Source: Alphaproteobacteria bacterium
GTDB taxonomy: Bacteria; Pseudomonadota; Alphaproteobacteria; UBA2966
Direction of reading: 5' to 3'
Assembly (NCBI GenBank): GCA_030740435.1
Contig: JASLXG010000066.1
Location: 24,603 to 88,602 of the forward strand
DNA length: 64,000 bases
How positions within the stretch are numbered: position 1 is the first letter of the stretch; each line of letters opens with the position of its first letter. Shown here one piece after another: positions 1 to 64,000 of this stretch. Both the position numbers and the translations under genes were made by a program. The notes beneath the pieces were generated by a model that saw nothing but the letters and a program-made list of their open reading frames with translations, had not been told where the DNA came from and did not search any database.

Positions 1-230
1 TGCACAACGGCAACTTCTTCGAACTCAGCGAAGTGGTCGAGTTCTACAACGAAGGCGGTGACCAGAACGAGTTCTCGGCCAACAAGACCAAGTTGCTCAA
101 GCCCCTCAACCTCTCGGACGAGGAGCAGGAGGACCTGGTGGCCTTCCTGGATTCCCTGAGCGGCGACGAAATCAAGATCACGTCGCCCAAGCTGCCGCCC
201 TATGCGCCGCTGCCGGCGTCGACGAATTGA
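1..230 (+). CDS. di-haem cytochrome c peroxidase / MauG-family protein, C-terminal end (5' part outside window)
   Basis: Frame open from the window edge (codons from nt 3) reads HNGNFFELSEVVEFYNEGGDQN...LSDEEQEDLVAFLDSLSG. This is the conserved C-terminal block of bacterial CCP/MauG proteins. Stop TGA at 228-230. Confidence 0.7.
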   Translation, partial: HNGNFFELSEVVEFYNEGGDQNEFSANKTKLLKPLNLSDEEQEDLVAFLDSLSGDEIKITSPKLPPYAPLPASTN

Positions 231-244
231 GCGGGGATGCAATC

Positions 245-835
245 ATGAAAATCGAAACGCAAACTGTGATTTCCGCCCACCAGGCCCACGACATGGTGGC
301 TTCTGGGGCGGTCCACGAAGGCCACGGCAAGTGCCTGATGAGCCGGCGCCAGTTCCTGCTGACCTCGGGTGCCACCAGCGTCGTGATGGTCAGTGCCGGT
401 CCCGGCCTGGCTGCCGCGCCGGCCGTGGTGTCGGGTTATAAGCGCCAGAAGATCGCCAAGCTGAGCCAGCTCAAGACCGACCAGCCGGTCGATTTCAAAT
501 ACCCTGACCAGGGAGCCTTCTCGGAATCGATGGTGGTCAAGTTGGGCACGGAAGCCGGCGGCGGCGTCGGTCCGGGCCGCGACGTGGTGGCCTTCAACTA
601 TGCCTGCACCCATCAGGGCGGGACTTTGAGCGGCACCTACAAGGGCGACACCAAGTCGCTGGGCGCCTGCCCGCTGCACCTTTCGACCTATGACCTGACG
701 CGCCACGGCATTTTGATCTCGGGCCAGGCCTACCAGAGCCTGCCCCAGGTGCTGCTGGAGTTGAAGGGCGACGATGTTTTTGCCGTGGGCGTCTTCGGGC
801 TGATCTTCGGCCGCTACGACAATCTGTTGGGTTAG
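245..835 (+). CDS. TAT-exported Rieske [2Fe-2S] small subunit, arsenite-oxidase/iodate-reductase (AioB/IdrB)-like
   Basis: Twin-arginine signal (MSRRQFLLTSGATSVV...AAAPA). Rieske boxes C-T-H (nt 605-613) and C-P-L-H 18 residues later. Sits directly upstream of the AioA-like large subunit, as in aioBA. Start ATG 245 (GGGGA 7 nt upstream) preferred; ATG 338 is an alternative. Confidence 0.8.
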   Translation: MKIETQTVISAHQAHDMVASGAVHEGHGKCLMSRRQFLLTSGATSVVMVSAGPGLAAAPAVVSGYKRQKIAKLSQLKTDQPVDFKYPDQGAFSESMVVKLGTEAGGGVGPGRDVVAFNYACTHQGGTLSGTYKGDTKSLGACPLHLSTYDLTRHGILISGQAYQSLPQVLLELKGDDVFAVGVFGLIFGRYDNLLG

Positions 836-848
836 GGAGCCAGGAACG

Positions 849-3521
849 ATGACAACACCCTATTACATTCCGGAAACCAACGTTCCGCTGCCGCCCAAGG
901 ACGCGGACGTCATCACCACCGCCTGCGACTACTGCATCGTGGCCTGCGGCTTCAAGGTCTACCGCTGGCCGGTGGCCGGCAACAACAAGGGTGGCCCCAA
1001 GGCCGGCCAGAACGCTTTCGGCGTCGACTTCCCGGTCTCCGCGCTGGGCGAGTGGGTGGCTCCCAACCAGCACAACATCGTGCTGCACAAGAACCAGCCC
1101 CACCACATCGTGATCATCCCCGACAAGGCCACCAAGCACGTCAACACGGATGGTGATTCGAGCCTGCGTGGCGGCTGCATCGCGCAAAAGGTCTACAATC
1201 CCCAGACGCCGACGCGCGACCGTCTGAAATCACCCTTTATGCGCATCTACGGCATCTTGCAGCCGGTGACCTGGGATTTCGCCCTCGACGTGGCGGCCGA
1301 GGTGGGGCGCCATGTCATCGCCAAGCACGGCGACAACGCCTATGGCGTCAAGACGTATTCCTACCAGTACATCGAGAACACCTACGCCATCACCAAGTTC
1401 GCGCTCCGCCACATCCGCACGGCCAACTTCACCTTCCATGATACGCCCTCGGACGTGTCGTCGACACCGGGCTTTCGCGACGCCGGCTTCGACAACTTCG
1501 GGCCGGCCTACGAAGACTGGATGAACGCCGAAACATTGTTCATGTGCGGCACCGATCCCTACGAGACCAAGACCATCCTCTTCACCCAGTGGATCATGAA
1601 GGGCATCCAGAACGGTCAGAAGGCCATCTTCATGCTGCCCCGCCGCACCGCCGGCGTTGCCTATGGCGAGAAGAACGGCGGCCTCTGGCTCGACGTAACC
1701 CCGGGCACCGACCTCCTGGTCATCAACGCCATCGCCCGCACCATCGTCGAGAACGGCTGGGAGGATTCGGAGTGGATCAAGAAGTGGGTCAACAACAAAT
1801 GGGAATCCTCCTCGGGCTTCGGCCAGGGCACGCGCAACACGCCCTGGCAGTGGCGCACCACCTGGGGCAAGTTCCAGACCAAGGGTTTCGCCGACTGGAA
1901 GAAGTGGCTCTTGAGCCGCGATGAGTTCAAGGTCGAAAACGCTTCCGCCGTCTCGGGCGTCGCCGCCAAGAAGATCCTGACCGCCGCCGAGTGGCTGGCC
2001 AAGCCCAAGAACGGCAAGCGGCCCAAGTCCTCGATCATGATCGAGAAGGGCCTTTACTGGTCCAACAACACCGGCAGCACCGAGGCCATCTCGGCGCTCG
2101 GCATTATCGTCGGGGCCGGCGGCCGGCCGGGCCAGGTCATCGGCCGGGCCGGCGGCCATCAGCGTGGCGGCCAGCGTGGCGGCAAATATCCGCGCAACAA
2201 GTCGCCCATGAAGGTGCCGGGCCGGCGCCGTCGGGCCCTGGATACCGATACCTGGACCATGGCCGGCCATACACACATGGCCCACGTCATCGGCACCACC
2301 TGGATCCAGTCCATGTGCGGCTCGCAGCAACTGGCCAAGCGCTTCCACGAACTGACGCTGGCCAACCCGCATCAGGTGCGTTCCTACGACAAGAGGGACA
2401 TCATCGAGAGTCTCAAGAAACGGGCCGATTCGGGCGGCATGGTGGTGATCAACCAGGAAATCTATCTGGTCGATCCCATCGGCAACCGTTATGCCGACAT
2501 CATCTTCCCGGCCGCCACCTGGGGCGAGGACAACTTCATGCGGGCCAACGGCGAACGCCGGCTCAGGCTCTACCAGAAGTTCTACGACGCCCCCGGCGAG
2601 GCCAAACCCGACTGGTGGATCATCGCCAACCTGGCCAAGCGCATGGGCTACGACGGCTTCGATTGGAAGAACTCCAACGACGTCGCCGAAGAGGCCTCGC
2701 GCTTCTCTCGCGGCAGCCGCAAGGACTTTCACATGGTCAAGGTGGCAGCCAAGCGCGAGGGCAAGACGCTGCACCGGAAGATGGCCGAATTCGGCACCAA
2801 CGGCATCCAGGGCCCGGTGTTCATGAACGACGACGGCTCGCTGATGGGCTGGAAGCGCTTGCATGACACCACCGCCAAACTGCCCGGTACGGGTCCGGCC
2901 GGGGCCAACGTCTTCAACAAGAAGTTGACCCACTTCAACAGCCAGACCGGCAAGTGCAACCTGCAGAAATCGCGCTGGTCGCTGTTTTCCGACTACTGGA
3001 ACTGGCTGAAGCCCAAGGGCGAGGAAATGTGGTGCACCTCGGGCCGCACCAACGAACGCTGGCAGTCGGGTTTCGACGACCGGCGCCGGCCCTACATCGT
3101 GCAGCGCTGGCCCGAGAACTATGTCGAGATGAGCCCCGAGGATGCCAAGGCCCGCGGCATCGAATCGGGAGATATGGTGATGGTCTACTCCGACCGGGTG
3201 CCCAGCCTGAAGGAAACCGTGCTCGGTGTCGAAGGCTCGGATTATTCCTTCGCCGGCCAGATGGCCAAGGGCAACGTCGAATTGACCCGGGCGGCGGTGA
3301 CCGGTGTGGCCATGGTGACGCGCCACATCAAGAAGGGCGTCCTCTATATGGACTTCCTGCACCCGGCCCAGCCGGCCAACGCGCTGGAGGGCCGCATCGT
3401 CGATTGGATCAGCGGCAATTATAATTACAAAATGGGCGTCGCCAAGGTGAAGAAGATCGGCGAATCCCCCTACAAGCGTTCCTTCCGCTCGATGTCGTTC
3501 GCGCCGCGCGATATCGTGTGA
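849..3521 (+). CDS. molybdopterin oxidoreductase large subunit, AioA/IdrA-like (3Fe-4S type); substrate unknown
   Basis: 890 aa. N-terminal C26-x2-C29-x3-C33 (TACDYCIVACGFKVYRWP) matches the 3Fe-4S arrangement of arsenite-oxidase-type subunits. Also GRAGGHQRGG block and an AioA-like C-terminal tail (...KKIGESPYKRSFRSMSF). No signal peptide of its own, consistent with hitch-hiking on the TAT Rieske partner. RBS GGGAG 835-839. Confidence 0.8.
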   Translation: MTTPYYIPETNVPLPPKDADVITTACDYCIVACGFKVYRWPVAGNNKGGPKAGQNAFGVDFPVSALGEWVAPNQHNIVLHKNQPHHIVIIPDKATKHVNTDGDSSLRGGCIAQKVYNPQTPTRDRLKSPFMRIYGILQPVTWDFALDVAAEVGRHVIAKHGDNAYGVKTYSYQYIENTYAITKFALRHIRTANFTFHDTPSDVSSTPGFRDAGFDNFGPAYEDWMNAETLFMCGTDPYETKTILFTQWIMKGIQNGQKAIFMLPRRTAGVAYGEKNGGLWLDVTPGTDLLVINAIARTIVENGWEDSEWIKKWVNNKWESSSGFGQGTRNTPWQWRTTWGKFQTKGFADWKKWLLSRDEFKVENASAVSGVAAKKILTAAEWLAKPKNGKRPKSSIMIEKGLYWSNNTGSTEAISALGIIVGAGGRPGQVIGRAGGHQRGGQRGGKYPRNKSPMKVPGRRRRALDTDTWTMAGHTHMAHVIGTTWIQSMCGSQQLAKRFHELTLANPHQVRSYDKRDIIESLKKRADSGGMVVINQEIYLVDPIGNRYADIIFPAATWGEDNFMRANGERRLRLYQKFYDAPGEAKPDWWIIANLAKRMGYDGFDWKNSNDVAEEASRFSRGSRKDFHMVKVAAKREGKTLHRKMAEFGTNGIQGPVFMNDDGSLMGWKRLHDTTAKLPGTGPAGANVFNKKLTHFNSQTGKCNLQKSRWSLFSDYWNWLKPKGEEMWCTSGRTNERWQSGFDDRRRPYIVQRWPENYVEMSPEDAKARGIESGDMVMVYSDRVPSLKETVLGVEGSDYSFAGQMAKGNVELTRAAVTGVAMVTRHIKKGVLYMDFLHPAQPANALEGRIVDWISGNYNYKMGVAKVKKIGESPYKRSFRSMSFAPRDIV

Positions 3522-3530
3522 GTCGACTTG

Positions 3531-3590
3531 CGGGCGGGCTTGGCCGGGATTTTTTCTGGGTCAAGCCCGCCCGATCTTTATGTTCCTTTG
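3531..3590 (+). terminator. stem-loop after the AioA-like gene (possible terminator/attenuator or RNA-processing site)
   Basis: Perfect 12-bp inverted repeat CGGGCGGGCTTG (3531-3542) / CAAGCCCGCCCG (3562-3573), extendable by G-U, C-G and C-G pairs. Followed by a moderately T-rich stretch ATCTTTATGTTCCTTT. Confidence 0.4.
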
Positions 3591-3607
3591 GGATTAGAGT
3601 GCGATAA

Positions 3608-5803
3608 GTGATGAACCAGCATGACCCGCTTGCGCTCCAGCACAATGGAACGGCTGACGTCGTGGCCCTGAAGGCCAACGTCGTGGCCGCCCTGGCCGGC
3701 CTCCTGGGCCAAGGACCCGACGTGGTGCGCTGCGCCGCCGCCCGGGCCCTGGGGGTAATGGGATCCGAGGCTGCCGTCGAGCCACTGGTGGCGGCCTTGC
3801 TGGACGAGGACGAGGACGTGCGCACGGACGCCGCCGGGGCGCTGGCCCGTCTCGGCGCTGCGGCGGCCGACAAGCAGCTTCTGGAAAATTTGCTCGGCGA
3901 TCCCTGCGCCGACGTCAAGGCGGCCGCCATCCGGGCCCTGGCGGGCTCAAGGAATTCCGACGTCGTGCCTTGGCTGCGCCGCCTGGCGGCTGGCCGTGAC
4001 GAGGAGATCGCCTGGGACGAAGAGGCCTTTTTCGACCAGGACTGGGACGATTGGGTGGACTTGCAGGTGGCCGCCATCGAGGCCCTGGCCGAAATGGGCG
4101 GCACCGAGGCGGTGCCCGATATCGTCGCCGCCCTCGATGACGAATACGCCCAGGACATCACCGAGACCGCCTTCAAGGCCCTGGCGCGCCTGGGCGACGA
4201 GGGACTGACTGCGCTCTCGATCTATGCCGAGGGCGGCGACCAGCGCCTGCGCCGGCGCGCCGCGGCGGTCATGGCTACGGCCGGCGGCGAGGTGGCCGAG
4301 GCGGCGGTGGAGCGCGCGCTCGGCGATCCCGAGCCGGCCGTGCGCCTGGCCGTGGCCGAGGTGCTGGCCGCCAAGGCGGCCGCCGATCCCCGGCTCGAGG
4401 CTTTGCTCGGCGATGCCGATCCCGGGCTGCGCGCCATCGCGGCCGTGCGCTGGGGGGAGCACCACCCGGCCGGCCTGAGGCCGCTTTTCGAGGACCGCTC
4501 GGCCGCCGTGCGAACGGCTGCTTTCGCCGCCCTGGCGGCAGCCCCGGCCACTCCCGACGACGAAGGCCTGGCAGATCTCTTGCACCGTAACTTGGCGGCG
4601 ACGCCGGACCAGGTGCCGGCGGCCGCGGCCCAGGCCCTGGCGGCGCACTTCGGACAGGCGGCGCTCGATGACTTGGCGGCGCTGCTGGCGGACCGGTCCC
4701 GTGGACCGGAAGTGCGGCTGGGCGCGTTGCGTGGCCTTGGCCGTCTGGGCCTGGCGGCGGTGCCCGCGCTGAGCGGGCAATTGGCCGATGACGAACGCCA
4801 GATCCGCCTCGAAGCCATGACGGCGCTGGCCGGCGTCGCCAAGGCCGAGAGCTGGCCCAACGCCGCCGGCGAGAGCCTGCTGGCGGCCTTGCGCGGCGAG
4901 ATGGTGGCTGAGCCCGAGCCGGAACCAGAGGCCGAACCCGAGCCGGAACCAGAGCCCGAGCCCGAGCCCGACGAATCAGCCTTCCCGGAATCGACGCTGG
5001 CGGCCATCCTGGGCCCCGAATCGCCGCTGCTGGAAGCCCATGGCGAGGTCCGCGGTGGTGCCGAACTGGGTCCCGATGATTTGGAATTCCTCGGCTTGGC
5101 CCGCGAGGCCCGGCAGGCCGGCGGCAAGAAGCGGGTGCCGCTGGTGCCCGATGTGGCGACCCACCAGGACGTGCCGCGCTTTGCCGCCAACCTGCTCGGC
5201 GATATCGCCCGTGACGAAGTGGCGTTGGCGCTGACGCAAGCTCTGCCGGCCGCCGACCGCGAGTTGCGCATCGAGGCGGCGCGATCGTTGGGCCGCATCG
5301 GTGAGGTGCTGGGCGAGCTGCCCGAGGGGGCATTCGAGGCCCTGGCGGCGCTCAGCCAGGATCGTGAGCGCGATCTCAAGCTGGCCGCCGTGCGCAGCCT
5401 GGGCCTGGCTCCGCTGGCGCTGGCTGAGCCCTTGCTGCGGGCCGGACTCGAGGACGAGGACGGTTTCGTGCGCCGCGAGGCGGTCTCCGCCCTGGCCCGG
5501 CTGGGCCCCGTCGACGGTGCCGTCGACGCCCTTTTGCACGACAACGAGCCCGGCGTGCGCCTGGCCGTGGCGGAGGCGCTTTGCGCCTCGGGCCGCGAGG
5601 ACGCCCTGGCCCTGCTGATGGATTTCGCCTTTGCCTTCGGCGGCGCCCAGCGCCGCGAGGCCGGGCGGCTGCTGCGCCGCCTCGACGCCCCGGCCGCCAA
5701 TGCCCGGCTGTTGCAGGTGCTCGAAGACGAAAGCCGCGAGCCGGTCTGGCAGGTGGCCATCGAGATGCTGGAGGAAATCAATGCTTCCGTGGCGGGTGGA
5801 TAG
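3608..5803 (+). CDS. HEAT-repeat (PBS-lyase HEAT-like) protein, cytoplasmic
   Basis: 731 aa with many repeats of the pattern D(x)xVRxxAAxALGxxG...AvpxLxxxLxD. No signal peptide. GTG 3608 / ATG 3611 start. Confidence 0.75.
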   Translation: MMNQHDPLALQHNGTADVVALKANVVAALAGLLGQGPDVVRCAAARALGVMGSEAAVEPLVAALLDEDEDVRTDAAGALARLGAAAADKQLLENLLGDPCADVKAAAIRALAGSRNSDVVPWLRRLAAGRDEEIAWDEEAFFDQDWDDWVDLQVAAIEALAEMGGTEAVPDIVAALDDEYAQDITETAFKALARLGDEGLTALSIYAEGGDQRLRRRAAAVMATAGGEVAEAAVERALGDPEPAVRLAVAEVLAAKAAADPRLEALLGDADPGLRAIAAVRWGEHHPAGLRPLFEDRSAAVRTAAFAALAAAPATPDDEGLADLLHRNLAATPDQVPAAAAQALAAHFGQAALDDLAALLADRSRGPEVRLGALRGLGRLGLAAVPALSGQLADDERQIRLEAMTALAGVAKAESWPNAAGESLLAALRGEMVAEPEPEPEAEPEPEPEPEPEPDESAFPESTLAAILGPESPLLEAHGEVRGGAELGPDDLEFLGLAREARQAGGKKRVPLVPDVATHQDVPRFAANLLGDIARDEVALALTQALPAADRELRIEAARSLGRIGEVLGELPEGAFEALAALSQDRERDLKLAAVRSLGLAPLALAEPLLRAGLEDEDGFVRREAVSALARLGPVDGAVDALLHDNEPGVRLAVAEALCASGREDALALLMDFAFAFGGAQRREAGRLLRRLDAPAANARLLQVLEDESREPVWQVAIEMLEEINASVAGG
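4910..4972 (+). repeat. in-frame (Glu-Pro)n low-complexity tract inside the HEAT-repeat gene
   Basis: Encodes EPEPEPEAEPEPEPEPEPEPD. The 18-nt unit CCCGAGCCGGAACCAGAG occurs twice (4913-4930 and 4937-4954). Confidence 0.9.
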
Positions 5804-5835
5804 GGAGGCAAACGAACGATGCCAATGAGGAGAGG

Positions 5836-6618
5836 ATGACAATGAAAGCGCAGACGAAATTAGGCTCTTTGGCGATTGCCGTGGCGGTCGCGGTGGCCTT
5901 GGCGGCACCCGCCCAGGCGGCTAAGAAGTACAAGGAAATCGACGTCCAGAACGGCGCCACCATCAGCGGGCGTGTGAGCTTCGAAGGCGCGCTCCCGGCC
6001 GACGCGGTGGAGAAGATCCTGATCACCAAGGATCCCAAGATCTGCGGCGAGGGTGAACGCGAAGTGGTCTGGATCGACGTCAAGGACGGCGCGCTGCGCG
6101 GCAGCTTCGTCTTCATCAACAAAATAAAAGAGGGCAAGAAGTGGGGCGCCCCGACCGGCGGCAAGTACATCATCGACCAGAAGGGTTGCCGCTTCAATCC
6201 CTGGGCCCAGGTGGTGCAGCCCGGCCCCATCACCATCCGCCACTCGGACCCGGGGGCGCTGCATAACATCAACACGCGCGAGATCATCGGCGTGGGCAAG
6301 AAGAAGTCGGTCAAGCGCACCATGTTCAACTTCGGCCAGCCCGAGCCCGGCGATATCGAACAGGCGCTGAAGCCCAGGCGCTCAGCCTTCATCGGCATCA
6401 ACTGCGAGGCCCACAACTTCATGTTCGGCTACATGATGGCACCCAAACACCCCTATGCCGTGGTGGTCGCGGACGACGGCTCGTTCAGCCTTGGCGACGT
6501 GCCGCCAGGCAAGTATTCGGTGCGTGCCTGGCATCCCCGGCTCGGCCTCAAGAAGACCAAGATCACGGTGGCGGCCGGAGCCAAGGCGGAAGCCAATTTC
6601 GCTTTCAAGGCCAAGTAG
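5836..6618 (+). CDS. periplasmic cupredoxin-like protein (putative type-1 Cu site) with carboxypeptidase-regulatory-like beta-sandwich ends
   Basis: Sec signal (AVAVALAAPAQA). C190-E-A-H193-N-F-M196 (nt 6403-6423) is an amicyanin-style C-x2-H-x2-M loop, with upstream His candidates at 6241-6243 and 6262-6264. The N-terminal GATISGRVSFEG and C-terminal DGSFSLGDVPPGKYSVRAW resemble CarboxypepD_reg strands. RBS GAGGAGAGG precedes ATG 5836. Confidence 0.55.
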   Translation: MTMKAQTKLGSLAIAVAVAVALAAPAQAAKKYKEIDVQNGATISGRVSFEGALPADAVEKILITKDPKICGEGEREVVWIDVKDGALRGSFVFINKIKEGKKWGAPTGGKYIIDQKGCRFNPWAQVVQPGPITIRHSDPGALHNINTREIIGVGKKKSVKRTMFNFGQPEPGDIEQALKPRRSAFIGINCEAHNFMFGYMMAPKHPYAVVVADDGSFSLGDVPPGKYSVRAWHPRLGLKKTKITVAAGAKAEANFAFKAK

Positions 6619-6649
6619 CGGCGCCGGACGGGTGCGAGCGGAGAGGACC

Positions 6650-8764
6650 GTGACGAAGGCGGGGCAGGGGCGAAGCAGGCAGGCGCTGCTGGCGCTGGCG
6701 GCGCTGACCCTGGCCGTTCTGGCTGCCTCGCCGGCCTGGGCCCTGGAGGCCAACGAATACCGCCAGGTCCTGGGCCTCGATTCGCGCAAAGTCGTTTGGT
6801 TCCTGGCCCAGATGCACCTTTTCTTCGGCGCCTTCGTGCTCGGCGTGCCGCTGTTCGCCGTGATCATCGAAATCGTCGGCTGGAAGAACGGCGACGAACG
6901 CTTCGACAAGCTGGCCTACGAATTCACCAGCCTGCTCAGCGTCGCCTATGCCACCACGGCGGCACTCGGCGGCATGCTGGCCTTCGCGCTGTTTACGCTT
7001 TACCCGACCTTCATGGGCTTCATGGCCGGAGCCTTCAAGGACGTCTTTTTCGTCTACGCCATCCTGTTTTTTGCCGAGACCTTCTGCCTCTATCTCTACT
7101 ACTACGGCTGGAAGGCGATGCAGGGGCGGGAGCCTTTCGGAAAAACCCTGCAACTGCTCTTCAAGACGGCCGGCGTGGTCATCGCAGGCCTTGGCCTGCT
7201 TTTCCTGTTCGGTCTTATCGGACCCGAGATGCGGGGCGATACCCGGGCCTTCATGGCGCTCTTGTACGTGCTGCCGCTGGGGGCCGGGATATATCTGCTG
7301 AAAGACGGCAAGTCGGGCCACATCCTGATCGGCATCCTGCTCAACCTGGCCGGCACCGGCATCATGCAGGCGGCCAACTCGATGGCCGGCTTCATGATGA
7401 GCCCGGCCGGCGTCAGCGAGGCCGGCGAGATCATCGGCAGCACCTGGCAGGTCTTCGAGAACGTGCTGGCCACGCCGGTGGCTATCCACCGCATGCTGGG
7501 CAATCTCGCCTTCGGCGGCCTGGTGGCGGGATCGTATGCCGCCGTCAAGTTCATCGGCGCCAAAACGGCCGAGGAAAAGGCGCACTACGACTGGATGGGC
7601 TACATCGCCAATTTCGTCGCCATCGCCGCCCTGATCCCGCTGCCCTTCGCCGGCTACTACCTGGGCCGCGAGGTCTATTCGACCTCGGCCGTCATGGGCA
7701 ACAACATGATGGGCGGCGATTTCTCCTGGACCTTCATCATCCAGGCCGTGCTGGTGGGCTCGCTGTTCTTGATCTCGAACTATTACCTCTGGTCCGGCAT
7801 GACCCGCATCCCGGGGTCCGAGCGCTATTACAAGTTCATCAAGTTCATCCTCTTTGCCCTGATCGTCTCCTTCGCCATCTGGCTGACGCCGCACAACCTG
7901 CCGCTGACGGGCTCGGAGGTGGGCGATATGGGCGGCAGCCAATACCACCCGACGCTCAAGTTCCTGGGCCTGATGCCGGCCAAGAACGCGGTGGTCAACC
8001 TGATCATCATCTCGACCTTCGTCAGCTTTCTTTTGTATCGCCGCGGCAACAAGGCCGATGCCGTGTCGATCCGGGCCCAGGGGCGGACGCCGATGATCGT
8101 CATCGGCCTGGCCGGCGCGGCGGCGCTCTTGATCGTTGGCCAATTCGCCTGGTCGCTGATGACCATGAGCCCGGCCGAGCTCGACCTGCCGGCCGACACG
8201 GCGCAGTACTTCCGCACCGTCGGTTGGCTCTTGATCGGCGAATGCGCCATGGTGGTGGTGGCCGTCGGCCTGGCGCTCACGGACCGCGGCAAGTGGGCCC
8301 AGGCGCTCTATCTCGCCTACACCGTCTTCAGCGTCGTGCTGTTCCTCGGCGTCTACGGCTTCGTGGTCATGGAGAAGGCCTCGCCCTTCCTGCGCGACGT
8401 TGCCGTGGCCCAGTTCCTGCAGCTCATCAGTGCCCTCATTCTGGTCTCCGCCATCGACCTATTCCTGTTCAAGGGCGCTCAGGAGATCGGCCCCCTGCAG
8501 TGGGGCAAGATGACCAACCGCAGCCAGTACGCGCTGCTGGCGCTGACCTTCGTCATCACCATGAACATGGGCCTGATGGGCTTCATCCGCTCAGGTTTGC
8601 GCGGCGACTGGCACATCTTCGGGGTCATGCGCGACACCTCGGAATGGTCCTACACGCCGACCAACGCCACCATGACCGAGATGGTCAGCCTGGCCGTGCT
8701 GGTCTTCATGGTGGGCGTCGCCTTCATGTTCTGGCTGGGCAGCATCGCTGCCAAGAAGGACTAG
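6650..8764 (+). CDS. CydA-like (cytochrome bd subunit I-like) polytopic membrane protein, module 1; no cydB partner
   Basis: 704 aa from GTG 6650 (RBS GGAGAGGA 6640-6647), with about 16-18 hydrophobic segments. Blocks alignable to E. coli CydA: AQMHLFFGAFVLGVPLF (His19 region), AILFFAETFCLYLYYYGW (FLESTFVGLFFFGW region), AIHRMLGNLAFGG (His186 region). Confidence 0.65.
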   Translation: MTKAGQGRSRQALLALAALTLAVLAASPAWALEANEYRQVLGLDSRKVVWFLAQMHLFFGAFVLGVPLFAVIIEIVGWKNGDERFDKLAYEFTSLLSVAYATTAALGGMLAFALFTLYPTFMGFMAGAFKDVFFVYAILFFAETFCLYLYYYGWKAMQGREPFGKTLQLLFKTAGVVIAGLGLLFLFGLIGPEMRGDTRAFMALLYVLPLGAGIYLLKDGKSGHILIGILLNLAGTGIMQAANSMAGFMMSPAGVSEAGEIIGSTWQVFENVLATPVAIHRMLGNLAFGGLVAGSYAAVKFIGAKTAEEKAHYDWMGYIANFVAIAALIPLPFAGYYLGREVYSTSAVMGNNMMGGDFSWTFIIQAVLVGSLFLISNYYLWSGMTRIPGSERYYKFIKFILFALIVSFAIWLTPHNLPLTGSEVGDMGGSQYHPTLKFLGLMPAKNAVVNLIIISTFVSFLLYRRGNKADAVSIRAQGRTPMIVIGLAGAAALLIVGQFAWSLMTMSPAELDLPADTAQYFRTVGWLLIGECAMVVVAVGLALTDRGKWAQALYLAYTVFSVVLFLGVYGFVVMEKASPFLRDVAVAQFLQLISALILVSAIDLFLFKGAQEIGPLQWGKMTNRSQYALLALTFVITMNMGLMGFIRSGLRGDWHIFGVMRDTSEWSYTPTNATMTEMVSLAVLVFMVGVAFMFWLGSIAAKKD

Positions 8765-8768
8765 CCGC

Positions 8769-9746
8769 ATGACCGCCACCATGGCCAGGGTTGCGCTGTT
8801 CATGTTTCTGCTGCTGGGCCTTTTCCTGTGGGTCGGCAGCACCATCACGGCCATGACCGGCGGCGACAAGCGGCCCAAGGGCGGCGCCGTCGAGGTCAGC
8901 CCCGAGGGCGGCGAGGCCATCTTCTGGGGCAAGGGGCGCTGCTTCACCTGCCACAGCCTGGGCGGCCAAGGGAGCGCCGTGCGCTGCCCCAACCTGGGCC
9001 AATTCGGCGACAAGTTCGCGCTGCCCATCGGCGCCCGAGCGGCGGAGCGGGCCAAGGAACGCAGCGCCAAGACCGGCCAGACCTACACGACCACCGATTA
9101 CCTGGTGGAAAGCCTGGCCGAGCCTGGGGCCTACGTCGTCGAGGGCTACAAGAACGAGATGGCCATCGTCTACGCGCCGCCGATCTCGCTCAATCTTACC
9201 GAGATCAAGGCCGTGATCGCCTACTTGCAGAGCCAGGGCGGCGACGTCGACATGGAGGCGCTGAACAAGCCAAGCCCGATCAGCCAGAAGTTCTTCGCCC
9301 GCATCAATGCGGCCTCGGCCGCCGGTGGTGGCGATCCCGGTGCCGGCGAGGTGGTCTTCGAGGACAACTGCGCCGAATGCCATGACCTCGGTGGTGAAGA
9401 CGAGGAGCTGCCGGGTCCGGCGCTTTCGGGCGTCGGCAAGAAGGGCCTCAAGTTCCTGGCCGATGCCATCCTCAGGCCGGCCAAGGAGATCACCAAGGGT
9501 TTCGAGACGTATCAAGCGGTGATGAAGGACGGCCGCAAGCACGTTGGCCTGAAAAGCCGTGACGAGGGCGGCGAGGTCGACATCACCAAGGCCAACGGCG
9601 ACGTCGAGACGCTGGCCAAGGCCGAGATCAAGGAGCTCAAGGAAGACAAGGGCAAATCGATCATGCCCGAAGACCTGATCGAGGCCCTGACGGTCAAGGA
9701 CTATCAGGACGTCCTCTCGTTCCTGCTGTTGCAAAAGGGCGAGTAA
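8769..9746 (+). CDS. membrane-anchored di-haem cytochrome c, module 1
   Basis: N-terminal TM helix. CFTCH and CAECH motifs. The C-terminal half resembles the Planctomycete/Verrucomicrobia-type haem-binding domain (...SIMPEDLIEALTVKDYQDVLSFL). Confidence 0.8.
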   Translation: MTATMARVALFMFLLLGLFLWVGSTITAMTGGDKRPKGGAVEVSPEGGEAIFWGKGRCFTCHSLGGQGSAVRCPNLGQFGDKFALPIGARAAERAKERSAKTGQTYTTTDYLVESLAEPGAYVVEGYKNEMAIVYAPPISLNLTEIKAVIAYLQSQGGDVDMEALNKPSPISQKFFARINAASAAGGGDPGAGEVVFEDNCAECHDLGGEDEELPGPALSGVGKKGLKFLADAILRPAKEITKGFETYQAVMKDGRKHVGLKSRDEGGEVDITKANGDVETLAKAEIKELKEDKGKSIMPEDLIEALTVKDYQDVLSFLLLQKGE

Positions 9747-9752
9747 GGCACC

Positions 9753-10718
9753 ATGGCAAAGCTCAGAATCAGTCGCTTCTGGTGGGTCGTGATCACCATT
9801 GTGGCGGTCTATGCCTTCGTCAAATGGGGCATTCCGGCGCTCTCGCGGGAAATCACGGCGCTGCCCTTCCCGCTTTCGGTGCCGGGCACCTTGATGTTCA
9901 TCTACATCGTGCTGACGCTGGTGGCGCTGTTTCTCTTCATCACCTTTTCGGACGACTACCTGGAAGAATTCAGCCGCCCCATCAAGCGTCTGCTGCGCGG
10001 CGAATTCGGCGCCATCCCGCGCCTCGTGGTGCTGCTGGCGGTGCCGTTGATCGTCGGCTGGCAGGTTTACGACGTGACCGTGCCCAAGGTCGAGCTGCCC
10101 TCGACGCTGCGCATCCAGCACCCCTCGTCGAACTTCCCCAAGAAGTTCGAGAGCATGAACAATCCCTTCGCCAATCCCGATGAAGCCACGGTCGCGGCCT
10201 TCATCGAGCAGGCCAAGGACGAGGAGATCGAGTTCATCGCCCAAGTCCAGGGCGACATCGAGGCCTGGCGCGAAGAGATCGATCCAGACAACCCCTACGA
10301 TTTCATCCCCACCAAGCCCTGGCGTGCCTTTCTCGCCCAGCTCGAAGAGGGCGAGGTCGAGCCGGCCGTGGCCAAGGCGGCGCTGGTGGAGAAGAACCTC
10401 TTCGAGGGGCGCGCCCTATATGCCATGAACTGCCGGCCCTGCCACGGCGACAGCGTCGCCGGCGACGGCCCGCTGGCCGACGGCTTCAAGCTCAGGCCGA
10501 TCAACTTCACCGACAACGGCACCATCGAGACCATCGTCGAGGGCTACACCTTCTGGCGCGTGAGCAACGGCGGCCCCGGCCTGCCCACCGAGGCCACACC
10601 CTGGGATTCGGCCATGCCCGAGTGGAAGGTCAGCCTGACCGAGGCCGAGCGCTGGAAGATCATCCTGGCCGAATACGACCTGGCCCAGAAGACGCCGCGC
10701 ATCCCGGAGAGCCATTGA
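9753..10718 (+). CDS. 3-TM membrane-anchored mono-haem cytochrome c, module 1
   Basis: Three N-terminal hydrophobic helices. One CRPCH motif followed by FWRVSNGGPGLPTEATPWDSAMP. Its stop overlaps the next start (TGATG, 10716-10720). Confidence 0.8.
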   Translation: MAKLRISRFWWVVITIVAVYAFVKWGIPALSREITALPFPLSVPGTLMFIYIVLTLVALFLFITFSDDYLEEFSRPIKRLLRGEFGAIPRLVVLLAVPLIVGWQVYDVTVPKVELPSTLRIQHPSSNFPKKFESMNNPFANPDEATVAAFIEQAKDEEIEFIAQVQGDIEAWREEIDPDNPYDFIPTKPWRAFLAQLEEGEVEPAVAKAALVEKNLFEGRALYAMNCRPCHGDSVAGDGPLADGFKLRPINFTDNGTIETIVEGYTFWRVSNGGPGLPTEATPWDSAMPEWKVSLTEAERWKIILAEYDLAQKTPRIPESH

Positions 10719-12337
10719 TGGTTTCGCGCATCACCATGGCGCTGGGCTTGGGCCTTCTCGCTTTCGCGGTCTCGCCGGCCGAGGCCGCCGACGTCTCGCA
10801 GGATCCCCAGCCCGAGTTCACGGACGAGCTGCGGGCTGAAGGCCGGCAGATCTACTTCCAGCGCTGCAGCTTCTGCCACGGCCTGCTGGGCGACGGCGAG
10901 GGACCGGCGGCGCCCTTCATGGACCCCCGGCCGCGCGACTTCACGCTGGGCACCTTCAAGTTCCGCACCACCCAGTCGGGCGAGCTGCCGCAAGATTCAG
11001 ACATCTTCCGCACCGTCAGCCGCGGCCTCAGCGGCACCGCCATGCAGGCCTTCGACGACGAGCGCATCAAGAACGGCCTCAGCGAGCACCAGCGCTGGGC
11101 CGTGATCGCCTACATCCAGACCTTCGCCCAGGAGTTCGACGATGAGGAACTGGACCCGGTCAAGACCGGCAAGGTGGTGGCGCTGCCCAAGGACCGCCCG
11201 GCCTATGGCGCCGAAATCGTGGCCAAAGGCAAAGAAATCTTTCTCAAGGCCAAGTGCTGGGAATGCCACGGCAAGTCGGGCCGCGGCGACGGCCAAAAAT
11301 CCTTCGACCGCAAGGACGACTGGGGCTTTCCCATCCGCATCCGCAACGTCACCCATCCCTGGAAGATCAAGGCCGGCGACCGCGTCGAGGACATCTACAT
11401 GCGTTTCTCGACCGGCATCAGCGGCACGCCCATGCCGTCTTTCGTCAAGGCCCTGAGCGAGAGCGAACGCTGGCAGCTGGCCAACTTCATCAAGTCTTTG
11501 CAGATCCAGCGCACCAGCCACCAGGTGCTGAAGGCGCTGCGCCTGGAGGGCGAGCTGCCCGAGAGCCCGGATGATCCGCGCTGGAAGCAAGCCGAGCCCA
11601 TGGACGTGATTCTTACCGGGCAGGCCGTGGCGCCGCCGCGCTGGCAAAGCCCGTCGGTCGAGATGGTGACGCTGAGGGCCGTCTTCAATGACAACGAAAT
11701 CGCTTTCCGGCTGACTTGGGACGACCCCTTCAAGGACACCAAGCACGACGCCGGGCAGGAACTCGACGTCAAGGAGATCAGCGCCAGCGGCATCTACAGT
11801 TCATACGTCGACGTCAACGAGTTGGCGGTGCGCAAGCTGGAGACCTATCGCGACGCCGTGGCGCTGCAGTTTCCCGTGAAGCCCACCGAGGGCACCAGGC
11901 GGCCGCACTTCCTGCGCGGCTCGGCCTCGGATCCGGTGCATCTCTGGCTTTGGAAAGCCGATGAGGGCGCTGTCGAGGAAGCCGTCGGCCGGGGTTGGCG
12001 CCAAGGCCTGAGGCCGCAGCCCGAGGAGCAGCAGCAGGTCGCCGCCAAGGCCGCCTGGGACCAGGGGCGCTGGCAACTGGTGATGAAACGGCCCTTGCGC
12101 ACCGAGGACAAGAACGACGTCCAGTTCGAGGCCGGCCGCTTCATTCCGCTGTCGCTCAATGCCTGGGACGGCTCCAACGGCGAACACGGTTTGATCATGA
12201 GCCTCTCTAGTTGGTATTACGTCTTCCTCGAAGCGCCGACGCCGATCAGCGTTTACCTCTATACCATCCTGGCGATCTTGATCACGGGCGGTCTGGGTTT
12301 CTGGTTGATGAGAAAAGCTGAAGCGGAAGACGCCTAG
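10718..12337 (+). CDS. di-haem cytochrome c fused to EB_dh-like (ethylbenzene-dehydrogenase gamma/NxrC-like haem-b) domain with C-terminal TM anchor, module 1
   Basis: Signal peptide. CSFCH and CWECH in CcoP-like repeats (PRDFTLG, GTAMQAF / GTPMPSF). Then about 250 aa of beta-rich domain (VTLRAVFNDNEIAFRLTWDD...FIPLSLNAWDGSNGEHG). C-terminal helix VYLYTILAILITGGLGFWL. Confidence 0.65.
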   Translation: MVSRITMALGLGLLAFAVSPAEAADVSQDPQPEFTDELRAEGRQIYFQRCSFCHGLLGDGEGPAAPFMDPRPRDFTLGTFKFRTTQSGELPQDSDIFRTVSRGLSGTAMQAFDDERIKNGLSEHQRWAVIAYIQTFAQEFDDEELDPVKTGKVVALPKDRPAYGAEIVAKGKEIFLKAKCWECHGKSGRGDGQKSFDRKDDWGFPIRIRNVTHPWKIKAGDRVEDIYMRFSTGISGTPMPSFVKALSESERWQLANFIKSLQIQRTSHQVLKALRLEGELPESPDDPRWKQAEPMDVILTGQAVAPPRWQSPSVEMVTLRAVFNDNEIAFRLTWDDPFKDTKHDAGQELDVKEISASGIYSSYVDVNELAVRKLETYRDAVALQFPVKPTEGTRRPHFLRGSASDPVHLWLWKADEGAVEEAVGRGWRQGLRPQPEEQQQVAAKAAWDQGRWQLVMKRPLRTEDKNDVQFEAGRFIPLSLNAWDGSNGEHGLIMSLSSWYYVFLEAPTPISVYLYTILAILITGGLGFWLMRKAEAEDA

Positions 12338-12391
12338 GACGCGCTAGAGTGCGGTCCATCCGTATGGGGAGAGAAGTTTGGGAGAGCGAGT

Positions 12392-13054
12392 ATGAGAATA
12401 ATTTTTGCCTCATCTTTGGCGCTGGCGCTGAGCCTGGCCGCAAGTGGTCCGGCCCGGGCTGATGCGGCGGCCGGCAAGGCCGCCTTCGCGGCCCAGAAAT
12501 GCGAGGGCTGCCATTACACCGAAGGGCCGGCCAGGGAGAAGTCGATCGACGATCAGTTGGCCAAGAAGGGGCCTGAGCTGTGGTACGCCGGTTCCAAGTT
12601 CCAGGCGCCCTGGCTCGAGGCCTGGCTGCAAAAACCCGATGCCATCCGGCCGCTGAAGTACAACACGCTCGAACAAGAGAACCCCGGCGACCATCCCAAG
12701 CTTTCGGGCGGCGATGCCAAGAACGTCGCCGCTTTCCTCATGAGCCTGACCTCGGACGCTGTCAAGGCGGGCAAGGTCAAGGCCAAGAGGAACGCCAAGG
12801 GGCGCCTGATTTTCTCCAAGAAAATGCCCTGTTCCGGTTGCCACTCCTCCATCGGCCGCAAGAAGAAAGTCGGCGGCGGGCGTTCCGGCCCGACCCTGGT
12901 CGGGGCCGGCCAGCGCCTCAACCCGGACTGGATCCTGGCCTATCTCAAGACGCCCGACGTCTTCAAGCCGATCAAGGCCATGCCCGTGTTCGCCGGTATC
13001 CTGGGCGACAAGGACATGCTCAACCTGGCCCGCCACGTGGCCAGCTTCAAGTAG
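12392..13054 (+). CDS. periplasmic di-haem cytochrome c
   Basis: Signal peptide (ALALSLAASGPARA). CEGCH and CSGCH motifs. RBS GGGAGAG. Confidence 0.8.
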   Translation: MRIIFASSLALALSLAASGPARADAAAGKAAFAAQKCEGCHYTEGPAREKSIDDQLAKKGPELWYAGSKFQAPWLEAWLQKPDAIRPLKYNTLEQENPGDHPKLSGGDAKNVAAFLMSLTSDAVKAGKVKAKRNAKGRLIFSKKMPCSGCHSSIGRKKKVGGGRSGPTLVGAGQRLNPDWILAYLKTPDVFKPIKAMPVFAGILGDKDMLNLARHVASFK

Positions 13055-13074
13055 CCCGGCGGGAGGATAGAACC

Positions 13075-13443
13075 ATGAAAAGATTGACCACCGCCGCTGC
13101 CTTCTGCACCCTGGCGTTTGCCCTGGCCGTTCCTTCGGCCCAGGCCGCCGATGCCAAGAAGGTCTACAACTTCTATTGCGCCCAGTGCCACGGCACCGCC
13201 GGCAAAGGCAAGGGACCCAACGTCACCAAGGACTTTCCCGTCAGCCCGCGCGACTTCACCAATGCCGCCGAGATGGACAAGCTCTCGGACGCCGACATGA
13301 AGAACGTGATTCTGGATGGCGGTCCGGCGGCCTCCAAGTCGCCCATGATGCCGCCCTGGTCCAAGACCCTGAAGGGCGACGAGGTTGACGCTCTGGTCGG
13401 CTACCTGCGCAAGTTCTGCGGCTGCAAGGGCAAGCAAGGCTAG
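13075..13443 (+). CDS. periplasmic mono-haem cytochrome c (class I)
   Basis: Signal peptide (FALAVPSAQA). CAQCH, with distal Met candidates in SPMMPPW. RBS GGGAGGA 13061-13067. Confidence 0.8.
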   Translation: MKRLTTAAAFCTLAFALAVPSAQAADAKKVYNFYCAQCHGTAGKGKGPNVTKDFPVSPRDFTNAAEMDKLSDADMKNVILDGGPAASKSPMMPPWSKTLKGDEVDALVGYLRKFCGCKGKQG

Positions 13444-13452
13444 TAAGGCGCC

Positions 13453-13492
13453 CGGTGCCGCCGGGGAGGCGGCGCCGCTTCGTTTCAATTTT
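13453..13492 (+). terminator. rho-independent terminator ending the first module
   Basis: Stem GGTGCCGCC (13454-13462) / GGCGGCGCC (13468-13476) with one G-U pair and loop GGGGA. Followed by GCTTCGTTTCAATTTT. Confidence 0.6.
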
Positions 13493-13723
13493 GGGAGAAG
13501 GGAGCCGCCGCGGTCTTGGACACTGCGGCCTTCAGAAAACGAAAAACCACAGAATCAGCACGATCACCACGGCGTTGATCAGCATGCCGGTGAGAATGAA
13601 GGTGTCGGCCAGACGTTTCTTGGGGATTTTCATTGAGGTAATGCAGTCTGTGGTTGCTTAATCTATGTGAAGGATATGGTTTCGGAGGCAGGTTAGGTTT
13701 CGGGCGCGCAACGATGGCTGGAC

Positions 13724-13846
13724 ATGACGATGACTGAAAACAACGGTGCAACAGGCAGTGGATCAGCCAACGCCTGGGCCGGTCCGGCCCTCTTTACGGT
13801 CGTTGCCGTGGTCATGCTGGTCTTCTTCTATTGGTTCCTGTCCTAG
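13724..13846 (+). CDS. candidate 40-aa single-TM micro-protein upstream of CydA-like gene 2
   Basis: Translates to MTMTENNGATGSGSANAWAGPALFTVVAVVMLVFFYWFLS*. One clear hydrophobic helix. Weak RBS. Not in the supplied track because it is under 60 aa. Confidence 0.3.
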   Translation: MTMTENNGATGSGSANAWAGPALFTVVAVVMLVFFYWFLS

Positions 13847-13897
13847 AGTCAAGGCAGCCTGCAGGGGGGCACAAATGAATAATCCGAGGGATTGCTC

Positions 13898-14014
13898 ATG
13901 AAGGACTACGTGGTGCCCTTTGTGGCGGCGTTCGTGGTGTGGGGTCTCCTCTTTCTCGGTCTCGACGTGGTGATCATGAACGCCCAGGGACTGAACCTGA
14001 TCTATCAGCCGTAG
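13898..14014 (+). CDS. candidate 38-aa single-TM micro-protein immediately upstream of CydA-like gene 2
   Basis: Translates to MKDYVVPFVAAFVVWGLLFLGLDVVIMNAQGLNLIYQP*. GAGGG lies 8 nt upstream of the ATG. The stop is 9 nt before the GTG of the CydA-like gene. Confidence 0.4.
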   Translation: MKDYVVPFVAAFVVWGLLFLGLDVVIMNAQGLNLIYQP

Positions 14015-14023
14015 GGGGGACTG

Positions 14024-15880
14024 GTGACGCACAGCAAGGTTTTGACCGCCTGGCGCCCCTGGGTGCTGGCGGCTCTGGTGGCGACGCTGTTGCTGGCCCT
14101 GGTGCCGCTGCTGGGCAGCGCCCTGGATATCGCGTCGCCGGCCCTGGCGGCCGAAGGCGAGGCGGCGGCGGCGGCAAGCGGCGAGCAGGCGGCGGCCCCG
14201 GCCGGCCCGACCATCGCGCCGCCCAAACTGAAGAGCACCGACTATCCGGTTGTGGCCGGCGTCAACGGACGCATCTTCGTCTGGCTGGCGGCGCAATTGC
14301 ACCTCTGGTTCGCGGCCTTCGTGCTGGCCGTGCCGATCTTCGTCTTCATCATCGAAGCCATCGGCATGTACAGCCGCGACCAACGCTACGACAACATGGC
14401 CTACGAGTTCATCAAGGTCAGCATCACCGCCTATTCCCTGACCGCCATCCTGGGTGGCCTGTTGGCCATCGGCCTGATCGTTTTCTACCCGCACCTCTTC
14501 CAGTACATGTCCGGCGTCTTCAAGGAATCGATGGTCTGGTATGCGGTGCTGTTCTTCGCCGAAAGCGCCTGCCTTTACATCTATTACTACGGCTGGCACT
14601 GGCTGCAGGGCGGCTTCCGCAAGTGGGTTCATCTGACGCTGGGGCTGGTGCTGAATGGCGTCGGCACGACGCTGATGTTCCTGGCCAACGCCTGGCTCAC
14701 CTTCCAGATGAGCCCGGCCGGCGTCGATGCCGCCGGCCTCTATTCCGGCGACGTCTGGGCCGCCATCCACAATCCCTTGTGGAACCCCATCAACCTGCAC
14801 CGCATGATCGCCAACGTCGCCTACGGCGGCTCGGTGGTCGGCGCCTATGCCGCCTTCCGGTTTCTCTCGTCGCGCACGGCCGAGCTCAGGGCGCATTACG
14901 ACTGGATGGGCTACACCGCCAACTTCATCGCCATCAGCGCGCTCTTGCCGCTGCCCTTCGCCGGCTACTACCTGACGGCCGAGATCTACGCCTACAGCCA
15001 GCAGATGGGCATCACCCTGATGGGCGGCGTCTTCGCCTGGCTCTTCATCATCCAGGCGGTGCTGATCGGCACGCTGTTCCTCTCGGCCAACTATTATCTC
15101 TGGTGCGGCATGGGGCGCAGCGACGGGGCGCCGCGTTACAACCCCTATATCAAGTACATAGCCTTCGGTCTGGTGGCCTCGTTCCTGGTCTGGTTCACGC
15201 CCCACACCCTGGTGCTGACGAACGAGGAACTGAAGGCTCTGGGCGGGCCCTACCACAAGTACCTGGGGCCGCTGGGCATCATGCCGGCCAAGAACACGGC
15301 CGTGAACTACATGATCATCCTGACGGCGCTGAGTTTCCTGATTTACCGCCGCGCCAACAAGATCCCGACGGTAAGCTGGGTCAAGATCGGCAATGCCGTG
15401 CAGGTGGCCATGTTCACGGCCGCCGTCGTCAACATCCTTATCCTGGGCGTCTACCACGGCTACTTCACCAACACCGTCTACAAGGTGGCGAGCTCGATCC
15501 CCCAGGTGTTGACGACGCTGGTGGTGATCTTCGTCAGTACGCTCATCGACGTCTTCATGTACCGCGGCGCCAAGGACGTGGCGCCGCTGCATTGGGGCCG
15601 ATTGCCCGAACGCGCCCAGTACGCGCTCTTCCTGCTGGCCGTCTCGTTCACCTGGCTGATGGGCCTGATGGGCTACATCCGCTCGGGCATCCGCCAGCAC
15701 TGGCACGTGGTCGGCATCTTCCGCGACAACTCGGCCGACGCCTTCACGCCGACCCTGGCGGGCGGTGCCAATATCGTCTCTGTGGGGGTCATCATCTTCC
15801 TGGTGATGGTCATCTTCGTCTTCTGGGTCAGCCAGATCAGCGGCCGCAAGACCGAAGTGGCCGGATACTGGAGGACCTAG
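14024..15880 (+). CDS. CydA-like (cytochrome bd subunit I-like) polytopic membrane protein, module 2; no cydB partner
   Basis: 618 aa, about 14 hydrophobic segments. AAQLHLWFAAFVLAVPIF, AVLFFAESACLYIYYYGW, NLHRMIANVAYGG and MGLMGYIRSGIRQHWH are all shared with the module-1 paralogue. GTG start with GGGGGA 14015-14020. Confidence 0.65.
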   Translation: MTHSKVLTAWRPWVLAALVATLLLALVPLLGSALDIASPALAAEGEAAAAASGEQAAAPAGPTIAPPKLKSTDYPVVAGVNGRIFVWLAAQLHLWFAAFVLAVPIFVFIIEAIGMYSRDQRYDNMAYEFIKVSITAYSLTAILGGLLAIGLIVFYPHLFQYMSGVFKESMVWYAVLFFAESACLYIYYYGWHWLQGGFRKWVHLTLGLVLNGVGTTLMFLANAWLTFQMSPAGVDAAGLYSGDVWAAIHNPLWNPINLHRMIANVAYGGSVVGAYAAFRFLSSRTAELRAHYDWMGYTANFIAISALLPLPFAGYYLTAEIYAYSQQMGITLMGGVFAWLFIIQAVLIGTLFLSANYYLWCGMGRSDGAPRYNPYIKYIAFGLVASFLVWFTPHTLVLTNEELKALGGPYHKYLGPLGIMPAKNTAVNYMIILTALSFLIYRRANKIPTVSWVKIGNAVQVAMFTAAVVNILILGVYHGYFTNTVYKVASSIPQVLTTLVVIFVSTLIDVFMYRGAKDVAPLHWGRLPERAQYALFLLAVSFTWLMGLMGYIRSGIRQHWHVVGIFRDNSADAFTPTLAGGANIVSVGVIIFLVMVIFVFWVSQISGRKTEVAGYWRT

Positions 15881-15883
15881 GCG

Positions 15884-16702
15884 ATGATGAACTTCCTCAA
15901 GGTGGCCCTCTTCTCGCTGGTCGTCATCGGCTTTTTCGCGGGCTATTCCAACTGGGGCATCCCGCAGATCGAGCCGGCGGCGCCGCCGGTGGAAGAAGTG
16001 CTCGATCTGGGCGCCATGACCATGGACGACTTCATCGCGCTGGGCGGCAAGATCTACAACGGCAAGGGCACCTGCACGCTCTGCCACAATGCCGTCGGCG
16101 GCCGGGCGCCCATGCTCGATACCGCCGCCGGCCTGGTTGCCGAACGCCTCAAGGACGCCCGCTACAAGGGCGAGGCCAGCGACGCCGAGGGCTATCTGCT
16201 GGAATCGCTGGTCAATCCCTCGGCCTTCGTGGTGGCGGGCTTCGGCAAGAAGGGGACAGCCGATGCCGAAAGCCCGATGCCCGACGTCTCGGGCGGCTCG
16301 GTGGGCTTGAGCGAGGTCGAACTGGCGGCCGTGGTGGCCTTCCTGCAGGATCTCGGCGGCACCGATGTGACGGTGGAGATCCCCTCGGGCGCCCAGGCCT
16401 CCGACGAAAGCGGCGACGAGGAGGGCGAGCCCCGGGCGGCCTACGCCTCGATCGAGGAACTGATCGCCGAGCAGTCCTGCGGCGCCTGCCACAAGGTGGC
16501 CGGCGAGGAAGGCGACGTTGGTCCGGACCTCAACGGCATCGGCGCCAAGTACGATCGCGACTACCTGCGCCGTTCCATCCTCGATCCCAATGCCGACATC
16601 GGCCAGGGCTTCGAGGCCGACACCATGCCGGCGGAATACGGCACCACCCTCTATGCCCAGGAACTCGAAATGCTGATCGACTACCTGGCCAAACTGAAAT
16701 GA
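15884..16702 (+). CDS. membrane-anchored di-haem cytochrome c, module 2
   Basis: N-terminal TM helix. CTLCH and CGACH motifs. YLLESLVNPSAFVVAGF and DYLRRSILDPNADIGQGF blocks are paralogous to the 8769-9746 protein. Confidence 0.8.
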   Translation: MMNFLKVALFSLVVIGFFAGYSNWGIPQIEPAAPPVEEVLDLGAMTMDDFIALGGKIYNGKGTCTLCHNAVGGRAPMLDTAAGLVAERLKDARYKGEASDAEGYLLESLVNPSAFVVAGFGKKGTADAESPMPDVSGGSVGLSEVELAAVVAFLQDLGGTDVTVEIPSGAQASDESGDEEGEPRAAYASIEELIAEQSCGACHKVAGEEGDVGPDLNGIGAKYDRDYLRRSILDPNADIGQGFEADTMPAEYGTTLYAQELEMLIDYLAKLK

Positions 16703-16715
16703 GCAGGGGCGCGGC

Positions 16716-17483
16716 ATGAAAATTCCCAGGCTCCTGCTGTCGGTCATCACCGTCCTGGTCTTCTACGCCGCCTTCGAGGTGGTCTTCGGGCTGATCCTCG
16801 GGCAGCCCATCCCGGCCAGCCTGATGACCATGTACATGTTCTTCGTGGTTGCCGGCGTCTTCATGACGTTTACCTTCACCGAGGAAGGCGGCCGCGAGAT
16901 GGTGGCGCCGATCAAGGCGCTGGTCGAGGATCCCTCCAAACGCATGGTGCGCAACGTCGTCTTCGTCATCGTGCCGCTGCTGGCCGGTGGCCTGACGTAT
17001 TGGCAGATGCAGCCCTCCTTCGAGGCGCCGCTGGAGCTGCGTTCGATCCATCCGGCACCGCCCTCGAGCGCCAAGATCTACGGCAAGCGCTACGATCTGC
17101 TGACGCTGGAGAACCCGTTGCGCAAGTTCGAGAAGGAGGATCCCGAGAAGTTCCGCGAATTGGTGGCGGCGGGCGCCACGGTCTACATCGAGAACTGCCA
17201 GTACTGCCACGGCGACAAGCTCGATGGCCAGGGGCCCTACGCCCAGGGCCTCAATCCGGTGCCGCTCAACTTCCAGGACATCGGCACCATCGCCCAGCTT
17301 CAGGAATCCTACCTCTTTTGGCGCATTGCCACGGGCGGGCCGGGCCTGCCCAGCGAAGCCTCGCCCTGGCTCTCGTCGATGCCGGTGTGGCAGAGCTTCC
17401 TCAAGGAAGAAGAAATCTGGCAGGTCATCCTTTTCCTTTACGACTACACCGGCCACCGGCCGCGCTCATGGGAGCATGAATGA
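16716..17483 (+). CDS. 3-TM membrane-anchored mono-haem cytochrome c, module 2
   Basis: Three hydrophobic helices. CQYCH followed by FWRIATGGPGLPSEASPWLSSMP. Paralogue of 9753-10718. Overlaps the next gene by 4 nt. Confidence 0.8.
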   Translation: MKIPRLLLSVITVLVFYAAFEVVFGLILGQPIPASLMTMYMFFVVAGVFMTFTFTEEGGREMVAPIKALVEDPSKRMVRNVVFVIVPLLAGGLTYWQMQPSFEAPLELRSIHPAPPSSAKIYGKRYDLLTLENPLRKFEKEDPEKFRELVAAGATVYIENCQYCHGDKLDGQGPYAQGLNPVPLNFQDIGTIAQLQESYLFWRIATGGPGLPSEASPWLSSMPVWQSFLKEEEIWQVILFLYDYTGHRPRSWEHE

Positions 17484-19024
17484 TGGCTGCGGTGACGATG
17501 GATAAAGTGCTGCGGGCGCTGGGCGCCGGTATCGTGCTGGCCGCTCTTTCGGCGGGTGCCGCCCTGGCCGTGCCGGGCAATGCCGAGAAGGGCGAAAAGG
17601 TCTACCAGTTCCGCTGCCTGGCCTGCCACGGCGACGAAGGCGACGGCCTGGGCCCGGCTGCCGAGCGCCTCAACCCGCCGCCTCGGGACTTTACGCTGGG
17701 GATTTATAAGATCAAGACCAGCGCCTTTGACGAAGACGCGCCCAACGACGACGACATCTTCCGCATGATCAAGGACGGCATGCCCGGAACCGCCATGCCG
17801 GGCTGGTCGGACGTGCTCAGCGAGCAGGACATGTGGGACCTGGTGGCCTATCTCAAGGTCTTCGCCGAGATCGAGGAGGCGCCGGAGGGCCAGATCGACT
17901 ACGGCAAGCAGATCGAAAGCTCGGCCGACAGCATCGCCCGTGGGCGTGAAATTTTCCTCGATGGCGAGCGCTGCTCCGAATGCCACGGCCGTGAAGGCCG
18001 CGGTGACGGCATCAAGAAGCTCAAGGACGACAACGGCGCCCGCACCTGGCCCAGGAACCTCACCAAGGCCTGGACCTATCGCGCCGACAACAGCGCCAAG
18101 GAGATCTTCCGCCGCGTCACGGTGGGTATTCCCGGCACCCAGATGCCGGCCTTCGCCGATCCCAAGTCGAAAAAGAAACTGAGCATCGAGGAACGCTGGC
18201 ACGTGGCCAACTATGTGGCCTCGCTGGCCAAGACGGTGGAGGTCGTCAATCCCTCCAAGACGGTGATCGTGGCGGCCAAGCTCGAGGGCGCGCTGCCGGC
18301 CAAGGTCGACGACCCGAAATGGGCCGAGGCGGCGCCCGTGACCTTCATGCTGGTGCCCCAGATCATCGCCGAGGACAGGTTCTTCACGCCGGCCCACGAC
18401 AGCATCACCGCCCGCGCCTTCTATAACGACGAAGCGATCGCCATGCTGCTGGAATGGGACGACCGCACCAAGTCCTTGCCCGGGGACGACAAGGCGGCCC
18501 AGATCGCGGACGAGGAGCTGAGCTCCGACATGGTGGCCGTGCAACTGCCGGTGACGATTCCCATAAGCCAGGAGAAGCCCTATTTCCTGATGGGCGACAA
18601 ATCCCATCCCGTGAACTTCTGGCGCTGGTCCAGCGGCGGCAAGGAGGCGTCCCAGGGCGTCGAGTTGATGAACGCCACCGGGCCCTACGAGTTCGCCGAA
18701 CGCGACGCCGCCAAGACTGGTCTCACGGCCAGCGGCAGCTACAAGGACGGCACCTGGCGGGTAGTCATGACCCGGCCCTTGCGCACCGATGATGCCGAGG
18801 GCGACCTGCAGTTCGAGGAGGGCCGCTTCATCCCCGTGGCCTTCGCCAACTGGGACGGCTCCAACAGCGAAAGCGAAACCAGCCACACCCTGACGACCTG
18901 GTACTGGCTGCTGCTCGAGCCGCCGACGGGGACGCGGCCCCTGATCACGGCCCTGATCGTAGTGCTGCTGCTGGCGGCGGCCGAGATCTGGTGGGCGCGT
19001 AGCGCCCGTGGGTCCGATGCATGA
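17480..19024 (+). CDS. di-haem cytochrome c fused to EB_dh-like domain with C-terminal TM anchor, module 2
   Basis: CLACH and CSECH motifs. PRDFTLG and GTAMPGW/GTQMPAF blocks. Then ITARAFYNDEAIAMLLEWDD...FIPVAFANWDGSNSESE. C-terminal helix LITALIVVLLLAAAEIWW. Paralogue of 10718-12337. Confidence 0.65.
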   Translation: MMAAVTMDKVLRALGAGIVLAALSAGAALAVPGNAEKGEKVYQFRCLACHGDEGDGLGPAAERLNPPPRDFTLGIYKIKTSAFDEDAPNDDDIFRMIKDGMPGTAMPGWSDVLSEQDMWDLVAYLKVFAEIEEAPEGQIDYGKQIESSADSIARGREIFLDGERCSECHGREGRGDGIKKLKDDNGARTWPRNLTKAWTYRADNSAKEIFRRVTVGIPGTQMPAFADPKSKKKLSIEERWHVANYVASLAKTVEVVNPSKTVIVAAKLEGALPAKVDDPKWAEAAPVTFMLVPQIIAEDRFFTPAHDSITARAFYNDEAIAMLLEWDDRTKSLPGDDKAAQIADEELSSDMVAVQLPVTIPISQEKPYFLMGDKSHPVNFWRWSSGGKEASQGVELMNATGPYEFAERDAAKTGLTASGSYKDGTWRVVMTRPLRTDDAEGDLQFEEGRFIPVAFANWDGSNSESETSHTLTTWYWLLLEPPTGTRPLITALIVVLLLAAAEIWWARSARGSDA

Positions 19025-19260
19025 CGCCGAACCCGGCGGCTGACGACGAGGAGTTACGGGACGAGGAACCGGTCCGCGGCGTCAAGACGCGTATGATCGG
19101 CGCCGGCTTGATCTTTCTCGGCGTTCTCGACAGTCTGCTCAGTTGGCGGGGCGGTTTCGAGCCCAGCCTGTTTCATTGGTTTCTGATTGCCGCCGGCATA
19201 CTGGTTTTTGCCATCGGCGCGATCCGGCAGAGGCGGGACGCCGGGTCTCCGTCACCCTAG
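19021..19260 (+). CDS. small 2-TM membrane protein, translationally coupled to the preceding gene
   Basis: ATGA start/stop overlap at 19021-19024. Two hydrophobic helices (MIGAGLIFLGVLDSLL; FHWFLIAAGILVFAIGAI). Confidence 0.5.
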   Translation: MTPNPAADDEELRDEEPVRGVKTRMIGAGLIFLGVLDSLLSWRGGFEPSLFHWFLIAAGILVFAIGAIRQRRDAGSPSP

Positions 19261-19270
19261 GAGAGTGTCC

Positions 19271-20944
19271 ATGACTGCACCCGCGTCCAGCCAGCCAGCG
19301 CTGCAGGACGGTGCCCAGGCGTCGCCGCCCGACACGGCGCCGGTTTCCTTCAAGCGCTTCATCGTCGCCCTCGATGCTTCCGACCATGCCAACCGGGCGC
19401 TGGCCGAAGCGCTACGCCTCTCGGCCACGGCCGAGGGTGAGATCACCGGCATCCACGCCTATGCCGCGGCGCTGCATGACCGGCGCTTTCGCCAGATGGA
19501 AGGCGGCCTGCCCGAGCGCTACCTCGACGAAGAGGAAATGTCCTACCAGCGCGACGTCCACGACGACCTGATTACGCGCGGTCTCGACATCATCTCCGAC
19601 AGCTACCACGACCAGGCCGAGGCCGCCTGCGAGACGGCCGGGCTGCCTTATGCCCGCCTCAGCCCCGAAGGCAAGAACGCGAGCCGCATCGTCGAAGCCC
19701 TCGAGGCCGGGGGCCACGACGTGCTGGCCATGGGTGCGCTGGGCCTGGGAGCGGTGCCGGGCAGCCTGATCGGCACCGTCTGCGAGCGCGTGGTGCGGCG
19801 CTCGCCGATCGATGTGCTCGTCGTTCGCGATGTCGAACGGGCCATCGGCGAGGGGCCGGTGGTGGTCGGCCTGGATGGCTCGCCACAGTCCTTCGGGGCG
19901 CTGCTCACGGGCTTCGAGATGGCCCGCCGGCTCGGCGTCGAGCTGCATGCCGTGGCGGCCTACGACCCCTACTACCACTACGTCGCCTTCAACCGCATCG
20001 CCGGCGTGCTCAGCGACGAAGCCGGCAAGGTCTTTCGCTTCAAGGAACAAGAACAGCTGCACGAGGAACTGATCGACGAGGGCATCGCCAAGATCTATCA
20101 GTCCCACCTCGAGGTGGCGTCGCGCACGGCCAAGGATGCCGGCGTCGAGCTCGTCACCAAGCTCCTGGACGGCAAGCCCTTCAAGGCCATCGAGGCCTAT
20201 GTCCGTGAGGTCGGCGCCAGCCTGCTGATGCTGGGCAAGACCGGCATCCACGGCGACGCCATGATCGATATCGGCGGCAACACCGAAAACCTCTTGCGTC
20301 TCGCGCCCTGCCACGTCTGGATCGGCCAGGCCAGCCACGTGCCGGCGCTGGATATCGTCGCCGCCGAAAGCATCAGCTGGAGCCATGAGGCCGAGGCGCT
20401 GCTCAACCGCGCCCCCGAATTCGCCCGTGGCATGGCCCGCCAGGCGGTGATCCGCTTTGCCCATGCCCGGGGCAACACCTACATCACGTCGGATCTGGTC
20501 GAGCAGGTGGCGGCCAAGATGATGCCCGGCCGGGGCCAGGCGGAGGCGGCCGCGGCCAGCCCGGAAACGGTCTGGAGCGCCGCCGCCGAAGCCGAGCTGG
20601 CCAAGCTCGATGATGCCAACCAGGCCGCCGGTGTTCGCCTGCGGGCGGAAAAGCGGGCTCGCCGCGAGGGCGCGGCCGAGGTTGGCGCCGAGCACGTGCG
20701 GGCCTTTGTCGAGGCGCCGGCCGCGGCCACGCTGCCTTGGGCCGCGGCGGCGCTGGCCCGGCTGACCAGGGTGCCCGAGGCCATGCGCGATCGCACCCGG
20801 GCGCGCATCGAAGAGGTGGCGCGCGAGCAGGGCGCCACCGAGGTCACGCTGGCGATCTGCGAGCTGGGCCTCGAAGAGGCCCGCAAGGCCATGCACGAGG
20901 CCATGGTCAAAGGCGGTCACACCAAGACGGTCGAAGACGATTGA
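19271..20944 (+). CDS. tandem universal-stress-protein (UspA) domains followed by two PCP_red-like domains
   Basis: Two USP-like halves (FKRFIVALDASDHANRAL...VCERVVRRSPIDVLVV; VVVGLDGSPQSFGAL...NTENLLRLAPCHVWI). Two repeats of the W-x2-EA-x3-L-x3-P-x-(F/A)-x-R motif (ISWSHEAEALLNRAPEFARGMAR; LPWAAAALARLTRVPEAMRDRTR). RBS AGGAGAG before ATG 19271. Confidence 0.65.
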   Translation: MTAPASSQPALQDGAQASPPDTAPVSFKRFIVALDASDHANRALAEALRLSATAEGEITGIHAYAAALHDRRFRQMEGGLPERYLDEEEMSYQRDVHDDLITRGLDIISDSYHDQAEAACETAGLPYARLSPEGKNASRIVEALEAGGHDVLAMGALGLGAVPGSLIGTVCERVVRRSPIDVLVVRDVERAIGEGPVVVGLDGSPQSFGALLTGFEMARRLGVELHAVAAYDPYYHYVAFNRIAGVLSDEAGKVFRFKEQEQLHEELIDEGIAKIYQSHLEVASRTAKDAGVELVTKLLDGKPFKAIEAYVREVGASLLMLGKTGIHGDAMIDIGGNTENLLRLAPCHVWIGQASHVPALDIVAAESISWSHEAEALLNRAPEFARGMARQAVIRFAHARGNTYITSDLVEQVAAKMMPGRGQAEAAAASPETVWSAAAEAELAKLDDANQAAGVRLRAEKRARREGAAEVGAEHVRAFVEAPAAATLPWAAAALARLTRVPEAMRDRTRARIEEVAREQGATEVTLAICELGLEEARKAMHEAMVKGGHTKTVEDD

Positions 20945-20957
20945 GCATGGGAGGCTC

Positions 20958-22250
20958 ATGAACGCCCAGGCCCATATCGCCGAACCTCCCTTCCTGGTTG
21001 CCCTCAACCTGACGCGGCGGTGCAACCTGGCCTGCGCGCACTGCTACCTCGATGCCGGTACCCGGAGTGACGGGACGGCCGGCGAGATGGGCACGGCCGA
21101 GGTAACGGCGCTGCTCGTCGACATCGCGGCGCTGGACGACGAGACCATGGTGGTACTGACCGGCGGCGAGCCGCTGCTGCGCCGCGATATCGAGGATATC
21201 GCCCGCCATGGCGCCGATCTCGGCCTGATGGTGGTGCTGGGCTCCAATGGCACGCTGCTCGATGGTCCTCGCGTGGCATCGTTGGCGGCGGCCGGCGTGC
21301 GCGGCGTTGGCATCAGCCTCGATTCCCTCGACCCGGCCTACCACGACGGCTTCCGCGGCCGGCCCGGAGCCTGGGAGCAGGCCATGAACGGCATCGACGC
21401 CTGCCGCCGGAGCGGGCTCGGATTCCAGATCCACTTCTCGGCCACCGAGGAGAACGCGGCCGAGCTCGACGACATGATCGCCTTCGCCAAAAGTTCCGGG
21501 GCGCTGGTGCTGAACGTTTTTTTTCTCGTCTGCACCGGTCGCGGCGAGCGTTTCTCGGGCATCTCGGTGAAAACCTACGACCGGGTGCTGGAACGCCTGA
21601 CGGAGGCCGCCCACGACGATACGGGACCCCTGGTGCGGGCCAAGTGCGCGCCCCATTTCCGCCGCCTGGCGATCGAGCTCGATCCGGCCTGGGCGATCAC
21701 GCCGATGCACGGCTACGAGGCCGGTGGCTGTTTGGCCGGCAGCCGTTATTGCCGAGTCACCCCCGAGGGCGAGGTGACGCCGTGCCCCTACATCGAAGAG
21801 CCGGCGGGATCGCTCAGCCAGACAAGTTTCGCCGAGATTTGGCAGGGTGCCGAGCTCTTCGCCCGGCTGCGCCAGCCTGAGCTCGGCGGGCGTTGCGGCG
21901 TTTGCGAATACCGCCGTGTCTGTGGCGGCTGCCGGGCCCGGCCGGCGGCCCGCGACGGCGACCTGATGGGCGAGGATTTCCTTTGCGGCTACCAGCCCCG
22001 GGGCGGTGCCGTGATCGAGCCCCTGGTGCTGGCCGAGAGCGCTCTCGACTGGTCGCGCGAGGCGGAGCAGCGCTTGCGGCGCGTGCCCGCCTTCCTGCGC
22101 CGCATGGTGCGCCGCCGGGCCGAGGTTTTCGTGCGCGGCGAAGGCCGACAGCAAGTCGAGGCCGATGACCTCCAGACCCTGGCGCGGCGGCGCTTTGGCG
22201 AGGCCGGCCCGCCGCGGCCCGAATTTGACGGAGAGCGCCGTGAGCTTTGA
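20958..22250 (+). CDS. radical-SAM/SPASM enzyme (AhbD/NirJ-like) with C-terminal PCP_red-like domain
   Basis: CNLACAHC (C-x3-C-x2-C) near the N-terminus. Cys-rich SPASM-like region (CLAGSRYC...C...CGVCEYRRVCGGCRAR). C-terminal LDWSREAEQRLRRVPAFLRRMVRRR. Confidence 0.7.
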   Translation: MNAQAHIAEPPFLVALNLTRRCNLACAHCYLDAGTRSDGTAGEMGTAEVTALLVDIAALDDETMVVLTGGEPLLRRDIEDIARHGADLGLMVVLGSNGTLLDGPRVASLAAAGVRGVGISLDSLDPAYHDGFRGRPGAWEQAMNGIDACRRSGLGFQIHFSATEENAAELDDMIAFAKSSGALVLNVFFLVCTGRGERFSGISVKTYDRVLERLTEAAHDDTGPLVRAKCAPHFRRLAIELDPAWAITPMHGYEAGGCLAGSRYCRVTPEGEVTPCPYIEEPAGSLSQTSFAEIWQGAELFARLRQPELGGRCGVCEYRRVCGGCRARPAARDGDLMGEDFLCGYQPRGGAVIEPLVLAESALDWSREAEQRLRRVPAFLRRMVRRRAEVFVRGEGRQQVEADDLQTLARRRFGEAGPPRPEFDGERREL

Positions 22251-23637
22251 CGCAGCCATCATCGGCGGCGGCATCTCGGGCCTGGCCACGGCCGAGGAAC
22301 TGCGCCGGCGGGGCCGCTCGGTGGTGCTGTTGGAGCGCCAGGTGGCGGCTGGCGGCAAGGCCTTTTCGGAACGCCTGGGCGGCTTTCTCATGGAGCACGG
22401 ACCCAGCACCGTCGGTGCTCACGTCGCGGCGGCCACCGACTGGTCGCAGCGCCTGGAGTTGGAGACCGAGCGCTGCGAGCTGGGCCCCGCCGTGCGCCGG
22501 CGCTATCTGGTGGCCGGGGGGCGTCTCGAAGGTATGGCCAGCCATCCCTTCAGCCTGCTCAGCTCGGGTTATCTCTCGCTGCCGGCCAGGCTTCGGCTGC
22601 TGGCCGAGGTGGTGCTGCCCCGCGGCCGGGAGGGCGACGACGAATCGGTGGCCCAGTTCGCCCGCCGCCGCTTCGGCCGCGAGGTCGCCGAGCGCCTGGT
22701 CGATCCCCTGGTCGGTGGTATCTACGCCGGGCGGGCCGACGAGATTTCGCTGCGTGCCGCCTTTCCGGCGCTGCATGAGCTGGAGCGCCAGTACCGTTCC
22801 GTGGTGCTGGGCGTGGCGGCGCGGCGCTGGCGCGGCGGCCGCATGCCGGGCGGCCGGCTGTTTTCCTGGCGCCACGGCGTGGCCAGCCTGCCCCGGGCGC
22901 TGCAGCGGAACCTGGGCCAAGCCTTGCGTACCGGCATCGCCGTGCAGGGCCTGGAACGCGGGCGCCGGGGCTTTAGGCTGCTGACGCCAGAGGGTGAGCT
23001 TGAAGCCCGGGCCGTGGTCATTGCCACCCAGCCCCACATGACGGCGGCCCTGATCGAGAAGCTGGACCCGACCGCGGCCGAGGCCGCCGCCGGCGTGGCG
23101 GCGCCGTCGCTGGCCGTGGTTTATCTCGGCTACCGGCGCCAGCAGGTCGAACACGCGCTCGACGGGCTGGGCTTCCTGGCGGCGGCCGACGAAGGCCGGG
23201 CCCTCAACGGCGCCCAATTTTGCTCGACCATGTTCAGCCACCGGGCGCCGGCCGGCCACGTCGCCCTGGCCGCCTATTTCGGCGGTGCCCGCAATCCTGA
23301 TCTGGGCTTGCTGCCGGCCGACGATCTGGTGGCCTTGGCGCGGCGCGAGTTTGGCGATCTGGTCGGCGCCCGCGGCGAGCCGGTGCTGGCGCGGGTGCGC
23401 CACTGGCCGCGCGGTTTGCCGCAATACGCTGCCGGTCACGTCGAGCGGGTGCGGGATTTGGCGGCGCTGCCGCAGCGCCTGCCCGGCCTTTTCCTCACCG
23501 GCAACTATTTTCGCGGACCCTCCGTGGCGGCCTGTCTGGAACTTGCCGATGAGACCGCGGCCCGGCTCGACGGCTTCCTCGCCGGGCTAGGCGAGAGCAG
23601 CGACCGGGCCCCTATCAAGGCTGCCGCAAGCCGCTGA
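22240..23637 (+). CDS. FAD-dependent protoporphyrinogen/coproporphyrinogen oxidase (HemY/CgoX-type)
   Basis: GTG 22240, overlapping the upstream gene by 11 nt. Dinucleotide fold FDAAIIGGGISGLATAEEL. HemY-like blocks VDPLVGGIYAGRADEISL and LFLTGNYFRGPSVAACL. Confidence 0.7.
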   Translation: MSFDAAIIGGGISGLATAEELRRRGRSVVLLERQVAAGGKAFSERLGGFLMEHGPSTVGAHVAAATDWSQRLELETERCELGPAVRRRYLVAGGRLEGMASHPFSLLSSGYLSLPARLRLLAEVVLPRGREGDDESVAQFARRRFGREVAERLVDPLVGGIYAGRADEISLRAAFPALHELERQYRSVVLGVAARRWRGGRMPGGRLFSWRHGVASLPRALQRNLGQALRTGIAVQGLERGRRGFRLLTPEGELEARAVVIATQPHMTAALIEKLDPTAAEAAAGVAAPSLAVVYLGYRRQQVEHALDGLGFLAAADEGRALNGAQFCSTMFSHRAPAGHVALAAYFGGARNPDLGLLPADDLVALARREFGDLVGARGEPVLARVRHWPRGLPQYAAGHVERVRDLAALPQRLPGLFLTGNYFRGPSVAACLELADETAARLDGFLAGLGESSDRAPIKAAASR

Positions 23638-23663
23638 TCGGCGTCTTCGAAGGCCGGAAAGTG

Positions 23664-23689
23664 ACGCCCTTTTTGGGCGTTATTTTTTT
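23664..23689 (+). terminator. rho-independent terminator ending the island
   Basis: ACGCCC (23664-23669), loop TTTTT, GGGCGT (23675-23680), then TATTTTTTT. Confidence 0.7.
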
Positions 23690-23790
23690 GTCTGTGCATA
23701 AATATTCCATCTTTACCTACCTTTAGACACAATATATGGTATGCCACATGAAGAATCTTGCGTAGCCCATTGTGAAGGGGGAGAGTTCGG

Positions 23791-24501
23791 ATGTCGCTCT
23801 TGGAAGAAGCTCCGGCGCCGCTCGGCCACAACAGTATTCCCTGCAGCGAAGAGCTGGTGAGCGACCGTGGGGGACGCAACAAAAAGCTGATTTTTCTTTA
23901 CGAAATTCGGTCGGAGGCTTTGCAAACCGTCGAGCGCGGCGAGATCGAAGCCGAGCACGAGGAGGACGCCTGGCGGCGCTTGCGCCTGCAACGCCTGGCG
24001 CCCAGGCTGCGCTCCAACACACGCATCTGGAGCAAGGTCGATGGCGAAAATGGCGAGCAGCGGAGGCGTTCGAACAAACTGCGGCGCCTGCTGCGCGCCC
24101 TGGCCAGCCACCACCGTTGGCTGACCGGCGGCGAGGGCGAACGCGCCGATCTCAGCGGTCTCGACCTGTCACGGGTATCGCTGCGCAATCGCGACCTGAG
24201 CCACGCCAACCTGGCCAGCAGCGATCTCAGCGAGGCCGATCTCAGCGGCATCCGCCTGGCCGGTGCCAACCTGGCCGGGGCAAATCTCTCGCGGGCCGAC
24301 CTTTCGGGGGCCAACTTGCGCGACGTCGATCTCAGCCATGTCAATTTCTGCCAGGCGGTGCTGATCGGCGCCGATCTCAAAGGCGCCGACCTGTGGCGCG
24401 CCAACCTCAGCGGCTGCGTCATCGCGCCGGCCAACCTGCACAGCGCGCTGGGCTGCCGCAAGGCGGTGGGGATGCACGAGGTGGAAGCCCCGGTTTCCTG
24501 A
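23791..24501 (+). CDS. pentapeptide-repeat protein
   Basis: C-terminal half is a run of A(D/N)LSx pentapeptides (ADLSGLDLSRVSLRNRDLSHANLASSDLSEADLSGIRLAGANLAGANLSRADLSGANLRDVDLSHVNF...). RBS GGGGGAGAG. Confidence 0.8.
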   Translation: MSLLEEAPAPLGHNSIPCSEELVSDRGGRNKKLIFLYEIRSEALQTVERGEIEAEHEEDAWRRLRLQRLAPRLRSNTRIWSKVDGENGEQRRRSNKLRRLLRALASHHRWLTGGEGERADLSGLDLSRVSLRNRDLSHANLASSDLSEADLSGIRLAGANLAGANLSRADLSGANLRDVDLSHVNFCQAVLIGADLKGADLWRANLSGCVIAPANLHSALGCRKAVGMHEVEAPVS

Positions 24502-24531
24502 ATTTTCTCTCCATTGTGATATCGTCCTGGC

Positions 24532-26739
24532 ATGAACAGGACAGATCGTCGGCGCCGGAAAAAGCTGGCAACCAAGGGCCGTTTCAAGCCCGGCGACGAT
24601 CTGACGCCGGCGCTCAAGCAGGCGGCCGAGTGGCACCGCGCCGGGCGGCTGGTCCAGGCGGCGGGGATCTACCAACGTGTTCTCGCCGCCGATCCCGATC
24701 AGGCCGACGTGCTGCACCTGTTGGCCACCATCGTCTATGAGCAGGGCGATGCAAAACGGGCGGTCGAGCTTTCCCGTCGTGCCGTGGCGCAGGCGGCGGC
24801 GAACCCCGACTACCTCAATATGCTGGGTACGGCGCTGCTCGCCCTGGGCCGGCTGCCGGAGGCCGAGACGAGTTTTCGCCAGGCCATCGCGGCGGCGCCG
24901 GGCGGAGCCGAATCGCACAGCAATTTTTTGGCTGGTGCTGCGCCGGCAGGGGCGTTTGTCCGAGGCCGAGGAATCGCTCGGGCGGGCCCTGGAACTGGCT
25001 CCGGAGTCGACCAAGATCCGCAACAACCTGGGCGTTACGCTCCTCGACCAGGGCAAGCCCGTGGCCGCTGCGGCGATCTTCGCCCAGGTGCTGGAGCGCG
25101 ATCCGGGCTATGCCGCGGCCCACAACAATCTGGGGCTGGCCCTGCTCGAGCGTGGTGACAGCGCCGCCGCCATCAGCCAGATGCGTCAGGCCATCGCTCT
25201 CGATCCCGGACTTGCCGACGCCCATTGCAACCTGGCTTCGACGCTGCTCGGCGAGGGCCGGCTGGATGGCGCAACGGAGCATATCGAGAAGGCGCTGGCC
25301 TTGGTGCCGGGCGATACCCGGGCCGAGGAGGTGGCGCTCAGGCACGCTTTGTTTAGCTGTCAGTGGAACCGCGCCCGGCAGCTGACGGCATCGATCGGGG
25401 CCGCCACCGATGCCTCCCTGGCGGCCCGGCGCCGGCCCGCCGAAAGCCCCTTTCTCAGCGTCATCCATGATCCCGACCCGCGGCGCAACCTGGCCATCGC
25501 CCAAGCCTGGTCGGCCGACCTCAACCAGCGCAGCGCCGCCGTCCTCGCGGGCAAAAAGGATCCGGCCGGATCTGCCCGCTCCGGATCCGAGCGCCTCGTC
25601 GTCGGCTACCTCTCCAACGATTTCTTCGAGCACGCCACGGCGCGCCTGATCTCCGGCTTGTTGGAGGCCCACGATGGCCGCCAGTTCGATATTAGGGCCT
25701 ACTCCTACGGCCCCGATGACGGCTCCGAGCTGCGCCGCCGCATCACTGCCGCCGCCACCGACTTCGTCGACCTCAGGGATTTCGACGACGCCGATGCGGC
25801 GCGCCGCATTGCCGACGACGGCGTCGACATCCTGGTCGATCTCAAGGGTTACACCCGGGGCGGACGCCTGGGCATTTGCGCCTGGCGGCCGGCGCCGCTG
25901 CAGCTCACGTGGTTGGGCTTTCCCGGCAGCACAGGCGGCGATTTCTTCGATTACCTGATTGCCGACAGCATCGTGGCGCCGCCGGCCGAGGCCGAAATGT
26001 TCAGCGAGACCCTGGCTTATCTGCCGGATTGCTATCAGCCCTGTGATGGCGGGCGAGAGCCACCGGGCGCGCCGGACGCGCCGGGTGTGCGGCGGGGCCA
26101 GCGCTCAGGGCCGATCTTGGCTTGCCCGAAGAGGGTCTGGTTTTCTGCTGCTTCAACCAGACTTACAAGATCGAGGCGGCGATGTTTTCCCGCTGGATGG
26201 CGGTGCTGGAGGCGCTGCCCGGATCGTCGCTCTGGCTGCTCGACGGCGGTCCCGGCTGCCGCGACAGTCTCGGCGCCGCGGCCCGGGCCGCCGGCATCGA
26301 TCCCGGGCGCCTGCTGTTTGCCCCCAGGATCGCCCAGGCGGCCCACCTCAGCCGCCTGGCCGTCGCCGACCTGGCCTTCGATACCTTCCCCTGCAACGGC
26401 CACACCACGACCTCGGACGCGCTCTGGGCCGGTGTGCCGGTGCTGACGCTGGCCGGCCGTCACTTCGCCTCGCGGGTCTCCGAAAGCCTGCTGCGGGCGC
26501 TGGAAATGCCCGAGCTGGTGGCTGCCGACCTGGACGCCTATGGCAAGCTGGCCATCAGCCTGGCGGAGGACGGCGAACGGCTGGCCGCCGTGCGCGCCAA
26601 GCTGGCGGCCAAGCGAAGGACGGCGCCGCTTTTCGACACGCCGCGCTTTGCCCGCAACCTGGAGGCGCTTTATCGCCAGGCCTGGCAGCGCCAGCTCGAC
26701 GGCCAGCCGCCGGCGCCGCTCAACCTTGCAGCACCCTGA
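24532..26739 (+). pseudogene. TPR-repeat / GT41 (SPINDLY/O-GlcNAc-transferase-like) glycosyltransferase, disrupted by two frameshifts
   Basis: The coherent protein is split over three frames. TPRs run in frame 1 up to ...AESHSNF. TPRs plus the GT41 N-lobe (LVVGYLSNDFFEHATARL...LQLTWLGFPGSTG) run in frame 2 after the T6 run at 24924-24929. The GT41 C-lobe (RADLGLPEEGLVFCCFNQTYKI...FPCNGHTTTSDALWAGVPVLT) is back in frame 1 after a shift near the G-run at 26094-26097. Confidence 0.75.
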
Positions 26740-27667
26740 TCGGCTTGCCGGCCATGAAAGCGGCGATGTCTTCCACCATCTCCGGGTAGAAAGTCTCATA
26801 GGTCGCTTCGGTGACGTAGCCCAGGTGCGGCGTCAGTACCACGTCGGACAGGCTGCGCAGCGGATGGTCCGGCGCCAGTGGCTCCTCGTCGTAGACGTCG
26901 AGCGCGGCGCCGGCGATGAGGTTTTCCTTGAGCGCCGAGACCAGCGCCCATTGCTCGATGATAGGGCCGCGCGAGGTGTTGATCAGCACCGCCGTCGGCT
27001 TCATCAGGGCCAACTCCCTGGGTCCGATGGTGCCGCGCGAGCGCTCGCTCAGCACCAGGTGCAGCGTGATGATGTCGGCCGTTGAGACCAGCGCTTCCTT
27101 TTCCAGCAACGTGGCGCCGCACTCGGCCGCCCGCTCGGCCGTCAGGTTCTCGCTCCAGGCCACCACGTTCATGCCGAAGGCGTTGCCCACCTTCGCCACC
27201 TGGCTGCCCAGCCGCCCGAGCCCGATGACGCCCAGCGTGCGCCCCTTGAGATCGAGGCCCAGCGTGGTCTGCCAACCGCCCTGGCGCATGGCTTCGTGCT
27301 CCACCGGAATGGAGCGGCAAAGCGCCAGGATCAGGCCCCAGGTGAGTTCGGCCGTGGGGTGGGCGACGCCGCCGGTGCCCGAGACGGTGATGCCCAATTC
27401 GGCCGCCGCCTCGAGGTCGATGGAGGCGTTGCGCATGCCCGTGGTAACCAGCAATTTGAGATTGGGCAAGCTCTCCAGCAGCGAGCGCGGGAAGGGCGTG
27501 CGCTCGCGCATGGCGGCGATGGCGGCAAAGGGCTTAAGCCTGGCCACCAGGGCGCTCTCGTCGCTGATGGTGTCGTTGAAGACGGTGATCTCGGCGCCCT
27601 CGAGCACGCTCCAGTCGGCGATCCTGAGCGCCAGGTCCTGGTAATCGTCGAGGATCGCTATCTTCAT
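26720..27667 (-). CDS. D-isomer-specific 2-hydroxyacid dehydrogenase family protein
   Basis: NAD fold GVIGLGRLGSQVA. Catalytic-region blocks LINTSRGPII and LTPHLGY. Confidence 0.8.
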   Translation of the reverse strand: MKIAILDDYQDLALRIADWSVLEGAEITVFNDTISDESALVARLKPFAAIAAMRERTPFPRSLLESLPNLKLLVTTGMRNASIDLEAAAELGITVSGTGGVAHPTAELTWGLILALCRSIPVEHEAMRQGGWQTTLGLDLKGRTLGVIGLGRLGSQVAKVGNAFGMNVVAWSENLTAERAAECGATLLEKEALVSTADIITLHLVLSERSRGTIGPRELALMKPTAVLINTSRGPIIEQWALVSALKENLIAGAALDVYDEEPLAPDHPLRSLSDVVLTPHLGYVTEATYETFYPEMVEDIAAFMAGKPIRVLQG

Positions 27668-27688
27668 GGCGGGGCCGGGCTCGCTGTC

Positions 27689-29242
27689 TCAGACAACTTG
27701 TTTGTCGCGGCCGGCCCAATAGGGTTCGCGCAACTCTCGCTTGAGAATCTTTCCCGAGGGATTGCGCGGCAACTCGGCCGTGAAGTCGACCGATTTGGGG
27801 GCCTTGAAATGGGCGATGCGCTCGCGGCTGAAGGCGATCAGCTCCTCGCTGGTGAGTTCCGCCTCGGGCGCCTTGACGATGATTGCCTTGACCGCCTCGC
27901 CCCAGCGCTCGTCGGGTACGCCGATGACGGCGGCGTCGGCCACCTCGGGATGCTGGTGCAGCACGTTCTCGACCTCGGCCGGATAGACGTTCTCGCCGCC
28001 CGAGATGATCATGTCCTTGACCCGGTCGTGGATATAAAGATAGCCCTCGTCGTCGACATAGCCGGCGTCGCCGGTGTGGAACCAATCGCCGCGTACCGCC
28101 CGGGCTGTATCCTCGGGCAGGTTCCAGTAGCCCTTCATGTTGAGCACGCTTCGCGTCGCCACCTCGCCGATCTCGCCAATGGGCAGCTCCTGGCCGTCCG
28201 GGCCGACGATGCGCAGCTCGACGCAGGAATAGGGCTTGCCGCAGGATTTGAGCCGCGGGCTCTGGCTGACGTGCTCGGCCGGCGGCAGGAAGGTGACGGC
28301 ACCGGTGGTCTCGGTCAGGCCGTAGACCTGGGCGAAGTCGCAGCCGAACACCGGCATGGCCTTTTCCAAAAGCTCCAGCGGCATCGGCGCGGCGCCGTAG
28401 ACGATCAGCTCGAGGCTCGAGAAATCGGTCTTTTCGACGCCGGGAACCTGCAACAGGAATAGCACCACGGCGGGCACGTAGAGCACCTTGGTGATACCGT
28501 CGCGGGGGATCGAGGCCAGGATCTCCGGGGGATCGACCTCGCCTATGATGATGGCCCGGGCGCCGGAAAAGAAGGCCATCAGGCCCCAGGCCGTGCCGCC
28601 GATGTGAAAGAGCGGCAGGACCACTTGCGTCACGTCGTCGTCGGACCAGGTACCGAGCTCCTTGGCGCCTTCGTGGACCTGCCAGAAAAGGTTCTCGTGG
28701 GTGGTCTCGGTGCCCTTGGGATGGCCGGTGGTGCCCGAGGTGTACATCTGCACGGCGGTGTCGCCGGGCTCGGGCGCGCTGTTGGGCTCGCCTGAACTCT
28801 GGCCGGCCAGCCAGTCCTTGTAGCTCGGCCATTCGGTGTGGCCGCCATCCAGCGCGATGATCTCGCGGATCGTCGTGAGCTCGCCCTGGATGCCCTCGAC
28901 GACCTCGTAGAAGTCCTGGTCCACGAACAACACCTCGGCCTGGGCGTCGTTGATGATGAAGCTGATCTCAGGGGGCGCCAGGCGCCAGTTGACCGGCACC
29001 AGGGCGCCCCGGGTCTTGCTGGCGCCGAAGAAGATCTCGAAAAAGAGATCGCTGTTCTTGCCGATCTGGGCCACCCGCTGGCCCGGCCCGATGCCGGCTG
29101 CGGCGAGACCGTTGGCGACTTGGTTGGAGCGCTCGTGGAATTGGCCGAAGCTGGTCTCGCGGCCGGCGAACTCCCAGGCCACGCGGTCGGGCCGCAGCTG
29201 CGCCTGGCGCCGCGTCATGTCGGCCAGGGTCTCGATCTCCAT
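27689..29242 (-). CDS. AMP-dependent acyl-CoA synthetase/ligase
   Basis: YTSGTTGHPKG AMP-binding motif, plus GYGLTE-like (VYGLTETT) and SGKILKRELR. ATG 29242 with GGAGGG RBS; the longer track ORF extension is rejected. Confidence 0.85.
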   Translation of the reverse strand: MEIETLADMTRRQAQLRPDRVAWEFAGRETSFGQFHERSNQVANGLAAAGIGPGQRVAQIGKNSDLFFEIFFGASKTRGALVPVNWRLAPPEISFIINDAQAEVLFVDQDFYEVVEGIQGELTTIREIIALDGGHTEWPSYKDWLAGQSSGEPNSAPEPGDTAVQMYTSGTTGHPKGTETTHENLFWQVHEGAKELGTWSDDDVTQVVLPLFHIGGTAWGLMAFFSGARAIIIGEVDPPEILASIPRDGITKVLYVPAVVLFLLQVPGVEKTDFSSLELIVYGAAPMPLELLEKAMPVFGCDFAQVYGLTETTGAVTFLPPAEHVSQSPRLKSCGKPYSCVELRIVGPDGQELPIGEIGEVATRSVLNMKGYWNLPEDTARAVRGDWFHTGDAGYVDDEGYLYIHDRVKDMIISGGENVYPAEVENVLHQHPEVADAAVIGVPDERWGEAVKAIIVKAPEAELTSEELIAFSRERIAHFKAPKSVDFTAELPRNPSGKILKRELREPYWAGRDKQVV

Positions 29243-29291
29243 ACCACCGTCCCTCCCCTTGGCGTCTCCAACGGCTGCCGAGTGTACCTCT

Positions 29292-30212
29292 TCAATCGCC
29301 GCTTGCCAGCCCCTCGAACAGCGTCGTGATGCGCTGACGCTGGTTCTCGTCCAGGGTCCCCAGCAAGACCAGCCGACTGCCCGCCGCGGCGTTCGCGGCC
29401 TCGCCGATCTGCAAACGCCGCCCGACCAGTTGCACCAGACGCGGCCGCTCGGGGGCCGGGGCAAAACGCACGATGCCTTTGCCCCGCAGCACGCCCGCCG
29501 GCAGCTCGGCCAGGGCGGTACGGAATCGGGTCTCGTCGAGGCCGCCGGGCCAGGTCAATTCGACGCTGGCAAAGGGATGTTCGGGCTCGTGATGGTGACC
29601 GCCCTGGGGCACCTTTTCGAGGCCGCGGCCGAGCAGCAGCGCCAGCGGCGCCGCCGCGTACTCGGTCTCGACGAGCGCCGCCTCGGGCGCCAACTCGGCC
29701 AGCCAGGCCCGAAGCTCGGCCCGCGCGGCGGCATCCACCAGATCGCACTTGTTGAGCAGCACCACGTCGGCTGCCTTGAACTGGCGCTCGACGGTGTCGC
29801 TGAGGCGGGGATCGGCGGCGCGTTCGCGGATCTCGGCGGCGTCGGCCAGCACGATGGTGGCGTCGGGGGTGAGTTCGGGATGCAGGATCGCGACCTCGGC
29901 GATGGGCCTGGGATCGGCCACGCCGCTGGCCTCCACCAGCAGGTGCTCGGGTTTGTCGGCGCCTTGCATCAGGCGCATGACGGTGATCAAGAGGTCGTCG
30001 CCCAACGAGCAGCAGATGCAGCCGTTGGCCAGCGTGATGGTGTCGCCGCCATGCTCGACGATCAAATCCCCGTCGATGGCCAGGTCGCCGAAATCGTTGA
30101 CCAGCACGGCATAGCGCACGCCGCCGGCCTGGCGCAGCAGGTTGTTCAGCAGCGTCGTCTTGCCGGCCCCGAGAAAGCCGCCGATGACCGAAAGCGGAAC
30201 CAGGGGTGCCAT
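29292..30212 (-). CDS. COG0523 (CobW/HypB/UreG-type, G3E) metallochaperone GTPase
   Basis: P-loop GGFLGAGKTTLLN. GCICCS metal-binding motif. NKCDL. His-rich stretch GGHHHEPEHP. Confidence 0.8.
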   Translation of the reverse strand: MAPLVPLSVIGGFLGAGKTTLLNNLLRQAGGVRYAVLVNDFGDLAIDGDLIVEHGGDTITLANGCICCSLGDDLLITVMRLMQGADKPEHLLVEASGVADPRPIAEVAILHPELTPDATIVLADAAEIRERAADPRLSDTVERQFKAADVVLLNKCDLVDAAARAELRAWLAELAPEAALVETEYAAAPLALLLGRGLEKVPQGGHHHEPEHPFASVELTWPGGLDETRFRTALAELPAGVLRGKGIVRFAPAPERPRLVQLVGRRLQIGEAANAAAGSRLVLLGTLDENQRQRITTLFEGLASGD

Positions 30213-30224
30213 GACCGGCGGCGG

Positions 30225-31865
30225 CTAATCGGCGGCGGCGAAGACCCGGCCGCCCAGCACCGTGCCCCAGACCGGTACGTCACGTAGTGTTTCGGGCGCC
30301 ACCAGCAGTGGGTCGTCTTCGAGCACCGCGAAATCGGCCCGCTTGCCGACCTCGATGGAGCCGATCTCGTGGTCCAGCTTCAAGGTATAGGCGGCGCCCT
30401 GGGTGATGGCGTAAAGGGCGTCGGCCGTGCTGATGCGCTCCTCGGGCCCCAGCACCTGGCCCGAAGCCGTCAGGCGATTTACGGCGCACCAGGCGGTAAA
30501 AAGCGGCCCCAAGGGCGTCACCGGGGCGTCGGAATGGATGGCAAAGGGCACGCCCCAGCGCTTGGCCGTGTTGGCCGCATCCATGCGCTTGGCCCGATCG
30601 GGTCCCAAGGTGGTGGCCAGGTGCTCGTCGCCCCAATAGTAGATGTGGTTGGCAAAGAGATTGACGCAGATGCCGAGGCGCGCCATGCGGCGGAACTGGG
30701 CCTCGTCGGCCATCTGGCAGTGCTGCAGGGTGTGGCGGTGGTCGGGCCGGGGCGAACGCGCCAGCACCGCCTCGACGGCCTCGATGGCGAGTTCCGAGGC
30801 CTCATCGGCGTTGGCGTGGATGAAGACCTGCAGGCCGCCGTCATGATAGCCGCCGAGCACCTCCTCGAGCTCGTCCGGCGTCACGTTCCAGACGCCGTTG
30901 GCGGCGCCGTTGTAGTAACCCGGCCACTTGAGCCGCCCCGTGAAGCCCTGGATCGAGCCGTCGGTGACCAGCTTGACGATGCCGAAGTGGAGTTTTTCGT
31001 GGTTGAGCTTCTTGAGCTCGTGCACCCTGGCCACGCCATCACGAGCCGGCATCGAGGAGCCGCCGAAAGCCGGCACGATACGAAAACGAAAATCCTCGCG
31101 CCGGGTGCATTCGAGCATGCTGGCGACGGCCTCGTCGGGGGCTGCGTTGTAGAGATCGGTGGCGGTGGTGACGCCGGTCTGGCAGGCGATGCGGCCGAAG
31201 TTCTCCAGCGACTGGGGCTCGCCCACCTCGGAGAAATAATCCACCCCCATGGTGCTCAGCGCCATGAACTTGGCGGCCATCTCCTGCAATTCGCCGTTGG
31301 GCTCGCCGGCCGCGTCCTTGACGATGCCCTCGACGTTGGTGGCGGCCGTGATGTTGGCTCCCTCCAGGACCGCCGAGTTGACGTTCATGATGTGGAAGTT
31401 GGAATGCACCACGGCCACCTGGCGGCGCTGGGAGACGGCGTCGAGATCCTGGCGGTTCATGCGCCGGCCCTCGAAATAGATGGGATCGAAGCCCCAGGCC
31501 ACCAACGGCGCGTCTGCGTCCGGCATTTCGCTTTCCACCTGGCAGAGCCGCTCGACCACCGCCTCGATGCTGGTCAGGCCTTCGTGTAGCTGGCCGTCGG
31601 GTCCCGTGCGGGCATGGGAACCGGCGTACTGGTAGCGCCAGATGCTGCCCTCCATGAGGTGGCAGTGGCCTTCCACGAACCCCGGCAGCAGCACCTTGTC
31701 GGCAAAGCGCTCATCGAGCGTGTAGTCGCCCCAGCCGGCCAGCTCGTCGAGCCGGCCCACGCCCAGGATACAGCCCTGGCGCACGGCCACATGGCTGGCC
31801 TCGGGCTGGTAGCGGTTCATGGTGATTATTTTGCGCGCGCTGAAGACGGTGGTCTCGCCGGACAT
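30225..31865 (-). CDS. metal-dependent amidohydrolase (Amidohydro_3 / YtcJ-like)
   Basis: GFVEGHCHL (HxH) near the N-terminus, and FAIHSDAPV. 546 aa from ATG 31865 (RBS GGAGAAG). Confidence 0.75.
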   Translation of the reverse strand: MSGETTVFSARKIITMNRYQPEASHVAVRQGCILGVGRLDELAGWGDYTLDERFADKVLLPGFVEGHCHLMEGSIWRYQYAGSHARTGPDGQLHEGLTSIEAVVERLCQVESEMPDADAPLVAWGFDPIYFEGRRMNRQDLDAVSQRRQVAVVHSNFHIMNVNSAVLEGANITAATNVEGIVKDAAGEPNGELQEMAAKFMALSTMGVDYFSEVGEPQSLENFGRIACQTGVTTATDLYNAAPDEAVASMLECTRREDFRFRIVPAFGGSSMPARDGVARVHELKKLNHEKLHFGIVKLVTDGSIQGFTGRLKWPGYYNGAANGVWNVTPDELEEVLGGYHDGGLQVFIHANADEASELAIEAVEAVLARSPRPDHRHTLQHCQMADEAQFRRMARLGICVNLFANHIYYWGDEHLATTLGPDRAKRMDAANTAKRWGVPFAIHSDAPVTPLGPLFTAWCAVNRLTASGQVLGPEERISTADALYAITQGAAYTLKLDHEIGSIEVGKRADFAVLEDDPLLVAPETLRDVPVWGTVLGGRVFAAAD

Positions 31866-32009
31866 TCTTCTTCTCCGCAAACTGGGGATCGGGCAGTGTG
31901 TGCCGCCGCCGATCATGAACCTAGGACCAAGCCGCCTCAAGCGTCTGGTCCAGGGGCTTGGGCGCGGCTATATTTGGCGCCCCGTGAACCAGCATGCCGG
32001 AGAATCCCT

Positions 32010-33152
32010 GTGAAGTTCGATACCAAAGTCGTGCGCGCCGGAATCACCCCCGACCCCACCACCGGCTCGATCGTGCCGCCGATCTACGAGACCGCCACCT
32101 ACGTTCTGCCCGAAGTCGGCCGCGACAAGGGTTTCGACTACACGCGCTCCTCCAACCCCACGCGCCAGGTGCTGGAAGCCAACCTGGCGGCCATCGAGGG
32201 CGGTGCCCATGGCATCTGCTTTTCCTCGGGCATGTCGGCCGTCGACACCTGCCTCAAGCTCTTGAGCGCCGGCGACCACGTGGTTTGCTCCGACGACGTC
32301 TACGGCGGCGTCTCGCGCCACTTCAACAAGGTGCTGGCGCGCTACGGCCTGACCTTTACTTACGTCGATTCATCGAGCCCCGACCTGGTGCGACAGGCCG
32401 TGCGGCCCGAGACCAAGATGCTCTGGGTCGAAACGCCGACCAATCCGCTGCTCAAGGTCACCGACCTGGACGCCATGTCGGCCATCGCCAAGGAACATGA
32501 CCTCTACTTCGGCGTCGATTCGACCTTCGCCACGCCGGTTTTCCTCAGGCCGCTGGAGTTCGGCGCCGACATCGTCATGCACTCGACCACCAAGTACCTG
32601 GCCGGCCACAACCAGATCATCGGCGGCACCCTGATCACCAACCGCGACGACCTGCGCGACGAGTTCAAGTTCATCCAAAAAACCATCGGCGCCGTGCCCA
32701 GCCCCTTCGACTGCTGGCTGACGCTGGCCGGCATCAAGACGTTGCATTTGCGCATGGAGCGCCACGCCGCGAACGCCCAGAAGGTGGCCGAATACCTGGA
32801 AGCCCACGCCAAGGTGGCCTCCGTCAGCTACCCCGGCCTCCCCTCCCACCCCCAGCACGCCGTGGCCAAGGCCCAGATGTCGGGCTTTTCCGGCATGATC
32901 TCGTTCGAGCTCAAGGGTGGTATTCCGGCCGGCACGACGCTGATGAACACGGTCGAGCTTTGCGCCCTGGCCGAAAGCCTGGGCGCCGTCGAGACCATGA
33001 TCACGCATCCGGCGACCATGACCCACGCCGAGGTGCCGGCCGAGGACCGTCACGCGCGTGGGCTAAGCGACGGCCTGGTGCGCTTGAGCGTCGGCATCGA
33101 AGACGCCGACGACATCATCGCCGATCTCGATCAGGCCCTGGCGGTGGCTTAA
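32010..33152 (+). CDS. PLP-dependent trans-sulfuration enzyme (cystathionine beta-lyase/gamma-synthase family)
   Basis: YTRSSNPT, and HSTTKYLAGHN with the PLP lysine. C-terminal GLVRLSVGIED. GTG 32010 after GGAGA; the upstream part of track ORF 31614 is antisense to the amidohydrolase and is rejected. Confidence 0.8.
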   Translation: MKFDTKVVRAGITPDPTTGSIVPPIYETATYVLPEVGRDKGFDYTRSSNPTRQVLEANLAAIEGGAHGICFSSGMSAVDTCLKLLSAGDHVVCSDDVYGGVSRHFNKVLARYGLTFTYVDSSSPDLVRQAVRPETKMLWVETPTNPLLKVTDLDAMSAIAKEHDLYFGVDSTFATPVFLRPLEFGADIVMHSTTKYLAGHNQIIGGTLITNRDDLRDEFKFIQKTIGAVPSPFDCWLTLAGIKTLHLRMERHAANAQKVAEYLEAHAKVASVSYPGLPSHPQHAVAKAQMSGFSGMISFELKGGIPAGTTLMNTVELCALAESLGAVETMITHPATMTHAEVPAEDRHARGLSDGLVRLSVGIEDADDIIADLDQALAVA

Positions 33153-33171
33153 GCCGCGGGGGCGGCGCCCC

Positions 33172-33699
33172 TTATTCGCCCTCGAATTCGCACAGCGTCA
33201 TCACCTTGACGTCGAGCGCTTCGAGCCGTTGGCGGCCGCCGATGTCGGGCAGGTCGACGACGAAGCAACACCCCACCACCTCGCCGCCGGCCTGGCGGAT
33301 CAGCTTGACGGCGGCCTCGGCGGTGCCGCCGGTGGCGATCAGGTCGTCGACCAGCAGCACCTGATCGCCGCGGCGCACCGCGTCCTGGTGCATCTCGACC
33401 TCGTCGGTGCCGTACTCCAGCTCGTACTCCTCGGAGAAGGTCTTGTGCGGCAGCTTGCCTTTCTTGCGCACCGGCACGAAGCCGACGCTCAATTGATGGG
33501 CCACGGCGCCGCCCAGGATGAAGCCCCGGGCCTCGATGCCGGCGACCACGTCGATGCGCTGGCCGGCATAGGGCTGGACCAGCTCGTCGACCACCTTGCG
33601 GAAGCCGAAGGGGTCCTGGAGCAGCGTCGTGATGTCGCGGAACATGATCCCGTCCTGGGGGTAGTTCGGGATGGTGCGGATACGGGATTTGATCGGCAT
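33172..33699 (-). CDS. apt: adenine phosphoribosyltransferase
   Basis: 175 aa. [15 protein letters not shown], plus the PRPP motif [22 protein letters not shown]. Confidence 0.9.
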
Positions 33700-33719
33700 G
33701 GTCGCCTCCGGGCCGGCCT

Positions 33720-34607
<888 letters not shown>

Positions 34608-34681
34608 TCTGCCGCCCTATTGATTGCCGATTGCCAAACCCGGGCGGCAGATTAGCGGGGAAAACCCAGCCCGACTATGCC

Positions 34682-35455
34682 CTAATGCACGTCGGCCCAG
34701 ACCCGGCGCTTGGTCAGGTAGAAGAGCCCGGTCAGGATGATGAGAAAGATCATCACCTTGAAGCCCAGCCGCTTGCGCGCCTCGAGGGTGGGCTCGGCCG
34801 CCCACATCAGGAAGTGGACCACGTCGTGGGACTGCTGCGCCACGGTCGCCTTGGTGCCGTCGGCGTATTCCACGCCCTCGTCGAAGATGGGCTCGGGCAT
34901 GGCGATCTGGTGCCCCGGGAAATAGGGGTTGTAGGCCATGCCCTCGGCCAATTCCACGCCCTCCGGGGCTTCGCGGTAGCCCGAGAGCAGCGAATAGATG
35001 TAGTCGTGAAAGCCCGGTCGGGCCTTGACGATGAGCGAAAGGTCCGGCGGCAGGGCGCCGTTGTTGGCCGACCGGGCGGCGTTGGCGTTGGGGTAGGGAT
35101 CGAGGAAATAGTCCGAAAGCCGGGCCGGCCGGTCGAACATCTCGCCCTCGTCGTTGGGCCCGTCCTGGACCTCGAACTCGGCGGCAAAGGCCTTGGCCTG
35201 GTCCTGGCTCAGCCCGATCTCGGTGAGATTCCGAAAGGCGATGTATTCCAGGCCGTGGCAGCCGGCGCAGACCTCCTGGTAGACCTGCAGCCCGCGCTGC
35301 AGCGCCGCCCGGTCGAAAGTGCCGAAGAAGCCTTCGAAGGTCCAGCCCGGCGATTTGGGTTTTTCGACCACGCCCGAGGCCTGGGCCGGGGCGGCGGAAA
35401 GCGCCAGGGCGGCCAGAGCCGCCAGCAGCGTGGCCTTCATGCCGAGCGCCTTCAT
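34682..35455 (-). CDS. petC: cytochrome c1 of the bc1 complex
   Basis: Signal peptide. CAGCHG motif. C-terminal anchor helix. 4-nt overlap with petB. Confidence 0.9.
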
Positions 35456-36705
35456 GGCCCCGCCTCCGCTTTGGCGGCGTCCGGTTTTCGCGCCTTGTCG
35501 AGCACCGCCTGGGCGATCGAATCGGGCAACGGCTTGGGCGTTTCGAGCCAGCCCACCAGCGGCATGACGAGGAGGAAATGGGCGAAATAGTAGGCCGTGG
35601 CGATGCGTCCGATGAGCACGTAGTAGCCCTCGGCCGGGTTGGCGCCGATCCAGCCCAGCACGATGCAGTCGATCACCAGGATCCAGAAAAACTGCTTGTA
35701 GATGGGCCTGAAGGTGGACGAGCGCACGCGCGAGGTGTCGAGCCAGGGAATGACGAACAGCACCGCCACCGCGGCAAACATCAAGATCACGCCGCCCAGC
35801 TTGTCAGGCAAAGCGCGCAAAATGGCGTAGAAGGGCAGGAAATACCATTCCGGCACGATATGCGCCGGCGTGGCCATGGGATTGGCCGGAATGTAGTTGT
35901 CGGGATGGCCCATGTAGTTGGGCCGGTAGAAGACGAAATAGGCCAGCACCAGCAGGAAGACGCCCAGCCCCACCAGATCCTTGGTGGTGTAGTAGGGATG
36001 GAAGGGCAGGGTGTCCTGTGGGCCCTTGATCTCGATGCCGAGCGGATTGTTCGACTTGTGTACGTGCAGCGCCCAGATGTGCACGATGACCACGGCGGCG
36101 ATGACGAAGGGCAGCAGGTAATGCAGGCTGTAGAAGCGTTTGAGCGTCGAGTTGTCGACGGCGAAGGCGCCCCACAGCCAGATCACGATGTCCTCGCCGA
36201 CCAGCGGCACGGCGGAAAACAGGTTGGTGATGACGGTGGCGGCCCAGAAGCTCATCTGGCCCCAGGGCAGCACGTAGCCCATGAAGGCCGTAGTCATCAT
36301 CAGCAGCAGCAGGATGACGCCCAGCCCCCAAAGCAGCTCACGGGGATACTTGTAGGAGCCGTAATAGAGGCCGCGGAAGATGTGCACGTACATGCAGAAG
36401 AAAAACAGCGCACTGGCGTTGGCGTGGATGTAGCGGATCAGCCAGCCATAGTTGACGTTGCGCATGATGTGCTCGACGCTGCCGAAGGCGAGGTCGGAGT
36501 GCGGCACGTAGTGCATGGCCAGCACGACGCCGCTGACGATCTGGATGACCAGGGCGATGCCGGCCAATGATCCGAAATTCCACCAGTAGCTCATGTTCTT
36601 CGGCGAGGGATAGTTGGTGCCGACCGAATCGTTGATGAAGGTGAAGATCGGCAGCCGGTACTCGATCCAGTTGACGACCGCTTGTGTGATACCGCGGGAT
36701 GCCAT
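35452..36705 (-). CDS. petB: cytochrome b of the bc1 complex
   Basis: 417 aa. [15 protein letters not shown], the [13 protein letters not shown] motif, and His pairs in helices B and D. Confidence 0.95.
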
Positions 36706-36714
36706 GATCCGCCC

Positions 36715-37266
36715 CTAACCCAGCTTGACGGTGGTGTCGTCGAGGAACTCATATTTCGGCACCTCGAGGTTGGTCGGTGCCGGCCCCAGGCGGATGCGGC
36801 CCGAGGTGTCGTAGTGCGAGCCGTGGCAGGGACAGAACCAGCCCCCGAATTTGCCCTTGGGCTCGGTGTCCTTCTGGCCCAGCGGCACGCAGCCGAGATG
36901 GGTGCAGACGCCGACCATGACCAGCCACTGGGGTTTCTGCACGCGCTCGGCATCGCTTTCGGGATGCGGCAGCTCGGCGCCGTCGTCGGCCCGGGCCTGG
37001 GCGATTTCCTTCTCCGTGCGGTAGCGCACGAAAGCCGGCTTGCCGCGCCACTTGACGGTGATGGCCTGGCCCGGCTCGAGGGGCGAGAGATCGACCTCGA
37101 TCGAGGCCAGCGCCAAGACGTCGGCGGTGGGATTCATCTGGTCGATGAAGGGCCAGGTGGCCAGGGCGGTGCCGACGGCGGTGAAGGCGCCGGTCGCTAT
37201 ATAGAGGAAATCACGCCGGGTGGTGCCCTCGGCGGGATCGGAATCGGGTGTTGTGGTCGACATCAA
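36715..37266 (-). CDS. petA: ubiquinol-cytochrome c reductase Rieske iron-sulfur subunit
   Basis: CTHLGCVP and CPCHGSHYD boxes. TAT-like N-terminus (RRDFLY). Confidence 0.95.
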
Positions 37267-37693
37267 CTAACCATCCAATGGCGGGCCATTCAGCCCCGGG
37301 GCTGGAGTTGGGCGCCCTTTTTTCATGAATCCGGCGCCATGTCCAGAGTCCCAGGCCGTGGCGGGTGGCGGCCTTTGAAGCCTGTCCCCACTCGGCGATT
37401 GTTCTAAAGTGCAGGTCCTGCCCGAGGAGATGCCATGGCCACGGCAAAAGGCGACAAACAACGCCTCCAGGCTCGGACCCGGTTCTAGAGCATGTCGAGG
37501 ACGAATTCAGCGCTTGCCCCCTGCCGCCCGGCGCAAAATGGCCCTGAGGCCGCGCCGATATGTCCCTGTGGCGCCCCTCCCCGTCCCGGGCACGGCGGAA
37601 CATATTTCCGGGCGTCTGGGCAAGGCTTGGCCGAAGGGTCGGTTCTTGCCCTCGGCAGAATTTTCAAGACGTTGATTTTAAATGATTTTTTGC

Positions 37694-37708
37694 TGGCACG
37701 GGGCTTGC
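37694..37708 (+). promoter_or_regulatory. sigma-54 (-24/-12) promoter
   Basis: TGGCACGGGGCTTGC matches TGGCAC-N5-TTGC exactly (GG at 37695-37696, GC at 37707-37708). Preceded by an AT-rich tract (TTGATTTTAAATGATTTTTTG). About 100 nt upstream of ATG 37807. Confidence 0.55.
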
Positions 37709-37806
37709 TAAATAGGTAGCGGGCAGTGGGCTTATTCGAGCCGCAAACGGTCCACGGCCCAGGGAAGACCCATCAGAGGTCATCGCACCAAGATAGGGAA
37801 AGACCC

Positions 37807-38250
37807 ATGACATCCACCCCAGCCAACGCCGAATGGGCGTATCAGGCGTCAGCGCGCAGGATCCCGACCGACTATGTCGCGACGGTCCAGCCGATGGCGT
37901 CAGCGGCTCCCGAACCTGAACCGGGCAACCGGTATCAGGGCATCGTCTCGCGCTACAATGTGGGCACGATGACCGGGACCGAAGCAGTGCGGTTCGCCAA
38001 CGACCTCATTGCGACGGGCGTGGAAGAAACCGATGCCCTTGCCGTCACGCTGCCCATCACCAGCCGCAACCTGTTGCTGTCGGTGGGTAAGGCCAGCACG
38101 GCTCCCAAGACCGAGAACTGGAACGACGTGGTGCGCCATCATCAGGCCCAGCACGAACTGGCGCAACGACGCGCCAGCAAGAATTACGCGTATCAGCTCG
38201 AGCGGCTGATCACGCTGGCTCAGGACCTGCAGGAGGCTGAAGCAGCCTGA
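37807..38250 (+). CDS. hypothetical protein (147 aa), no recognisable family
   Basis: ORF with plausible codon usage. ATG 37807 is preferred over track start 37726. No motif recognised. Confidence 0.4.
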   Translation: MTSTPANAEWAYQASARRIPTDYVATVQPMASAAPEPEPGNRYQGIVSRYNVGTMTGTEAVRFANDLIATGVEETDALAVTLPITSRNLLLSVGKASTAPKTENWNDVVRHHQAQHELAQRRASKNYAYQLERLITLAQDLQEAEAA

Positions 38251-38289
38251 GCCACCTTGCCGCCTCCCCAGACGGATACCAAGGGCCGG

Positions 38290-39531
38290 CTAAACGCCGG
38301 CCTTTCCTTTTGCGGCTGCCAGCTGCACCAGCTTCTCCAGGCAGGCTTCCCGCCCGGCCTGAAAGTCACCGTCGAGCCACCAGTCCTCGGCGGCGGCCAA
38401 CAGGCAACCGACCTGGGGGCCAGGGCTGATGCCAAGCGCCAGCACATCGTCACCGTCGACGGGCAGAACCGGCACCGTCCAGTCGTTGGCCAGGGCCAGA
38501 TGCGCCGCCCAGCGCCCGTCTTCGGGACGTTCGGCCCAGCGCAGGTAGGCGGCATCGGCAAAACCCTCGGCCCCCAGACCATAGACGGCCCGGCGCGCAC
38601 CTGCCGGGTCGAGGTCGGTCTCCAGCGTGGCCTCGGCCAGGGCCCGGAGCCGCTCGCCCTGGGCCCGCGAGAGCTTGAGGCGGCGGGCCAGGCTTTGCGC
38701 TCCAGCGCCGTCGACGGCCAACAGCGCGCCCAGGCGGCGCAGCGGGTCGGGATCGTCGCCATCCAGCCCTACCAGCCCGGCCAGGCGCCGCAGCCTGCGC
38801 GCCTCGGGCACTATCTCGGCCAGGATGTCGCAGTCCGCCATGACATTCAGCGCCGGCCCCGGATCCCGGGCCGCCAGCAGCTTCAAAAGCTCGGCCGCCA
38901 CCCGTTCCGCCGACAGCCTCGACAAGCCAGCCCGGGCCTGACGGCAGGCGGCCAGGGCCGCGGCATCGATGGGCGGCCGGCCGAAATGGGCGTAGAAGCG
39001 GAAAAAGCGCAGGATGCGCAGATAATCCTCCTTGATGCGCTGTTCGGCCTGGCCGACAAAGCGCACCCGGCCGGCCTCGAGGTCGGCGCGGCCCTGGCAA
39101 GGGTCGTAGAGCGTGCCGTCGGCATCGAGGTATAGCGCGTTCATGGTGAAGTCGCGGCGCCCGGCGTCGGTCAGCCAGTCGCCCTCGAAGGCCACCTGGG
39201 CGTGGCGTCCGTCGCTTTCGACGTCGCGCCTGAGCGTCGTGATCTCGAAGTGGCGCCGGCCGCTGACGGCGGTGACGGTGCCGTGCTCGAGACCGCTGGG
39301 CAGGGCCTTGAGGCCGGCCGCCGTCAGCCGTTCCATGACGCGCTCGGGCGGCTCCGGGGTGGCCAGGTCGATATCGCCGTCAGCCGGCACCGGCCTTCCC
39401 AGCACGGTGTCGCGCACGGCGCCGCCGACGTAGCGCACCGGGGCGCCGCCGGCCGTCAGCGCCGCCATCACTGCCGTGCTCTCGGCCGCCAGCATCCAGG
39501 GCGCGGGCGCCAGGCGGTCGACCGGCTGCAT
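38290..39531 (-). CDS. cca: CCA-adding enzyme / tRNA nucleotidyltransferase (poly(A) polymerase family)
   Basis: YVGGAVRDTVLGR...DIDLAT nucleotidyltransferase motif. RRDFTMNAL and EDYLRILRFFRF. Start ATG 39531; the 599-aa track ORF is an unstopped 5' extension. Confidence 0.8.
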   Translation of the reverse strand: MQPVDRLAPAPWMLAAESTAVMAALTAGGAPVRYVGGAVRDTVLGRPVPADGDIDLATPEPPERVMERLTAAGLKALPSGLEHGTVTAVSGRRHFEITTLRRDVESDGRHAQVAFEGDWLTDAGRRDFTMNALYLDADGTLYDPCQGRADLEAGRVRFVGQAEQRIKEDYLRILRFFRFYAHFGRPPIDAAALAACRQARAGLSRLSAERVAAELLKLLAARDPGPALNVMADCDILAEIVPEARRLRRLAGLVGLDGDDPDPLRRLGALLAVDGAGAQSLARRLKLSRAQGERLRALAEATLETDLDPAGARRAVYGLGAEGFADAAYLRWAERPEDGRWAAHLALANDWTVPVLPVDGDDVLALGISPGPQVGCLLAAAEDWWLDGDFQAGREACLEKLVQLAAAKGKAGV

Positions 39532-39539
39532 GGGGCTCA

Positions 39540-39806
39540 CTACTTCCTGCTGCCCGGGACGATGCGGCCATCCTCGAGCCGGGCCGGCGTGTAGTCGCCC
39601 TCGATACTGTCGACGGTGGTGAAGCGGACGATGAAAAGCGAGGCGATCAACAACACCACGCCGACGATGGTCAGCCACATCCAGGGTGCTTCGCGCCAGC
39701 CCTGTTGCTGGCCGTGGCGGCGCAGCCGGCCCAGCCCTATCCACAGCCCGTAGGCCAGGAAGGGCAGCAGGAAGGGAATGGCGTACTTGAGGATTTTCCA
39801 GATCAT
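39540..39806 (-). CDS. small 2-TM membrane protein
   Basis: 88 aa with two hydrophobic helices. 4-nt overlap with the upstream Nudix gene. Confidence 0.5.
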   Translation of the reverse strand: MIWKILKYAIPFLLPFLAYGLWIGLGRLRRHGQQQGWREAPWMWLTIVGVVLLIASLFIVRFTTVDSIEGDYTPARLEDGRIVPGSRK

Positions 39807-40456
39807 GGCGCCGCCACTTTGCCGTGGAGTTTGCCGTAGAGGTTGACCAGCATGCCCGCCGTGGCCCCCCAGATGAAGCGTTTTTGGTAGTTGATGACAT
39901 AAAACTGCCGGCGCTGGCCCTGCCAGATCTGGCTGCGGCGTTCGTGGTTGGCCGGGTCGAAGACGAAAGCCAGCGGCACCTCGAAAACCTCCGCCACTTC
40001 GAAATCGTCGAGCTCGAGGGTATAGCCGGAATCGACGAAGCCCACCACCGGCGTGATGCGAAAGCCGGTGCCGGTTTCGTAGGTGTCAAGGAACCCCAGA
40101 ATTTCCACCAGATCGGGCTGGATACCGATCTCCTCGTCGGTCTCGCGCAATGCCGCGGCCACGGCGTCGGCGTCGACGCTCTCGATGCTGCCGCCGGGGA
40201 AGCTGATTTGGCCGGCGTGGTCGTTGAGATGTTCGGTGCGCTGGGTCAGCAGGACCGAGGTGCCGTCCCGGCGCTCGACCAGCGGCACCAGCACGGCGGC
40301 CGGCTTCATGGCGCGGCCGTCGAGGCTTGAGCGATAATCGGGATTGAGATCGAAATCGCCGCGCAGATCGCCGCTGCCGCTGCCGCTGTCCGCGTCGTCG
40401 AGGGGATGGAGGCTGCTCTCCAGGCGCACACGTAGATCCCGCATAGGGCTAGTCAT
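39803..40456 (-). CDS. CoA pyrophosphatase (Nudix hydrolase)
   Basis: Nudix box GGSIESVDADAVAAALRETDEEIG, and LLTQRTEHLNDHAGQISFPGG. Start is ambiguous (ATG 40456 or 40444). Confidence 0.75.
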   Translation of the reverse strand: MTSPMRDLRVRLESSLHPLDDADSGSGSGDLRGDFDLNPDYRSSLDGRAMKPAAVLVPLVERRDGTSVLLTQRTEHLNDHAGQISFPGGSIESVDADAVAAALRETDEEIGIQPDLVEILGFLDTYETGTGFRITPVVGFVDSGYTLELDDFEVAEVFEVPLAFVFDPANHERRSQIWQGQRRQFYVINYQKRFIWGATAGMLVNLYGKLHGKVAAP

Positions 40457-41042
40457 CGAGCCGGCCCAGGTCGAACCAGGTGCCGGCGCTCCGCACCGCC
40501 AGCACCGGTCCCTGGGCGCCCGGGCGCTCGATGCCATGGTCGACCAGTTGGTAATAGACCGCCCGCCCGATCAGGGCCTCGAGGCCGTCGCGCACCAGCA
40601 CGTAGGGTGCCGGCCCGCCGCTCACGGCTTCGTGATCGACGCGGATGGGATGGCGGGCATCGGCCGTGACCTCGTCGTCCAGGTTGGTGCGGAAGGTCAG
40701 GCGCTGGCCCTGGCCCTGGCCCGTGACATTGAGTTCCACCGCCACGAAGGGCGCGTCGTCGACCTGGATGCGGCCCTTCTCATAGGGCGTCTCTAGGTAG
40801 TAGTGACCGTCGTTTTCACGCTTCAGCACGCTGGCGAACAGCTTGACCAGTGGTTTGCGGCGGATCGGCGAAGCGTGATAAAACCAAGTTCCATCGCGGC
40901 CGATGCGAATGTCGATGTCAGCCCACATTGGCTCCCCGGGGGGAGCGGCAGTAGGCCGACGTCCACCGCTTGCTGCGGGGCCCATTTGATCCCCGTGCAA
41001 AAAAGCCGCCCAGGCGGCGGCATCGCTGGGTGTTTTCGACAT
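40449..41042 (-). CDS. DUF1285-family protein
   Basis: DGTWFYHASPIRRKPLVKLFASVLKRENDGHYYLETPYEKGRIQVDDAPF. Start ATG 41042 or 41051; the 399-aa track ORF is over-extended. Confidence 0.65.
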   Translation of the reverse strand: MSKTPSDAAAWAAFLHGDQMGPAASGGRRPTAAPPGEPMWADIDIRIGRDGTWFYHASPIRRKPLVKLFASVLKRENDGHYYLETPYEKGRIQVDDAPFVAVELNVTGQGQGQRLTFRTNLDDEVTADARHPIRVDHEAVSGGPAPYVLVRDGLEALIGRAVYYQLVDHGIERPGAQGPVLAVRSAGTWFDLGRLDD

Positions 41043-41076
41043 GGCCGTCATTTTCGTGGCGAATTCGGAGGTAACG

Positions 41077-42132
<1,056 letters not shown>

Positions 42133-42151
42133 GCGGGTGGGGGGCAGCGCC

Positions 42152-43018
42152 ATGCCAACGGGCATGCGCCAGCAAGCCGAGCAGCTTGCCGCCACCTTGC
42201 CGCCGCTGCTGGTGGCGGCCGAACGCGTTGCCGCCACCGTGGCCCAGGGCGTCCATGGGCGCCGCCGCGTCGGCCAGGGCGAAAGCTTTTGGCAGTTCCG
42301 CCAGTACCAGCCCGGCGACGAGGTGCGGGCCATCGATTGGCGCGCCACGGCCAAGTCGGAACGCGTCTTCGTGCGCGAACACGAATGGGAGGCGGCCCAG
42401 AGCGTCTGGCTGTGGCCCGACGCCTCGCCCTCGATGCACTATGCCTCGGCCGGCGCCCCCGTCGCCAAGGTCGAGCGGGCGACGCTGCTCACGCTGGCGC
42501 TGGCGGCGCTGCTGCTGCGGAGCGGCGAGTTCGTCGGACTGTTGGGCGTCGACCGGGTGCCGACCTCGGGCCGGGCGGCGCTGGCCCGCCTGGCCGCCAG
42601 CCTGCACGCCCGGGCCGGCGCAGGCCCCAGCCTGCCGCCCGCCGAGCCCCTGCCGCGCTATGCCCGGGTGGTGCTGATCGGTGATTTCCTGTCACCGGTC
42701 GCGGACATCGAAGAGTGCGTGCGCCACTTTGCCGCCAACGCCGTCGACGGCCACCTGCTGCAGCTGCTGGACCCGGCCGAGGAGGATCTGCCGTTCACCG
42801 GCCGCACCCGCTTCGAGGGACTGGAGGGCGAGCCGAGCTACCTGGTCAGCCGGGCCGAGACGCTGCGCCAGGCCTACGGTGCCCGCCTGGCGGCGCACCA
42901 CGAGGACCTGCTGACGCTGAGCCGGGGCGTCGGCTGGACGCTGGCCCGCCACCGCACCGATCGGGCGCCGGAAACGGCGCTGCTGGCGCTCTACCAGGCG
43001 CTGGCCGGCAAGGAATAG
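42152..43018 (+). CDS. DUF58-domain protein
   Basis: GESFWQFRQYQPGDEVRAIDWRATAKSERVFVRE. Typical partner of MoxR. ATG 42152 after a G6 run; GTG 42137 is an alternative. Confidence 0.8.
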   Translation: MPTGMRQQAEQLAATLPPLLVAAERVAATVAQGVHGRRRVGQGESFWQFRQYQPGDEVRAIDWRATAKSERVFVREHEWEAAQSVWLWPDASPSMHYASAGAPVAKVERATLLTLALAALLLRSGEFVGLLGVDRVPTSGRAALARLAASLHARAGAGPSLPPAEPLPRYARVVLIGDFLSPVADIEECVRHFAANAVDGHLLQLLDPAEEDLPFTGRTRFEGLEGEPSYLVSRAETLRQAYGARLAAHHEDLLTLSRGVGWTLARHRTDRAPETALLALYQALAGKE

Positions 43019-43024
43019 GTAGCC

Positions 43025-45796
43025 GTGCTCAGCCTCGGAACCCTGGCCTTCGCCACGCCCTGGATGCTGCTGGCCCTGACGGCGCTGCCGCTGCTTTGGT
43101 GGCTTTTGCGCCTGACGCCGCCGGCGCCGCGCCGCGTTGTCTTTCCCGCCATCCAACTGCTGCGCGGGCTGGTGGCGCCGCAGGAGACGCCGCATAGCAC
43201 GCCCTGGTGGCTGTTGCTGCTGAGGTTGCTCATCGCCGTGCTGATCATCGCCGCCCTGGCCCAGCCCCTGCTCAACCCCGGCAGCCGCCTGGGCCCGCGG
43301 GGTGCCGTGCTGCTGGTGGTCGACGACGGCTGGGCGGCGGCGGCGGACTGGCCGCGCCGCCGTGCCAGCCTCGACAAGCTGTTGGCCGAGGCCGAGCGCA
43401 AGGGCCGCCCGGTGCTGTTGCTGACCACGGCGCCGCCGGCCGGCGGCGGCGCCTTACAGGTCTCCGAGGTGATGCCGGCGGGCGCCGCCCGCGAGCTGGT
43501 GGCGGCGCTCGAGCCCAAGCCCTGGCCGGTCGACCGTGCCGCCGCCCGCCGGGCCATCGCCGAGCTTGACCTGGGCGGCCCGGCCGACGTGGTTTGGCTC
43601 AGCGACGGCTTGCAGGCCATGCCCGGTGGCGACGCCGCCATTCTGCTGGCCGAGCGCCTGCAGCGCTTGGGACCGGTGCAACTGGTGGCACCACGGCCGG
43701 CAGCCCTGGCCAAGGTGCTGCTGCCGCCAGAGGCCGTCGGCACGCTGCTCTCGCTGCGAGCCTGGCGGGCGCCGACGGCGGCGGCCGAAACGGTCTGGCT
43801 GCGGGCGCTGGGCCAACGTGGCCAAGTGCTGGCGCGCCAGCGCCTCGAGTTCGCCGCCGCTTCCCAACATGCCGAACAGGTGCTGGAGTTGCCGGCCGAG
43901 ATGCGCAACCGGCTGGCCCGGCTGGAGCTCGAGAACGCCGGCACGGCGGCCGGCGTGGTGCTGCTCGACGAGCGCTGGCGGCGCCGCCCGGTGGGTCTTG
44001 TTTCGGGCAGCGCGAGCGGCCCCGACCAGCCGCTCTTGTCGAGCCTCTATTACCTCGAGCGCGCGCTGGCGCCTTTCGCCGAGATCCGCCAGGGCAAGGT
44101 GGCCAAACTGCTGGCCCGGCGGCTGGCCTTGCTGGTGCTGGCCGATGTCGGCCAGGTCGTCGGCCCCGACCGGGCCCGCATCGAGGATTGGCTTGACCGG
44201 GGCGGCGTGCTGGTGCGTTTCGCCGGTCCGCGCCTGGCCGAGCAGGCCGACGATCTGGTGCCGGTACCGCTGCGCGTCGGTGGGCGCAACCTGGGCGGCG
44301 CGCTGACCTGGACCCAGCCGGTGCGGCTGGCGCCCTTCGCCGCCACCAGCCCCTTCGGCGGCCTGGTGCCGCCGGACGACGTGCTGGTATGGCGCCAGGT
44401 GTTGGCTCAGCCCTCGCTGCAACTGGGCTCGCGCACCTGGGCTCGCCTGGCCGACGGCACGCCGCTGATCACCGCCGAGCGCCGCGGCCGGGGCTGGATC
44501 GTGCTCTTTCACACCAGTGCCGACACCAGTTGGTCCAACCTCTCGCTCAGCGGCCTCTTTGTCGCCATGCTGCAGCGCATCGTGGCCCTGGCCGAGGGCG
44601 TGCCGGGTGCCGCCACGACGGCCTTGCCGGCGCTCAGCGTGCTCGATGGCTTCGGCCGGGCAGAGGCCCCGCCGGCCACCGCCCGTCCCATCGCCGTCAG
44701 CGAATTGCAGGAAGCCGGGCTCGACGGCGTGGCGGTCGGGCCGGTTCATCCGCCGGGTCTTTACGGCAGCGCCCAGGCCCGCCATGCCCTTAACCTGGGC
44801 CCCTCGGTGGGCCATCCGGCGGCCCTGGCCGGTCTGCCCCAGGGCATCACGGTGTCGGGCTTCGCGGCCAGTCGCGAGGTTGATCTCAAGCCCTGGCTGT
44901 TGGCCGCGGCGGTGCTGCTGACGCTGATCGAATTTCTCCTCAGCCTGGGGCTGAGGGGCCTGTTGCAGAGCCCGCTCGGCCGCCGCGCCACGATACTGGG
45001 CGCCATCACGCTGGTGCTCCTGGCCCAGCCCCAGGCGGCCCGCGCCCAGGCCACCGACGACGAGTTCGCCCTGGCCGCCACGCTCGAGACCCGGCTGGCC
45101 TACGTCATCACCGATTTCGCCGAGATCGACGAAATGAGCCGGGCCGGCCTGAGCGGGCTGACGCGTCTTCTCGATCGGCGCACGGCGGTCGAGGGCGGCG
45201 AGCCGCTGGGCGTCGACCTGGAGCTCGACGAGTTGGTCTTCTTCCCGCTGCTCTATTGGCCCGTGCTGCCCGAACAGCGCCAACTCAGCCCGGCCGCCCT
45301 GGCCAAGGTCGACGCCTTCATGAAGAACGGCGGCACCATCCTCTTCGATACCCGCGACGAGCAGATGCTGGTGTCCCAGCCCGGTTTTGGCCGCCTGGGG
45401 GCCGGCAGCCCGGCCCGGCAGCGCCTCAGGCAACTTCTCAACCGGCTCGACGTGCCGCCGCTGGTGCCGGTGCCGCAGCAGCATATCCTGACCAAGGCCT
45501 TCTACCTGCTGCAACAGTTCCCGGGACGCTGGAGCGGCGGCCCGGTGTGGGTCGAGCGCCATGCCGGCGGTGTCAACGACGGTGTTTCGGCGCTGGTCAT
45601 CGGCAGCCACGATTGGGCCGCGGCCTGGGCCGTGGACGACCAGGGCCGGCCTCTGGCGGCGGTGGTGCCGGGCGGCGAACGCCAGCGCGAAACGGCCTTT
45701 CGCTTCGGCATCAACCTGGTGATGTACACGCTGACCGGCAACTACAAAAGCGACCAGGTGCACGTGCCGGCCATCCTGGAAAGGCTGGGGCAATGA
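43025..45796 (+). CDS. BatA-like N-terminal double-TM domain / DUF4159-type membrane protein
   Basis: N-terminus FATPWMLLALTALPLLWWLLRLTPP...VVFPAIQLL. 923 aa. Third gene of the MoxR/DUF58 operon. Confidence 0.65.
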   Translation: MLSLGTLAFATPWMLLALTALPLLWWLLRLTPPAPRRVVFPAIQLLRGLVAPQETPHSTPWWLLLLRLLIAVLIIAALAQPLLNPGSRLGPRGAVLLVVDDGWAAAADWPRRRASLDKLLAEAERKGRPVLLLTTAPPAGGGALQVSEVMPAGAARELVAALEPKPWPVDRAAARRAIAELDLGGPADVVWLSDGLQAMPGGDAAILLAERLQRLGPVQLVAPRPAALAKVLLPPEAVGTLLSLRAWRAPTAAAETVWLRALGQRGQVLARQRLEFAAASQHAEQVLELPAEMRNRLARLELENAGTAAGVVLLDERWRRRPVGLVSGSASGPDQPLLSSLYYLERALAPFAEIRQGKVAKLLARRLALLVLADVGQVVGPDRARIEDWLDRGGVLVRFAGPRLAEQADDLVPVPLRVGGRNLGGALTWTQPVRLAPFAATSPFGGLVPPDDVLVWRQVLAQPSLQLGSRTWARLADGTPLITAERRGRGWIVLFHTSADTSWSNLSLSGLFVAMLQRIVALAEGVPGAATTALPALSVLDGFGRAEAPPATARPIAVSELQEAGLDGVAVGPVHPPGLYGSAQARHALNLGPSVGHPAALAGLPQGITVSGFAASREVDLKPWLLAAAVLLTLIEFLLSLGLRGLLQSPLGRRATILGAITLVLLAQPQAARAQATDDEFALAATLETRLAYVITDFAEIDEMSRAGLSGLTRLLDRRTAVEGGEPLGVDLELDELVFFPLLYWPVLPEQRQLSPAALAKVDAFMKNGGTILFDTRDEQMLVSQPGFGRLGAGSPARQRLRQLLNRLDVPPLVPVPQQHILTKAFYLLQQFPGRWSGGPVWVERHAGGVNDGVSALVIGSHDWAAAWAVDDQGRPLAAVVPGGERQRETAFRFGINLVMYTLTGNYKSDQVHVPAILERLGQ

Positions 45797-47901
45797 ACGG
45801 CGCCGTGGATGGCTCTGTAGCCTCTGTGGTCACCGGCTTCAGCGGCTTGATCTGGGCGCCGTTGCTGCCCTGGTCGTTGCTCGCCGGCCTCGGCGCCGGG
45901 GCGCTGATCATCGTCGGATATGCCGCGCTGCGGCGCGCCGGCGGCACGCTGTGGCGCCTGCTGGCCCTGTTTGTGGCCTTGTTGGCGCTGGTCAATCCCA
46001 AGCTGATCGAGGAACAGCGCCAGCCGTTGAGCGACGTCGTGGCCCTGGTGGTCGACCGCTCGGATAGCCAGGACATCGGCCAACGCCGGCAGGCGACGCA
46101 CCAGGCCACCGCGGCCTTGCGTGCGAAACTAGAGGGCTTCAAAGGCCTCGAGATACGCGAGGTGGCCGCCGGCGGCCGCCACAGCCGGCTTTTCGCGGCC
46201 CGCGACGAGGCCCTTTCCGATGTTCCCCCCAACCGCCGGGCCGGCACCATCATGATCAGCGACGGCCAGGTCGACGACGTACCCCAGGCGGCCGCCGGCG
46301 AGGCCCCGGGTGGGCCGCTGCACGTGCTGTTGTCGGGCCGGCGCGATGAACGCGACCGGCGCCTGGTGGTGGTCGAGGTGCCGAGCTACGGCATGGTCGG
46401 CGATCCGCTGGCCATGACGCTGCGCATCGAGGATCGGGGTGGGCCGGCGGCGGCAGGGCGAGCTTCCGCTCGTGCCCTGGTGACGATCCGCCGCGACGGC
46501 GGAGCGGCGCTGAAGAGAAGCCTGGGGATCGGCCAGGACGTTCGCCTGCCCTTCGTGCTCGAGCACGCCGGGCGCTCCATCATCGAGATCGAGGTCGAGG
46601 CCGGCCCGGACGAGCTCAGCTTGCGCAACAACCGCGCGGCGCTGCTGCTTAACGGCGTGCGCGACCGCCTGCGGGTGCTGCTGGTCTCGGGCGAGCCGCA
46701 CGCCGGCGAACGCACCTGGCGCAACCTCTTGAAGGCCGATCCTTCGGTCGATCTGGTGCATTTCACCATCCTGCGTCCGCCCGAGAAACAGGACGGTACG
46801 CCGGTCAACGAGCTCTCGCTGATCGCCTTTCCCATCCGCGAGCTGTTTGAGATCAAGCTGGCCGAGTTCGACCTCATCATCCTCGACCGCTACCGCCGCC
46901 GCGGCGTGCTGCCGCACGGCTATTTCCTCAACATCGCCAATTATGTCGAGGCCGGCGGGGCGCTGCTGGAGGCGGTCGGCCCCTCGTTCGCCGGCGCCAT
47001 GTCGCTGTTTCGCACACCGCTGGCCAACGTCCTGCCGGGCCGGCCGACGGGCCAGATCCACCGCCAGGGCTTCAAGCCCCGGTTGGCCGCCAGCGGCTTG
47101 CGCCATCCCGTCATCGCCGACCTGACGCCCGGCGGCGACGGCGGCGACGGCGGCGAGCCGGATTGGGGCCGCTGGTTCCGCATGATCGACGCCGATGCCG
47201 AGAGCGGCGAGGTGCTGATGCGCGGCGTCGCCGAGCGGCCCTTGCTCATCCTCGACCGCGTCGGTGAGGGCCGGGTGGCACTGCTGCTCTCCGACCACGG
47301 CTGGCTCTGGGCCCGGGGCTTCGAGGGCGGCGGCCCCCAGGCCGAGTTGCTGCGCCGGCTGGCGCACTGGCTGATGAAGGAGCCCGAGCTGGAAGAAGAG
47401 GACCTGCGTGCGACGGCGGCAGGAAACAAGATCGACATCGTGCGGCGCAGCCTGAAGCCCGGCGCTGCTCCGGTGACGGTGACACCACCCGGCGGCGAGG
47501 CTTTCGAGGTGGATCTCGACGAGGGTCCCGGTGGTCGCGCCAGCGCCCGCATCGAGGTGACGCGTGACGGCATCTATGCCGTGACCGACGGTCGCCACAA
47601 GACGGTGGTGCCGGTGGGCGATCCCAATGCCCGTGAACTGATCGACGTGCGCGCCACGTCAGAGCTGTTGCGGCCGGCCACCCGGGCGCAGGGCAGCATC
47701 CGCTGGCTCGAGGACGGCCTGCCGCGCTTGCGCCGCGTGCGGCCCGGGCGCGACGTTGCCGGCAGCGACTGGATCGCCATCCACGACAACCAGGCCTACA
47801 CCGTCGGCGGCGTCGAAGAGATGCCGCTGCTGCCGCCGCTGGCCGTGCTGATTCTGCTGCTGGGCGGCCTGATGGCGGCCTGGTATCGTGAGGGTCGGTA
47901 G
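45793..47901 (+). CDS. membrane protein with vWA-like DxSxS motif, fourth gene of the MoxR/DUF58 operon
   Basis: ATGA overlap with the preceding gene. N-terminal TM helices. VVDRSDSQ (MIDAS-like). C-terminal TM helix. Confidence 0.55.
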   Translation: MNGAVDGSVASVVTGFSGLIWAPLLPWSLLAGLGAGALIIVGYAALRRAGGTLWRLLALFVALLALVNPKLIEEQRQPLSDVVALVVDRSDSQDIGQRRQATHQATAALRAKLEGFKGLEIREVAAGGRHSRLFAARDEALSDVPPNRRAGTIMISDGQVDDVPQAAAGEAPGGPLHVLLSGRRDERDRRLVVVEVPSYGMVGDPLAMTLRIEDRGGPAAAGRASARALVTIRRDGGAALKRSLGIGQDVRLPFVLEHAGRSIIEIEVEAGPDELSLRNNRAALLLNGVRDRLRVLLVSGEPHAGERTWRNLLKADPSVDLVHFTILRPPEKQDGTPVNELSLIAFPIRELFEIKLAEFDLIILDRYRRRGVLPHGYFLNIANYVEAGGALLEAVGPSFAGAMSLFRTPLANVLPGRPTGQIHRQGFKPRLAASGLRHPVIADLTPGGDGGDGGEPDWGRWFRMIDADAESGEVLMRGVAERPLLILDRVGEGRVALLLSDHGWLWARGFEGGGPQAELLRRLAHWLMKEPELEEEDLRATAAGNKIDIVRRSLKPGAAPVTVTPPGGEAFEVDLDEGPGGRASARIEVTRDGIYAVTDGRHKTVVPVGDPNARELIDVRATSELLRPATRAQGSIRWLEDGLPRLRRVRPGRDVAGSDWIAIHDNQAYTVGGVEEMPLLPPLAVLILLLGGLMAAWYREGR

Positions 47902-47913
47902 CAGGAGATCGCC

Positions 47914-48819
47914 ATGTCATTTTCCCTCGTCACCCTCGACCTCGATGGCGCCACCGGCTGTCTCGAATTGGACGGCCGTTGCTGGCCGCTGCGTGCCACC
48001 GCCGAGCGGCTGGGCTTCGAGCTGCCCAACGCCCTGATCGAGCTTTTCGCCGACTGGCCGGGTAGCCAGATCCGCTTGCAGAACCTAGCCGACCGGGCAC
48101 CTCAAGACGCTCCCGAGCTGGCCCTGGAGACGGCCGGGGCGCAGCTGTTGGCGCCGCTCAGATACCCCGGCAAGGTGCTGTGCGCTGGGGCCAACTATTA
48201 CGACCATCTGGCCGAGATGGGCAGCGAGGACACGCGCAAGGAAGCCCAGCGGCTCTTTTTCTTCTTCAAGCCGGCCCGGACCGCCGTGGTCGGACCCGGC
48301 GCCACGGTGAAAAAGCCCGGGCGGACCGAGATGTTCGATTGGGAGATCGAACTGGCGGCGGTGATCGGCAAGACAGTGAAAGACGTGGCCGAGGAAGATG
48401 CCATGGCGGCCGTGGCGGCCTATACCGTGGCCATCGATTTCTCCGCCCGCGACCTCAATTTCGCCCCCGAGACCTTCTACAAGCTGGATTGGGTGGCGGG
48501 TAAGGGCCAGGACACCTGCTGCCCCACCGGCCCGCGCCTGGTGCCGGCCGAGGCCATAAAGGATCCCCAGGACTTAGGGCTCAGGCTGGCCGTCAACGGC
48601 CAGACCAAGCAGGATTCGCGAACCTCGCAGATGATCTTCTCGATCGCCGAGCAGATCGCCGAGCTCTCGTCGATCATGACGCTGGAGCCCGGCGACCTCT
48701 TGCTCACCGGCACCCCGGCCGGCGTCGGATTCCCCCAGAAAACCTTCTTGGAGGTGGGCGACCGGGTGACCGCCGAGATCGAGGGCATCGGGGCATTGGA
48801 AGTCGAGATCACGGCGTAG
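47914..48819 (+). CDS. fumarylacetoacetate hydrolase (FAH) family protein
   Basis: KVLCAGANYYDH, FFFFKP, WEIELAAVIGK, and LLLTGTPAGVG. RBS AGGAG. Confidence 0.8.
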   Translation: MSFSLVTLDLDGATGCLELDGRCWPLRATAERLGFELPNALIELFADWPGSQIRLQNLADRAPQDAPELALETAGAQLLAPLRYPGKVLCAGANYYDHLAEMGSEDTRKEAQRLFFFFKPARTAVVGPGATVKKPGRTEMFDWEIELAAVIGKTVKDVAEEDAMAAVAAYTVAIDFSARDLNFAPETFYKLDWVAGKGQDTCCPTGPRLVPAEAIKDPQDLGLRLAVNGQTKQDSRTSQMIFSIAEQIAELSSIMTLEPGDLLLTGTPAGVGFPQKTFLEVGDRVTAEIEGIGALEVEITA

Positions 48820-49328
48820 CGGCGAAGACACCTCCCGGGCACCACGGTGCCGGTAAGGCGAGCCAGGGCGCCGGGCACCAGTTCACGGGCCAGTAGGCGG
48901 TCGGCCGCTTCGCCCGGCAACGCGATGTCGCCCGCCAGGCGGTGCGAGAATCCGAAACGCCGGTAGTAGCCCAAGTCACCGGTCAGCAGCACGGCGGCGT
49001 GGCCGGCGGCCTGGGCCGCCGCCAGGCCGCTGCGCACCAGGGCGCTGCCGAGACCGGCACCGGCGAATTCCGGGGCCACGGCCAGAGGGCCCAGGATCAG
49101 CACCTCGATCAGCTGGCCCGAGCGGTATTCGCGCACCGCGGCGGGCCAGAAGCGCAGACTGCCAGTGACCGTGTCACCGGCCAGCGCCACGCGGCCGAGC
49201 TCGGTCAGCGCTGCCCGGCCGGCGCGCAGCCGTTCGATGGGTTTCAAATCGGGCGAGGGAAAGGCCTGGGCCAGCAGGCGGGCGATGGCGGCGGCGTGCT
49301 CGGGCCGCTCGGGGGATATGCTGAACAT
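48477..49328 (-). CDS. GNAT-family N-acetyltransferase (3' end uncertain)
   Basis: GNAT core LGPLAVAPEFAGAGLGSALVRSGL...GYYRRFGF in the first ~165 codons. No stop codon follows until 48477, so the ORF runs about 340 nt antisense into the FAH gene. Confidence 0.55.
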   Translation of the reverse strand: MFSISPERPEHAAAIARLLAQAFPSPDLKPIERLRAGRAALTELGRVALAGDTVTGSLRFWPAAVREYRSGQLIEVLILGPLAVAPEFAGAGLGSALVRSGLAAAQAAGHAAVLLTGDLGYYRRFGFSHRLAGDIALPGEAADRLLARELVPGALARLTGTVVPGRCLRRYAVISTSNAPMPSISAVTRSPTSKKVFWGNPTPAGVPVSKRSPGSSVMIDESSAICSAIEKIICEVRESCLVWPLTASLSPKSWGSFMASAGTRRGPVGQQVSWPLPATQSSL

Positions 49329-49550
49329 GACGGGCTCCGACAAAAAAGGGTGCAAACGCACCCCTGTCGCGAAAGCCGGGTGCGCGCTAGGAGGCTGGAC
49401 CGCCTCGTCGTCGCAGTGTGGTGCGCCGGATCGTCATGGCGGCGCATGTAGCATGGACGGGTCGCCGCCGCCAACCCCTTTTTGCCGCTCTGGACCGGCC
49501 GAACGAATCCCGCTAGCGTCCGGCAGCCCGCAAACCAACGCAGATAAGAA

Positions 49551-50165
49551 ATGTTCTATGAACCCAAGGACGGCCACGGCCTGCCCCACAATCCCTTCAA
49601 GAGCCTGATCGTGCCGCGGCCCATCGGCTGGATTTCGACCATCAGCGCCGACGGCATCGCCAATCTGGCGCCTTTCAGCTTCTTCAACGGCGTTTCCGAG
49701 GCGCCGCCGGCGGTGATGTTCGCGGCCAACGGCAAGCTCGACCGGGGCCGCCTCAAGGACACCCTGACCAACGTCGAGGAGACCGGGGAATTCGTCGTCA
49801 ACCTGGTCACCGAGGTGCTGACGGACGAGATGAACGCCACTTCGGCCCACGTCGATCCCGAGGTCGACGAGTTCGCCCTGGCCGGCCTGACGGCGACGCC
49901 TTCGCAACTCGTCAAGCCGCCCCGGGTGGCCCAGTCGCCGGCCCAGATGGAATGCCGCTACCTGCAGACCGTGGCGCTCGCCAGCTCCGATGCCGAGTGG
50001 CAGAACGCCGTGGTGCTGGGCGAGGTGATCGGCATCCACATCGCCGACGAGGCGCTGACGGCCGAGGGCAAGGTCGACGTCGCCCTGCTCAGACCGCTGG
50101 CGCGCCTGGGTTACATGGAATACACCGTCGTCGAGAAGGTCTTCAGCCTCGACCGGCCGGCCTGA
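49551..50165 (+). CDS. flavin reductase-like (FMN-binding split-barrel) protein
   Basis: PRPIGWISTISADGIANLAPFSFFN. Confidence 0.75.
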   Translation: MFYEPKDGHGLPHNPFKSLIVPRPIGWISTISADGIANLAPFSFFNGVSEAPPAVMFAANGKLDRGRLKDTLTNVEETGEFVVNLVTEVLTDEMNATSAHVDPEVDEFALAGLTATPSQLVKPPRVAQSPAQMECRYLQTVALASSDAEWQNAVVLGEVIGIHIADEALTAEGKVDVALLRPLARLGYMEYTVVEKVFSLDRPA

Positions 50166-50175
50166 TCGAGGCGAT

Positions 50176-51369
50176 ATGACGGCTGAAGCGCCGCCCCAAC
50201 GCGAGGGCGAGACACGTTTTTTACTGGCCAGCTTTTCGCTCGGCCACATGGCCAACGACTGGGCCCCGGGCGCGGTCTGGCTGATCGCCCCGGCCATCGC
50301 TTTCGACCTCGGCCTCTCGCCTTCCGAGCTTGGCTTGCTCATCACCATTTCGGCCATCGGCGCCTCGCTGGCCTACTTCCCGGCCGGCCTGCTGGCCGAT
50401 CACGTGGCCCATCGTGGGCGCCTGCTGGCGCTCACCTTCTGGTGGGTGGCCATCGGCTTCTTCGCGGCCTCGTTCGCCACCTCGTTCTGGTCCATCGCCA
50501 TCCTGCTGGCCCTGGCCGGGCTGGGCGACGCGGCCTGGCACCCCATCGCCACCGGCGTCTTGGCCAAGCGCTGGCCCGCCCGCCGCGGCGAGGCGCTGGG
50601 CGTGCATGCCATCGGCGGCAGCCTGGCGGTGGTGCTGGCACCGCTGGCGGTGGGGTATCTGTTGGCCGTGCTCGACTGGCGCGAGGCGCTGAGGATCTCG
50701 GTGCTGCCGGCCCTGATCATGGCCCTGGTCTTTACCGTCTTCATCGCCCGCCGGGTGCCGCCGTCCGACGACAGCGGCACCACGCGCGGCGACGTGGGCG
50801 CCTTCTTTGCCGTCTGGTTGCGACCGCTCGGCCTGGCCTTCCTGACCATGGTCGTCGCCTATCACATGTCCTTCACGGCGGTGATGAGCATGACGCCGCT
50901 CTATTTGCAGACCACGCACGGCTACAGCCCGGCCCAGGCCGGCACGCTGTTTGCCGTCGGCCTGCTGGCCGGCACCGTCGTGCTGCCCTGGCTGGGGCGG
51001 GTCTCGGACCGCATCGGCCGCAAGCGGGTGGTCGTGGTGATGACGTTTTTTGGCGGCCTGCTGGCCGCCGGTATCGCCTTCGCCGGCCCCGGCCCCGCCC
51101 TGCTGCTCACGGTGGTGGGCGCCATCGGCATGCTGGTCGGCGTGCGCGCCGTGATCCTCGCCCTGGCCGTCGATTTCGCGGCCAAGCGCGAAGGCACGAC
51201 GCTGGGATTCGTTTTCGGCCTGATGGATGGGGTGGGAGCATTGGGGGCGGTTCTGGCCGGGCTGGTGGGCGAGGTCGATCTCAGCCGAGCCTTCCTGCTG
51301 GGCGGCGGCCTGGCGCTGGCCTCGGCGCTGCTGGCCTTGCTGTTGCCGCTACGCCGGGCGAGCGGTTGA
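50176..51369 (+). CDS. MFS transporter
   Basis: 397 aa, about 12 hydrophobic helices. GRVSDRIGRKR loop motif. Confidence 0.75.
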   Translation: MTAEAPPQREGETRFLLASFSLGHMANDWAPGAVWLIAPAIAFDLGLSPSELGLLITISAIGASLAYFPAGLLADHVAHRGRLLALTFWWVAIGFFAASFATSFWSIAILLALAGLGDAAWHPIATGVLAKRWPARRGEALGVHAIGGSLAVVLAPLAVGYLLAVLDWREALRISVLPALIMALVFTVFIARRVPPSDDSGTTRGDVGAFFAVWLRPLGLAFLTMVVAYHMSFTAVMSMTPLYLQTTHGYSPAQAGTLFAVGLLAGTVVLPWLGRVSDRIGRKRVVVVMTFFGGLLAAGIAFAGPGPALLLTVVGAIGMLVGVRAVILALAVDFAAKREGTTLGFVFGLMDGVGALGAVLAGLVGEVDLSRAFLLGGGLALASALLALLLPLRRASG

Positions 51370-51420
51370 ACCTACGTCCGCAGGGCGCCAGAATGTTGCT
51401 GTCGGATCCAGGAGGAAAGA

Positions 51421-52398
51421 ATGGGCCTATTGGTCGAAGGTCGTTGGCAGGCCGGCGGCAGGGACGCGCGCCAGACCGGGGGCCGATTCGTGCGCCAGGA
51501 TGCGCAGTTCCGCGACTGGATCTCGGCCGATGGGTCGAGTGGCTTCGCGGCCCAGCCCGGGCGCTATCACCTTTATGTCTCTTTTGCCTGTCCCTGGGCC
51601 CACCGCACCCTGATCTTCCGCACCCTCAAAGGCCTGAAGGCCGCCATCGAGGTCTCGGTGGTGCATCCCTTCATGGGCGACGATGGCTGGAGTTTCGCGG
51701 CCGGCCAGGGCGTCGTGCCCGACCCCCTCAACGGCGCCGAGTTCATGCGCGACGTTTACCTGGCGGCGGCGCCTCGTTACAGCGGCCGTTGTTCGGTGCC
51801 GGTGCTCTGGGACAAAGAGCGGCAAACCATCGTCAGCAATGAATCTTCCGAGATCATCCGCATGTTCAACAGCGCCTTCGATGCCCTGATCCCGGCGGCT
51901 GAGGCGGCACTCGATTTCTATCCCGAGGAAATGCGGGGCGAAATCGATAGGATCAACACCGAGGTCTACGACAACCTCAACAACGGCGTCTACAAGTGCG
52001 GCTTCGCCACCACCCAGGAAGCCTATGAGGAGGCCCTTACGGCGCTATTCGGCACCCTGGAGAGGCTGGAAGAAGTCCTCGGCCGCCAGCGTTATTTGGC
52101 TGGCGGGCGAATAACGGAAGCCGACTGGCGGCTCTTTGCTACGCTCGTGCGCTTCGACGCCGTCTACGTCGGCCACTTCAAATGCAACCTCAAGCGTATC
52201 GAGGACTACCCCAACCTGAGCCACTATCTGCGTGAACTCTACCAGCTGCCCGGTGTGGCGCCGACCGTCAACCTCGACCACATCAAGCGCCACTATTACC
52301 AGAGCCACGCCACCGTCAATCCCACCGGCATCGTGCCGGCGGGGCCCGAGCTCGACTTCAGCCGCCCCCACGACCGCGGCCGTTTGGCGGCAGCCTGA
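51421..52398 (+). CDS. glutathionyl-hydroquinone reductase (Xi-class GST, YqjG/ECM4-like)
   Basis: GRYHLYVSFACPWAHRTLI (CPWA active site). 325 aa. Confidence 0.8.
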   Translation: MGLLVEGRWQAGGRDARQTGGRFVRQDAQFRDWISADGSSGFAAQPGRYHLYVSFACPWAHRTLIFRTLKGLKAAIEVSVVHPFMGDDGWSFAAGQGVVPDPLNGAEFMRDVYLAAAPRYSGRCSVPVLWDKERQTIVSNESSEIIRMFNSAFDALIPAAEAALDFYPEEMRGEIDRINTEVYDNLNNGVYKCGFATTQEAYEEALTALFGTLERLEEVLGRQRYLAGGRITEADWRLFATLVRFDAVYVGHFKCNLKRIEDYPNLSHYLRELYQLPGVAPTVNLDHIKRHYYQSHATVNPTGIVPAGPELDFSRPHDRGRLAAA

Positions 52399-52439
52399 GG
52401 CCCCACGAGGTTTCGTTACGTTCGGTGATGAAATGCGGG

Positions 52440-52634
52440 TTAAGCCGCGTCGCGTCCGGATTCGCTGTCCGCGGCTTCGTTGGCGGCTGTCGCCAACGCT
52501 GCCGGAGCCTCGCCTTGCTGTTCCGGCGTAGGCTGGTGCAGCTTCCCCGAATTAAGCGCCCAAAGAAAAAACACGACGCCAATGCCGCCAATCACCAGGA
52601 TCAAAGACAGAATGATAAGCGCACTCGATGCCAC
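52440..52634 (-). CDS. CcoS/FixS-like small membrane protein (cbb3 oxidase maturation family)
   Basis: 64 aa, GTG start after GAGGGG. A single helix followed by FFLWALNSGKL, resembling the F-x-W-A-x-(R/K)-SGQ motif of CcoS. No cco/fix genes nearby. Confidence 0.4.
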   Translation of the reverse strand: MASSALIILSLILVIGGIGVVFFLWALNSGKLHQPTPEQQGEAPAALATAANEAADSESGRDAA

Positions 52635-52805
52635 GGTCCCAACCCCTCGTTGCTGCCGCCAATGTTACTTTTGGCGGCGGCGGATTTGTAGGTGAATCGT
52701 GTCCAAAATGAACAAGACCACGGAGCGCCGTCATTGCTCTGGCAAAATCGCGCGGCATCGTTCATGACTGGTTCAGCATCTCGAGTCTCTAGGAGTACCC
52801 CAAGA

Positions 52806-53504
52806 ATGATCGACGCCCACTATTGGCCGACGCCGAACGGCTGGAAGCTGTCCATCGCCCTCGAGGAAATGGAGCTCGAATACCGCGTCGTGCCGGTGAA
52901 CATCGGTGCCGGCGACCAGTTCGAGGCCGAATTCCTGGTCATCAGCCCCAACAACCGCATGCCGGCCATCGTCGACCACGACCCGCCCGGCGGCGGCGAG
53001 CCGGTCTCGGTGTTCGAAAGCGGCGCCATCCTGATCTATCTGGCCGAGAAGTGTGGCCGCTTCCTGCCCAGCGACCTGCGCGGCCGCACGCAAGTGCTGC
53101 AATGGCTGATGTGGCAGATGGGCGGTGTCGGCCCGATGTTCGGCCAGGCCGGGCATTTCCGCTTCTATGCCCCGGTGGCAGAGCCCTATGCCCAGGAACG
53201 CTACCGCAACGAAATGCTCAGGCTATACGGCGTGCTCGACCGGCGCCTGGAAGGGCGCGAGTTCGTCGCCGGCGATTATTCCATCGCCGACATGGCGATC
53301 TGGCCTTGGGTCATCACCTACAAGCGCCAGGAAGTGGATCTCGAGCAATTCGCCAACGTGCGGCGCTGGTACAAGGCCCTGCAAACCCGCCCGGCGCTAC
53401 GCCGCGGCTACGACGTGGGCAAGGAATTCGGCAAGCCCGACGGCAATTGGGACGACGAGGCGCGCAAGCACCTGATGGCCCAGGCCAATCCCGGCAAGCA
53501 GTAA
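52806..53504 (+). CDS. Nu-class glutathione S-transferase (YfcG/YghU-like)
   Basis: YWPTPNGWKLSIALEE, ISPNNRMPAIVD, VFESGAILIYLAEK. ATG 52806. Confidence 0.8.
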   Translation: MIDAHYWPTPNGWKLSIALEEMELEYRVVPVNIGAGDQFEAEFLVISPNNRMPAIVDHDPPGGGEPVSVFESGAILIYLAEKCGRFLPSDLRGRTQVLQWLMWQMGGVGPMFGQAGHFRFYAPVAEPYAQERYRNEMLRLYGVLDRRLEGREFVAGDYSIADMAIWPWVITYKRQEVDLEQFANVRRWYKALQTRPALRRGYDVGKEFGKPDGNWDDEARKHLMAQANPGKQ

Positions 53505-53516
53505 AGGGAGAGTGCG

Positions 53517-53984
53517 ATGATCGAAGTCAACGGCATGGCCCACGTCATTCTCACCGTCAGCCAGTTCGAGGCGTCACGTGAGTTCTATTGCGAACTGCTG
53601 CCCTACCTGGGCATGCAGAAGGTCTTCGACGGCGACAACTTCGTCTATCACGTGGGCGGCCGCACGGCGCTGGGCATCCAGCGCTGTGCCGAAGAACACG
53701 AAGGCGAGCGCTTCGTCCAGAACCGCGTCGGTCTGCACCACGTCTGCCTGCGCGCACGTTCGCGCGATGATGTCGACAAGGCGGCGGAAAAGCTGCGCCA
53801 GATGGGTGCCTACATCGACCGCGGGCCGATGCAGCGCCAATGGGCGGAGGGGTACTACTTTTTCGTTTTCGAGGACCCGGACGGGATTCGTCTGGAGATC
53901 AACCACATCCCCGGCAAGGGGTTGTTGGAGGGCGACCGGCCGGCCAGCCCCAGCCAGGACCCGAACTGGGACCAGAACGCCTGA
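53517..53984 (+). CDS. VOC (glyoxalase/bleomycin-resistance/dioxygenase) family protein
   Basis: GMAHVILTVSQFEASREFY and GLHHVCL. About 155 aa. Confidence 0.7.
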   Translation: MIEVNGMAHVILTVSQFEASREFYCELLPYLGMQKVFDGDNFVYHVGGRTALGIQRCAEEHEGERFVQNRVGLHHVCLRARSRDDVDKAAEKLRQMGAYIDRGPMQRQWAEGYYFFVFEDPDGIRLEINHIPGKGLLEGDRPASPSQDPNWDQNA

Positions 53985-53996
53985 AGCGAGTCGGGA

Positions 53997-54521
53997 TCAA
54001 GCGCTCGCTGCCGCACCCTCCGGGTCGTGGCGCCGCTCGTCGCCGGCGTAGGGGTCATAGAACTGCGCCGGCAGGCGGCGGCGACAGGGGCCGACATAGC
54101 TGCCGATTTCGATTTTCTCGGGCGGCTGGGCGATCAGGTTGCGGATCGTTGCCTCCAATTCGGCGGGAGATATGGGCTTGACCAGGATGTGGTCGGCGCC
54201 GGCCTTGATGGCTGCCGTGATGTGATTTCTGTGATGATCGTCGGTGGTCATGATGACCGGCAGGTGCGCTACCGGCGTGGTTTTGGGATCGCGCAGGTAG
54301 CGCAACACAACGAATCCCTTGCCGTCTTCGAGGGTGCGGTCGAGCAGCACGTAGTCGAGCGGCGCTTCATCTATCTCGGCCCGCGCCTCGACGGCATCGC
54401 CGGCCAGACGGACCTGGGAGATGCCGATGCGGCGCAACATGCTGGTCATCAGACGGCGGTAGCTCTGATCGTCATCGACGACGAGAAAGCGGAGCTCTTG
54501 CAGGTCAATTCGCTCGTCCAT
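53997..54521 (-). CDS. single-domain response regulator (CheY-like receiver) with short C-terminal extension
   Basis: FLVVDDD acidic pocket, LLD phospho-acceptor, MTT, and KP. ATG 54521 preferred over TTG 54539. Confidence 0.75.
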   Translation of the reverse strand: MDERIDLQELRFLVVDDDQSYRRLMTSMLRRIGISQVRLAGDAVEARAEIDEAPLDYVLLDRTLEDGKGFVVLRYLRDPKTTPVAHLPVIMTTDDHHRNHITAAIKAGADHILVKPISPAELEATIRNLIAQPPEKIEIGSYVGPCRRRLPAQFYDPYAGDERRHDPEGAAASA

Positions 54522-54685
54522 GTTCGGCGGCCTCGGCAAAGCGGTTTACCCAACCATTCACCTATCGTGAGAATCACTAAACCACGGAAATCGTTGATAA
54601 TTCCTCAAGATTGTGCGGTCGACCCTGGTGGAAAGAAAAGGGCGCGCCGCGGCGCACCCCTTCCCCGGTAGCAAATTTCCCGGCG

Positions 54686-55648
54686 CTACCACATGGCGAC
54701 GGGGTTGATGATCATCTGCACCGTGCCCTTGATGCGGGCCTGGCCCAGCACGAACATGAACTCGTGCACGCCTTCACGGGCCAGGCGGCCGGTGTTCATG
54801 GTCTCGAGGATGTAAATGCCGCCATTCTTGAGCATATGGACATGGCCGTAGAAGACCTTGTCGCCCTTTGGCGGGGGCACCACGTCGACGCCCCAGGTAT
54901 CGGCACCGACGGCCATCGGGTTGAGCGAGGCCACGTAGGCCATGGCCTCGTTGTTGAGGCCGGGCTCGGACGAGACCCAGGCCTTAGGATCCGAGGCCAG
55001 CTTGCCGTCGGTCCAGCCGGTGTGGAACAGCACCACGTCGCCCTGGCGGATGCTGACGCCCTGGGCCTTGGCGGCGGCCTTGATGTCGGCCGAGCCGATG
55101 GCCTGGCCGCCCTTCATGGTGGCGACGCCGAAATGCTTGGCCATATCGATCATGACGCCGCGTCCCACCAGCGGCGGGATGTTATGGACGGCGAGCTTCT
55201 TCAGGCCGGTGATGTGGACGAAATCGGCGGCGGCGTTGCAGTTGTAATAGAGGTTGTCCTCGCCCAGGTGCCCCAGCCCGTCGATCTGCGGTCCGGTGCC
55301 GAACCAGAGCTGTGCCAGGTCGTCGTTGTAGACGATGGGCCAGCCGAAGTCCTGGGCCAGGCTGCGGCCGTTGTGCTGTCCCGGCGACACTATCTGCAAC
55401 GAGGTCGAGCGTGGCGGAAAGGCCGGCATCTTGGGATCGACGACGATGCCCAGAGGATGGCTCTCGCCCTTCTTGACCAGCTTGACGGCGGCCAGAACCT
55501 GGGCCGGTGTGACGTAGTTGGCGGCGCCGATCTCGTCCTTGGCACCCCATTTCGAGGTCTTGCAGGCGGCGGCCTGGGCGGTGCCGGCGGCCATTGCCAG
55601 GGCCCCCGCGGCCACGGCGGTAAGGCATAAGGTACGCAAGTTTCGCAT
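54686..55648 (-). CDS. secreted cyclase-family (kynurenine-formamidase-like fold) protein
   Basis: Signal peptide (AMAAGTAQA). GTGPQIDGLGH block at the position of the cyclase-family metal motif. ATG 55648 after GGGAGAG. Confidence 0.55.
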   Translation of the reverse strand: MRNLRTLCLTAVAAGALAMAAGTAQAAACKTSKWGAKDEIGAANYVTPAQVLAAVKLVKKGESHPLGIVVDPKMPAFPPRSTSLQIVSPGQHNGRSLAQDFGWPIVYNDDLAQLWFGTGPQIDGLGHLGEDNLYYNCNAAADFVHITGLKKLAVHNIPPLVGRGVMIDMAKHFGVATMKGGQAIGSADIKAAAKAQGVSIRQGDVVLFHTGWTDGKLASDPKAWVSSEPGLNNEAMAYVASLNPMAVGADTWGVDVVPPPKGDKVFYGHVHMLKNGGIYILETMNTGRLAREGVHEFMFVLGQARIKGTVQMIINPVAMW

Positions 55649-55690
55649 CTTTCTCTCCCTGCTATGATGTCTTTTTTTGTAAGCGTTCAA

Positions 55691-55713
55691 CATTCACTAC
55701 TACGGCGTGAATG
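55691..55713. promoter_or_regulatory. 7-bp inverted repeat in a divergent promoter region (possible operator)
   Basis: CATTCAC (55691-55697) N9 GTGAATG (55707-55713), between the divergent cyclase and SDR genes. Confidence 0.25.
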
Positions 55714-55828
55714 ATCCCCAATTCGTCACCCAGATCAAATCTTATCGCTGGGCCCCGAGGCGACAGCGGGCCGAGTCGGGGCTACACTCGGCGCCGAAAA
55801 TTCCAGGCAGCGCAGGCGGGAGTGCGAT

Positions 55829-56611
55829 ATGACGGATGGTGGCAGACTGGCGGGAAAGGTGGCGCTGATCAGCGGCGCGGCTTCGGGCATCGGGGCCGAA
55901 ACGGCGCGCCTGTTTGCCCGCGAAGGCGCCGCCGTGGCGCTCTCCGACGTCAACGACAACCTGGGCCGCCAGGTGGCCGACGAGATCACCGCCGAGGGCG
56001 GCCGGGCGCATTATTTGCACCTCGATACCTCCGACGAAGGCGAATGGCGGGACGCCGTGGCCGCCACGCTGGAGGAATTCTCCGCGCTCCACATACTGGC
56101 CAACGTGGCCGGGGTTTCCGGCCGCCGCCCGGGCGGCAAGGCCACGAATAAGATCGACGCCACCGAGCTCGACGACTGGAACGCCGTGATGGCCGTCAAC
56201 GCCACCGGCGTCTTCCTCGGCACCAAGCACGTCATTGCCGCCATGCGCCAGGCCGGCGGCGGCTCGATCATCAATATCTCGTCGATCTACGGCATTGCCG
56301 GCTCGCCCCAGAGCGCGCCCTACCACGCCTCCAAGGGCGCCGTGCGCACACTCTCGAAGTCAGCCGCCATCCAGTTTGCCCCCGACAACATCCGGGTCAA
56401 TTCGATCCACCCCGGCTTCGTCGACACGGCCATGACCGAGTTCATCCACGACGATCCCAAGATCGCCAAGTGGCGCCTCGACCAGACGCCGCTACGCCGC
56501 TTCGGCCAGCCCCGCGACATCGCCATGGGCTGTCTCTACCTGGCCTCCGACGAGGCCGAATGGGTGACCGGAACCGAGTTGATCATCGACGGCGGCTATC
56601 TGGCCCAGTAG
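55829..56611 (+). CDS. short-chain dehydrogenase/reductase (SDR)
   Basis: GAASGIGAETA cofactor motif, NISS, and the YHASKGAV catalytic YxxxK. Confidence 0.85.
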   Translation: MTDGGRLAGKVALISGAASGIGAETARLFAREGAAVALSDVNDNLGRQVADEITAEGGRAHYLHLDTSDEGEWRDAVAATLEEFSALHILANVAGVSGRRPGGKATNKIDATELDDWNAVMAVNATGVFLGTKHVIAAMRQAGGGSIINISSIYGIAGSPQSAPYHASKGAVRTLSKSAAIQFAPDNIRVNSIHPGFVDTAMTEFIHDDPKIAKWRLDQTPLRRFGQPRDIAMGCLYLASDEAEWVTGTELIIDGGYLAQ

Positions 56612-56631
56612 GGCGCCGGGCACCGTCTGCC

Positions 56632-58146
56632 ATGCCCGATTTTTCTACCATGGTCGAGATGTTCGACCATGTCGCCGGGCGCTGGCCCGAACGCACGGCC
56701 ATGATCTCGGGCGAGGCGCGCCTGAGCTACCGCGCCTACCGCCATGGCGCCGGGGTGCTGGCGGAACGCTTGTGGAGCCTGGGGGTGGAACGCGGCGGCC
56801 GGGTCGCGGTCTTCAAGGGGAACTCGATCGAGCTCTCCATCGCGGCCCAGGCCATCTGGGCCGCCGGGGCCCAATTGGTCCTGCTCAACCCGCTCTATAC
56901 GGCCCGGGAACTCGGTCCCCTTTTGCTTGACGCGGCACCGGCGGTGCTGCTCTGCGACGACGATCTGATGGCGCTGGCGGCGCCGCTGGCGGCCGAGGCC
57001 GGGATCGCGGTTCTGGCCTTCCAGGCAGACGGGTTGACTGACGAACGCGGCGACGAATCGGCCGACCGGCCCTTGCCCGGCCCGCCGCCGGGCCCCGGCG
57101 AACCCGCCTCGCTGGTCTATACCGGCGGCACCACCGGCCTGCCGAAAGCCGCCTTCCACAGCCACGCCACCACCATGGCCCACATCCGCATGCACGATGC
57201 CACCTGGCGGCTCGGCGAGTCCGGCCAGACGGTGCTCAACGTGGCTCCGCAAAGCCACGTCTGGGGCCTGGCCATGACCTTGCAGTCGCCCCTGCTGGGC
57301 GGCGCCACCATCGTCAACGTGCCGCGCTTTCAGCCCGCCGAGGTGCTTGAGGCCCTGGTGCGCCACCGTGTCACCGTCTTCACCGGCGGCCCTTCAACGG
57401 TCTACAATGCCCTGATGGGCCTGCCCGAGATCGCCACGGCCGATCTCGGTGCGCTGGAGCGCTGCTTCGGCGGCGGCGCGCCCTTCGCCGAGGAAACCGT
57501 TCGCGCCTGGCAGGGCCTCACCGGCAACCCCATCCTCGAGGGCTATGGCATGAGCGAGGCCGGGCCGATCTGCGGCAATCCCCTGGACCGGCCCCGCCCC
57601 GGCAGCGTCGGCCTGGCCATGCCCGGCATGGAGCTCGAAGTGGTGGATGTCGAAAGCGCCACCCAGGTGCTGGCGCCGGACGAGGCCGGCGAGATCCGGG
57701 TGCGCGGTCCCAACGTCTGCTCGCACTACTGGCAGCGCCCCGAGGAAAGCGCCCAGGCCATCCGCGGGGGCTGGCTCTATACCGGCGACATCGGCCTGGT
57801 TGATGCCGAGGGTTACGTCTGCATCGTCGAGCGCAAGAAGGACATGGCCATCACCGGCGGCTACAACGTCTACCCGCGCGAGATCGACGAGGTGCTGTTC
57901 GCCCATCCGGCCGTGCAAGAGGCCGCCGCCGTGGCCGTGCCCGATGCCCACTGGGGCGAGGTGCTGTGGGCCTACGCGGTGTTGTCGCCGGGCCAGACGG
58001 CGGACGCGGACGAGCTCATGGACTGGTGCCGCGAGCGCCTGGCCAAATACAAGATCCCGGCGCGGATCGAGCTGGCCGAGGGGCTTCCCAAGACGCCGGC
58101 CAACAAGATCGACAAGCGGGCCTTGCGCGAGTTGGCGCGAAAATAG
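56632..58146 (+). CDS. AMP-dependent acyl-CoA synthetase/ligase
   Basis: YTGGTTGLPKA, GYGMSE, and a TPANKIDKRALRE tail. ATG 56632. Confidence 0.85.
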   Translation: MPDFSTMVEMFDHVAGRWPERTAMISGEARLSYRAYRHGAGVLAERLWSLGVERGGRVAVFKGNSIELSIAAQAIWAAGAQLVLLNPLYTARELGPLLLDAAPAVLLCDDDLMALAAPLAAEAGIAVLAFQADGLTDERGDESADRPLPGPPPGPGEPASLVYTGGTTGLPKAAFHSHATTMAHIRMHDATWRLGESGQTVLNVAPQSHVWGLAMTLQSPLLGGATIVNVPRFQPAEVLEALVRHRVTVFTGGPSTVYNALMGLPEIATADLGALERCFGGGAPFAEETVRAWQGLTGNPILEGYGMSEAGPICGNPLDRPRPGSVGLAMPGMELEVVDVESATQVLAPDEAGEIRVRGPNVCSHYWQRPEESAQAIRGGWLYTGDIGLVDAEGYVCIVERKKDMAITGGYNVYPREIDEVLFAHPAVQEAAAVAVPDAHWGEVLWAYAVLSPGQTADADELMDWCRERLAKYKIPARIELAEGLPKTPANKIDKRALRELARK

Positions 58147-58348
58147 AGGTTTGAGGCGAAGATTCTGGACACAACTTATTTTCCCGCGCTTCCTCAGACG
58201 GATCATGCCAATACGCAAACCGCCAGACGGAACCTGGGGGGCTGCCGGGGTGAGCTGGTTCAGCAGCCGGCGTGCGTTCTATTGCGCTCGGCCGGAAGAG
58301 TCCTTATTTTTGAGCTACGTTGTAGCCCAGACGTGGGAGATTGATATC

Positions 58349-58606
58349 GTGAGTACCGTCGTTCGTGCGCGCATCGACGAAAGGGTCAAGGACGAAGCGG
58401 CCGCCGTACTGGCGTCGATCGGCCTGACCGTATCCGATGCCTTCCGTCTCATGTTGGTGCGCGTCGCCGCCGAGAAGAAACTGCCCTTTGAGCCGCTGGT
58501 GCCGAACGAAGAGACCGTCGAGGTCATGCGCGCGGCCCGCAGGGGCGACATTGTCGAGGTCGGCAAACTGGACGATCTGCTGGCGGATCTGAATGCGGAC
58601 GATTAG
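58349..58606 (+). CDS. RelB/DinJ-family type II antitoxin
   Basis: VVRARIDERVKDEAAAVLASIGLTVSDAFRLMLVRVAAEKKLPFEP (ribbon-helix-helix DinJ pattern). GTG 58349 after GGGAGA. Confidence 0.75.
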   Translation: MSTVVRARIDERVKDEAAAVLASIGLTVSDAFRLMLVRVAAEKKLPFEPLVPNEETVEVMRAARRGDIVEVGKLDDLLADLNADD

Positions 58607-58874
58607 CCGCACCACAGCCTTCAAACGCGATTACAGACGGGAAAAAAGGGGCCGGCATCGCGACGTCCTCGACAACGAGTTGCTGTCGGCTCTGCGCCTG
58701 CTGGTCGCCGACTAGCCGCTGCCGCCGCGTTATCACGACCATTCCCTGGTCGGGGAATGGAAGGACCATCGTGATTGCCACATCAAGCCGGATCTGGTGC
58801 TGATTTACCGCAAACCCGACGACGGAACCCTCGATCTCGTGCGCCTGGGCTCGCATAATGAGCTTGGGCTGTGA
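58593..58874 (+). pseudogene. YafQ/RelE-family toxin with in-frame TAG at codon 41
   Basis: ATG 58593 overlaps the antitoxin by 14 nt. Reads MRTISRTTAFKRDYRREKRGRHRDVLDNELLSALRLLVAD*PLPPRYHDHSLVGEWKDHRDCHIKPDLVLIYRKPDDGTLDLVRLGSHNELGL. TAG at 58713-58715. The family-conserved His-containing blocks lie after the stop. Confidence 0.75.
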
Positions 58875-59005
58875 TCTTTGCCTGAATCCGCTTGCCAGAA
58901 GGCGCTACGCTTGAAAACATAGCGCTCAAAGCACAACACAAACAGCGCCGCCGCGCGGCCCCGGTGGGAGGGGCCCGAACGAGGCGGCATTTCGGGGCAT
59001 TGATC

Positions 59006-61027
59006 ATGAACTCAGGCAGAGAAACCGGGCCTCACAACGTGGCACTTGTGGGGCCGTACCTATCGGGCAAGACGACGCTCTTGGAAAACCTTCTGTTCGT
59101 CTCCGGCGGCGTCCACCGCAAGGGCAACATGCGCGACGGCAACACGGTCGGCGATTCCTCGGCCGAGGCGCGCGATCGCGGCATGAGCGTCGAGGTCAAC
59201 GTCGCCACCACCAGCTTCATGGACGACCAGTTCACCTTCCTCGACTGCCCCGGCTCGATCGAGTTCAGCCAGGAGATGGCCTTCGCCCTCAAGGGCGCCG
59301 ACTGCGCCGTGGTGGTTTGCGAGCCCGAGGCCGACAAGGCCCTGGCGCTGGCGCCCATTCTCAAGCAGCTCGACGACCTGGATCTGCCGCGCTTCATCTT
59401 CGTCAACAAGATGGACCGGGCGGTGACGCCGGTGGCCGATCTGGTGGCGGCACTCGACGATATCTCCTCCAAGCCCGTGGTGCTGCGCCACGTGCCCATC
59501 CGCCAGGACGAGGAGGTCACGGGCTACGTCGACCTGGCCAGCGAAAAAACCTACCACTGGGAGGAGGGCGCCGCTTCATCGGCCTCGGAGCCGCCGGCCG
59601 AGATGGCCGACGAGCTGGCCGACGCCCGTTTCGCCATGCTGGAGAAGCTCTCCGACTTCAACGACGAGCTGATGGAGAAGCTGCTGGAAGACGAGATGCC
59701 GCCGATGGCCGACGTCTACGGCCATCTCACCGAATGCACGCGCTCGGGCGACATCGTGCCGGTGCTGCTCGGTGCCGCCGAGCACGAACACGGCGTGCGC
59801 CGGCTGTTGAAGGCTTTGCGCCACGAAACCCCGGCGGCCGCCGTCACGGCCGAGCGCCTGGGCGTCAACGGCAGCGACACCGTGGCCCAGGTGCTCAAGA
59901 CCTACCATACGGCGCATGGCGGCAAGCTCTCGGTGGCCCGGATCTGGTCGGGGGCGCTGAAGGACGGCATGACGATGAACGGCGAGCGTGTCTCGGGCAT
60001 TTTTCACCTCAGCGGCCTGGCCACCGAAAAGGCCGCCGAGGCCAAGGCCGGCGAGATCGTGGCGCTGGGCCGCATGGAAAGCGTGGCCACCAACGACACC
60101 CTGATCGAGGGCAAGGAGAGTGGCGATCTGGCCCGGGCCGAGGTGCCGCAGGCGGTCTATGCGATGAAATTGAAGGCCGCCGACCGCAACGACGAGGTCA
60201 AGCTCTCCGGTGCCATGAACAAGCTTTTGGAGGAGGACCCCTCGCTCACCTTCGAGCACGAACACGATACCAACGAGTGGATCCTGGCGGGCCAGGGCGA
60301 GATGCACCTGCGCGTCGCGGTGCAGCGCCTGGAAAACAAGTACGGCCTCAAGGTCGAAGGCACCCGCCCCAAGGTGCCCTACAAGGAAGCCATCCGCAAA
60401 TCGGTCGAACAGCACGCCCGCTTCAAGCGCCAGACCGGCGGCCACGGGCAGTTCGGCGACGTCCACGTCGAGATCAAGCCGCTGCCCCGCGGCACCGGCT
60501 TCCAGTTCGAGGACAAGATCGTCGGCGGCTCCATCCCGCGCCAGTTCATCCCCGCCGTCGAGGCCGGCATCGTCGAATACCTGAGCAAGGGGCCGCTGGG
60601 TTTTCCCGTGGTCGACCTGGCCGTCAGGCTTTACGATGGCCAGTTCCACGCCGTCGACTCATCGGAACTGGCCTTCAAGACGGCCGGCCGCATGGCCATG
60701 TCGGAGGGCCTGCCGAAGTGCGATCCGGTGTTGCTGGAGCCCATCTTGCAGGTCGATATCTATGTCCCCAACGAGGCCACGCCCAAGGCCAATGCCCTGG
60801 TCTCCAGCCGGCGCGGCCAGATCATGGGCTTCGATGCCCGCGAGGGCTGGTTGGGCTGGGACGTGGTGCAGGCGCAACTGCCGCAATCGGAAATCCACGA
60901 CCTGATCATCGAGCTGCGCTCGATCTCGTCGGGCGTTGGCAGCTACGGCTGGAAGTACCATCACCTGCAGGAGCTCAGCGGGTCGTTGGCCGACAAGGTC
61001 ATCGCGGCCTACGCCGAAGAGGAGTAG
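59006..61027 (+). CDS. elongation factor G-like GTPase (EF-G paralogue)
   Basis: G1 GPYLSGKT, G3 DCPG, G4 NKMD. EF-G domain IV/V-like blocks (FKRQTGGHGQFGDV; LLEPI). ATG 59006. Confidence 0.75.
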   Translation: MNSGRETGPHNVALVGPYLSGKTTLLENLLFVSGGVHRKGNMRDGNTVGDSSAEARDRGMSVEVNVATTSFMDDQFTFLDCPGSIEFSQEMAFALKGADCAVVVCEPEADKALALAPILKQLDDLDLPRFIFVNKMDRAVTPVADLVAALDDISSKPVVLRHVPIRQDEEVTGYVDLASEKTYHWEEGAASSASEPPAEMADELADARFAMLEKLSDFNDELMEKLLEDEMPPMADVYGHLTECTRSGDIVPVLLGAAEHEHGVRRLLKALRHETPAAAVTAERLGVNGSDTVAQVLKTYHTAHGGKLSVARIWSGALKDGMTMNGERVSGIFHLSGLATEKAAEAKAGEIVALGRMESVATNDTLIEGKESGDLARAEVPQAVYAMKLKAADRNDEVKLSGAMNKLLEEDPSLTFEHEHDTNEWILAGQGEMHLRVAVQRLENKYGLKVEGTRPKVPYKEAIRKSVEQHARFKRQTGGHGQFGDVHVEIKPLPRGTGFQFEDKIVGGSIPRQFIPAVEAGIVEYLSKGPLGFPVVDLAVRLYDGQFHAVDSSELAFKTAGRMAMSEGLPKCDPVLLEPILQVDIYVPNEATPKANALVSSRRGQIMGFDAREGWLGWDVVQAQLPQSEIHDLIIELRSISSGVGSYGWKYHHLQELSGSLADKVIAAYAEEE

Positions 61028-61825
61028 ATGGATCCAGCCTTGGACCCCGCCATCGCCAAGGCCGCGGCGGCCCTGGCGGCGGCGCGCCGGCGCCGGCGGC
61101 GGCTGCCCGGCCTGGGCGAATACATCGAGCTCGACAGCCTGCTCGATGCCTATGCCATCCAGCACAGGCTGGTGCAGTCCTGGGGCGGGCGCGTGGCGGG
61201 CTGGAAGGTGGGCTGCACCAACGCGATAGCGCAAAAGCAGCTCGGCGTGGACGAGCCCTTCCGCGGCCAGGTGCTGGCTTCGGCCATGCACGAAAGCCCG
61301 GCGACGGTGCCCGGTGGCGATTTTTCCATGCGCGTCATCGAGCCCGAGTTCGCCTTCCGCCTGGCCCGCGACCTGCCGGCCCGCGAGGCGCCCTATGACC
61401 AGGACGGCGTGGCGGCGGCGGTGGGCGAGCTGATCCCGGTCATCGAGATCGTCGATACCGCCTACCAGGATTGGCTCAGCGTCGGCGCGCCTTCGCTGAT
61501 CGCCGACAACGGCTGCTTCGCCGCCCTGGTGCTGGGCCGGGCGGTCGGCGACTGGCAGCGCTTGGACCTCGGCGGCCACAGCGTGCGCGGCTTTCTCAAC
61601 GGCCGGCAGGTGGTCGAAGGCAGCGGCGCCAACGTCTTGGGCCATCCCCTGAATTCGCTGGCCTGGCTGGCCAACGACCTGGCCAGCGTCGGGCTTTCCC
61701 TGACGGCCGGCGAGATCGTCAGCACAGGCGTTTGCAGCGGCTTCTTCACGGCCGAGCCGGGCGACAGCGCCAGCGCCGACTTCGGCGAGCTGGGCGAGGT
61801 CACGGTGGCCTTTTCGGCCGATTGA
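61028..61825 (+). CDS. 2-keto-4-pentenoate hydratase (MhpD)-like hydratase/decarboxylase family protein
   Basis: GWKVGCTN and IEPEFAF blocks. The start abuts the EF-G-like stop (TAGATG). Confidence 0.6.
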   Translation: MDPALDPAIAKAAAALAAARRRRRRLPGLGEYIELDSLLDAYAIQHRLVQSWGGRVAGWKVGCTNAIAQKQLGVDEPFRGQVLASAMHESPATVPGGDFSMRVIEPEFAFRLARDLPAREAPYDQDGVAAAVGELIPVIEIVDTAYQDWLSVGAPSLIADNGCFAALVLGRAVGDWQRLDLGGHSVRGFLNGRQVVEGSGANVLGHPLNSLAWLANDLASVGLSLTAGEIVSTGVCSGFFTAEPGDSASADFGELGEVTVAFSAD

Positions 61826-61867
61826 GGTAGGCTCCGGCGGCCCCGTTCCTGCCCGGCGCCCTGAACC

Positions 61868-63091
61868 ATGGCCGGATATCTCGACTTCGTTCTGTCGCAC
61901 CGCCGGTTTCTCGCCTTCGGCTTCTTTTTGTCTTTCGCTTCGGCTTCCGGCCAGACCTTTGTCATCGCCCTTTTCGGCGGCGAAATCCGGGCCGAGTTCG
62001 GGCTCGGCCACGGCGCCTTCGGCACCGTCTATTCGTTGGCCACGCTGGCCAGCGGCGTGCTGCTGGTGTGGACCGGGCGACTCATAGACCGGCTCGATCT
62101 GAGGCTGATCACGGCGTTTTCCTTTCTCGGCTTCGCCGCGGCCTGCATGGGTTTGGCGCTGGTCCCGGGCGTGGTGCTGCTGGGCGTCGCCATTTTCGGC
62201 CTGCGCTTTTGCGGCCAGGGCCTGATCTCGCTGATCGCCACCACCAGCATGGCGCGCTACTTCGAAGCCGGCCGGGGCAAGGCCATGACCGTGGCGGCGC
62301 TGGGTTTCCAGGCCGCCCAGGCGGTCTACCCCGTCGGCCTGGTGGCCCTGACGGCGTTGCTGGGCTGGCGTCAGGTTTGGCTGGTGATGGCGGCGGGTTT
62401 GCTGGTGCTGGCTCTGCCGGCGGCGCTCTGGATGCTGCGCGGGCATGGCTTGCGCCATCGCCGCCTGTTGGCCCGCAGCAGCGATCCCGGCCCGGGCTCG
62501 CGCCAGTGGTCGCGCCGCGAGGCCCTTGGTGATCGCCGCTTCTGGCTGCTGGCCCCGGCGGTGATGGCGCCATCCTATGTTTACACGGGCCTCTTTTTCC
62601 ACCAGGTCCACTTGGTCACCGTCAAGGGCTGGTCGTTGGCCTGGTTCGCCAGCGGGTTCCTGGTCTTTTCCGCCGCCTCGGTGCTCACGGCGCTGGTCTG
62701 CGGCAGCCTGATCGACCGCTTCGGGGCACGCCGTCTGGCCGGCTGGTACATTCTGCCCATGTCGCTCTCGCTGGTGCTGCTGCTGGCCTTCGACCATGCC
62801 GCCGTGGTGCCCCTCTTCATGGTTAGCGCCGGCGTCACATCGGGCGCCGCCATGACGGTGGTCGGCGCGCTGTGGGCGGAGCTCTACGGTGTGCGCAACC
62901 TGGGCGCCATCCGCTCGCTGGTCTGGGCCATGATGGTGGTGGCCTCGGCGCTGGCGCCCTTTTCCATGGGGTTGTTGATCGATGCCGGCACGGGCATCAC
63001 CGCCATCATCGCCGGCTGCCTGGCCTTCACTCTCATCGGCGGCGCCTTGATGCCTGCCGCCTTGACTGAGGCGGCCGGCGCGCAACATTAG
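61868..63091 (+). CDS. MFS transporter
   Basis: 407 aa, about 12 hydrophobic helices. Confidence 0.7.
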   Translation: MAGYLDFVLSHRRFLAFGFFLSFASASGQTFVIALFGGEIRAEFGLGHGAFGTVYSLATLASGVLLVWTGRLIDRLDLRLITAFSFLGFAAACMGLALVPGVVLLGVAIFGLRFCGQGLISLIATTSMARYFEAGRGKAMTVAALGFQAAQAVYPVGLVALTALLGWRQVWLVMAAGLLVLALPAALWMLRGHGLRHRRLLARSSDPGPGSRQWSRREALGDRRFWLLAPAVMAPSYVYTGLFFHQVHLVTVKGWSLAWFASGFLVFSAASVLTALVCGSLIDRFGARRLAGWYILPMSLSLVLLLAFDHAAVVPLFMVSAGVTSGAAMTVVGALWAELYGVRNLGAIRSLVWAMMVVASALAPFSMGLLIDAGTGITAIIAGCLAFTLIGGALMPAALTEAAGAQH

Positions 63092-63125
63092 GTAAGTAGC
63101 GTCAAGCGCAGAGCGGGGGAGCGGC

Positions 63126-64000
63126 ATGCTGATCAAACGGCAAAAAGGCTGGGAGCTGCCCGAGGCGGCAGCCAGCGACGAGCGCCATTTCCTCGACCGG
63201 CGCCGCTTGATGCAGGGGCTGGCGGCGGGATCGATCCTGGCGGCGGCGTCGCCGCTGGTCTCGGCGGCACGGGCCGCGGGCGATCCTTCGGGCCAGCTTT
63301 ATCCCGCGGCCGGCAGTTCGAAATACCCGGCCGGCCGCGAGGTGACGGCCGAGAAGTTCGCCGCCACCTACAACAACTTCTACGAATTCGGCTCGCACAA
63401 GGAGATCGCCCGGGCGGCCCAGAACCTGAAGATCCGGCCCTGGCAAATCCGCATCGACGGCCTGGTGGAAAAGCCCTTCAGCATCGCCATCGACGAGCTG
63501 CTGGCCCGGGTGGCGCTGGAGGAACGCGTCTACCGCCAGCGCTGCGTCGAGGCCTGGTCGATGGTGGTGCCCTGGACCGGCTTTCCCCTGCGCGCTCTGT
63601 TGGACCTGGCGCGGCCGCTGGGCAGCGCCAAATACCTGGTCATGCAGACCTTCAAGGATGCGGGCCAGGCGCCCGGCCAGAAGCAGTTCTGGTATCCCTG
63701 GCCCTATACGGAGTGCCTTACCATGGCCGAGGCGGCCCACGATCTGGCCTTTCTGGTCAGCGGCGCCTATGGCAAGCCGGCGGCCAAGCAGTTCGGCGCG
63801 CCGCTGCGCCTGGCCGTGCCCTGGAAATACGGCTTCAAGTCGGTCAAGTCGATCAACCGCTTCAGTTTCGTCGAGCGCCGCCCCAAGACCTTCTGGGAGG
63901 AGATCCAGCCCCGCGAATACGGCTTCTGGGCCAACGTCAATCCCCAAGTCGACCACCCCCGCTGGAGCCAGGCCAGCGAACGCGTGCTGGGCGGCAGCCA
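63126..64000 (+). CDS. msrP: protein-methionine-sulfoxide reductase catalytic subunit MsrP (YedY), 3' truncated by window edge
   Basis: My own translation, since the ORF has no stop inside the window and is absent from the track. TAT signal DRRRLMQGLAAGS. YNNFYEFG, RCVEAWSMVVPWTGFPL, RLAVPWKYGFKSVKSI, VDHPRWSQASER. RBS GGGGGAG. Confidence 0.85.
   Translation, partial: MLIKRQKGWELPEAAASDERHFLDRRRLMQGLAAGSILAAASPLVSAARAAGDPSGQLYPAAGSSKYPAGREVTAEKFAATYNNFYEFGSHKEIARAAQNLKIRPWQIRIDGLVEKPFSIAIDELLARVALEERVYRQRCVEAWSMVVPWTGFPLRALLDLARPLGSAKYLVMQTFKDAGQAPGQKQFWYPWPYTECLTMAEAAHDLAFLVSGAYGKPAAKQFGAPLRLAVPWKYGFKSVKSINRFSFVERRPKTFWEEIQPREYGFWANVNPQVDHPRWSQASERVLGGS

Follow-up and report, generated by a model that had tools for sequence, protein, structure and literature searches.

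The two adjacent four-gene modules of a marine alphaproteobacterium are best explained, with a probability of about 0.7, as two ancient paralogous forms of an OR-N2-type "cytochrome bd-like" complex, each with a complete subunit set, which would be separate and probably O2-reducing. They lie in a window of 64,000 nucleotides, the whole stretch of DNA analyzed here, from contig JASLXG010000066.1 of Alphaproteobacteria bacterium GCA_030740435.1 (Table 1).

Results

Open reading frames, BLASTP and Pfam confirmed the two co-linear modules described in a first-pass annotation of this DNA at 6650–12337 (module 1, type 1) and 14024–19024 (module 2, type 2). According to the translations, both are complete and all their genes are on the plus strand. 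Their common order is a bd-like CydA (A), a transmembrane (TM)-anchored dihaem cytochrome c (B), a 3-TM monohaem cytochrome c (C) and a dihaem c–EB_dh–TM protein (D). Pfam Cyt_bd_oxida_I was matched in A, cytochrome c domains in B, C and D, and EB_dh in D, with two, one and two CXXCH motifs in B, C and D, respectively. The four sequence motifs quoted in the annotation as shared were all found in both copies.

The pairwise comparison proposed there showed a similarity far beyond chance for the four pairs: 41% identity over 497 aa (E 1.7e-115) plus 46% over 156 aa for A1/A2, 34% over 215 aa (E 1.6e-18) for B1/B2, 29% over 318 aa (E 1.5e-37) for C1/C2, and 36% over 517 aa (E 2.5e-102) for D1/D2 (BLASTP). 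DNA identity between the modules was just 68–77% and confined to the most conserved stretches. The claim that every pair aligns over its full length held in part: the B1/B2 alignment spans only about 60–70% of the length, and A1 contains two insertions missing from A2, each with two hydrophobic stretches. A 79-residue segment is found in all type-1 A proteins and is missing from nearly all type-2 ones.

Table 1. Features of the module region and of its flanking genes in the window.
Feature	Position	Strand	Evidence
Rieske small subunit, TAT signal, AioB/IdrB-like (context)	227..835	+	Pfam Rieske, TAT_signal
Molybdopterin large subunit, AioA/IdrA-like (context)	849..3521	+	Pfam Rieske_3, Molybdopterin, Molydop_binding
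HEAT-repeat protein, acidic (EP)n stretch	3608..5803	+	Pfam HEAT_2, 8 stretches
Cupredoxin-like, C-terminal beta-sandwich	5836..6618	+	Type-1 copper motif C-x2-H-x2-M
A1, type-1 cytochrome bd-like (CydA-like) membrane protein, 704 aa	6650..8764	+	Pfam Cyt_bd_oxida_I
B1, N-terminally anchored dihaem cytochrome c	8769..9746	+	Two CXXCH
C1, 3-TM monohaem cytochrome c	9753..10718	+	One CXXCH, Pfam Cytochrome_CBB3, hydropathy
D1, dihaem c + EB_dh (EbdC/NxrC-like haem b domain) + C-terminal TM	10718..12337	+	Pfam
E1, soluble dihaem cytochrome c	12392..13054	+	Pfam
F1, soluble monohaem cytochrome c	13075..13443	+	Pfam
Terminator-like hairpin, 10 pairs (9 G-C), then T-rich tail	13453..13477	+	Consensus scan
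33-aa single-TM micro-ORF	13532..13633	-	tblastn matches in at least 24 loci
38-aa single-TM micro-ORF, WAGPALF...FFWWF	13730..13846	+	Kept in at least 22 loci
38-aa single-TM micro-ORF directly 5′ of A2	13898..14014	+	Kept in at least 22 loci
A2, type-2 cytochrome bd-like (CydA-like) membrane protein, 618 aa	14024..15880	+	Pfam Cyt_bd_oxida_I
B2, N-terminally anchored dihaem cytochrome c	15884..16702	+	Two CXXCH, Pfam
C2, 3-TM monohaem cytochrome c	16716..17483	+	One CXXCH, Pfam, hydropathy
D2, dihaem c + EB_dh + C-terminal TM	17480..19024	+	Pfam
T2, 79-aa small membrane protein after D2	19021..19260	+	Positional counterparts
USP x2 + PCP_red protein, start uncertain	19271..20944	+	Pfam
AhbD/NirJ2-like radical SAM/SPASM + PCP_red protein	20958..22250	+	Pfam
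HemY-like flavoprotein (proto/coproporphyrinogen oxidase family), start uncertain	22165..23637	+	Pfam Amino_oxidase

No haem ligand of the OR-N2 cytochrome bd-like family is lost from either CydA copy, and both therefore look functional. Ligands H56, H224, H280 and M442 and the Y136/E143 pair of A1 are conserved. Both types keep the residues at E. coli CydA positions H19, H126, H186, M393 and E107. Position E99 is occupied by Tyr, and Ser stands in place of the haem b595 Glu (E445). The ligand spacing of A2 is that of the OR-N2 reference of Murali et al. For A2, a modestly confident AF2 model (pLDDT 63) predicts a bd-like fold with about 14 TM helices and an additional N-terminal anchor; its best Foldseek matches were CydA chains (E 4.5e-7). 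The A subunits share the N-terminal haem ligands with bd oxidases but are without the quinol-binding Q-loop region, the Pfam match ending at profile position 231 of 418, and have extra helices.

B1 is a full-length homologue of the Kuenenia "Hypothetical (Diheme) protein" 7zs0_A (E 9e-46), which we take to be Kustd1711, and the C-terminal haem domain of B1 carries an additional insertion where Kustd1711 has its "nose" domain; B2 is without this insertion. The haems of Kustd1711 lie near +350 mV (PMC11791136). The N-terminal part of D1 matched 6h5l_B (E 1.5e-53) and its C-terminal part NxrC 7b04_C and EbdC 2ivf_C, and D2 matched EbdC at E 4e-10 with the Met108-equivalent residue kept.

The accessory differences described previously were also found, with cupredoxin, E1 and F1 at module 1 and two 38-aa ORFs, T2 and the USP/radical-SAM/HemY-like genes at module 2, to which a third micro-ORF of 33 aa on the minus strand was added. 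These accessories are old hallmarks of each type, conserved across phyla. Those of type 1 are the cupredoxin and two soluble cytochromes. The copper motif is present in 68/69 cupredoxin homologues, and the gene lies directly 5′ of the type-1 A gene in Alphaproteobacteria, anammox, Nitrospirota and Anaerolineae loci. E1 is kept 3′ of D1, together with F1, in Proteobacteria, and weaker E1-like (25–33% identity) and F1-like (34–42%) genes follow the anammox module.

The type-2 hallmarks are the micro-ORFs, the small tail gene and the USP/radical-SAM/haem genes. The T2 position is occupied by a gene for 65–85 aa in two sampled loci (L085 and L086) and a JGI contig, the L086 protein being 50% identical to T2. 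Loci L085 and L086 also contain a flavoprotein gene similar to the HemY-like one in that position, instead of which the JGI contig has UPF0093, presumably the HemJ family, near the module and ferrochelatase upstream. In Proteobacteria and Acidobacteriota the USP/PCP_red gene accompanies type-2 modules, and it is also linked with the module of anammox bacteria. The radical SAM protein scored 293 bits with NCBIfam rSAM_ahbD_hemeb, under the cut-off of 500.

Between the modules, the terminator-like hairpin begins 10 nt past the F1 stop; it is a consensus match only, and the region has no more such sites than expected from shuffling. A scan between the modules gave no match to sigma-70- or sigma-54-type promoters, and this single hairpin suggests that they may be transcribed separately. 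The 33-aa micro-ORF is on the minus strand in Alphaproteobacteria and on the plus strand in Gamma- and Betaproteobacteria. The 38-aa micro-ORF next to A2 is a candidate small subunit; in loci L004 and L086 its counterpart is annotated as a gene that overlaps the start of A2.

Upstream of module 1, the Rieske protein scored 115 bits with NCBIfam arsenite_ox_S (cut-off 96). The molybdopterin subunit shares 27–31% identity with plasmid-borne proteins that carry the annotation arsenite oxidase large subunit, that of strain NT-25 included, 48% with an Azonexus plasmid protein and 66% with its counterpart in Vibrio sp. THAF190c. The Azonexus homologue sits in a sensor/sigma-54 regulator/CCP-CCP-B-A island, and two CCP_MauG genes and a sigma-54 regulator are found just upstream of the window. 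The HEAT-repeat gene keeps its position between the molybdoenzyme and module 1 in many loci. The window also contains the genes of a canonical bc1 complex (34682–37266).

The closest relatives of each copy are orthologues of 73–82% identity in MAGs of many Alpha-, Beta- and Gammaproteobacteria, many of them on shared contigs. The two copies are not each other's closest homologues, the neighbor copy having 41–46% identity by BLASTP, and the in-situ tandem duplication in this lineage proposed by the annotation was not upheld. In trimmed alignment columns, A1/A2 identity within each of the 18 proteobacterial genomes was 0.45–0.50, versus about 0.80 for the same type between genomes.

Neighbour-joining trees, midpoint-rooted with no outgroup, separated type-1 from type-2 CydA-like genes in 50/50 bootstraps, and the same split sorted the neighboring C (84/84), D (75/76) and B (55/57) genes; all four genes were therefore duplicated together in a remote ancestor. 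The duplication is indeed old, as the annotation had claimed, and much older than was implied.

Beyond Proteobacteria, the type-1 genes that cluster with A1 come from Nitrospinota, Nitrospirota, anammox bacteria and others, and the type-2 genes that cluster with A2 from Acidobacteriota, Nitrospirota and others. One module of each type is present in Nitrospirota, Chloroflexota (Anaerolineae) and Spirochaetota loci, type 2 standing first in Nitrospirota and the pair being divergent in a spirochaete. The sampled anammox loci contained type 1 only and the Acidobacteriota loci type 2 only, as judged from 20-kb loci rather than whole genomes, and one type-2 module lies beside sox genes on a JGI contig. 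Type-1 modules adjoin idr-like clusters, in differing arrangements, in Proteobacteria, Rokubacteria, Delta- and Lambdaproteobacteria and a spirochaete.

In the survey of relatives that had been suggested, every proteobacterial locus with at least 7.2 kb downstream of A1 also had A2. The supercluster, with the same arrangement and intervening micro-ORFs, is conserved in at least 18 species-level proteobacterial MAGs, and the pair usually adjoins an idrP2P1BA-like molybdoenzyme cluster. Within Proteobacteria the pair co-diverged as one unit: pairwise distances of the two modules correlate (Mantel r = 0.79, reached by 0/2000 permutations) and their GC3 values (0.87–0.92) are indistinguishable. 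The occurrence of the pair across several proteobacterial classes suggests transfer of the whole cluster.

Discussion

Adjacency, common strand and common gene order would also be expected from a recent tandem duplication in this genome followed by fast divergence. This origin, to which we assign practically no probability, is refuted by the trees, the B/C/D split, the within- versus between-genome identities and the 79-residue segment, and both types occur in several other phyla. Import of one module from a distant lineage, placed beside the other by chance or selection, would fit the differing type order, which implies that the adjacency was rebuilt or rearranged at least once, and the loci with a single type; it is very improbable given the correlated distances, the GC3 values and the identical arrangement within Proteobacteria.

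Both gene sets could instead build a single enzyme in which A1 pairs with A2, like CydA-CydB or CydA-CydA′. Canonical bd oxidases require a homologous partner subunit; no CydB-like gene is present here, and hhalign found no internal N/C repeat in A2 (probability 0.2) that could stand in for the partner. The constant adjacency and tight co-divergence in Proteobacteria agree with such pairing, and a CydAA′ complex of OR-N1/OR-N2 has been hypothesized for Nitrospinota (PMC10839748). We nevertheless regard a joint enzyme as unlikely: each type occurs alone with a full B-C-D set in the anammox and Acidobacteriota loci and beside sox genes, pair order and orientation differ between phyla, the hairpin separates the modules, and both copies keep all ligands, whereas the "b" partners that Murali et al. 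describe are degenerate.

Somewhat less doubtful, and still tentative, is a function other than O2 reduction, as cytochrome c:quinone oxidoreductases or membrane docks joining NXR/Idr-like molybdoenzymes to the quinone pool, in which the two types could run oppositely. This agrees with the varied idr-like neighborhoods of type-1 modules in several phyla and with the NxrC/EbdC-like domain of D. Anammox bacteria are strict anaerobes and keep the type-1 module, for which reason an obligatory oxidase role is disfavored. This haem-rich type of complex came to notice first in nitrite oxidizers and anammox bacteria. Clusters related to it occur in Nitrospira, Nitrospina and anammox bacteria, the homologous module lying in the nxr cluster of nitrite oxidizers and anammox bacteria; for Nitrospira and Nitrospina, reverse electron flow to quinone (PMC3578206, PMC6606698) or an NXR anchor role has also been proposed. 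Against it, the Q-loop region is absent, quinol-binding residues are missing in bd-like oxidases (PMC3578206), the bc1 complex already gives a quinol–cytochrome c link, the idr-like clusters of Azonexus and Vibrio do without the modules, and the bd-type haem ligands are strictly conserved.

The preferred reading, two OR-N2-type complexes, agrees with OR-N2 operons containing several cytochromes c and an EbdC homologue (bioRxiv 10.1101/2021.01.16.426971). Judging from the sequences, the modules are probably separate cytochrome-c-fed membrane oxidoreductases, likely O2 reductases, and would assemble as separate complexes. Electrons would enter each periplasmically from high-potential carriers (cupredoxin, E1 and F1), themselves fed from quinol by the bc1 complex, and would pass about five c haems and one b haem to the membrane-embedded bd-type haem site, where reduction of O2 would be the likeliest reaction, giving two cytochrome-c oxidases of differing properties; sub-functionalisation, as put forward in the annotation, is plausible. 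Speaking against this reading, no purified OR-N enzyme is known, nor any demonstration of O2 reduction by the family, and the Glu residues at E445 and E99 are replaced.

Real and informative, the module pair is nevertheless not novel in kind, since Nitrospira has been reported to carry a duplicated bd-like/cytochrome c/alt-NxrC cluster. New are the host, a proteobacterium, and the association with an idrP2P1BA-like cluster. In the model for Pseudomonas sp. SCT, as summarized in PMC10989891, iodate reduction releases H2O2 and O2; beside an iodate-reductase-like enzyme, the two modules could serve to remove O2, or oxidants related to it, that arise in the periplasm.

Results and Discussion

Gene Content of the Two Modules

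The first-pass annotation had described two co-linear four-gene modules, and these were confirmed by ORF analysis, translation, Pfam searches and BLASTP. In the window the two sets are adjacent, each with its own bd-like gene (A), two cytochrome c genes (B, TM-anchored dihaem; C, 3-TM monohaem) and an NxrC-like gene (D, dihaem c fused to an EB_dh domain). BLASTP gave 41% identity over 497 aa (E 1.7e-115) and 46% over a further 156 aa for A1/A2, 34% over 215 aa (E 1.6e-18) for B1/B2, 29% over 318 aa (E 1.5e-37) for C1/C2, and 36% over 517 aa (E 2.5e-102) for D1/D2. The four motifs quoted in the annotation were all found in the translations. It had also stated that every pair aligns over its full length; the pairs do align, but the BLAST span of B1/B2 covers only about two thirds of the length.

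Coordinates of the two modules and of features discussed in the text (window positions, except for the first row, which refers to L001, a locus reaching upstream of the window start).
Feature	Position	Strand	Length	Description
Two dihaem CCP/MauG peroxidases and sigma-54 response regulator	L001 1313-3581			Upstream, just outside the window
TAT-Rieske subunit	227-835			Upstream of module 1
AioA-like molybdopterin subunit	849-3521			Upstream of module 1
HEAT-repeat protein	3608-5803		731 aa	Acidic (EP)n run
Cupredoxin	5836-6618			Upstream of A1; type-1 copper motif C-x2-H-x2-M
A1	6650-8764	+	704 aa	Pfam Cyt_bd_oxida_I, N-terminal
B1	8769-9746	+	325 aa	Pfam cytochrome c domains, two CXXCH
C1	9753-10718	+	321 aa	Pfam cytochrome c domain, one CXXCH
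D1	10718-12337	+	539 aa	Pfam cytochrome c, two CXXCH; C-terminal EB_dh
D1, EB_dh positions 108/201	about 11830-11850 and 12220-12240
Terminator-like hairpin	13453-13477			10 pairs, 9 G-C; 10 nt past the F1 stop
Micro-ORF	13532-13633	-	33 aa	Single-TM; recognisable in at least 22 related loci
Micro-ORF	13730-13846	+	38 aa	Single-TM; recognisable in at least 22 related loci
Micro-ORF	13898-14014	+	38 aa	Single-TM; recognisable in at least 22 related loci
A2	14024-15880	+	618 aa	Pfam Cyt_bd_oxida_I, N-terminal
B2	15884-16702	+	272 aa	Pfam cytochrome c domains, two CXXCH
C2	16716-17483	+	255 aa	Pfam cytochrome c domain, one CXXCH
D2	17480-19024	+	514 aa	Pfam cytochrome c, two CXXCH; C-terminal EB_dh
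D2, EB_dh positions 108/201	about 18570-18590 and 18920-18940
Haem maturation/late haem biosynthesis-like genes	19271-23637			With module 2
Canonical bc1 operon	34682-37266	-		Rieske, cytochrome b, cytochrome c1
DUF58 gene and BatA/DUF4159 gene	42137-45796			Kind seen in aerotolerance-type operons

Two Ancient Types Shared by All Four Genes

A1 and A2 each have more than 100 orthologues at 73–82% identity. The MAGs that contain them are labelled as Alpha-, Beta-, Gamma- or Deltaproteobacteria, and many A1 and A2 orthologues share a contig. For the locus survey one genome per species was retained, giving 80 loci, onto each of which all the cluster proteins were mapped. A neighbour-joining tree of 99 A-type proteins, midpoint-rooted without an outgroup, was divided into two types in 50/50 bootstrap trees. 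Type 1 (n = 60) comprised A1, Nitrospinota, the second Nitrospirota copy, Anaerolineae, Rokubacteria/Methylomirabilia, anammox bacteria and others, and type 2 (n = 39) comprised A2, Acidobacteriota, Poribacteria, Entotheonella, a Bdellovibrionales MAG and the first Nitrospirota copy. When each B, C and D protein was given the type of the A gene that precedes it in the same orientation, a single split per tree (again neighbour-joining, midpoint-rooted and without an outgroup) sorted 84/84 C, 75/76 D and 55/57 B proteins. Since the same type split sorts the B, C and D trees, the four genes were duplicated together in an ancient event. The pair has been co-inherited, as the following comparisons show.

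An A2-type module was present in every proteobacterial locus with 7.2 kb or more of sequence downstream of the A1-type gene (18 loci and the window), the apparent single-module proteobacterial loci being truncated contigs. Between genomes, the distances for one copy track those for the other (Mantel r = 0.79, a value reached by 0/2000 permutations), and GC3 is uniform over both modules and their neighbours (0.78–0.92). Lineages with two modules always carry one of each type; these are the Proteobacteria, three Nitrospirota loci, Anaerolineae, a spirochaete and an edge-cut Nitrospinota locus. In Nitrospirota and Anaerolineae type 2 precedes type 1, and in the spirochaete the two are divergently oriented. 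Among the sampled loci, which are 20-kb stretches and not whole genomes, type 1 alone was seen in anammox bacteria and type 2 alone in Acidobacteriota. On one 527-kb JGI contig, sox genes adjoin a type-2 module that stands by itself.

Several structural differences separate the types. A 79-residue segment with two hydrophobic stretches (A1 498–576) occurs in all type-1 and is missing from nearly all type-2 proteins. A second insertion (A1 160–221) is limited to the Proteobacteria/Nitrospinota/Deltaproteobacteria branch of type 1. Each insertion contains two hydrophobic stretches, and together they would add about four helices to A1. Crude hydropathy counts of TM helices were inconsistent and unreliable, and the AlphaFold2 model of A2 (below) was used in their place. 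Type-1 B proteins are full-length homologues of a Kuenenia dihaem cytochrome (PDB 7zs0, E 9e-46), and we take this structure to be Kustd1711. The haems of Kustd1711 have potentials near +350 mV and the protein carries a beta 'nose' domain (PMC11791136). At the place of this domain B2 is the shorter protein. The EB_dh domains differ at the positions equivalent to 108/201 of the ethylbenzene dehydrogenase gamma subunit, where D1 has Arg/Met, D2 Met/His, the Kuenenia protein Met/Lys and the Nitrospirota type-2 copies Met/Met. In the reference enzyme these positions are the haem-b ligands Met108 and Lys201, and the differing residues may give different haem-b potentials in the two modules.

The first-pass annotation had proposed an old duplication, and the four-gene type-1/type-2 split agrees with it. 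A local, in-situ tandem duplication, as also suggested there, was not supported: within one genome A1 and A2 are 0.45–0.50 identical (18/18 genomes), versus about 0.80 for same-type proteins of different genomes, both on trimmed alignment columns. A recent origin of the second copy is ruled out by these identities together with the A tree, the sorting of B, C and D, and the type-1-specific segment. Independent import of one module was likewise rejected as unlikely, on both sets of trees, the segment data and the co-divergence of the copies.

The CydA-Like Proteins

The equivalent of E. coli H19, the haem d-site histidine, is H56 in A1 and H93 in A2, and was present in 100% of the type-2 and 72% of the type-1 sequences, many of the latter being N-terminally truncated. 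Over the 99 sequences both types keep the equivalents of H126 (A1 H224/A2 H203), of the haem b558 ligands H186 (H280/H259) and M393 (M442/M420, in A2 with N424), and of E107 (E143/E180). In both types the E99 position is Tyr (Y136/Y173) and the E445 position Ser (S648/S554), and three further His are invariant (A1/A2 H312/291, H433/411 and H655/561). Judged by these residues, both CydA copies look functional. The quinol-binding Q-loop region appears to be absent from the A proteins, as the Pfam match ends by profile position 231 of 418 and the AlphaFold2 model of A2 has helices at the Q-loop site. This model, with a mean pLDDT of only 63 and a pTM of 0.60, contains about 14 long helices and an N-terminal anchor. 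CydA chains are the structures that it matches best (E 4.5e-7 to 1.5e-4). In sequence, canonical CydA chains were the only solved structures to give a match, none being of the OR-N type, and no more than about 115 residues of A1 match Geobacillus CydA (E 1e-5). An internal N-half/C-half repeat that might substitute for a CydB partner was rejected (hhalign probability 0.2).

Canonical CydAB(X) shares with the A proteins the N-terminal part with its haem ligands, the Pfam family Cyt_bd_oxida_I and the structural match to CydA, but here there is no CydB and no Q-loop region, five or more helices are extra, and the predicted electron donor is cytochrome c instead of quinol. The A proteins resemble subfamily OR-N2 of the cytochrome bd superfamily in residue tables, A2 spacing and operon content; the OR-N family is called uncharacterised in the literature. 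OR-N2 proteins have about 14 TM helices, near the count in the modest-confidence A2 model. They likewise have no Q-loop region, keep H19/H126/H186/M393, and show Tyr at E99, Glu at E107 and Ser at E445, and their operons encode several cytochromes c and an EbdC homologue, corresponding to B, C and D of both modules (Murali, Gennis and Hemp 2021, bioRxiv 10.1101/2021.01.16.426971). In A2 the offsets from the first His are +331 to Met and +461 to Ser, and in the OR-N2 reference +331 and +464. Type 1, compared through residue tables only, differs from OR-N2 in its extra 79-residue segment. The OR-N1 reference, with Gly at the E107 position and typically with petABD genes, fits neither A1 nor A2. 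Further duplication among 14-TM OR-N genes of one operon, with up to about 40% similarity, is described in the same work, the phylum table of which records OR-N in Proteobacteria.

Type-Specific Accessory Genes

The accessory genes that had been reported for both modules are real: they were found at the locus and have homologues elsewhere. The copper motif of the cupredoxin was kept in 68/69 homologues, and a cupredoxin gene precedes type-1 A in Alphaproteobacteria, anammox bacteria, Nitrospirota and Anaerolineae. Directly downstream of D1 lie E1 (dihaem) and F1 (monohaem), encoding soluble cytochromes c; similar genes are found after the type-1 module of Proteobacteria and, with lower identity, after that of anammox bacteria. 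A USP gene and a radical SAM gene accompany type-2 modules in Acidobacteriota and Proteobacteria alike. The accessories are thus type-specific and old. In one alphaproteobacterial MAG (L031 6291–8900) an extra set of F-, C- and D-like cytochrome genes that includes no A gene lies upstream of the cupredoxin gene and module 1, at the place where idr-like genes sit elsewhere.

The two micro-ORFs that had been noticed upstream of module 2 do exist, but their count was low, three being conserved in the 580-bp gap between the modules. The 33-aa ORF is on the minus strand in Alphaproteobacteria and on the plus strand in Gamma- and Betaproteobacteria. A membrane protein of 65–85 aa is encoded downstream of D2 (T2 in the window) in other contigs as well, and neither the micro-ORFs nor T2 matched a Pfam family. 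We find the single-TM ORFs beside A2 reminiscent of the CydX accessory subunit, and by this analogy the three products may be small subunits or assembly factors. The end of F1 is followed by a terminator-like hairpin. A search for promoters between the modules found none of the sigma-70 type in 5500–19600; matches to the sigma-54 consensus were no more frequent than expected by chance over the whole window and were missing from the gap (13443–14024).

In two gammaproteobacterial MAGs a SCO1/SenC copper chaperone gene is located between the modules (L004 17060–17701 and L086 9176–9886), immediately before the 38-aa ORF and A2. Taken with the cupredoxin and the several invariant His of the A proteins, this gene hints at a copper requirement.

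After the small D2-tail gene come genes for a USP/PCP_red protein, an AhbD/NirJ2-like radical SAM/SPASM/PCP_red protein and a HemY-like flavoprotein; the PCP_red domain is C-terminal in the AhbD/NirJ2-like protein, and the USP protein has PCP_red domains too. Genes of this haem maturation or late haem biosynthesis kind also accompany the type-2 module of another locus (L085 15214–20088). On a JGI 3300072015 contig UPF0093 (the HemJ family) and ferrochelatase are the type-2 partners and replace the set of the window. These associations hint at a dedicated or modified haem supply for the complex.

The Idr-Like Neighbourhood of Module 1

The genes upstream of module 1 have the CCP-CCP-Rieske-Mo order and the sigma-54 regulator of the idrP2P1BA island (Reyes-Umana et al. 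2021, PMC8692401; Ca. Methylomirabilis iodofontis, PMC10989891). The same gene order is found on an Azonexus plasmid, the island of which consists of a sensor, a sigma-54 regulator, CCP, CCP, small subunit, large subunit, cytochrome c and MoaA, with no bd-like genes. The Mo subunit is 48% identical to the protein of this Rhodocyclales-type island, 27–31% identical to plasmid-borne proteins annotated as arsenite oxidase large subunit, and 66% identical to a protein of Vibrio sp. THAF190c encoded in a plain CCP-CCP-B-A cluster; it also passes the cut-off of NCBIfam arsenite_ox_L. The authors of the idr work define the IdrA clade by a profile HMM with a threshold score of 640. The enzyme beside module 1 is classed here as a predicted Aio/Idr-like molybdoenzyme. 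The cultured Vibrio sp. THAF190c, which has no bd-like module within 16 kb of its cluster (L087, NZ_CP045339.1 1541920-1547391), is a possible experimental handle for this Mo-enzyme clade.

Type-1 modules adjoin idr-like clusters in Proteobacteria, Rokubacteria, Delta- and Lambdaproteobacteria and a spirochaete, the cluster being upstream of the module in some loci and downstream in others. Such recurrent adjacency in varied arrangements speaks for a functional linkage of the type-1 module and the idr-like cluster. Modules of the bd-like kind beside idr genes find no mention in PMC8692401, PMC10989891 and PMC11445184, and no paper joining 'bd-like' and 'iodate' was found in the library searched. 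All carriers of the full supercluster (idr-like genes, HEAT protein, cupredoxin, both modules and haem-type genes) that were found are MAGs.

In many loci the HEAT-repeat protein gene stands between the Mo enzyme and module 1; its product is conserved at 27–51% identity and has no obvious signal peptide. The bc1 operon lies 15 kb downstream of the cluster. The surroundings of the DUF58 and BatA/DUF4159 genes are heterotroph-looking, with acyl-CoA synthetases, an amidohydrolase, MFS transporters, GSTs and EF-G.

Related Systems in Nitrospira, Anammox Bacteria and Manganitrophus

In Nitrospira few gene sets are transcribed as highly as the bd-like module, which is also reported to be conserved in Nitrospina and anammox bacteria. 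It has mostly been taken as part of the nitrite-oxidation machinery, its function having been in question since the 2010 Nitrospira genome paper. The duplicated bd-like/cytochrome c/alt-NxrC cluster of Nitrospira (2019, PMC6606698; Lucker et al. 2010 as cited there) has the same four-gene content and a tandem second copy. In three Nitrospirota loci of our survey (L040, L046 and L048) types 2 and 1 stand side by side with a cupredoxin gene before the type-1 copy, and their A genes group with A2 and A1, respectively. The window differs in that its type-1 module precedes type 2, it belongs to an alphaproteobacterial MAG, module 2 is accompanied by three micro-ORFs and by haem-biosynthesis genes, and the neighbouring molybdoenzyme is Aio/Idr-like instead of NXR, no NxrA/B-like gene being found in the window. 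The Nitrospirota type-1 proteins, in turn, are without the extra hydrophobic hairpin of A1 (residues 160–221).

Homologous membrane genes are also present in the nxr cluster kustd1699-1713 of Kuenenia stuttgartiensis and in the Nitrospina gracilis cluster (PMC3578206, PMC8387239, PMC11791136). Like the window, the sampled anammox loci (L056-L065 and L080) have a cupredoxin gene with the type-1 module and, after it, genes for dihaem and monohaem cytochromes and a USP, but they contain one module and not two. This module accompanies NXR and is located in the anammoxosome membrane of a strict anaerobe. 'TO_1' of Candidatus Manganitrophus (bd-like clade I, two cytochromes c and a periplasmic cytochrome b) has the same subunit composition. 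Its authors proposed a terminal oxidase role for it and treat it as one complex, and its expression is very high (98th percentile; Yu et al., bioRxiv 10.1101/2021.11.15.468770).

Duplications within the OR-N family are already known (Murali et al.). The present analysis adds the formal two-type split common to A, B, C and D, the accessories proper to each type (among them three conserved micro-proteins and the linked haem-biosynthesis genes), the strict pairing in Proteobacteria, and the association with idr-like and not nxr genes.

Possible Function of the Paired Modules

The locus contains two complete, ligand-intact paralogous sets with type-specific helpers, linked to a predicted periplasmic Aio/Idr-like enzyme. 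In the most likely reading each set would build its own membrane complex, with all cytochrome domains facing the periplasm and feeding a bd-type haem site; electrons would come from bc1 via the soluble cytochromes and the cupredoxin, and at least one module would reduce O2. In the model for Pseudomonas sp. SCT, as summarised in PMC10989891, periplasmic iodate reduction yields H2O2 and O2, and such release would give a reason for co-encoding high-affinity oxidases.

Alternatively, the modules could exchange electrons with the quinone pool or serve as a dock for the molybdoenzyme; such roles were proposed in PMC3578206 and PMC6606698, and the fact that anammox bacteria, as strict anaerobes, possess the module supports them. 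A second alternative is assembly of A1 and A2 into one heteromeric supercomplex; single-type loci and the full ligand sets of both copies argue against it. A far bolder reading takes the whole supercluster (sigma-54 regulator, two peroxidases, Idr-like molybdoenzyme, HEAT protein, cupredoxin, type-1 module, soluble cytochromes, type-2 module and haem-maturation genes) as one complete respiratory chain of its own, serving a high-potential iodine couple and built along the lines of nitrite oxidation in Nitrospira; the Idr-like enzyme would work oxidatively (iodide/hypoiodite to iodate), one module would be the terminal oxidase and the other would drive electrons uphill to quinone. We consider this very improbable. 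If it were true, marine low-oxygen Proteobacteria would have a lithotrophic route to iodate. In a tamer version, the type-1 module would be a general membrane partner of periplasmic high-potential molybdoenzymes from unrelated families (NXR and Idr).

Conclusions

The bd-like module comes in two ancient forms, which several phyla have kept side by side and each of which has its own conserved helper genes, and in many marine Proteobacteria of low-oxygen settings the pair stands beside an iodate-reductase-like enzyme in place of NXR. The two forms, their own helpers and the Idr-like partner argue that the modules are general high-potential electron hubs or oxidases and are not NXR-specific. A wider set of organisms thereby becomes available for testing module function, and the results suggest that a large co-encoded membrane apparatus is missed when iodate respiration in oxygen-minimum zones is predicted from genomes.

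Follow-up and report, generated by a model that had tools for sequence, protein, structure and literature searches.

Fusion proteins of the alt_NxrC type were described by Lucker et al. in 2013 (PMC3578206) as having two haem c sites and a haem b domain, and they are kept together with a bd-like oxidase, mono- and dihaem cytochromes c, and cupredoxins. The bd-like oxidases of these clusters were reported to have none of the quinol-binding residues of canonical bd oxidases (PMC3578206). In nitrite oxidisers, alt_NxrC was originally taken as the gamma subunit of NXR, and reverse electron transport via the bd-like/alt_NxrC cluster was proposed for these organisms and for anammox bacteria (PMC3578206, PMC6606698). 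In 2019, Mundinger et al. (PMC6606698) reported that the alt_NxrC cluster is highly transcribed and is duplicated nearby in all Nitrospira, with alt_nxrC transcript levels that argue against core NXR membership. According to Murali et al. (2021), OR-N enzymes are devoid of a quinol site and cytochrome c is the suggested donor; the supplement of that study describes OR-N2 operons as typically containing several cytochromes c and an ebdC homologue. A central role in the energy metabolism of nitrite oxidisers and of anammox bacteria is ascribed to OR-N oxidases and alt_NxrC, which in the literature searched have so far been interpreted almost entirely via the NXR link. Neither biochemical work nor a structure came to light in that search for alt_NxrC or for any OR-N complex.

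The window analysed here, i.e., the whole 64-kb stretch of alphaproteobacterial DNA, encodes two such proteins, P1 and P2. The most probable reading, to which we assign a probability of about 0.6, is that they are alt_NxrC-type periplasmic subunits of two paralogous bd-like modules of OR-N2 type (a label given to both CydA-like proteins independently of the OR-N1/OR-N2 HMMs of Murali et al.) and serve these modules as electron entry wires. The architecture itself is not new. A preliminary description of the locus held that the EB_dh domain had been recruited here; that view is not supported, since the arrangement is standard and already described (alt_NxrC in PMC3578206 and PMC6606698; the ebdC homologue of OR-N2 operons in Murali 2021). 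The Aio-like neighbour, the spread of the cluster, and an apparent clade-by-clade exchange of the haem b ligands go beyond the literature searched.

Domain organization of P1 and P2

The genes given with coordinates all lie on the forward strand. P1 (10718-12337, 539 aa) was identified as an alt_NxrC-type fusion by Pfam, NCBIfam, PDB sequence matches (6h5l_B, 7b04_C and 2ivf_C), AF2 modeling, and Foldseek. It consists of a signal peptide (aa 1-24), a dihaem cytochrome c part (approximately 30-262), an EB_dh domain (approximately 265-505), and a transmembrane (TM) helix (approximately 510-531). The paralogous fusion P2 (17480-19024, 514 aa; Pfam, NCBIfam, AF2, and Foldseek) has the same domains in the same order, with the signal at aa 1-31 and the TM helix at aa 486-513. 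The two are 36% identical over their full length (BLASTP E 3e-103), in agreement with the paralogy and shared layout noted in the preliminary description. Its assignment of a signal peptide and a single C-terminal TM helix to each protein is likewise borne out by the N-terminal signal-like and C-terminal TM segments in the hydropathy profiles and by the C-terminal helices of the AlphaFold models (510-538 in P1, 486-513 in P2; mean pLDDT 86.5 and 88.0, respectively). Among homologues, two CXXCH motifs are found in 119/120 and 120/120 sequences, and the C-terminal TM segment in 118/120 and 120/120.

In P1, the first haem c site is CSFCH (aa 50-54, 10865-10879), with Met109 as the probable distal ligand; C50, C53, H54, and M109 are invariant in an 82-sequence alignment. 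The second site, CWECH (aa 180-184, 11255-11269), has invariant columns as well, and Met239 is its putative distal ligand. The corresponding motifs of P2 are CLACH46-50 and CSECH165-169. Both proteins match PF00034 and PF13442, and in Foldseek searches against the PDB their N-terminal halves resemble the Kuenenia dihaem cytochrome Kustc0457 (6h5l_B) with TM-scores of 0.86 and 0.88. The domains had been called CcoP-like: the two CXXCH motifs and PF13442 agree with this, but the likeness holds at the level of the Pfam domain only, as P1 and P2 reach 38 and 56 bits with the ccoP equivalog TIGR00782 (cut-off 180) and there is no ccoN or ccoO nearby.

The preliminary description had also proposed an EB_dh/NxrC-like central domain and a search with PF09459. 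This profile matches both proteins well above its gathering cut-off of 33.3 (P1, E 1e-23, 85 bits; P2, E 1.7e-22, 81 bits), and the sequence blocks originally quoted, AFRLTWDD / AMLLEWDD and NAWDGSNGE / ANWDGSNSE, are present in P1 / P2. The core motifs WDD and WDGSN.E are invariant among homologues. By Foldseek, the C-terminal halves superimpose on EbdC (2ivf_C; TM-score 0.83, E 7.5e-14 and 5e-17, rmsd 2.8-3.1) and on NxrC (7b04_C; E about 1e-14), and the next fold neighbours of both are haem-free CBM9 modules. Both proteins remain below the cut-offs of TIGR03477, the haem b subunit of type II DMSO reductases (EbdC/NxrC/SerC/ClrC/DdhC; 111 and 102 bits for P1 and P2; cut-off 169.85), and of the EbdC equivalog (41 and 50 bits; cut-off 400).

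CydA-like modules and neighbouring genes

Each fusion is the last gene of a four-gene module with the order CydA-like / dihaem c / monohaem c / fusion. Module 1 begins with a CydA-like membrane subunit (6650-8764; PF01654 E 2.6e-10) with multiple TM segments and an uncertain start, the reading frame being open from 6455. It is followed by a membrane-anchored dihaem cytochrome c (8769-9746; two CXXCH motifs and an N-terminal TM segment; Pfam, TIGR02603) and a membrane monohaem cytochrome c (9753-10718), whose stop codon overlaps the ATG of P1 (TGATG, with GGAG 9 nt upstream). A secreted dihaem cytochrome c (12392-13054), kept after P1 in most loci, and a small monohaem cytochrome c (13075-13443) come next. 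Module 2 comprises a CydA-like membrane subunit (14024-15880; PF01654 E 2.3e-14), whose alignment covers the first helices of cytochrome bd subunit I, a membrane-anchored dihaem cytochrome c (15884-16702), and a membrane monohaem cytochrome c (16716-17483) that overlaps the start of P2 (ATGA, with GGGAG upstream). Two long ORFs across this GC-rich region, 13939-16719 on the forward and 13763-16750 on the reverse strand, were dismissed as off-frame artefacts; they have no family matches, and 14024-15880 and 15884-16702 are taken as the real genes. In alignments with cytochrome bd subunit I, the TM1 His, the His186 equivalent, and a channel Glu are kept in the CydA-like proteins.

The order of the module genes is the same in loci of Proteobacteria, SAR324, Nitrospinota, and Nitrospirota, and a marine Nitrospinota genome also has the two-module duplication. 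Translational coupling and conserved order both support that the fusions belong to the CydA-like modules, as had been supposed. Upstream of module 1 lies a gene for a secreted cupredoxin-like protein (5836-6618) with an H...C-x2-H-x2-M motif that recurs in its Nitrospinota homologue. A Pfam scan of this protein found no cupredoxin domain, only a C-terminal CarboxypepD_reg domain, and the motif would be its putative copper site.

Candidate axial ligands of haem b

The canonical Met/Lys pair of haem b ligands, EbdC Met108/Lys201 and the equivalent NxrC Met155/Lys305, is absent as a pair from both P1 and P2 in HMMER alignments. The alignment with EbdC and NxrC envisaged in the preliminary description has provided plausible ligand residues, but non-canonical ones. 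In P1, alignment to 2ivf_C and 7b04_C places the segment His397-Phe-Leu-Arg400 (11906-11917) in this region, with Arg400 (or a gap) at the position of EbdC Met108 / NxrC Met155. Met494 (12197-12199) takes the position of EbdC Lys201 / NxrC Lys305 and is probably an axial ligand. Among P1-type sequences, His397 is found in 39/41, and both Arg400 and Met494 in 41/41; the full pattern of His397, Arg400, His490, and Met494 is near-invariant (109/120). Across clades, the presence of His397 accompanies the absence of Met400. Judged by position and covariation, His397 is the candidate replacement ligand in P1; in the model, residues around 391-400 form a loop of low confidence (mean pLDDT 66). His490 was considered as a partner of Met494 and rejected by reasoning, since residues separated by four positions along a single strand would be unable to bind the haem from opposite faces.

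In P2, Met371 (18590-18592) aligns with EbdC Met108, and His469 (18884-18886) stands at the position of EbdC Lys201. Methionine occupies the former position in 40/41 sequences and in about 98/119 P2-type sequences, and histidine the latter in 37/41 and about 100/119; the pair is kept by about 75% of P2-type proteins. Other orthologues have His/His, Phe/His, Ala/Tyr, or Met/Ser, and the P2-like protein of a marine Nitrospinota has Asn/Arg. Given this variation, some members may lack haem b. In the Nitrospinota sister clade the pair is His/Lys, with Asn/Lys where P1-type sequences have Arg400/Met494. The fusion proteins fall into a single tree with three clades, along which the Met/Lys pair appears, from the aligned residues, to have been swapped clade by clade, for His397/Met494 in P1, Met371/His469 in P2, and His/Lys in this sister clade.

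The Aio-like enzyme and the spread of the cluster

The window opens with genes for an AioB-like Rieske subunit (227-835), Tat-exported by its twin-arginine signal, and an AioA-like molybdopterin subunit (849-3521). The latter exceeds the cut-off of TIGR02693 (401 bits vs 359). It scores 270 bits against NT-26 AioA and has Ser as the equivalent of Glu203; on this comparison it is only a distant relative of proven AioA. A HEAT-repeat protein is encoded downstream (3608-5803), and its gene accompanies the high-identity AioA-like group in 21/21 loci vs 0/17 of the other loci. Two AioA-like groups are distinguished, of roughly 85% and roughly 55% identity.

Among the related species loci with enough flank (5-kb threshold, n=41), the Aio-like Rieske/molybdoenzyme pair precedes the double module in 38, with the AioA-like gene directly upstream. 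The survey covered the 80 closest loci out of at least 511 relatives, and the linkage may therefore not be family-wide; at the Nitrospinota loci examined it is absent. In the surveyed flanks of proteobacterial and SAR324 relatives, Aio-like genes are found upstream and a Usp/radical-SAM pair downstream. The cluster of about 22 kb recurs in proteobacterial and SAR324 MAGs, several of them from low-oxygen marine sites, and the AioA-like protein occurs abundantly in marine metagenomes, its 90%-identity cluster having 504 members. A reinterpretation of 'aioA-like' genes from marine low-oxygen settings assigns them to the iodate reductase IdrA; the cytochrome c peroxidase genes idrP1/idrP2, which define Idr loci, are absent from the present cluster. 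As the preliminary description had stated, there is no type-II DMSO reductase at this locus: a search of the window's large ORFs yielded no subunit of such an enzyme, nor was one detected by Pfam scan in two Nitrospinota loci. A literature search for a described cluster of Aio and bd-like genes returned nothing relevant.

Proposed electron path and alternative explanations

In our proposal, Sec exports the fusion and the C-terminal helix keeps it at the periplasmic side of the membrane. Its cofactors would be two c-haems with His/Met ligation plus, in all likelihood, a single b-haem within the EB_dh beta-sandwich, ligated by His397/Met494 in P1 and by Met371/His469 in P2. Electrons from a periplasmic donor would pass through the c and b haems of the fusion to the haems of the CydA-like protein, which has the haem-binding helices of the bd type and no evident quinol loop. 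The CydA-like haems would be the site at which O2, or perhaps a different oxidant, is reduced at low oxygen. The most plausible donor would be the adjacent Tat-exported Aio-like molybdoenzyme, acting via its Rieske subunit and the cupredoxin-like protein or the soluble cytochromes c of the cluster. A functional tie between enzyme and fusion is suggested by gene linkage only (38/41 loci). The interpretation of the preliminary description is partly supported, namely in the EB_dh assignment, in the existence of plausible axial ligands, and in the place of the fusions within the CydA-like modules; docking of the Aio-like enzyme or the cupredoxin to the fusion is a conjecture.

The modules could instead run in reverse as a cytochrome c:quinone coupling site (ACIII-like) in which the fusion hands electrons out. 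High-potential electrons would then be driven up to the level of the quinone pool, or a periplasmic reductase would be supplied from quinol, with the Aio/Idr-family enzyme working as an iodate-type reductase. The earlier proposals for nitrite oxidisers and anammox bacteria (PMC3578206, PMC6606698) speak for this direction, as do the reassignment of marine genes to IdrA and an AioA-like protein without the Glu203 equivalent of AioA. It is nevertheless quite unlikely, because bd-like/OR-N proteins have no quinol site (Lucker 2013, PMC3578206; Murali 2021), idrP1/idrP2 are missing from the cluster, and the residues that ligate the bd haems, a prerequisite of O2 chemistry, are retained.

The remaining alternatives concern the EB_dh domain itself. 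That it is, at least in the P2 type, a haem-free beta-sandwich with a structural or docking role like that of non-haem CBM9/DOMON relatives, leaving electron transfer to the two c-haems, would explain why the Met/Lys pair is missing in both paralogues and why the P2-type positions vary up to the Asn/Arg of the Nitrospinota protein, and it fits the haem-free CBM9 neighbours of the fold. We consider this improbable in view of the near-invariant His397, Arg400, His490, and Met494 of the P1 type (109/120), the Met + His pair kept by about three quarters of P2-type proteins, which is the pair used in cellobiose dehydrogenase, and the invariant WDD and WDGSN.E motifs. It is more improbable still that P1 and P2 are true gamma subunits anchoring a type-II DMSO reductase with an NXR/EBDH-like alpha-beta unit encoded elsewhere. 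This was the original view of alt_NxrC in nitrite oxidisers, and EbdC and NxrC are homologues of the domain; yet neither the window nor the two Nitrospinota loci scanned with Pfam encode such an enzyme, the surveyed flanks of relatives hold Aio-like and Usp/radical-SAM genes, TIGR03477 stays below cut-off, the Met/Lys ligands are not kept, and the alt_nxrC transcript levels of Nitrospira speak against core NXR membership (PMC6606698).

The double module stands beside an Aio-like enzyme in 38/41 loci and elsewhere occurs with no molybdoenzyme, which argues for a self-contained, donor-independent high-potential electron sink. A more far-reaching and rather doubtful suggestion is that alt_NxrC fusions act in general as adaptors linking periplasmic molybdoenzymes of different kinds directly to bd-like oxidases; here the docking would be onto the Rieske subunit of an Aio/Idr-family enzyme, not onto a four-cluster NxrB. 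If this were true, clade-specific ligand swaps would adjust the potential of haem b to suit the donor, and the locus would encode an electron transport chain of a new type, lithotrophic or linked to oxyanions, that works at nanomolar oxygen. Its setting would be a respiratory island of about 22 kb, widespread and so far undescribed, in MAGs of marine Proteobacteria and SAR324. The replaced Met/Lys pair supplies concrete residues for mutation in each clade, and which substrate the Aio/Idr-family enzyme uses matters for arsenic and iodine cycling in low-oxygen waters.

Comparison with known systems

The haem b domain of cellobiose dehydrogenase has Met/His ligation. Its DOMON-like cytochrome domain (4qi3_A, a fold match of P2) shares the superfold and, putatively, the Met + His pair with P2, but the structural similarity is weak and the domain is distant, eukaryotic, and linked to a flavoenzyme. 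The gamma subunits EbdC, NxrC, and SerC have the same fold as P1 and P2, with WDD and W-x-G-x-N/R-x-E blocks in common. However, they are stand-alone, soluble proteins of about 200-320 aa that bind haem b through Met/Lys and dock on a four-cluster beta subunit, whereas P1 and P2 combine the domain with a dihaem cytochrome c and a TM helix in one chain and have no alpha-beta partner nearby. Kustc0457 (6H5L chain B) is homologous to the N-terminal 230 residues of P1 and P2 (E 1.5e-53 and 6.6e-40; 38% identity). It is a free-standing soluble partner of the HAO-like multihaem protein Kustc0458, while in P1 and P2 this domain is fused and membrane-tethered.

The closest likenesses are found at the level of the whole module. 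The OR-N2 operons of Murali, Gennis and Hemp (2021) have, as here, a CydA-like protein with no quinol site, several cytochromes c, and an ebdC homologue; that account names no Aio-like partner and does not discuss haem b ligands. The alt_NxrC systems of Nitrospina gracilis, Nitrospira, and Kuenenia share the domain order, the four-gene module, the nearby duplication, and the cupredoxin-like genes. Homologues from Nitrospinota and Nitrospirota share 45-57% identity with P1 over the full length, and the proteins of N. gracilis and N. moscoviensis were likened by description. Here, in contrast to those systems, the host is an uncultured alphaproteobacterium, and the neighbour of the modules is an Aio-like Rieske/molybdoenzyme pair instead of NXR.

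The Fusion Proteins and Their Modules

The two dihaem cytochrome c/EB_dh fusion proteins, P1 (10718–12337, forward strand; 539 aa) and P2 (17480–19024, forward strand; 514 aa), are 36% identical across their full length (E 3e-103). Their reading frames are backed by GC3 statistics, and each start codon overlaps an upstream cytochrome c gene (TGATG for P1, ATGA for P2) and is preceded by a Shine-Dalgarno-like GGAG. There are exactly two CXXCH motifs per protein, along with two matches to Pfam cytochrome c families, a hydrophobic N-terminus and a single C-terminal hydrophobic segment. In the HMM search proposed in the preliminary description, both match PF09459 (EB_dh) well over the gathering score, with E 1e-23 for P1 and 1.7e-22 for P2. 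The two ORFs are real and share one layout, which confirms the original observation; its interpretation is partly supported. The top NCBIfam match is TIGR03477 (type-II DMSO reductase haem b subunit), at 111 bits for P1 and 102 for P2 against a cut-off of 170. P1 and P2 belong to a known but uncharacterised family, of which they represent a variant in both context and ligands.

The window holds two paralogous four-gene modules. Each consists of a CydA-like membrane protein (CydA1, ~6650–8764; CydA2, 14024–15880), a membrane-anchored dihaem cytochrome c (8769–9746; 15884–16702), a membrane monohaem cytochrome c (9753–10718; 16716–17483) and the fusion. Both CydA-like proteins match PF01654, and CydA2 aligns with the initial helices in solved structures of cytochrome bd subunit I, where the His of TM1, the equivalent of His186 and a channel Glu are conserved. 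Between the modules stand a dihaem cytochrome c (12392–13054) and a small monohaem cytochrome c (13075–13443). Long ORFs on both strands at 13763–16750 were rejected as off-frame ghosts.

Two 40-aa single-TM ORFs lie just upstream of CydA2 (13724–13846 and 13892–14014). Their sequences are conserved in related loci (L002, 12911–13160; L001, 13617–13733), with the patterns WAGPALF...FFxWF and ...MNxQGLxLxYQP, and by analogy with CydX their products might belong to the bd-like complex as small subunits. A small two-TM protein with the motif …LIFLGxLxSxLSWRGG… is encoded directly 3′ of P2 (~19090–19200, in the frame of position 19000) and is likewise conserved (L001, 18689–18946; L002, 18112–18321).

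Predicted Structure and Putative Haem b Ligands

AlphaFold2 models built from alignments of 82 (P1) and 81 (P2) sequences are confident (pLDDT 86.5 and pTM 0.84 for P1; 88.0 and 0.81 for P2), and Foldseek against the PDB divides each into two known folds. The N-terminal half adopts the fold of the Kuenenia dihaem cytochrome Kustc0457 (6h5l_B), with TM scores of 0.86 (P1) and 0.88 (P2) and phmmer E-values of 1.5e-53 and 6.6e-40. The C-terminal half has the fold of the ethylbenzene dehydrogenase gamma subunit (2ivf_C; TM 0.83; E 7.5e-14 for P1 and 5e-17 for P2) and also matches NxrC (7b04_C), so that the proposed EB_dh/DOMON-like fold is present. P1-type proteins carry an insertion of ~21–28 residues in the EB_dh domain (window 11750–11833, P1 aa ~345–372), modelled at low confidence (pLDDT 64–67) and missing in P2-type proteins.

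The axial pairs of the reference proteins are Met108/Lys201 in EbdC and Met155/Lys305 in Kuenenia NxrC (PMC8387239). Plausible ligands were found in both fusions, but the canonical Met/Lys pair is absent from both. In HMMER alignments, the Met site of P1 is occupied by Arg400 or a gap and the Lys site by Met494; the corresponding residues of P2 are Met371 and His469. The pattern at these positions tracks clade across homologues. His397/Arg400/His490/Met494 occurs in 109 of 120 P1-type sequences (7 of the remaining 11 are regular-expression misses), and a Nitrospinota sister clade of P1 has His397/Asn400/Lys494. P2-type proteins have Tyr at 397, Met at the first site (~98/119) and His at the second (~100/119), with His/His, Phe/His, Ala/Tyr and Met/Ser as minority variants. 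Across homologues, the presence of His397 coincides precisely with the absence of the canonical Met. We infer from these alignments that P1 ligates haem b through His397/Met494, and P2 would use Met371/His469. The P1 loop bearing His397 (391–400) is modelled with only moderate confidence.

Gene Neighbourhood and Distribution

Upstream of the modules lie genes for a Tat-exported Rieske protein (227–835), an AioA-like molybdoenzyme (849–3521; TIGR02693 401 bits, cut-off 359), a HEAT-repeat protein of 731 aa (3608–5803) and a secreted cupredoxin-like protein (5836–6618). The AioA-like protein, whose 90%-identity cluster has 504 members, is distant from solved AioA (~270 bits to NT-26 AioA, over 770 residues). 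Its CxxCxxxC 3Fe-4S motif is retained, as are the equivalents of His195, Arg419 and His423, with Ser in place of Glu203. Marine "aioA-like" genes have been reassigned to the iodate reductase IdrA. The cluster lacks the peroxidases idrP1/idrP2, by which Idr loci are defined, so the protein may be an arsenite oxidase, a relative of iodate reductase or something else.

In the cupredoxin-like protein, the motif H…C-x2-H-x2-M marks a putative site of type-1 copper character, and a CarboxypepD_reg domain forms the C-terminal part; Pfam recognises no cupredoxin domain in it. Its gene accompanies the modules in lineages that range from Proteobacteria to Nitrospinota (L084, 5031–5711; L070, 8069–8833). 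Downstream, a Usp/PCP_red protein (19187–20944) and a radical-SAM/SPASM/PCP_red protein (20958–22250) share PCP_red (PF08369), the C-terminal domain of the protochlorophyllide reductase subunit; both proteins are conserved 3′ of the modules. In the 945-aa database protein P0482, EB_dh and cytochrome c domains occur together with Usp and PCP_red, through either a fusion or a gene call that reads through.

More than 1800 database clusters with the same three Pfam domains match P1 and more than 1100 match P2, under source names that include "ethylbenzene dehydrogenase-related protein", "c-type cytochrome" and "DMSO reductase family type II enzyme heme b subunit". A search with the EB_dh domain alone retrieves, at E up to 1e-10, at least 500 cluster representatives at the 50%-identity level. 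The best matches are mostly 500–600 aa long and bear the domain in their C-terminal half, so they are fusions.

Relatives occur in at least 511 species-representative genomes, and among the closest 80 species loci the whole cluster (~22 kb, window 227–22250) is syntenic, in the order Rieske, AioA-like, (HEAT), CydA1, c, c, P1, dihaem c, CydA2, c, c, P2, Usp/PCP_red, radical SAM. The window is itself part of a MAG from an uncultured alphaproteobacterium. These loci belong to Alpha-, Beta- and Gammaproteobacteria, SAR324 and others, several labelled as from the low-oxygen marine sites Arabian Sea, ETNP or Saanich Inlet; synteny across the proteobacterial and SAR324 MAGs is seen in L001–L063 and L078–L081. 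Upstream flank of 5 kb or more before CydA1 is available for 41 loci, and 38 of them carry an AioA-like gene there; 21 of these proteins are ~85% and 17 are ~55% identical to that of the window. The HEAT gene accompanies all 21 of the former group, whereas it is found in none of the 17 latter. The second module is present in 35 of 44 loci with enough downstream sequence. Nitrospinota and Nitrospirota MAGs have the four-gene module without Aio-like genes; the marine Nitrospinota locus L084 holds both modules and the cupredoxin-like gene. An alphaproteobacterial MAG (L017, ~2200–4600) encodes a third, more divergent fusion with 41% identity to P2; it precedes the double module and takes the place of the Aio-like genes.

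Proposed Role and Alternatives

The best-supported reading is that P1 and P2 form a membrane-tethered haem c/b wire to a bd-like oxidase. The fusion would collect electrons from periplasmic carriers or enzymes, in the host organism most likely from the adjacent Aio-like enzyme. Together with the two membrane cytochromes c, it would hand them to the CydA-like haems, where O2 would be reduced. The same components might run in reverse, with the module as a cytochrome c:quinone coupling site or the fusion as donor to an Idr-like reductase. We consider this unlikely.

It is similarly improbable that the EB_dh domain has lost haem b, a loss that would concern P2-type proteins especially. The next Foldseek matches after 2ivf_C and 7b04_C are haem-free CBM9 modules; P2 additionally matches haem b domains from cellobiose and pyranose dehydrogenases. 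The P2-like fusion of L084 (3497–5017) has Asn and Arg at the two ligand positions, so haem b is perhaps not universal in that clade and this copy may not bind it. It is very unlikely, despite the gamma-subunit fold, that the fusions serve as gamma subunits for a type-II enzyme whose genes lie elsewhere. As originally described, the locus is without such an enzyme, no type-II DMSO reductase subunit being found among the large ORFs of the 64-kb window, and Pfam finds no molybdoenzyme adjoining the module at two Nitrospinota loci (L070 and L084).

Comparison with Known Systems

The modules correspond to an organisation known from earlier work on nitrite oxidisers and anammox bacteria. The "alternative NXR gamma subunit" (alt_NxrC) combines cytochrome c haem-binding sites with a DMSO-reductase-like haem b domain, and in Nitrospina, Nitrospira and Kuenenia it is conserved together with mono- and dihaem cytochromes c, cupredoxins and a bd-like oxidase (Lucker et al. 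2013, PMC3578206). The protein alt_NxrC_2 has one TM helix and two haem motifs (Mundinger et al. 2019, PMC6606698). Operons of cydA of the bd-like OR-N2 subfamily typically hold several cytochromes c and an ebdC homologue, a cytochrome c being the likely donor (Murali et al. 2021, supplement). The preliminary proposal that the EB_dh domain was recruited here thus gives way, in light of these three studies, to the ancestral state of the module rather than a local novelty. In the open-access literature, we found no biochemical or structural study of the bd-like/alt_NxrC complex.

The fusion itself is ordinary; what merits follow-up is the ligand swaps and the island, conserved across relatives, that joins Aio-like and bd-like genes. 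Relative to the literature found, three features appear to be new: the clade-specific replacement of the haem b ligands, the tight linkage, seen in Proteobacteria and SAR324, between the double module and an Aio-like enzyme, and the extent of the conserved ~22 kb cluster.

Follow-up and report, generated by a model that had tools for sequence, protein, structure and literature searches.

The three genes at positions 19,271 to 23,637 of the window (the whole 64,000-nucleotide stretch of alphaproteobacterial DNA analysed here) are most likely the version, found in Alphaproteobacteria, of a conserved cytoplasmic cofactor cassette. At its core stands a pair formed by a tandem-USP protein carrying PCP_red domains (USP-PCP_red) and an AhbD-type radical-SAM enzyme. 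The favoured explanation, with a probability of roughly 0.45, is that the cassette finishes tetrapyrroles independently of O2, by a proposed AhbD-like mechanism, and is genetically dedicated to modules of the OR-N type, a family of cytochrome bd-like proteins (Murali et al., bioRxiv 10.1101/2021.01.16.426971). Since the cassette accompanies bd-like complexes in hundreds of bacterial species, its probable role is to make their haem or to finish it. No paper on it was found in the literature and no curated NCBIfam family covers it; it is a conserved, uncharacterised cassette beside an enigmatic family of bd-like respiratory complexes.

The genes of the trio (Table 1) are tightly packed or overlapping and have Shine-Dalgarno sequences. 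Immediately upstream lies a small ORF whose ATG overlaps the stop of the preceding dihaem-c/EB_dh gene; it matched no Pfam family, and a homologue of ~75 aa occupies the equivalent position in 24 loci. After the HemY gene, a hairpin closes the operon and ends a long plus-strand gene array.

Table 1. Coordinates of the cassette, its internal domains and its neighbours in the window.
Feature	Position	Strand	Basis
Module 2, genetic partner of the cassette	14024..19024	+	Pfam
Module 2, CydA-like gene	14024-15880	+	Pfam
Module 2, first cytochrome c gene	15884-16702	+	Pfam
Module 2, second cytochrome c gene	16716-17483	+	Pfam
Module 2, dihaem c + EB_dh gene	17480-19024	+	Pfam
Small two-TM ORF, 79 aa	19021..19260	+	Translation; no Pfam match
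Tandem-USP protein with C-terminal PCP_red array, 557 aa, cytoplasmic	19271..20944	+	Pfam
PCP_red copy 1 of USP protein, aa 370-412	20378..20506	+	Pfam best stretch; custom HMM i-E 9.6e-26
Degenerate PCP_red-like unit of USP protein, aa 435-479	20573..20707	+	Custom PCP_red HMM i-E 6e-6
PCP_red copy 2 of USP protein, aa 486-531	20726..20863	+	Pfam; custom HMM i-E 1.4e-20
AhbD-like radical-SAM/SPASM enzyme with C-terminal PCP_red, 430 aa	20958..22250	+	Pfam, NCBIfam, AF2
CX3CX2C motif CNLACAHC, aa 22-29 of radical-SAM enzyme	21021..21044	+	Sequence
Full 8-Cys SPASM region: C230, C258, C276, C313, C316, C322, C325, C343	21645..21986	+	Cys spacing
PCP_red domain of radical-SAM enzyme, aa 365-406	22050..22175	+	Pfam 6e-12
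HemY-family FAD porphyrinogen oxidase (predicted), 465 aa from GTG 22240	22240..23637	+	TIGR00562, Pfam
Terminator-like hairpin + T-run, in AT-rich spacer	23654..23686	+	Sequence

The first protein of the trio matches the Pfam families Usp (E=1.7e-29) and PCP_red (E=9.5e-23; 80.4 bits, cut-off 32.5), each in two stretches. Its USP core is highly conserved, and the first USP domain has, as read from the sequence, a motif of nucleotide-binding type (G-x2-G-x9-G-T). The sequence-only reading had described a motif of ~50 aa that occurs twice at the C-terminus of this protein and once on the radical-SAM enzyme, and all three copies proved to be PCP_red domains above the Pfam gathering score (45.8 bits for that of the enzyme, cut-off 32.5). 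The copies show ~29% pairwise identity, have W-x2-(E/A)A-x3-L-x-R-x-P in common and match the solved PCP_red structures of BchB, copy 2 of the USP protein matching residues 455-502 of 2XDQ_B and the enzyme's copy matching 2KRU (phmmer). Like the C-terminal domain of BchB/ChlB of the dark protochlorophyllide reductase (PF08369), they are small and helical, but they are free of the nitrogenase-like BchB body, occur alone or as arrays of 1-5 tandem copies on USP and radical-SAM proteins, and have no chlorophyll pathway genes near them; by analogy only, they may bind tetrapyrroles.

The USP protein carries 3-5 copies in relatives and 1-5 over all USP partners, and one relative locus encodes a stand-alone 4xPCP_red protein. 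The presence of the domain on USP partners, fused to the enzyme and on its own is evidence from domain fusion for a joint function of the USP array and the radical-SAM enzyme. These fusions and the strict pairing of the two genes oppose a purely regulatory role, in which the USP-PCP_red protein would sense the tetrapyrrole or energy state and control assembly or expression, the enzymes being secondary. Such a sensor is very improbable: USP domains do typically serve as nucleotide-binding modules in stress response or regulation, and a dCache histidine kinase gene follows the radical-SAM gene in Brocadia and Loosdrechtia, but the USP-PCP_red protein has no DNA-binding or signalling output domain, and the rubredoxin-like domain of some USP partners suggests electron transfer. 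Nor does anything point specifically to the redox sensing proposed in the sequence-only reading.

The second protein matches Radical_SAM (E=1.9e-23) and SPASM (E=1.4e-8), and its residues 13-347 align end-to-end with positions 1-339 of the AhbD model, its top family match among 18,950 NCBIfam models. It scores 293 bits against AhbD (radical-SAM haem b synthase, TIGR04545) and 289 bits against its annotation twin NirJ2 (TIGR04055), in agreement with the AhbD-like character first attributed to it. The CNLACAHC motif and the Cys-rich SPASM region seen at the outset were likewise confirmed: the former is invariant in two alignments of relatives, and the cysteine spacing of the latter is exactly that of the AhbD motif, CX20-33CX17CX36-37CX2CX5CX2CX17-35C (PMC10452713). 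The eight SPASM cysteines, which imply two auxiliary 4Fe-4S sites, do not vary among the alphaproteobacterial, Nitrospinota and anammox sequences. Identity with AhbD is another matter, since the scores lie below the equivalog cut-offs of AhbD and NirJ2 (both 500 bits) and of TIGR04053, so that AhbD chemistry is not guaranteed. In addition, an NJ tree without support values places 25 PCP_red-bearing relatives, each with 1-4 fused PCP_red domains, inside one 31-tip clade that lies apart from canonical AhbD/NirJ2 representatives. The AF2 model of the enzyme (pLDDT 87, pTM 0.86) has PCP_red as a three-helix unit (helices 367-374, 378-394 and 402-413; pLDDT about 80-91).

Most SPASM enzymes modify polypeptides, and the structural neighbours of the model are the RiPP or protein maturases SkfB, SuiB, PqqE and anSME. 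The target could be a polypeptide of the CydA-like complex, e.g., one of its cytochromes or a small subunit in the membrane; PCP_red would then dock proteins, and the USP array would provide a scaffold or regulation. The variable-number PCP_red arrays do resemble docking modules, small conserved ORFs adjoin the cassette (the two-TM ORF and ORFs of 38 to 72 aa in L001 and L003), and FGE-like genes occur in some loci. However, SuiB is also the nearest fold of the AhbD model (PMC10452713), and fold neighbours are therefore non-discriminating. Peptide-maturase models reach at most 126 bits, more than 160 bits under AhbD/NirJ2, an N-terminal RRE domain is absent (the radical-SAM core begins at residue ~11; Pfam, AF2 model), and both HemY as the partner and a domain of BchB type indicate tetrapyrroles. 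A maturase is accordingly improbable, and the profile and motif comparisons support an AhbD/NirJ2-like enzyme.

Under the preferred, tetrapyrrole-finishing reading, the enzyme would cleave SAM as AhbD does, generating a 5'-deoxyadenosyl radical that would take a hydrogen from a propionate side chain on an (iron) tetrapyrrole; two auxiliary 4Fe-4S clusters would carry off the electron, CO2 would be released, and a haem would be finished or tailored without O2. The PCP_red domains could act as BchB-like tetrapyrrole lids or hand-over units and the USP-PCP_red protein as a nucleotide-binding carrier or scaffold, with its rubredoxin-bearing forms serving as redox partners in some lineages. The coupled HemY-like oxidase would supply oxidised porphyrin where the normal route of the host does not provide the substrate of the radical-SAM enzyme. 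Besides its separate clade and its extra C-terminal PCP_red domains, the cassette enzyme differs from AhbD and NirJ2 in having a USP-PCP_red partner, in being linked to bd-like respiratory modules and in having no ahbABC neighbours.

The third protein (22165 or 22240 to 23637, depending on the start) matches Amino_oxidase (E=1.2e-48, Pfam) and the protoporphyrinogen oxidase model TIGR00562 (220.7 bits, cut-off 97.85). Its best solved relative is the Myxococcus xanthus PPO (PgoX, 2IVD; 266 bits), followed by Bacillus subtilis HemY (CgoX, 3I6D; 177 bits), so that it resembles PgoX more than CgoX. As in both, an FAD dinucleotide-binding motif (IIGGGISGL) is present and the alignment to solved PPOs is full-length; its predicted role is that of an oxidase of proto-, coproporphyrinogen or another substrate. 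Unlike either, it is found in some cassette lineages only and is translationally coupled to the radical-SAM enzyme: with a start at GTG 22240, preceded by GGAG, it has the 11-nt overlap reported earlier with the radical-SAM gene (stop TGA 22248-22250), and an identical overlap is annotated in the relative locus L001.

The coproporphyrin-type route that had been proposed from a CgoX-like oxidase and an AhbD-like enzyme was not supported. Given that the oxidase is closest to PgoX, it and the AhbD-type enzyme would not act on consecutive intermediates, and no ferrochelatase, ChdC or ahbABC gene was found in any examined cassette locus; both points also weigh against the favoured explanation. The cassette does resemble the coproporphyrin-dependent haem pathway of Gram-positive bacteria with AhbD in place of ChdC, in that a HemY-type oxidase and an AhbD-type enzyme occur outside the sirohaem pathway, but it lacks the CpfC ferrochelatase, its host is an alphaproteobacterium, and its HemY is nearer PgoX and dispensable in other lineages. 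Coproporphyrinogen decarboxylation and protoporphyrinogen oxidation are consecutive steps of the protoporphyrin route, and the resemblance to PgoX and the conserved overlap would fit a HemN-like bypass: the radical-SAM enzyme would convert metal-free coproporphyrinogen III to protoporphyrinogen IX, PCP_red would keep the labile porphyrinogen, and HemY would oxidise the channelled product, with no need for a ferrochelatase within the cassette. This bypass is quite unlikely, as the characterised members of the AhbC/AhbD/NirJ clade all act on iron tetrapyrroles (PMC13564367, PMC10452713), the core pair occurs without HemY in most lineages, and the linkage to CydA-like modules is left unexplained.

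Gene linkage was counted in the best 80 of 482 matching species genomes. There, the radical-SAM gene is preceded by a USP-PCP_red gene in 73/74 loci and followed by a HemY gene in 73 of 78, an arrangement that speaks against a housekeeping hemY standing here by chance. In all 70 well-flanked loci the cassette adjoins a CydA-like/cytochrome c/EB_dh module (45), an iodate-reductase-like Mo-enzyme cluster (CCP-CCP-Rieske-AioA/IdrA-like-HEAT; 22) or both (3), which makes the "dedicated branch" of the sequence-only reading a fair description. The four-gene module (CydA-like, c, c, dihaem c + EB_dh) thus adjoins the cassette in 48 of these 70 loci, and does so in at least 21 metagenome loci, three gene orders being seen. 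The unit conserved across phyla (Scalindua-like contigs, Nitrospinota, soil metagenomes) is the USP-PCP_red and radical-SAM pair, often immediately beside a CydA-like gene, and HemY is a lineage-specific addition. The order is USP, radical-SAM, CydA-like, c, c, EB_dh in soil/aquatic metagenomes (~100 nt from radical-SAM to CydA-like) and CydA-like, c, c, EB_dh ... USP, radical-SAM in L086, and the two parts are divergently transcribed in L169. Against the favoured reading, the module is absent within 10 kb of the cassette from Brocadia/Loosdrechtia and Nitrospinota loci, and only 10/27 well-flanked loci of the wider radical-SAM clade have it. Cassette hosts originate in oxygen-minimum zones and in groundwater.

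That the CydA-like linkage persists in different phyla and in several gene orders suggests that the requirement is specific, and strengthens, without proving, the reading that a special haem is made for the CydA-like proteins. It weighs against an ordinary extra supply of haem b, the main interpretation of the sequence-only reading, in which the radical-SAM enzyme would be an O2-independent coproheme decarboxylase (an AhbD isozyme) and HemY a porphyrinogen oxidase, with no special cofactor, and co-expression with a haem-rich respiratory operon would raise the supply of haems b and c when O2 is scarce. The top family match, the identical SPASM motif, the many haem c and haem b sites encoded by the operon, the provenance of the hosts and the occurrence of AhbD homologues in organisms without the remaining Ahb pathway (PMC13564367) are in line with such a supply. 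It is nonetheless doubtful in view of the sub-threshold scores and distinct clade, the PgoX-like HemY and the lack in the loci of a ferrochelatase to make coproheme. The label 'nirJ 3' of the radical-SAM protein in one Brocadiaceae record also gives a hint of a paralogue alongside other NirJ-like genes. To our knowledge, other haem-rich systems have no private haem synthases.

The partner modules resemble OR-N proteins in that their long CydA-like proteins match the N-terminal part only of the CydA model and their operons contain cytochromes c and alternative electron-donor enzymes, a likeness drawn from their description; the OR-N paper is silent on any radical-SAM, USP or HemY cassette (bioRxiv 10.1101/2021.01.16.426971). 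Further neighbours of the cassette are oxidase-biogenesis genes, namely SCO1/SenC, an FGE-like gene, DUF420, a CopD-like gene, COX3 and Mrp/NUBPL.

The USP-PCP_red gene and the AhbD-like radical-SAM/SPASM-PCP_red gene form a conserved unit (hereafter, the pair) that is linked across phyla, and in several gene orders, to modules encoding OR-N-type 'cytochrome bd-like' proteins. In the window, the pair and a HemY-like gene make up a trio on the + strand (19271-23637), which closes a 23-kb same-strand array beginning at the window's left edge. The USP stop codon is separated by 13 nt from the radical-SAM ATG, which is preceded by a GGGAGG Shine-Dalgarno sequence, and the HemY start (GTG 22240), with GGAG just 5' of it, overlaps the radical-SAM stop (TGA 22248-22250) by 11 nt. 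The trio is bridged to the EB_dh gene of the upstream CydA-like module by a two-TM ORF that matches no Pfam family, holds the same position in 24 loci and may encode a small subunit of the complex. The domains, motifs and 11-nt overlap that the sequence-only reading had described for the trio were correct in every detail. Downstream of the operon terminator lie genes for a pentapeptide-repeat protein and a TPR plus GT41 glycosyltransferase, the latter apparently split or frameshifted.

Features of the window in and around the cassette
Feature	Position	Strand	Remarks
Dihaem peroxidase (CCP/MauG-like)	33-230	+	3' end only
Rieske subunit	227-835	+	115 bits vs 95.65
AioA/IdrA-type Mo subunit	849-3521	+	arsenite_ox_L, 401 bits vs 359
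HEAT-repeat protein, cytoplasmic	3608-5803	+	731 aa, without signal peptide
Module 1 and the genes between it and module 2	6455-13443	+	longer CydA-like protein, 769 aa
Extra cytochrome c gene	12392-13054		between modules 1 and 2
Putative ORF	12580-13443		overlaps the extra cytochrome c gene
Conserved two-TM ORF	19021-19260	+	79 aa; ATG overlaps stop of upstream EB_dh gene
Gene 1, tandem-USP + PCP_red	19271-20944	+	557 aa; Pfam
Gene 2, Radical_SAM + SPASM + PCP_red	20958-22250	+	430 aa; Pfam
Gene 3, HemY-family FAD oxidase	GTG 22240-23637	+	TIGR00562, 220.7 bits vs cut-off 97.85
Hairpin + T-run	23654-23686	+	AT-rich spacer; ends gene array
Pentapeptide-repeat protein, then TPR + GT41 glycosyltransferase	23791-26446	+	second gene: 24532-25158 / 24677-26446
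bc1 operon (Rieske, cyt b, cyt c1)	34682-37266	-	canonical
MoxR/DUF58/BatA-DUF4159 cluster	41041-45796	+	

The radical-SAM enzyme carries the CX3CX2C motif as CNLACAHC (aa 22-29), which is invariant in both alignments of its homologues (A1 and A4). Its eight C-terminal cysteines (C230-X27-C258-X17-C276-X36-C313-X2-C316-X5-C322-X2-C325-X17-C343) reproduce exactly the full SPASM spacing of AhbD, CX20-33CX17CX36-37CX2CX5CX2CX17-35C, which accommodates two auxiliary clusters and is represented in Methanosarcina barkeri AhbD by C223/256/274/312/315/321/324/342 (PMC10452713). All eight are invariant in the aligned homologues from Alphaproteobacteria, Nitrospinota and anammox bacteria. Among NCBIfam models, the enzyme scores highest against AhbD (TIGR04545, 292.9 bits, cut-off 500) and NirJ2 (289 bits, cut-off 500), the older name for AhbD-type proteins, followed by TIGR04053 (245 bits, cut-off 395), NirJ (TIGR04051, 175.8 bits, cut-off 515.45) and AhbC (146 bits, cut-off 650). 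By profile, the enzyme is thus AhbD-like, yet below every curated cut-off, and no curated NCBIfam model names it. The NirJ score and the absence of nirS, nirF and nirN nearby speak against an assignment to the NirJ haem d1 enzymes.

The best peptide-maturase models (WgkB 126, MftC 124 and PqqE 102 bits) fall far short of the 293 bits obtained with AhbD, and the enzyme has neither an N-terminal extension nor a match to PqqD/RRE-like domains, which speaks against a RiPP- or peptide-modifying SPASM maturase and is in keeping with the AhbD-like identity that had been read from the sequence. A role in protein maturation more generally is distinctly improbable on the same grounds. Structural comparison favors neither substrate class. 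In the AF2 model (pLDDT 87, pTM 0.86), the barrel begins at residue ~13, and the C-terminus is a PCP_red unit of three helices; to our knowledge, no structure of AhbD or NirJ has been solved, and sequence and fold searches alike return generic SPASM enzymes (SkfB, SuiB, PqqE and anSME), by which tetrapyrrole and peptide substrates cannot be separated. Indeed, SuiB is also reported as the nearest fold of the AhbD model (PMC10452713), and hence fold neighbors have no power to discriminate between substrates.

The PCP_red-fused clade of AhbD-like radical-SAM enzymes is newly marked out here. When 1.84 billion cluster representatives were scanned in full with HMMER, the window's own family collapsed into one representative, and those next in similarity (40-54% identity) likewise have PCP_red at the C-terminus, in 1 to 4 copies. 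In a neighbor-joining tree of the catalytic core of 117 representatives, calculated without bootstrap or other support values, a single clade of 31 tips takes in 25 PCP_red-bearing representatives and is distinct from the representatives that come close to or exceed the AhbD/NirJ2 cut-offs. Against the AhbD model, the PCP_red-bearing relatives reach 277-329 bits. Additionally, PCP_red is present in every one of more than 120 clusters at 64-88% identity, and 482 radical-SAM relatives were found among GTDB species representatives.

The first protein of the pair contains two USP stretches (Pfam PF00582, E=1.7e-29, 103.6 bits vs gathering score 24), the first of which carries an apparent nucleotide-binding-type motif, G-x2-G-x9-G-T (GALGLGAVPGSLIGT), as read from the sequence. 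These are followed by two PCP_red domains (aa 370-412 and 486-531; Pfam PF08369, 80.4 bits vs gathering score 32.5) and by a third, degenerate unit between them (aa 435-479), detected with our own PCP_red HMM; the single PCP_red domain of the radical-SAM enzyme spans aa 365-406 (PF08369, E=6e-12, 45.8 bits vs the same gathering score). Matches to tandem-USP structures such as Rv2623 are weak, and no curated NCBIfam model names the USP protein; it is very strongly conserved among its orthologues. The number of PCP_red copies varies from 1 to 5 in the USP proteins and from 1 to 4 in the radical-SAM enzymes, and this floating of copies between the two provides domain-fusion evidence that they act together. 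By analogy with BchB, PCP_red may form a cap or lid over a tetrapyrrole, or a relay for it. Several variants were observed: a protein that consists of four PCP_red units by themselves (L127:11525-12625), USP proteins with five (L114:8201-10498), and USP-PCP_red proteins with three PCP_red units plus a rubredoxin-like domain, which neighbor a UbiE-type methyltransferase and a B12-binding radical-SAM enzyme in one locus (L104:5091-11860) and COX3 and an Mrp/NUBPL Fe-S carrier in another (L155:5655-12667).

Linkage was counted with a tblastn matrix in the best 80 loci of the 482 relatives, nearly all of which belong to alphaproteobacterial MAGs of marine or groundwater origin, with oxygen-minimum zones as a frequent source. 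USP-PCP_red lies directly upstream of the radical-SAM gene in 73 of the 74 loci with room for it, and HemY directly downstream in 73/78, which refutes the possibility, raised with the sequence-only reading, that HemY is merely an unrelated housekeeping neighbor. All 70 loci with enough flank have the four-gene CydA-like/cyt c/cyt c/dihaem-c-EB_dh module (45), a CCP-CCP-Rieske-AioA/IdrA-like-HEAT cluster (22) or both (3); the window holds both. Other recurring neighbors are SCO1/SenC, FGE-sulfatase-like, CopD/DUF4149-like, COX3 and Mrp/NUBPL genes, all of which serve the biogenesis of oxidases or metal centres. The copper factors agree with proposals that bd-like oxidases contain a copper site. 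A megablast search of the trio against plasmids gave no match.

Some genes present in relatives are missing from the window, namely FGE-sulfatase-like (NirV-like), SCO1/SenC and CarboxypepD_reg/fn3 genes (L010:8156-8893; L003:12771-13397; L002:13807-14625); in relatives, the SCO1/SenC copper chaperone gene sits directly after HemY. An anSME-type function, an idea suggested by the FGE-like neighbors, was rejected, as no anSME model is among the 25 best of 65 matched NCBIfam families. A 38-aa ORF directly 5' of the CydA-like gene (L001:1844-1960, L003:2471-2587) recalls CydX-type small subunits.

Outside the Alphaproteobacteria, a metagenome scan with diverse clade members yielded 80 loci, which, together with three further loci (L084-L086), make up a wider set in which 27 loci have flanks of 4 kb or more on either side. 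Among these 27, USP-PCP_red is present in 23, the CydA-like module in 10 and HemY in 5; HemY is an add-on, found in Alphaproteobacteria and one other group. In a locus on a 5.1-Mb contig (L086), USP-PCP_red and the radical-SAM gene come after the CydA-like/c/c/EB_dh module and HemY is missing, and in another (L169) the CydA-like module and the radical-SAM gene adjoin but are transcribed away from each other. A recurrent third order runs USP, radical-SAM, CydA-like, c, c, EB_dh, CarboxypepD_reg, with ~100 nt between the radical-SAM and CydA-like genes. Nitrospinota and anammox Planctomycetota have longer fusions of the radical-SAM enzyme with two to three PCP_red units. In Nitrospinota, the USP and radical-SAM genes occur as a pair alone, once with DUF420 5' of it. 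In Brocadia (L084:11939-14419) and Loosdrechtia (L167:12102-14006), the gene for a radical-SAM-PCP_red x3 protein has a dCache/HAMP histidine kinase gene downstream of it, accompanied in Brocadia by a response regulator gene, and neither a USP gene nor a bd-like module lies within 10 kb of the radical-SAM gene. A sensor role, to which such kinase neighbors might point, is extremely unlikely.

The HemY-like protein passes the HemY equivalog cut-off, matches Amino_oxidase (Pfam, 1.2e-48) and aligns end-to-end with solved protoporphyrinogen oxidases (2IVD, 266 bits, residues 4-440). It is closer to Myxococcus xanthus PPO, a PgoX (266 bits), than to Bacillus subtilis HemY, a CgoX (177 bits), but the lower scores of human PgoX (103 bits) and the Exiguobacterium enzyme (85 bits) indicate that this ranking reflects phylogeny as well as substrate; PgoX and CgoX are not told apart by the conserved Arg region in the PDB alignments. 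These scores lean against the CgoX assumption of the sequence-only reading, which had joined an AhbD-like enzyme to a CgoX-like oxidase in a dedicated haem branch. Its AhbD-like enzyme and dedicated branch stand. Two points argue against the coproporphyrin route (CgoX-CpfC-ChdC/AhbD): no locus contains a ferrochelatase, and the HemY is PgoX-like. Ferrochelatase/ChdC domains are absent from the annotated neighbors of the loci and from the window, though possibly present elsewhere in the genome; hemN, hemF, hemJ, hemH and chdC are likewise absent within the 64-kb window, and the sirohaem-pathway genes ahbA/B/C from both the window and the annotated loci. Gram-positives are known to have AhbD homologues that lie outside the sirohaem pathway (PMC13564367). 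One variant of the coproporphyrin-route reading would have some logic: HemY might be required only in hosts whose protoporphyrin route leaves the radical-SAM enzyme without its substrate. Very unlikely is a HemN-like porphyrinogen route in which HemY performs the next step.

The reading we favor, at a probability of about 0.45, is that the radical-SAM enzyme would act, as AhbD does, on propionate groups of an (iron) tetrapyrrole held or relayed by PCP_red, with the USP protein acting as a nucleotide-binding carrier, scaffold or redox partner and the product destined for the CydA-like complexes. Somewhat unlikely is that the cassette simply provides ordinary extra haem b synthesis, in which case the annotations of hundreds of genomes would still be corrected. 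A bolder version of the favored propionate-chemistry reading is unlikely in its full extent: the pair would be an unrecognised cross-phylum system that makes a non-canonical haem without O2, possibly a partially decarboxylated or otherwise side-chain-tailored coproheme/haem b derivative, and delivers it through the PCP_red arrays as a relay to the OR-N active site, HemY feeding the relay in protoporphyrin-route hosts (e.g., these Alphaproteobacteria). OR-N complexes have a wide distribution among nitrite oxidisers, anammox bacteria and manganese oxidisers, and occur in the present loci of oxygen-minimum-zone Alphaproteobacteria. A conserved private tetrapyrrole cassette would offer a testable handle on OR-N cofactor chemistry, and the orphan PCP_red domain would gain its first functional context outside chlorophyll synthesis. 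The cassette is mentioned neither in the description of the OR-N family (Murali et al., bioRxiv 10.1101/2021.01.16.426971) nor by Reyes-Umana et al., and the literature searched contained no paper with this domain combination or with the cassette-bd-like linkage; the sole anammox nirJ paper found concerns the nirS-cluster nirJ.

At the other end of the array, by gene content, the CCPs (two of which lie upstream of the Rieske and Mo genes in relatives), Rieske and Mo subunits look like the idrP1-P2-B-A arrangement of iodate reductase, and in the window this cluster shares one operon with two bd-like modules. Contrary to the report that the idr (idrABP1P2) neighborhood is poorly conserved (PMC8692401), it is conserved in the present lineages. 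The link to the cassette suggests a larger respiratory unit for marine iodine and oxygen cycling. In at least 22 loci, the HEAT-repeat gene has the Mo enzyme on one side and the cassette on the other, and its product, which weakly matches the phycobilin-lyase-type HEAT proteins NblB and CpcE, could be another tetrapyrrole- or cofactor-handling factor. The match of module 1's longer CydA-like protein to the CydA model is confined to positions 3-117 of the model, and an extra cytochrome c gene and an overlapping putative ORF lie between the two modules. Farther downstream are a MoxR/DUF58/BatA-DUF4159 cluster and a canonical bc1 operon, from which it follows that the organism has a normal bc1 complex besides its bd-like modules.
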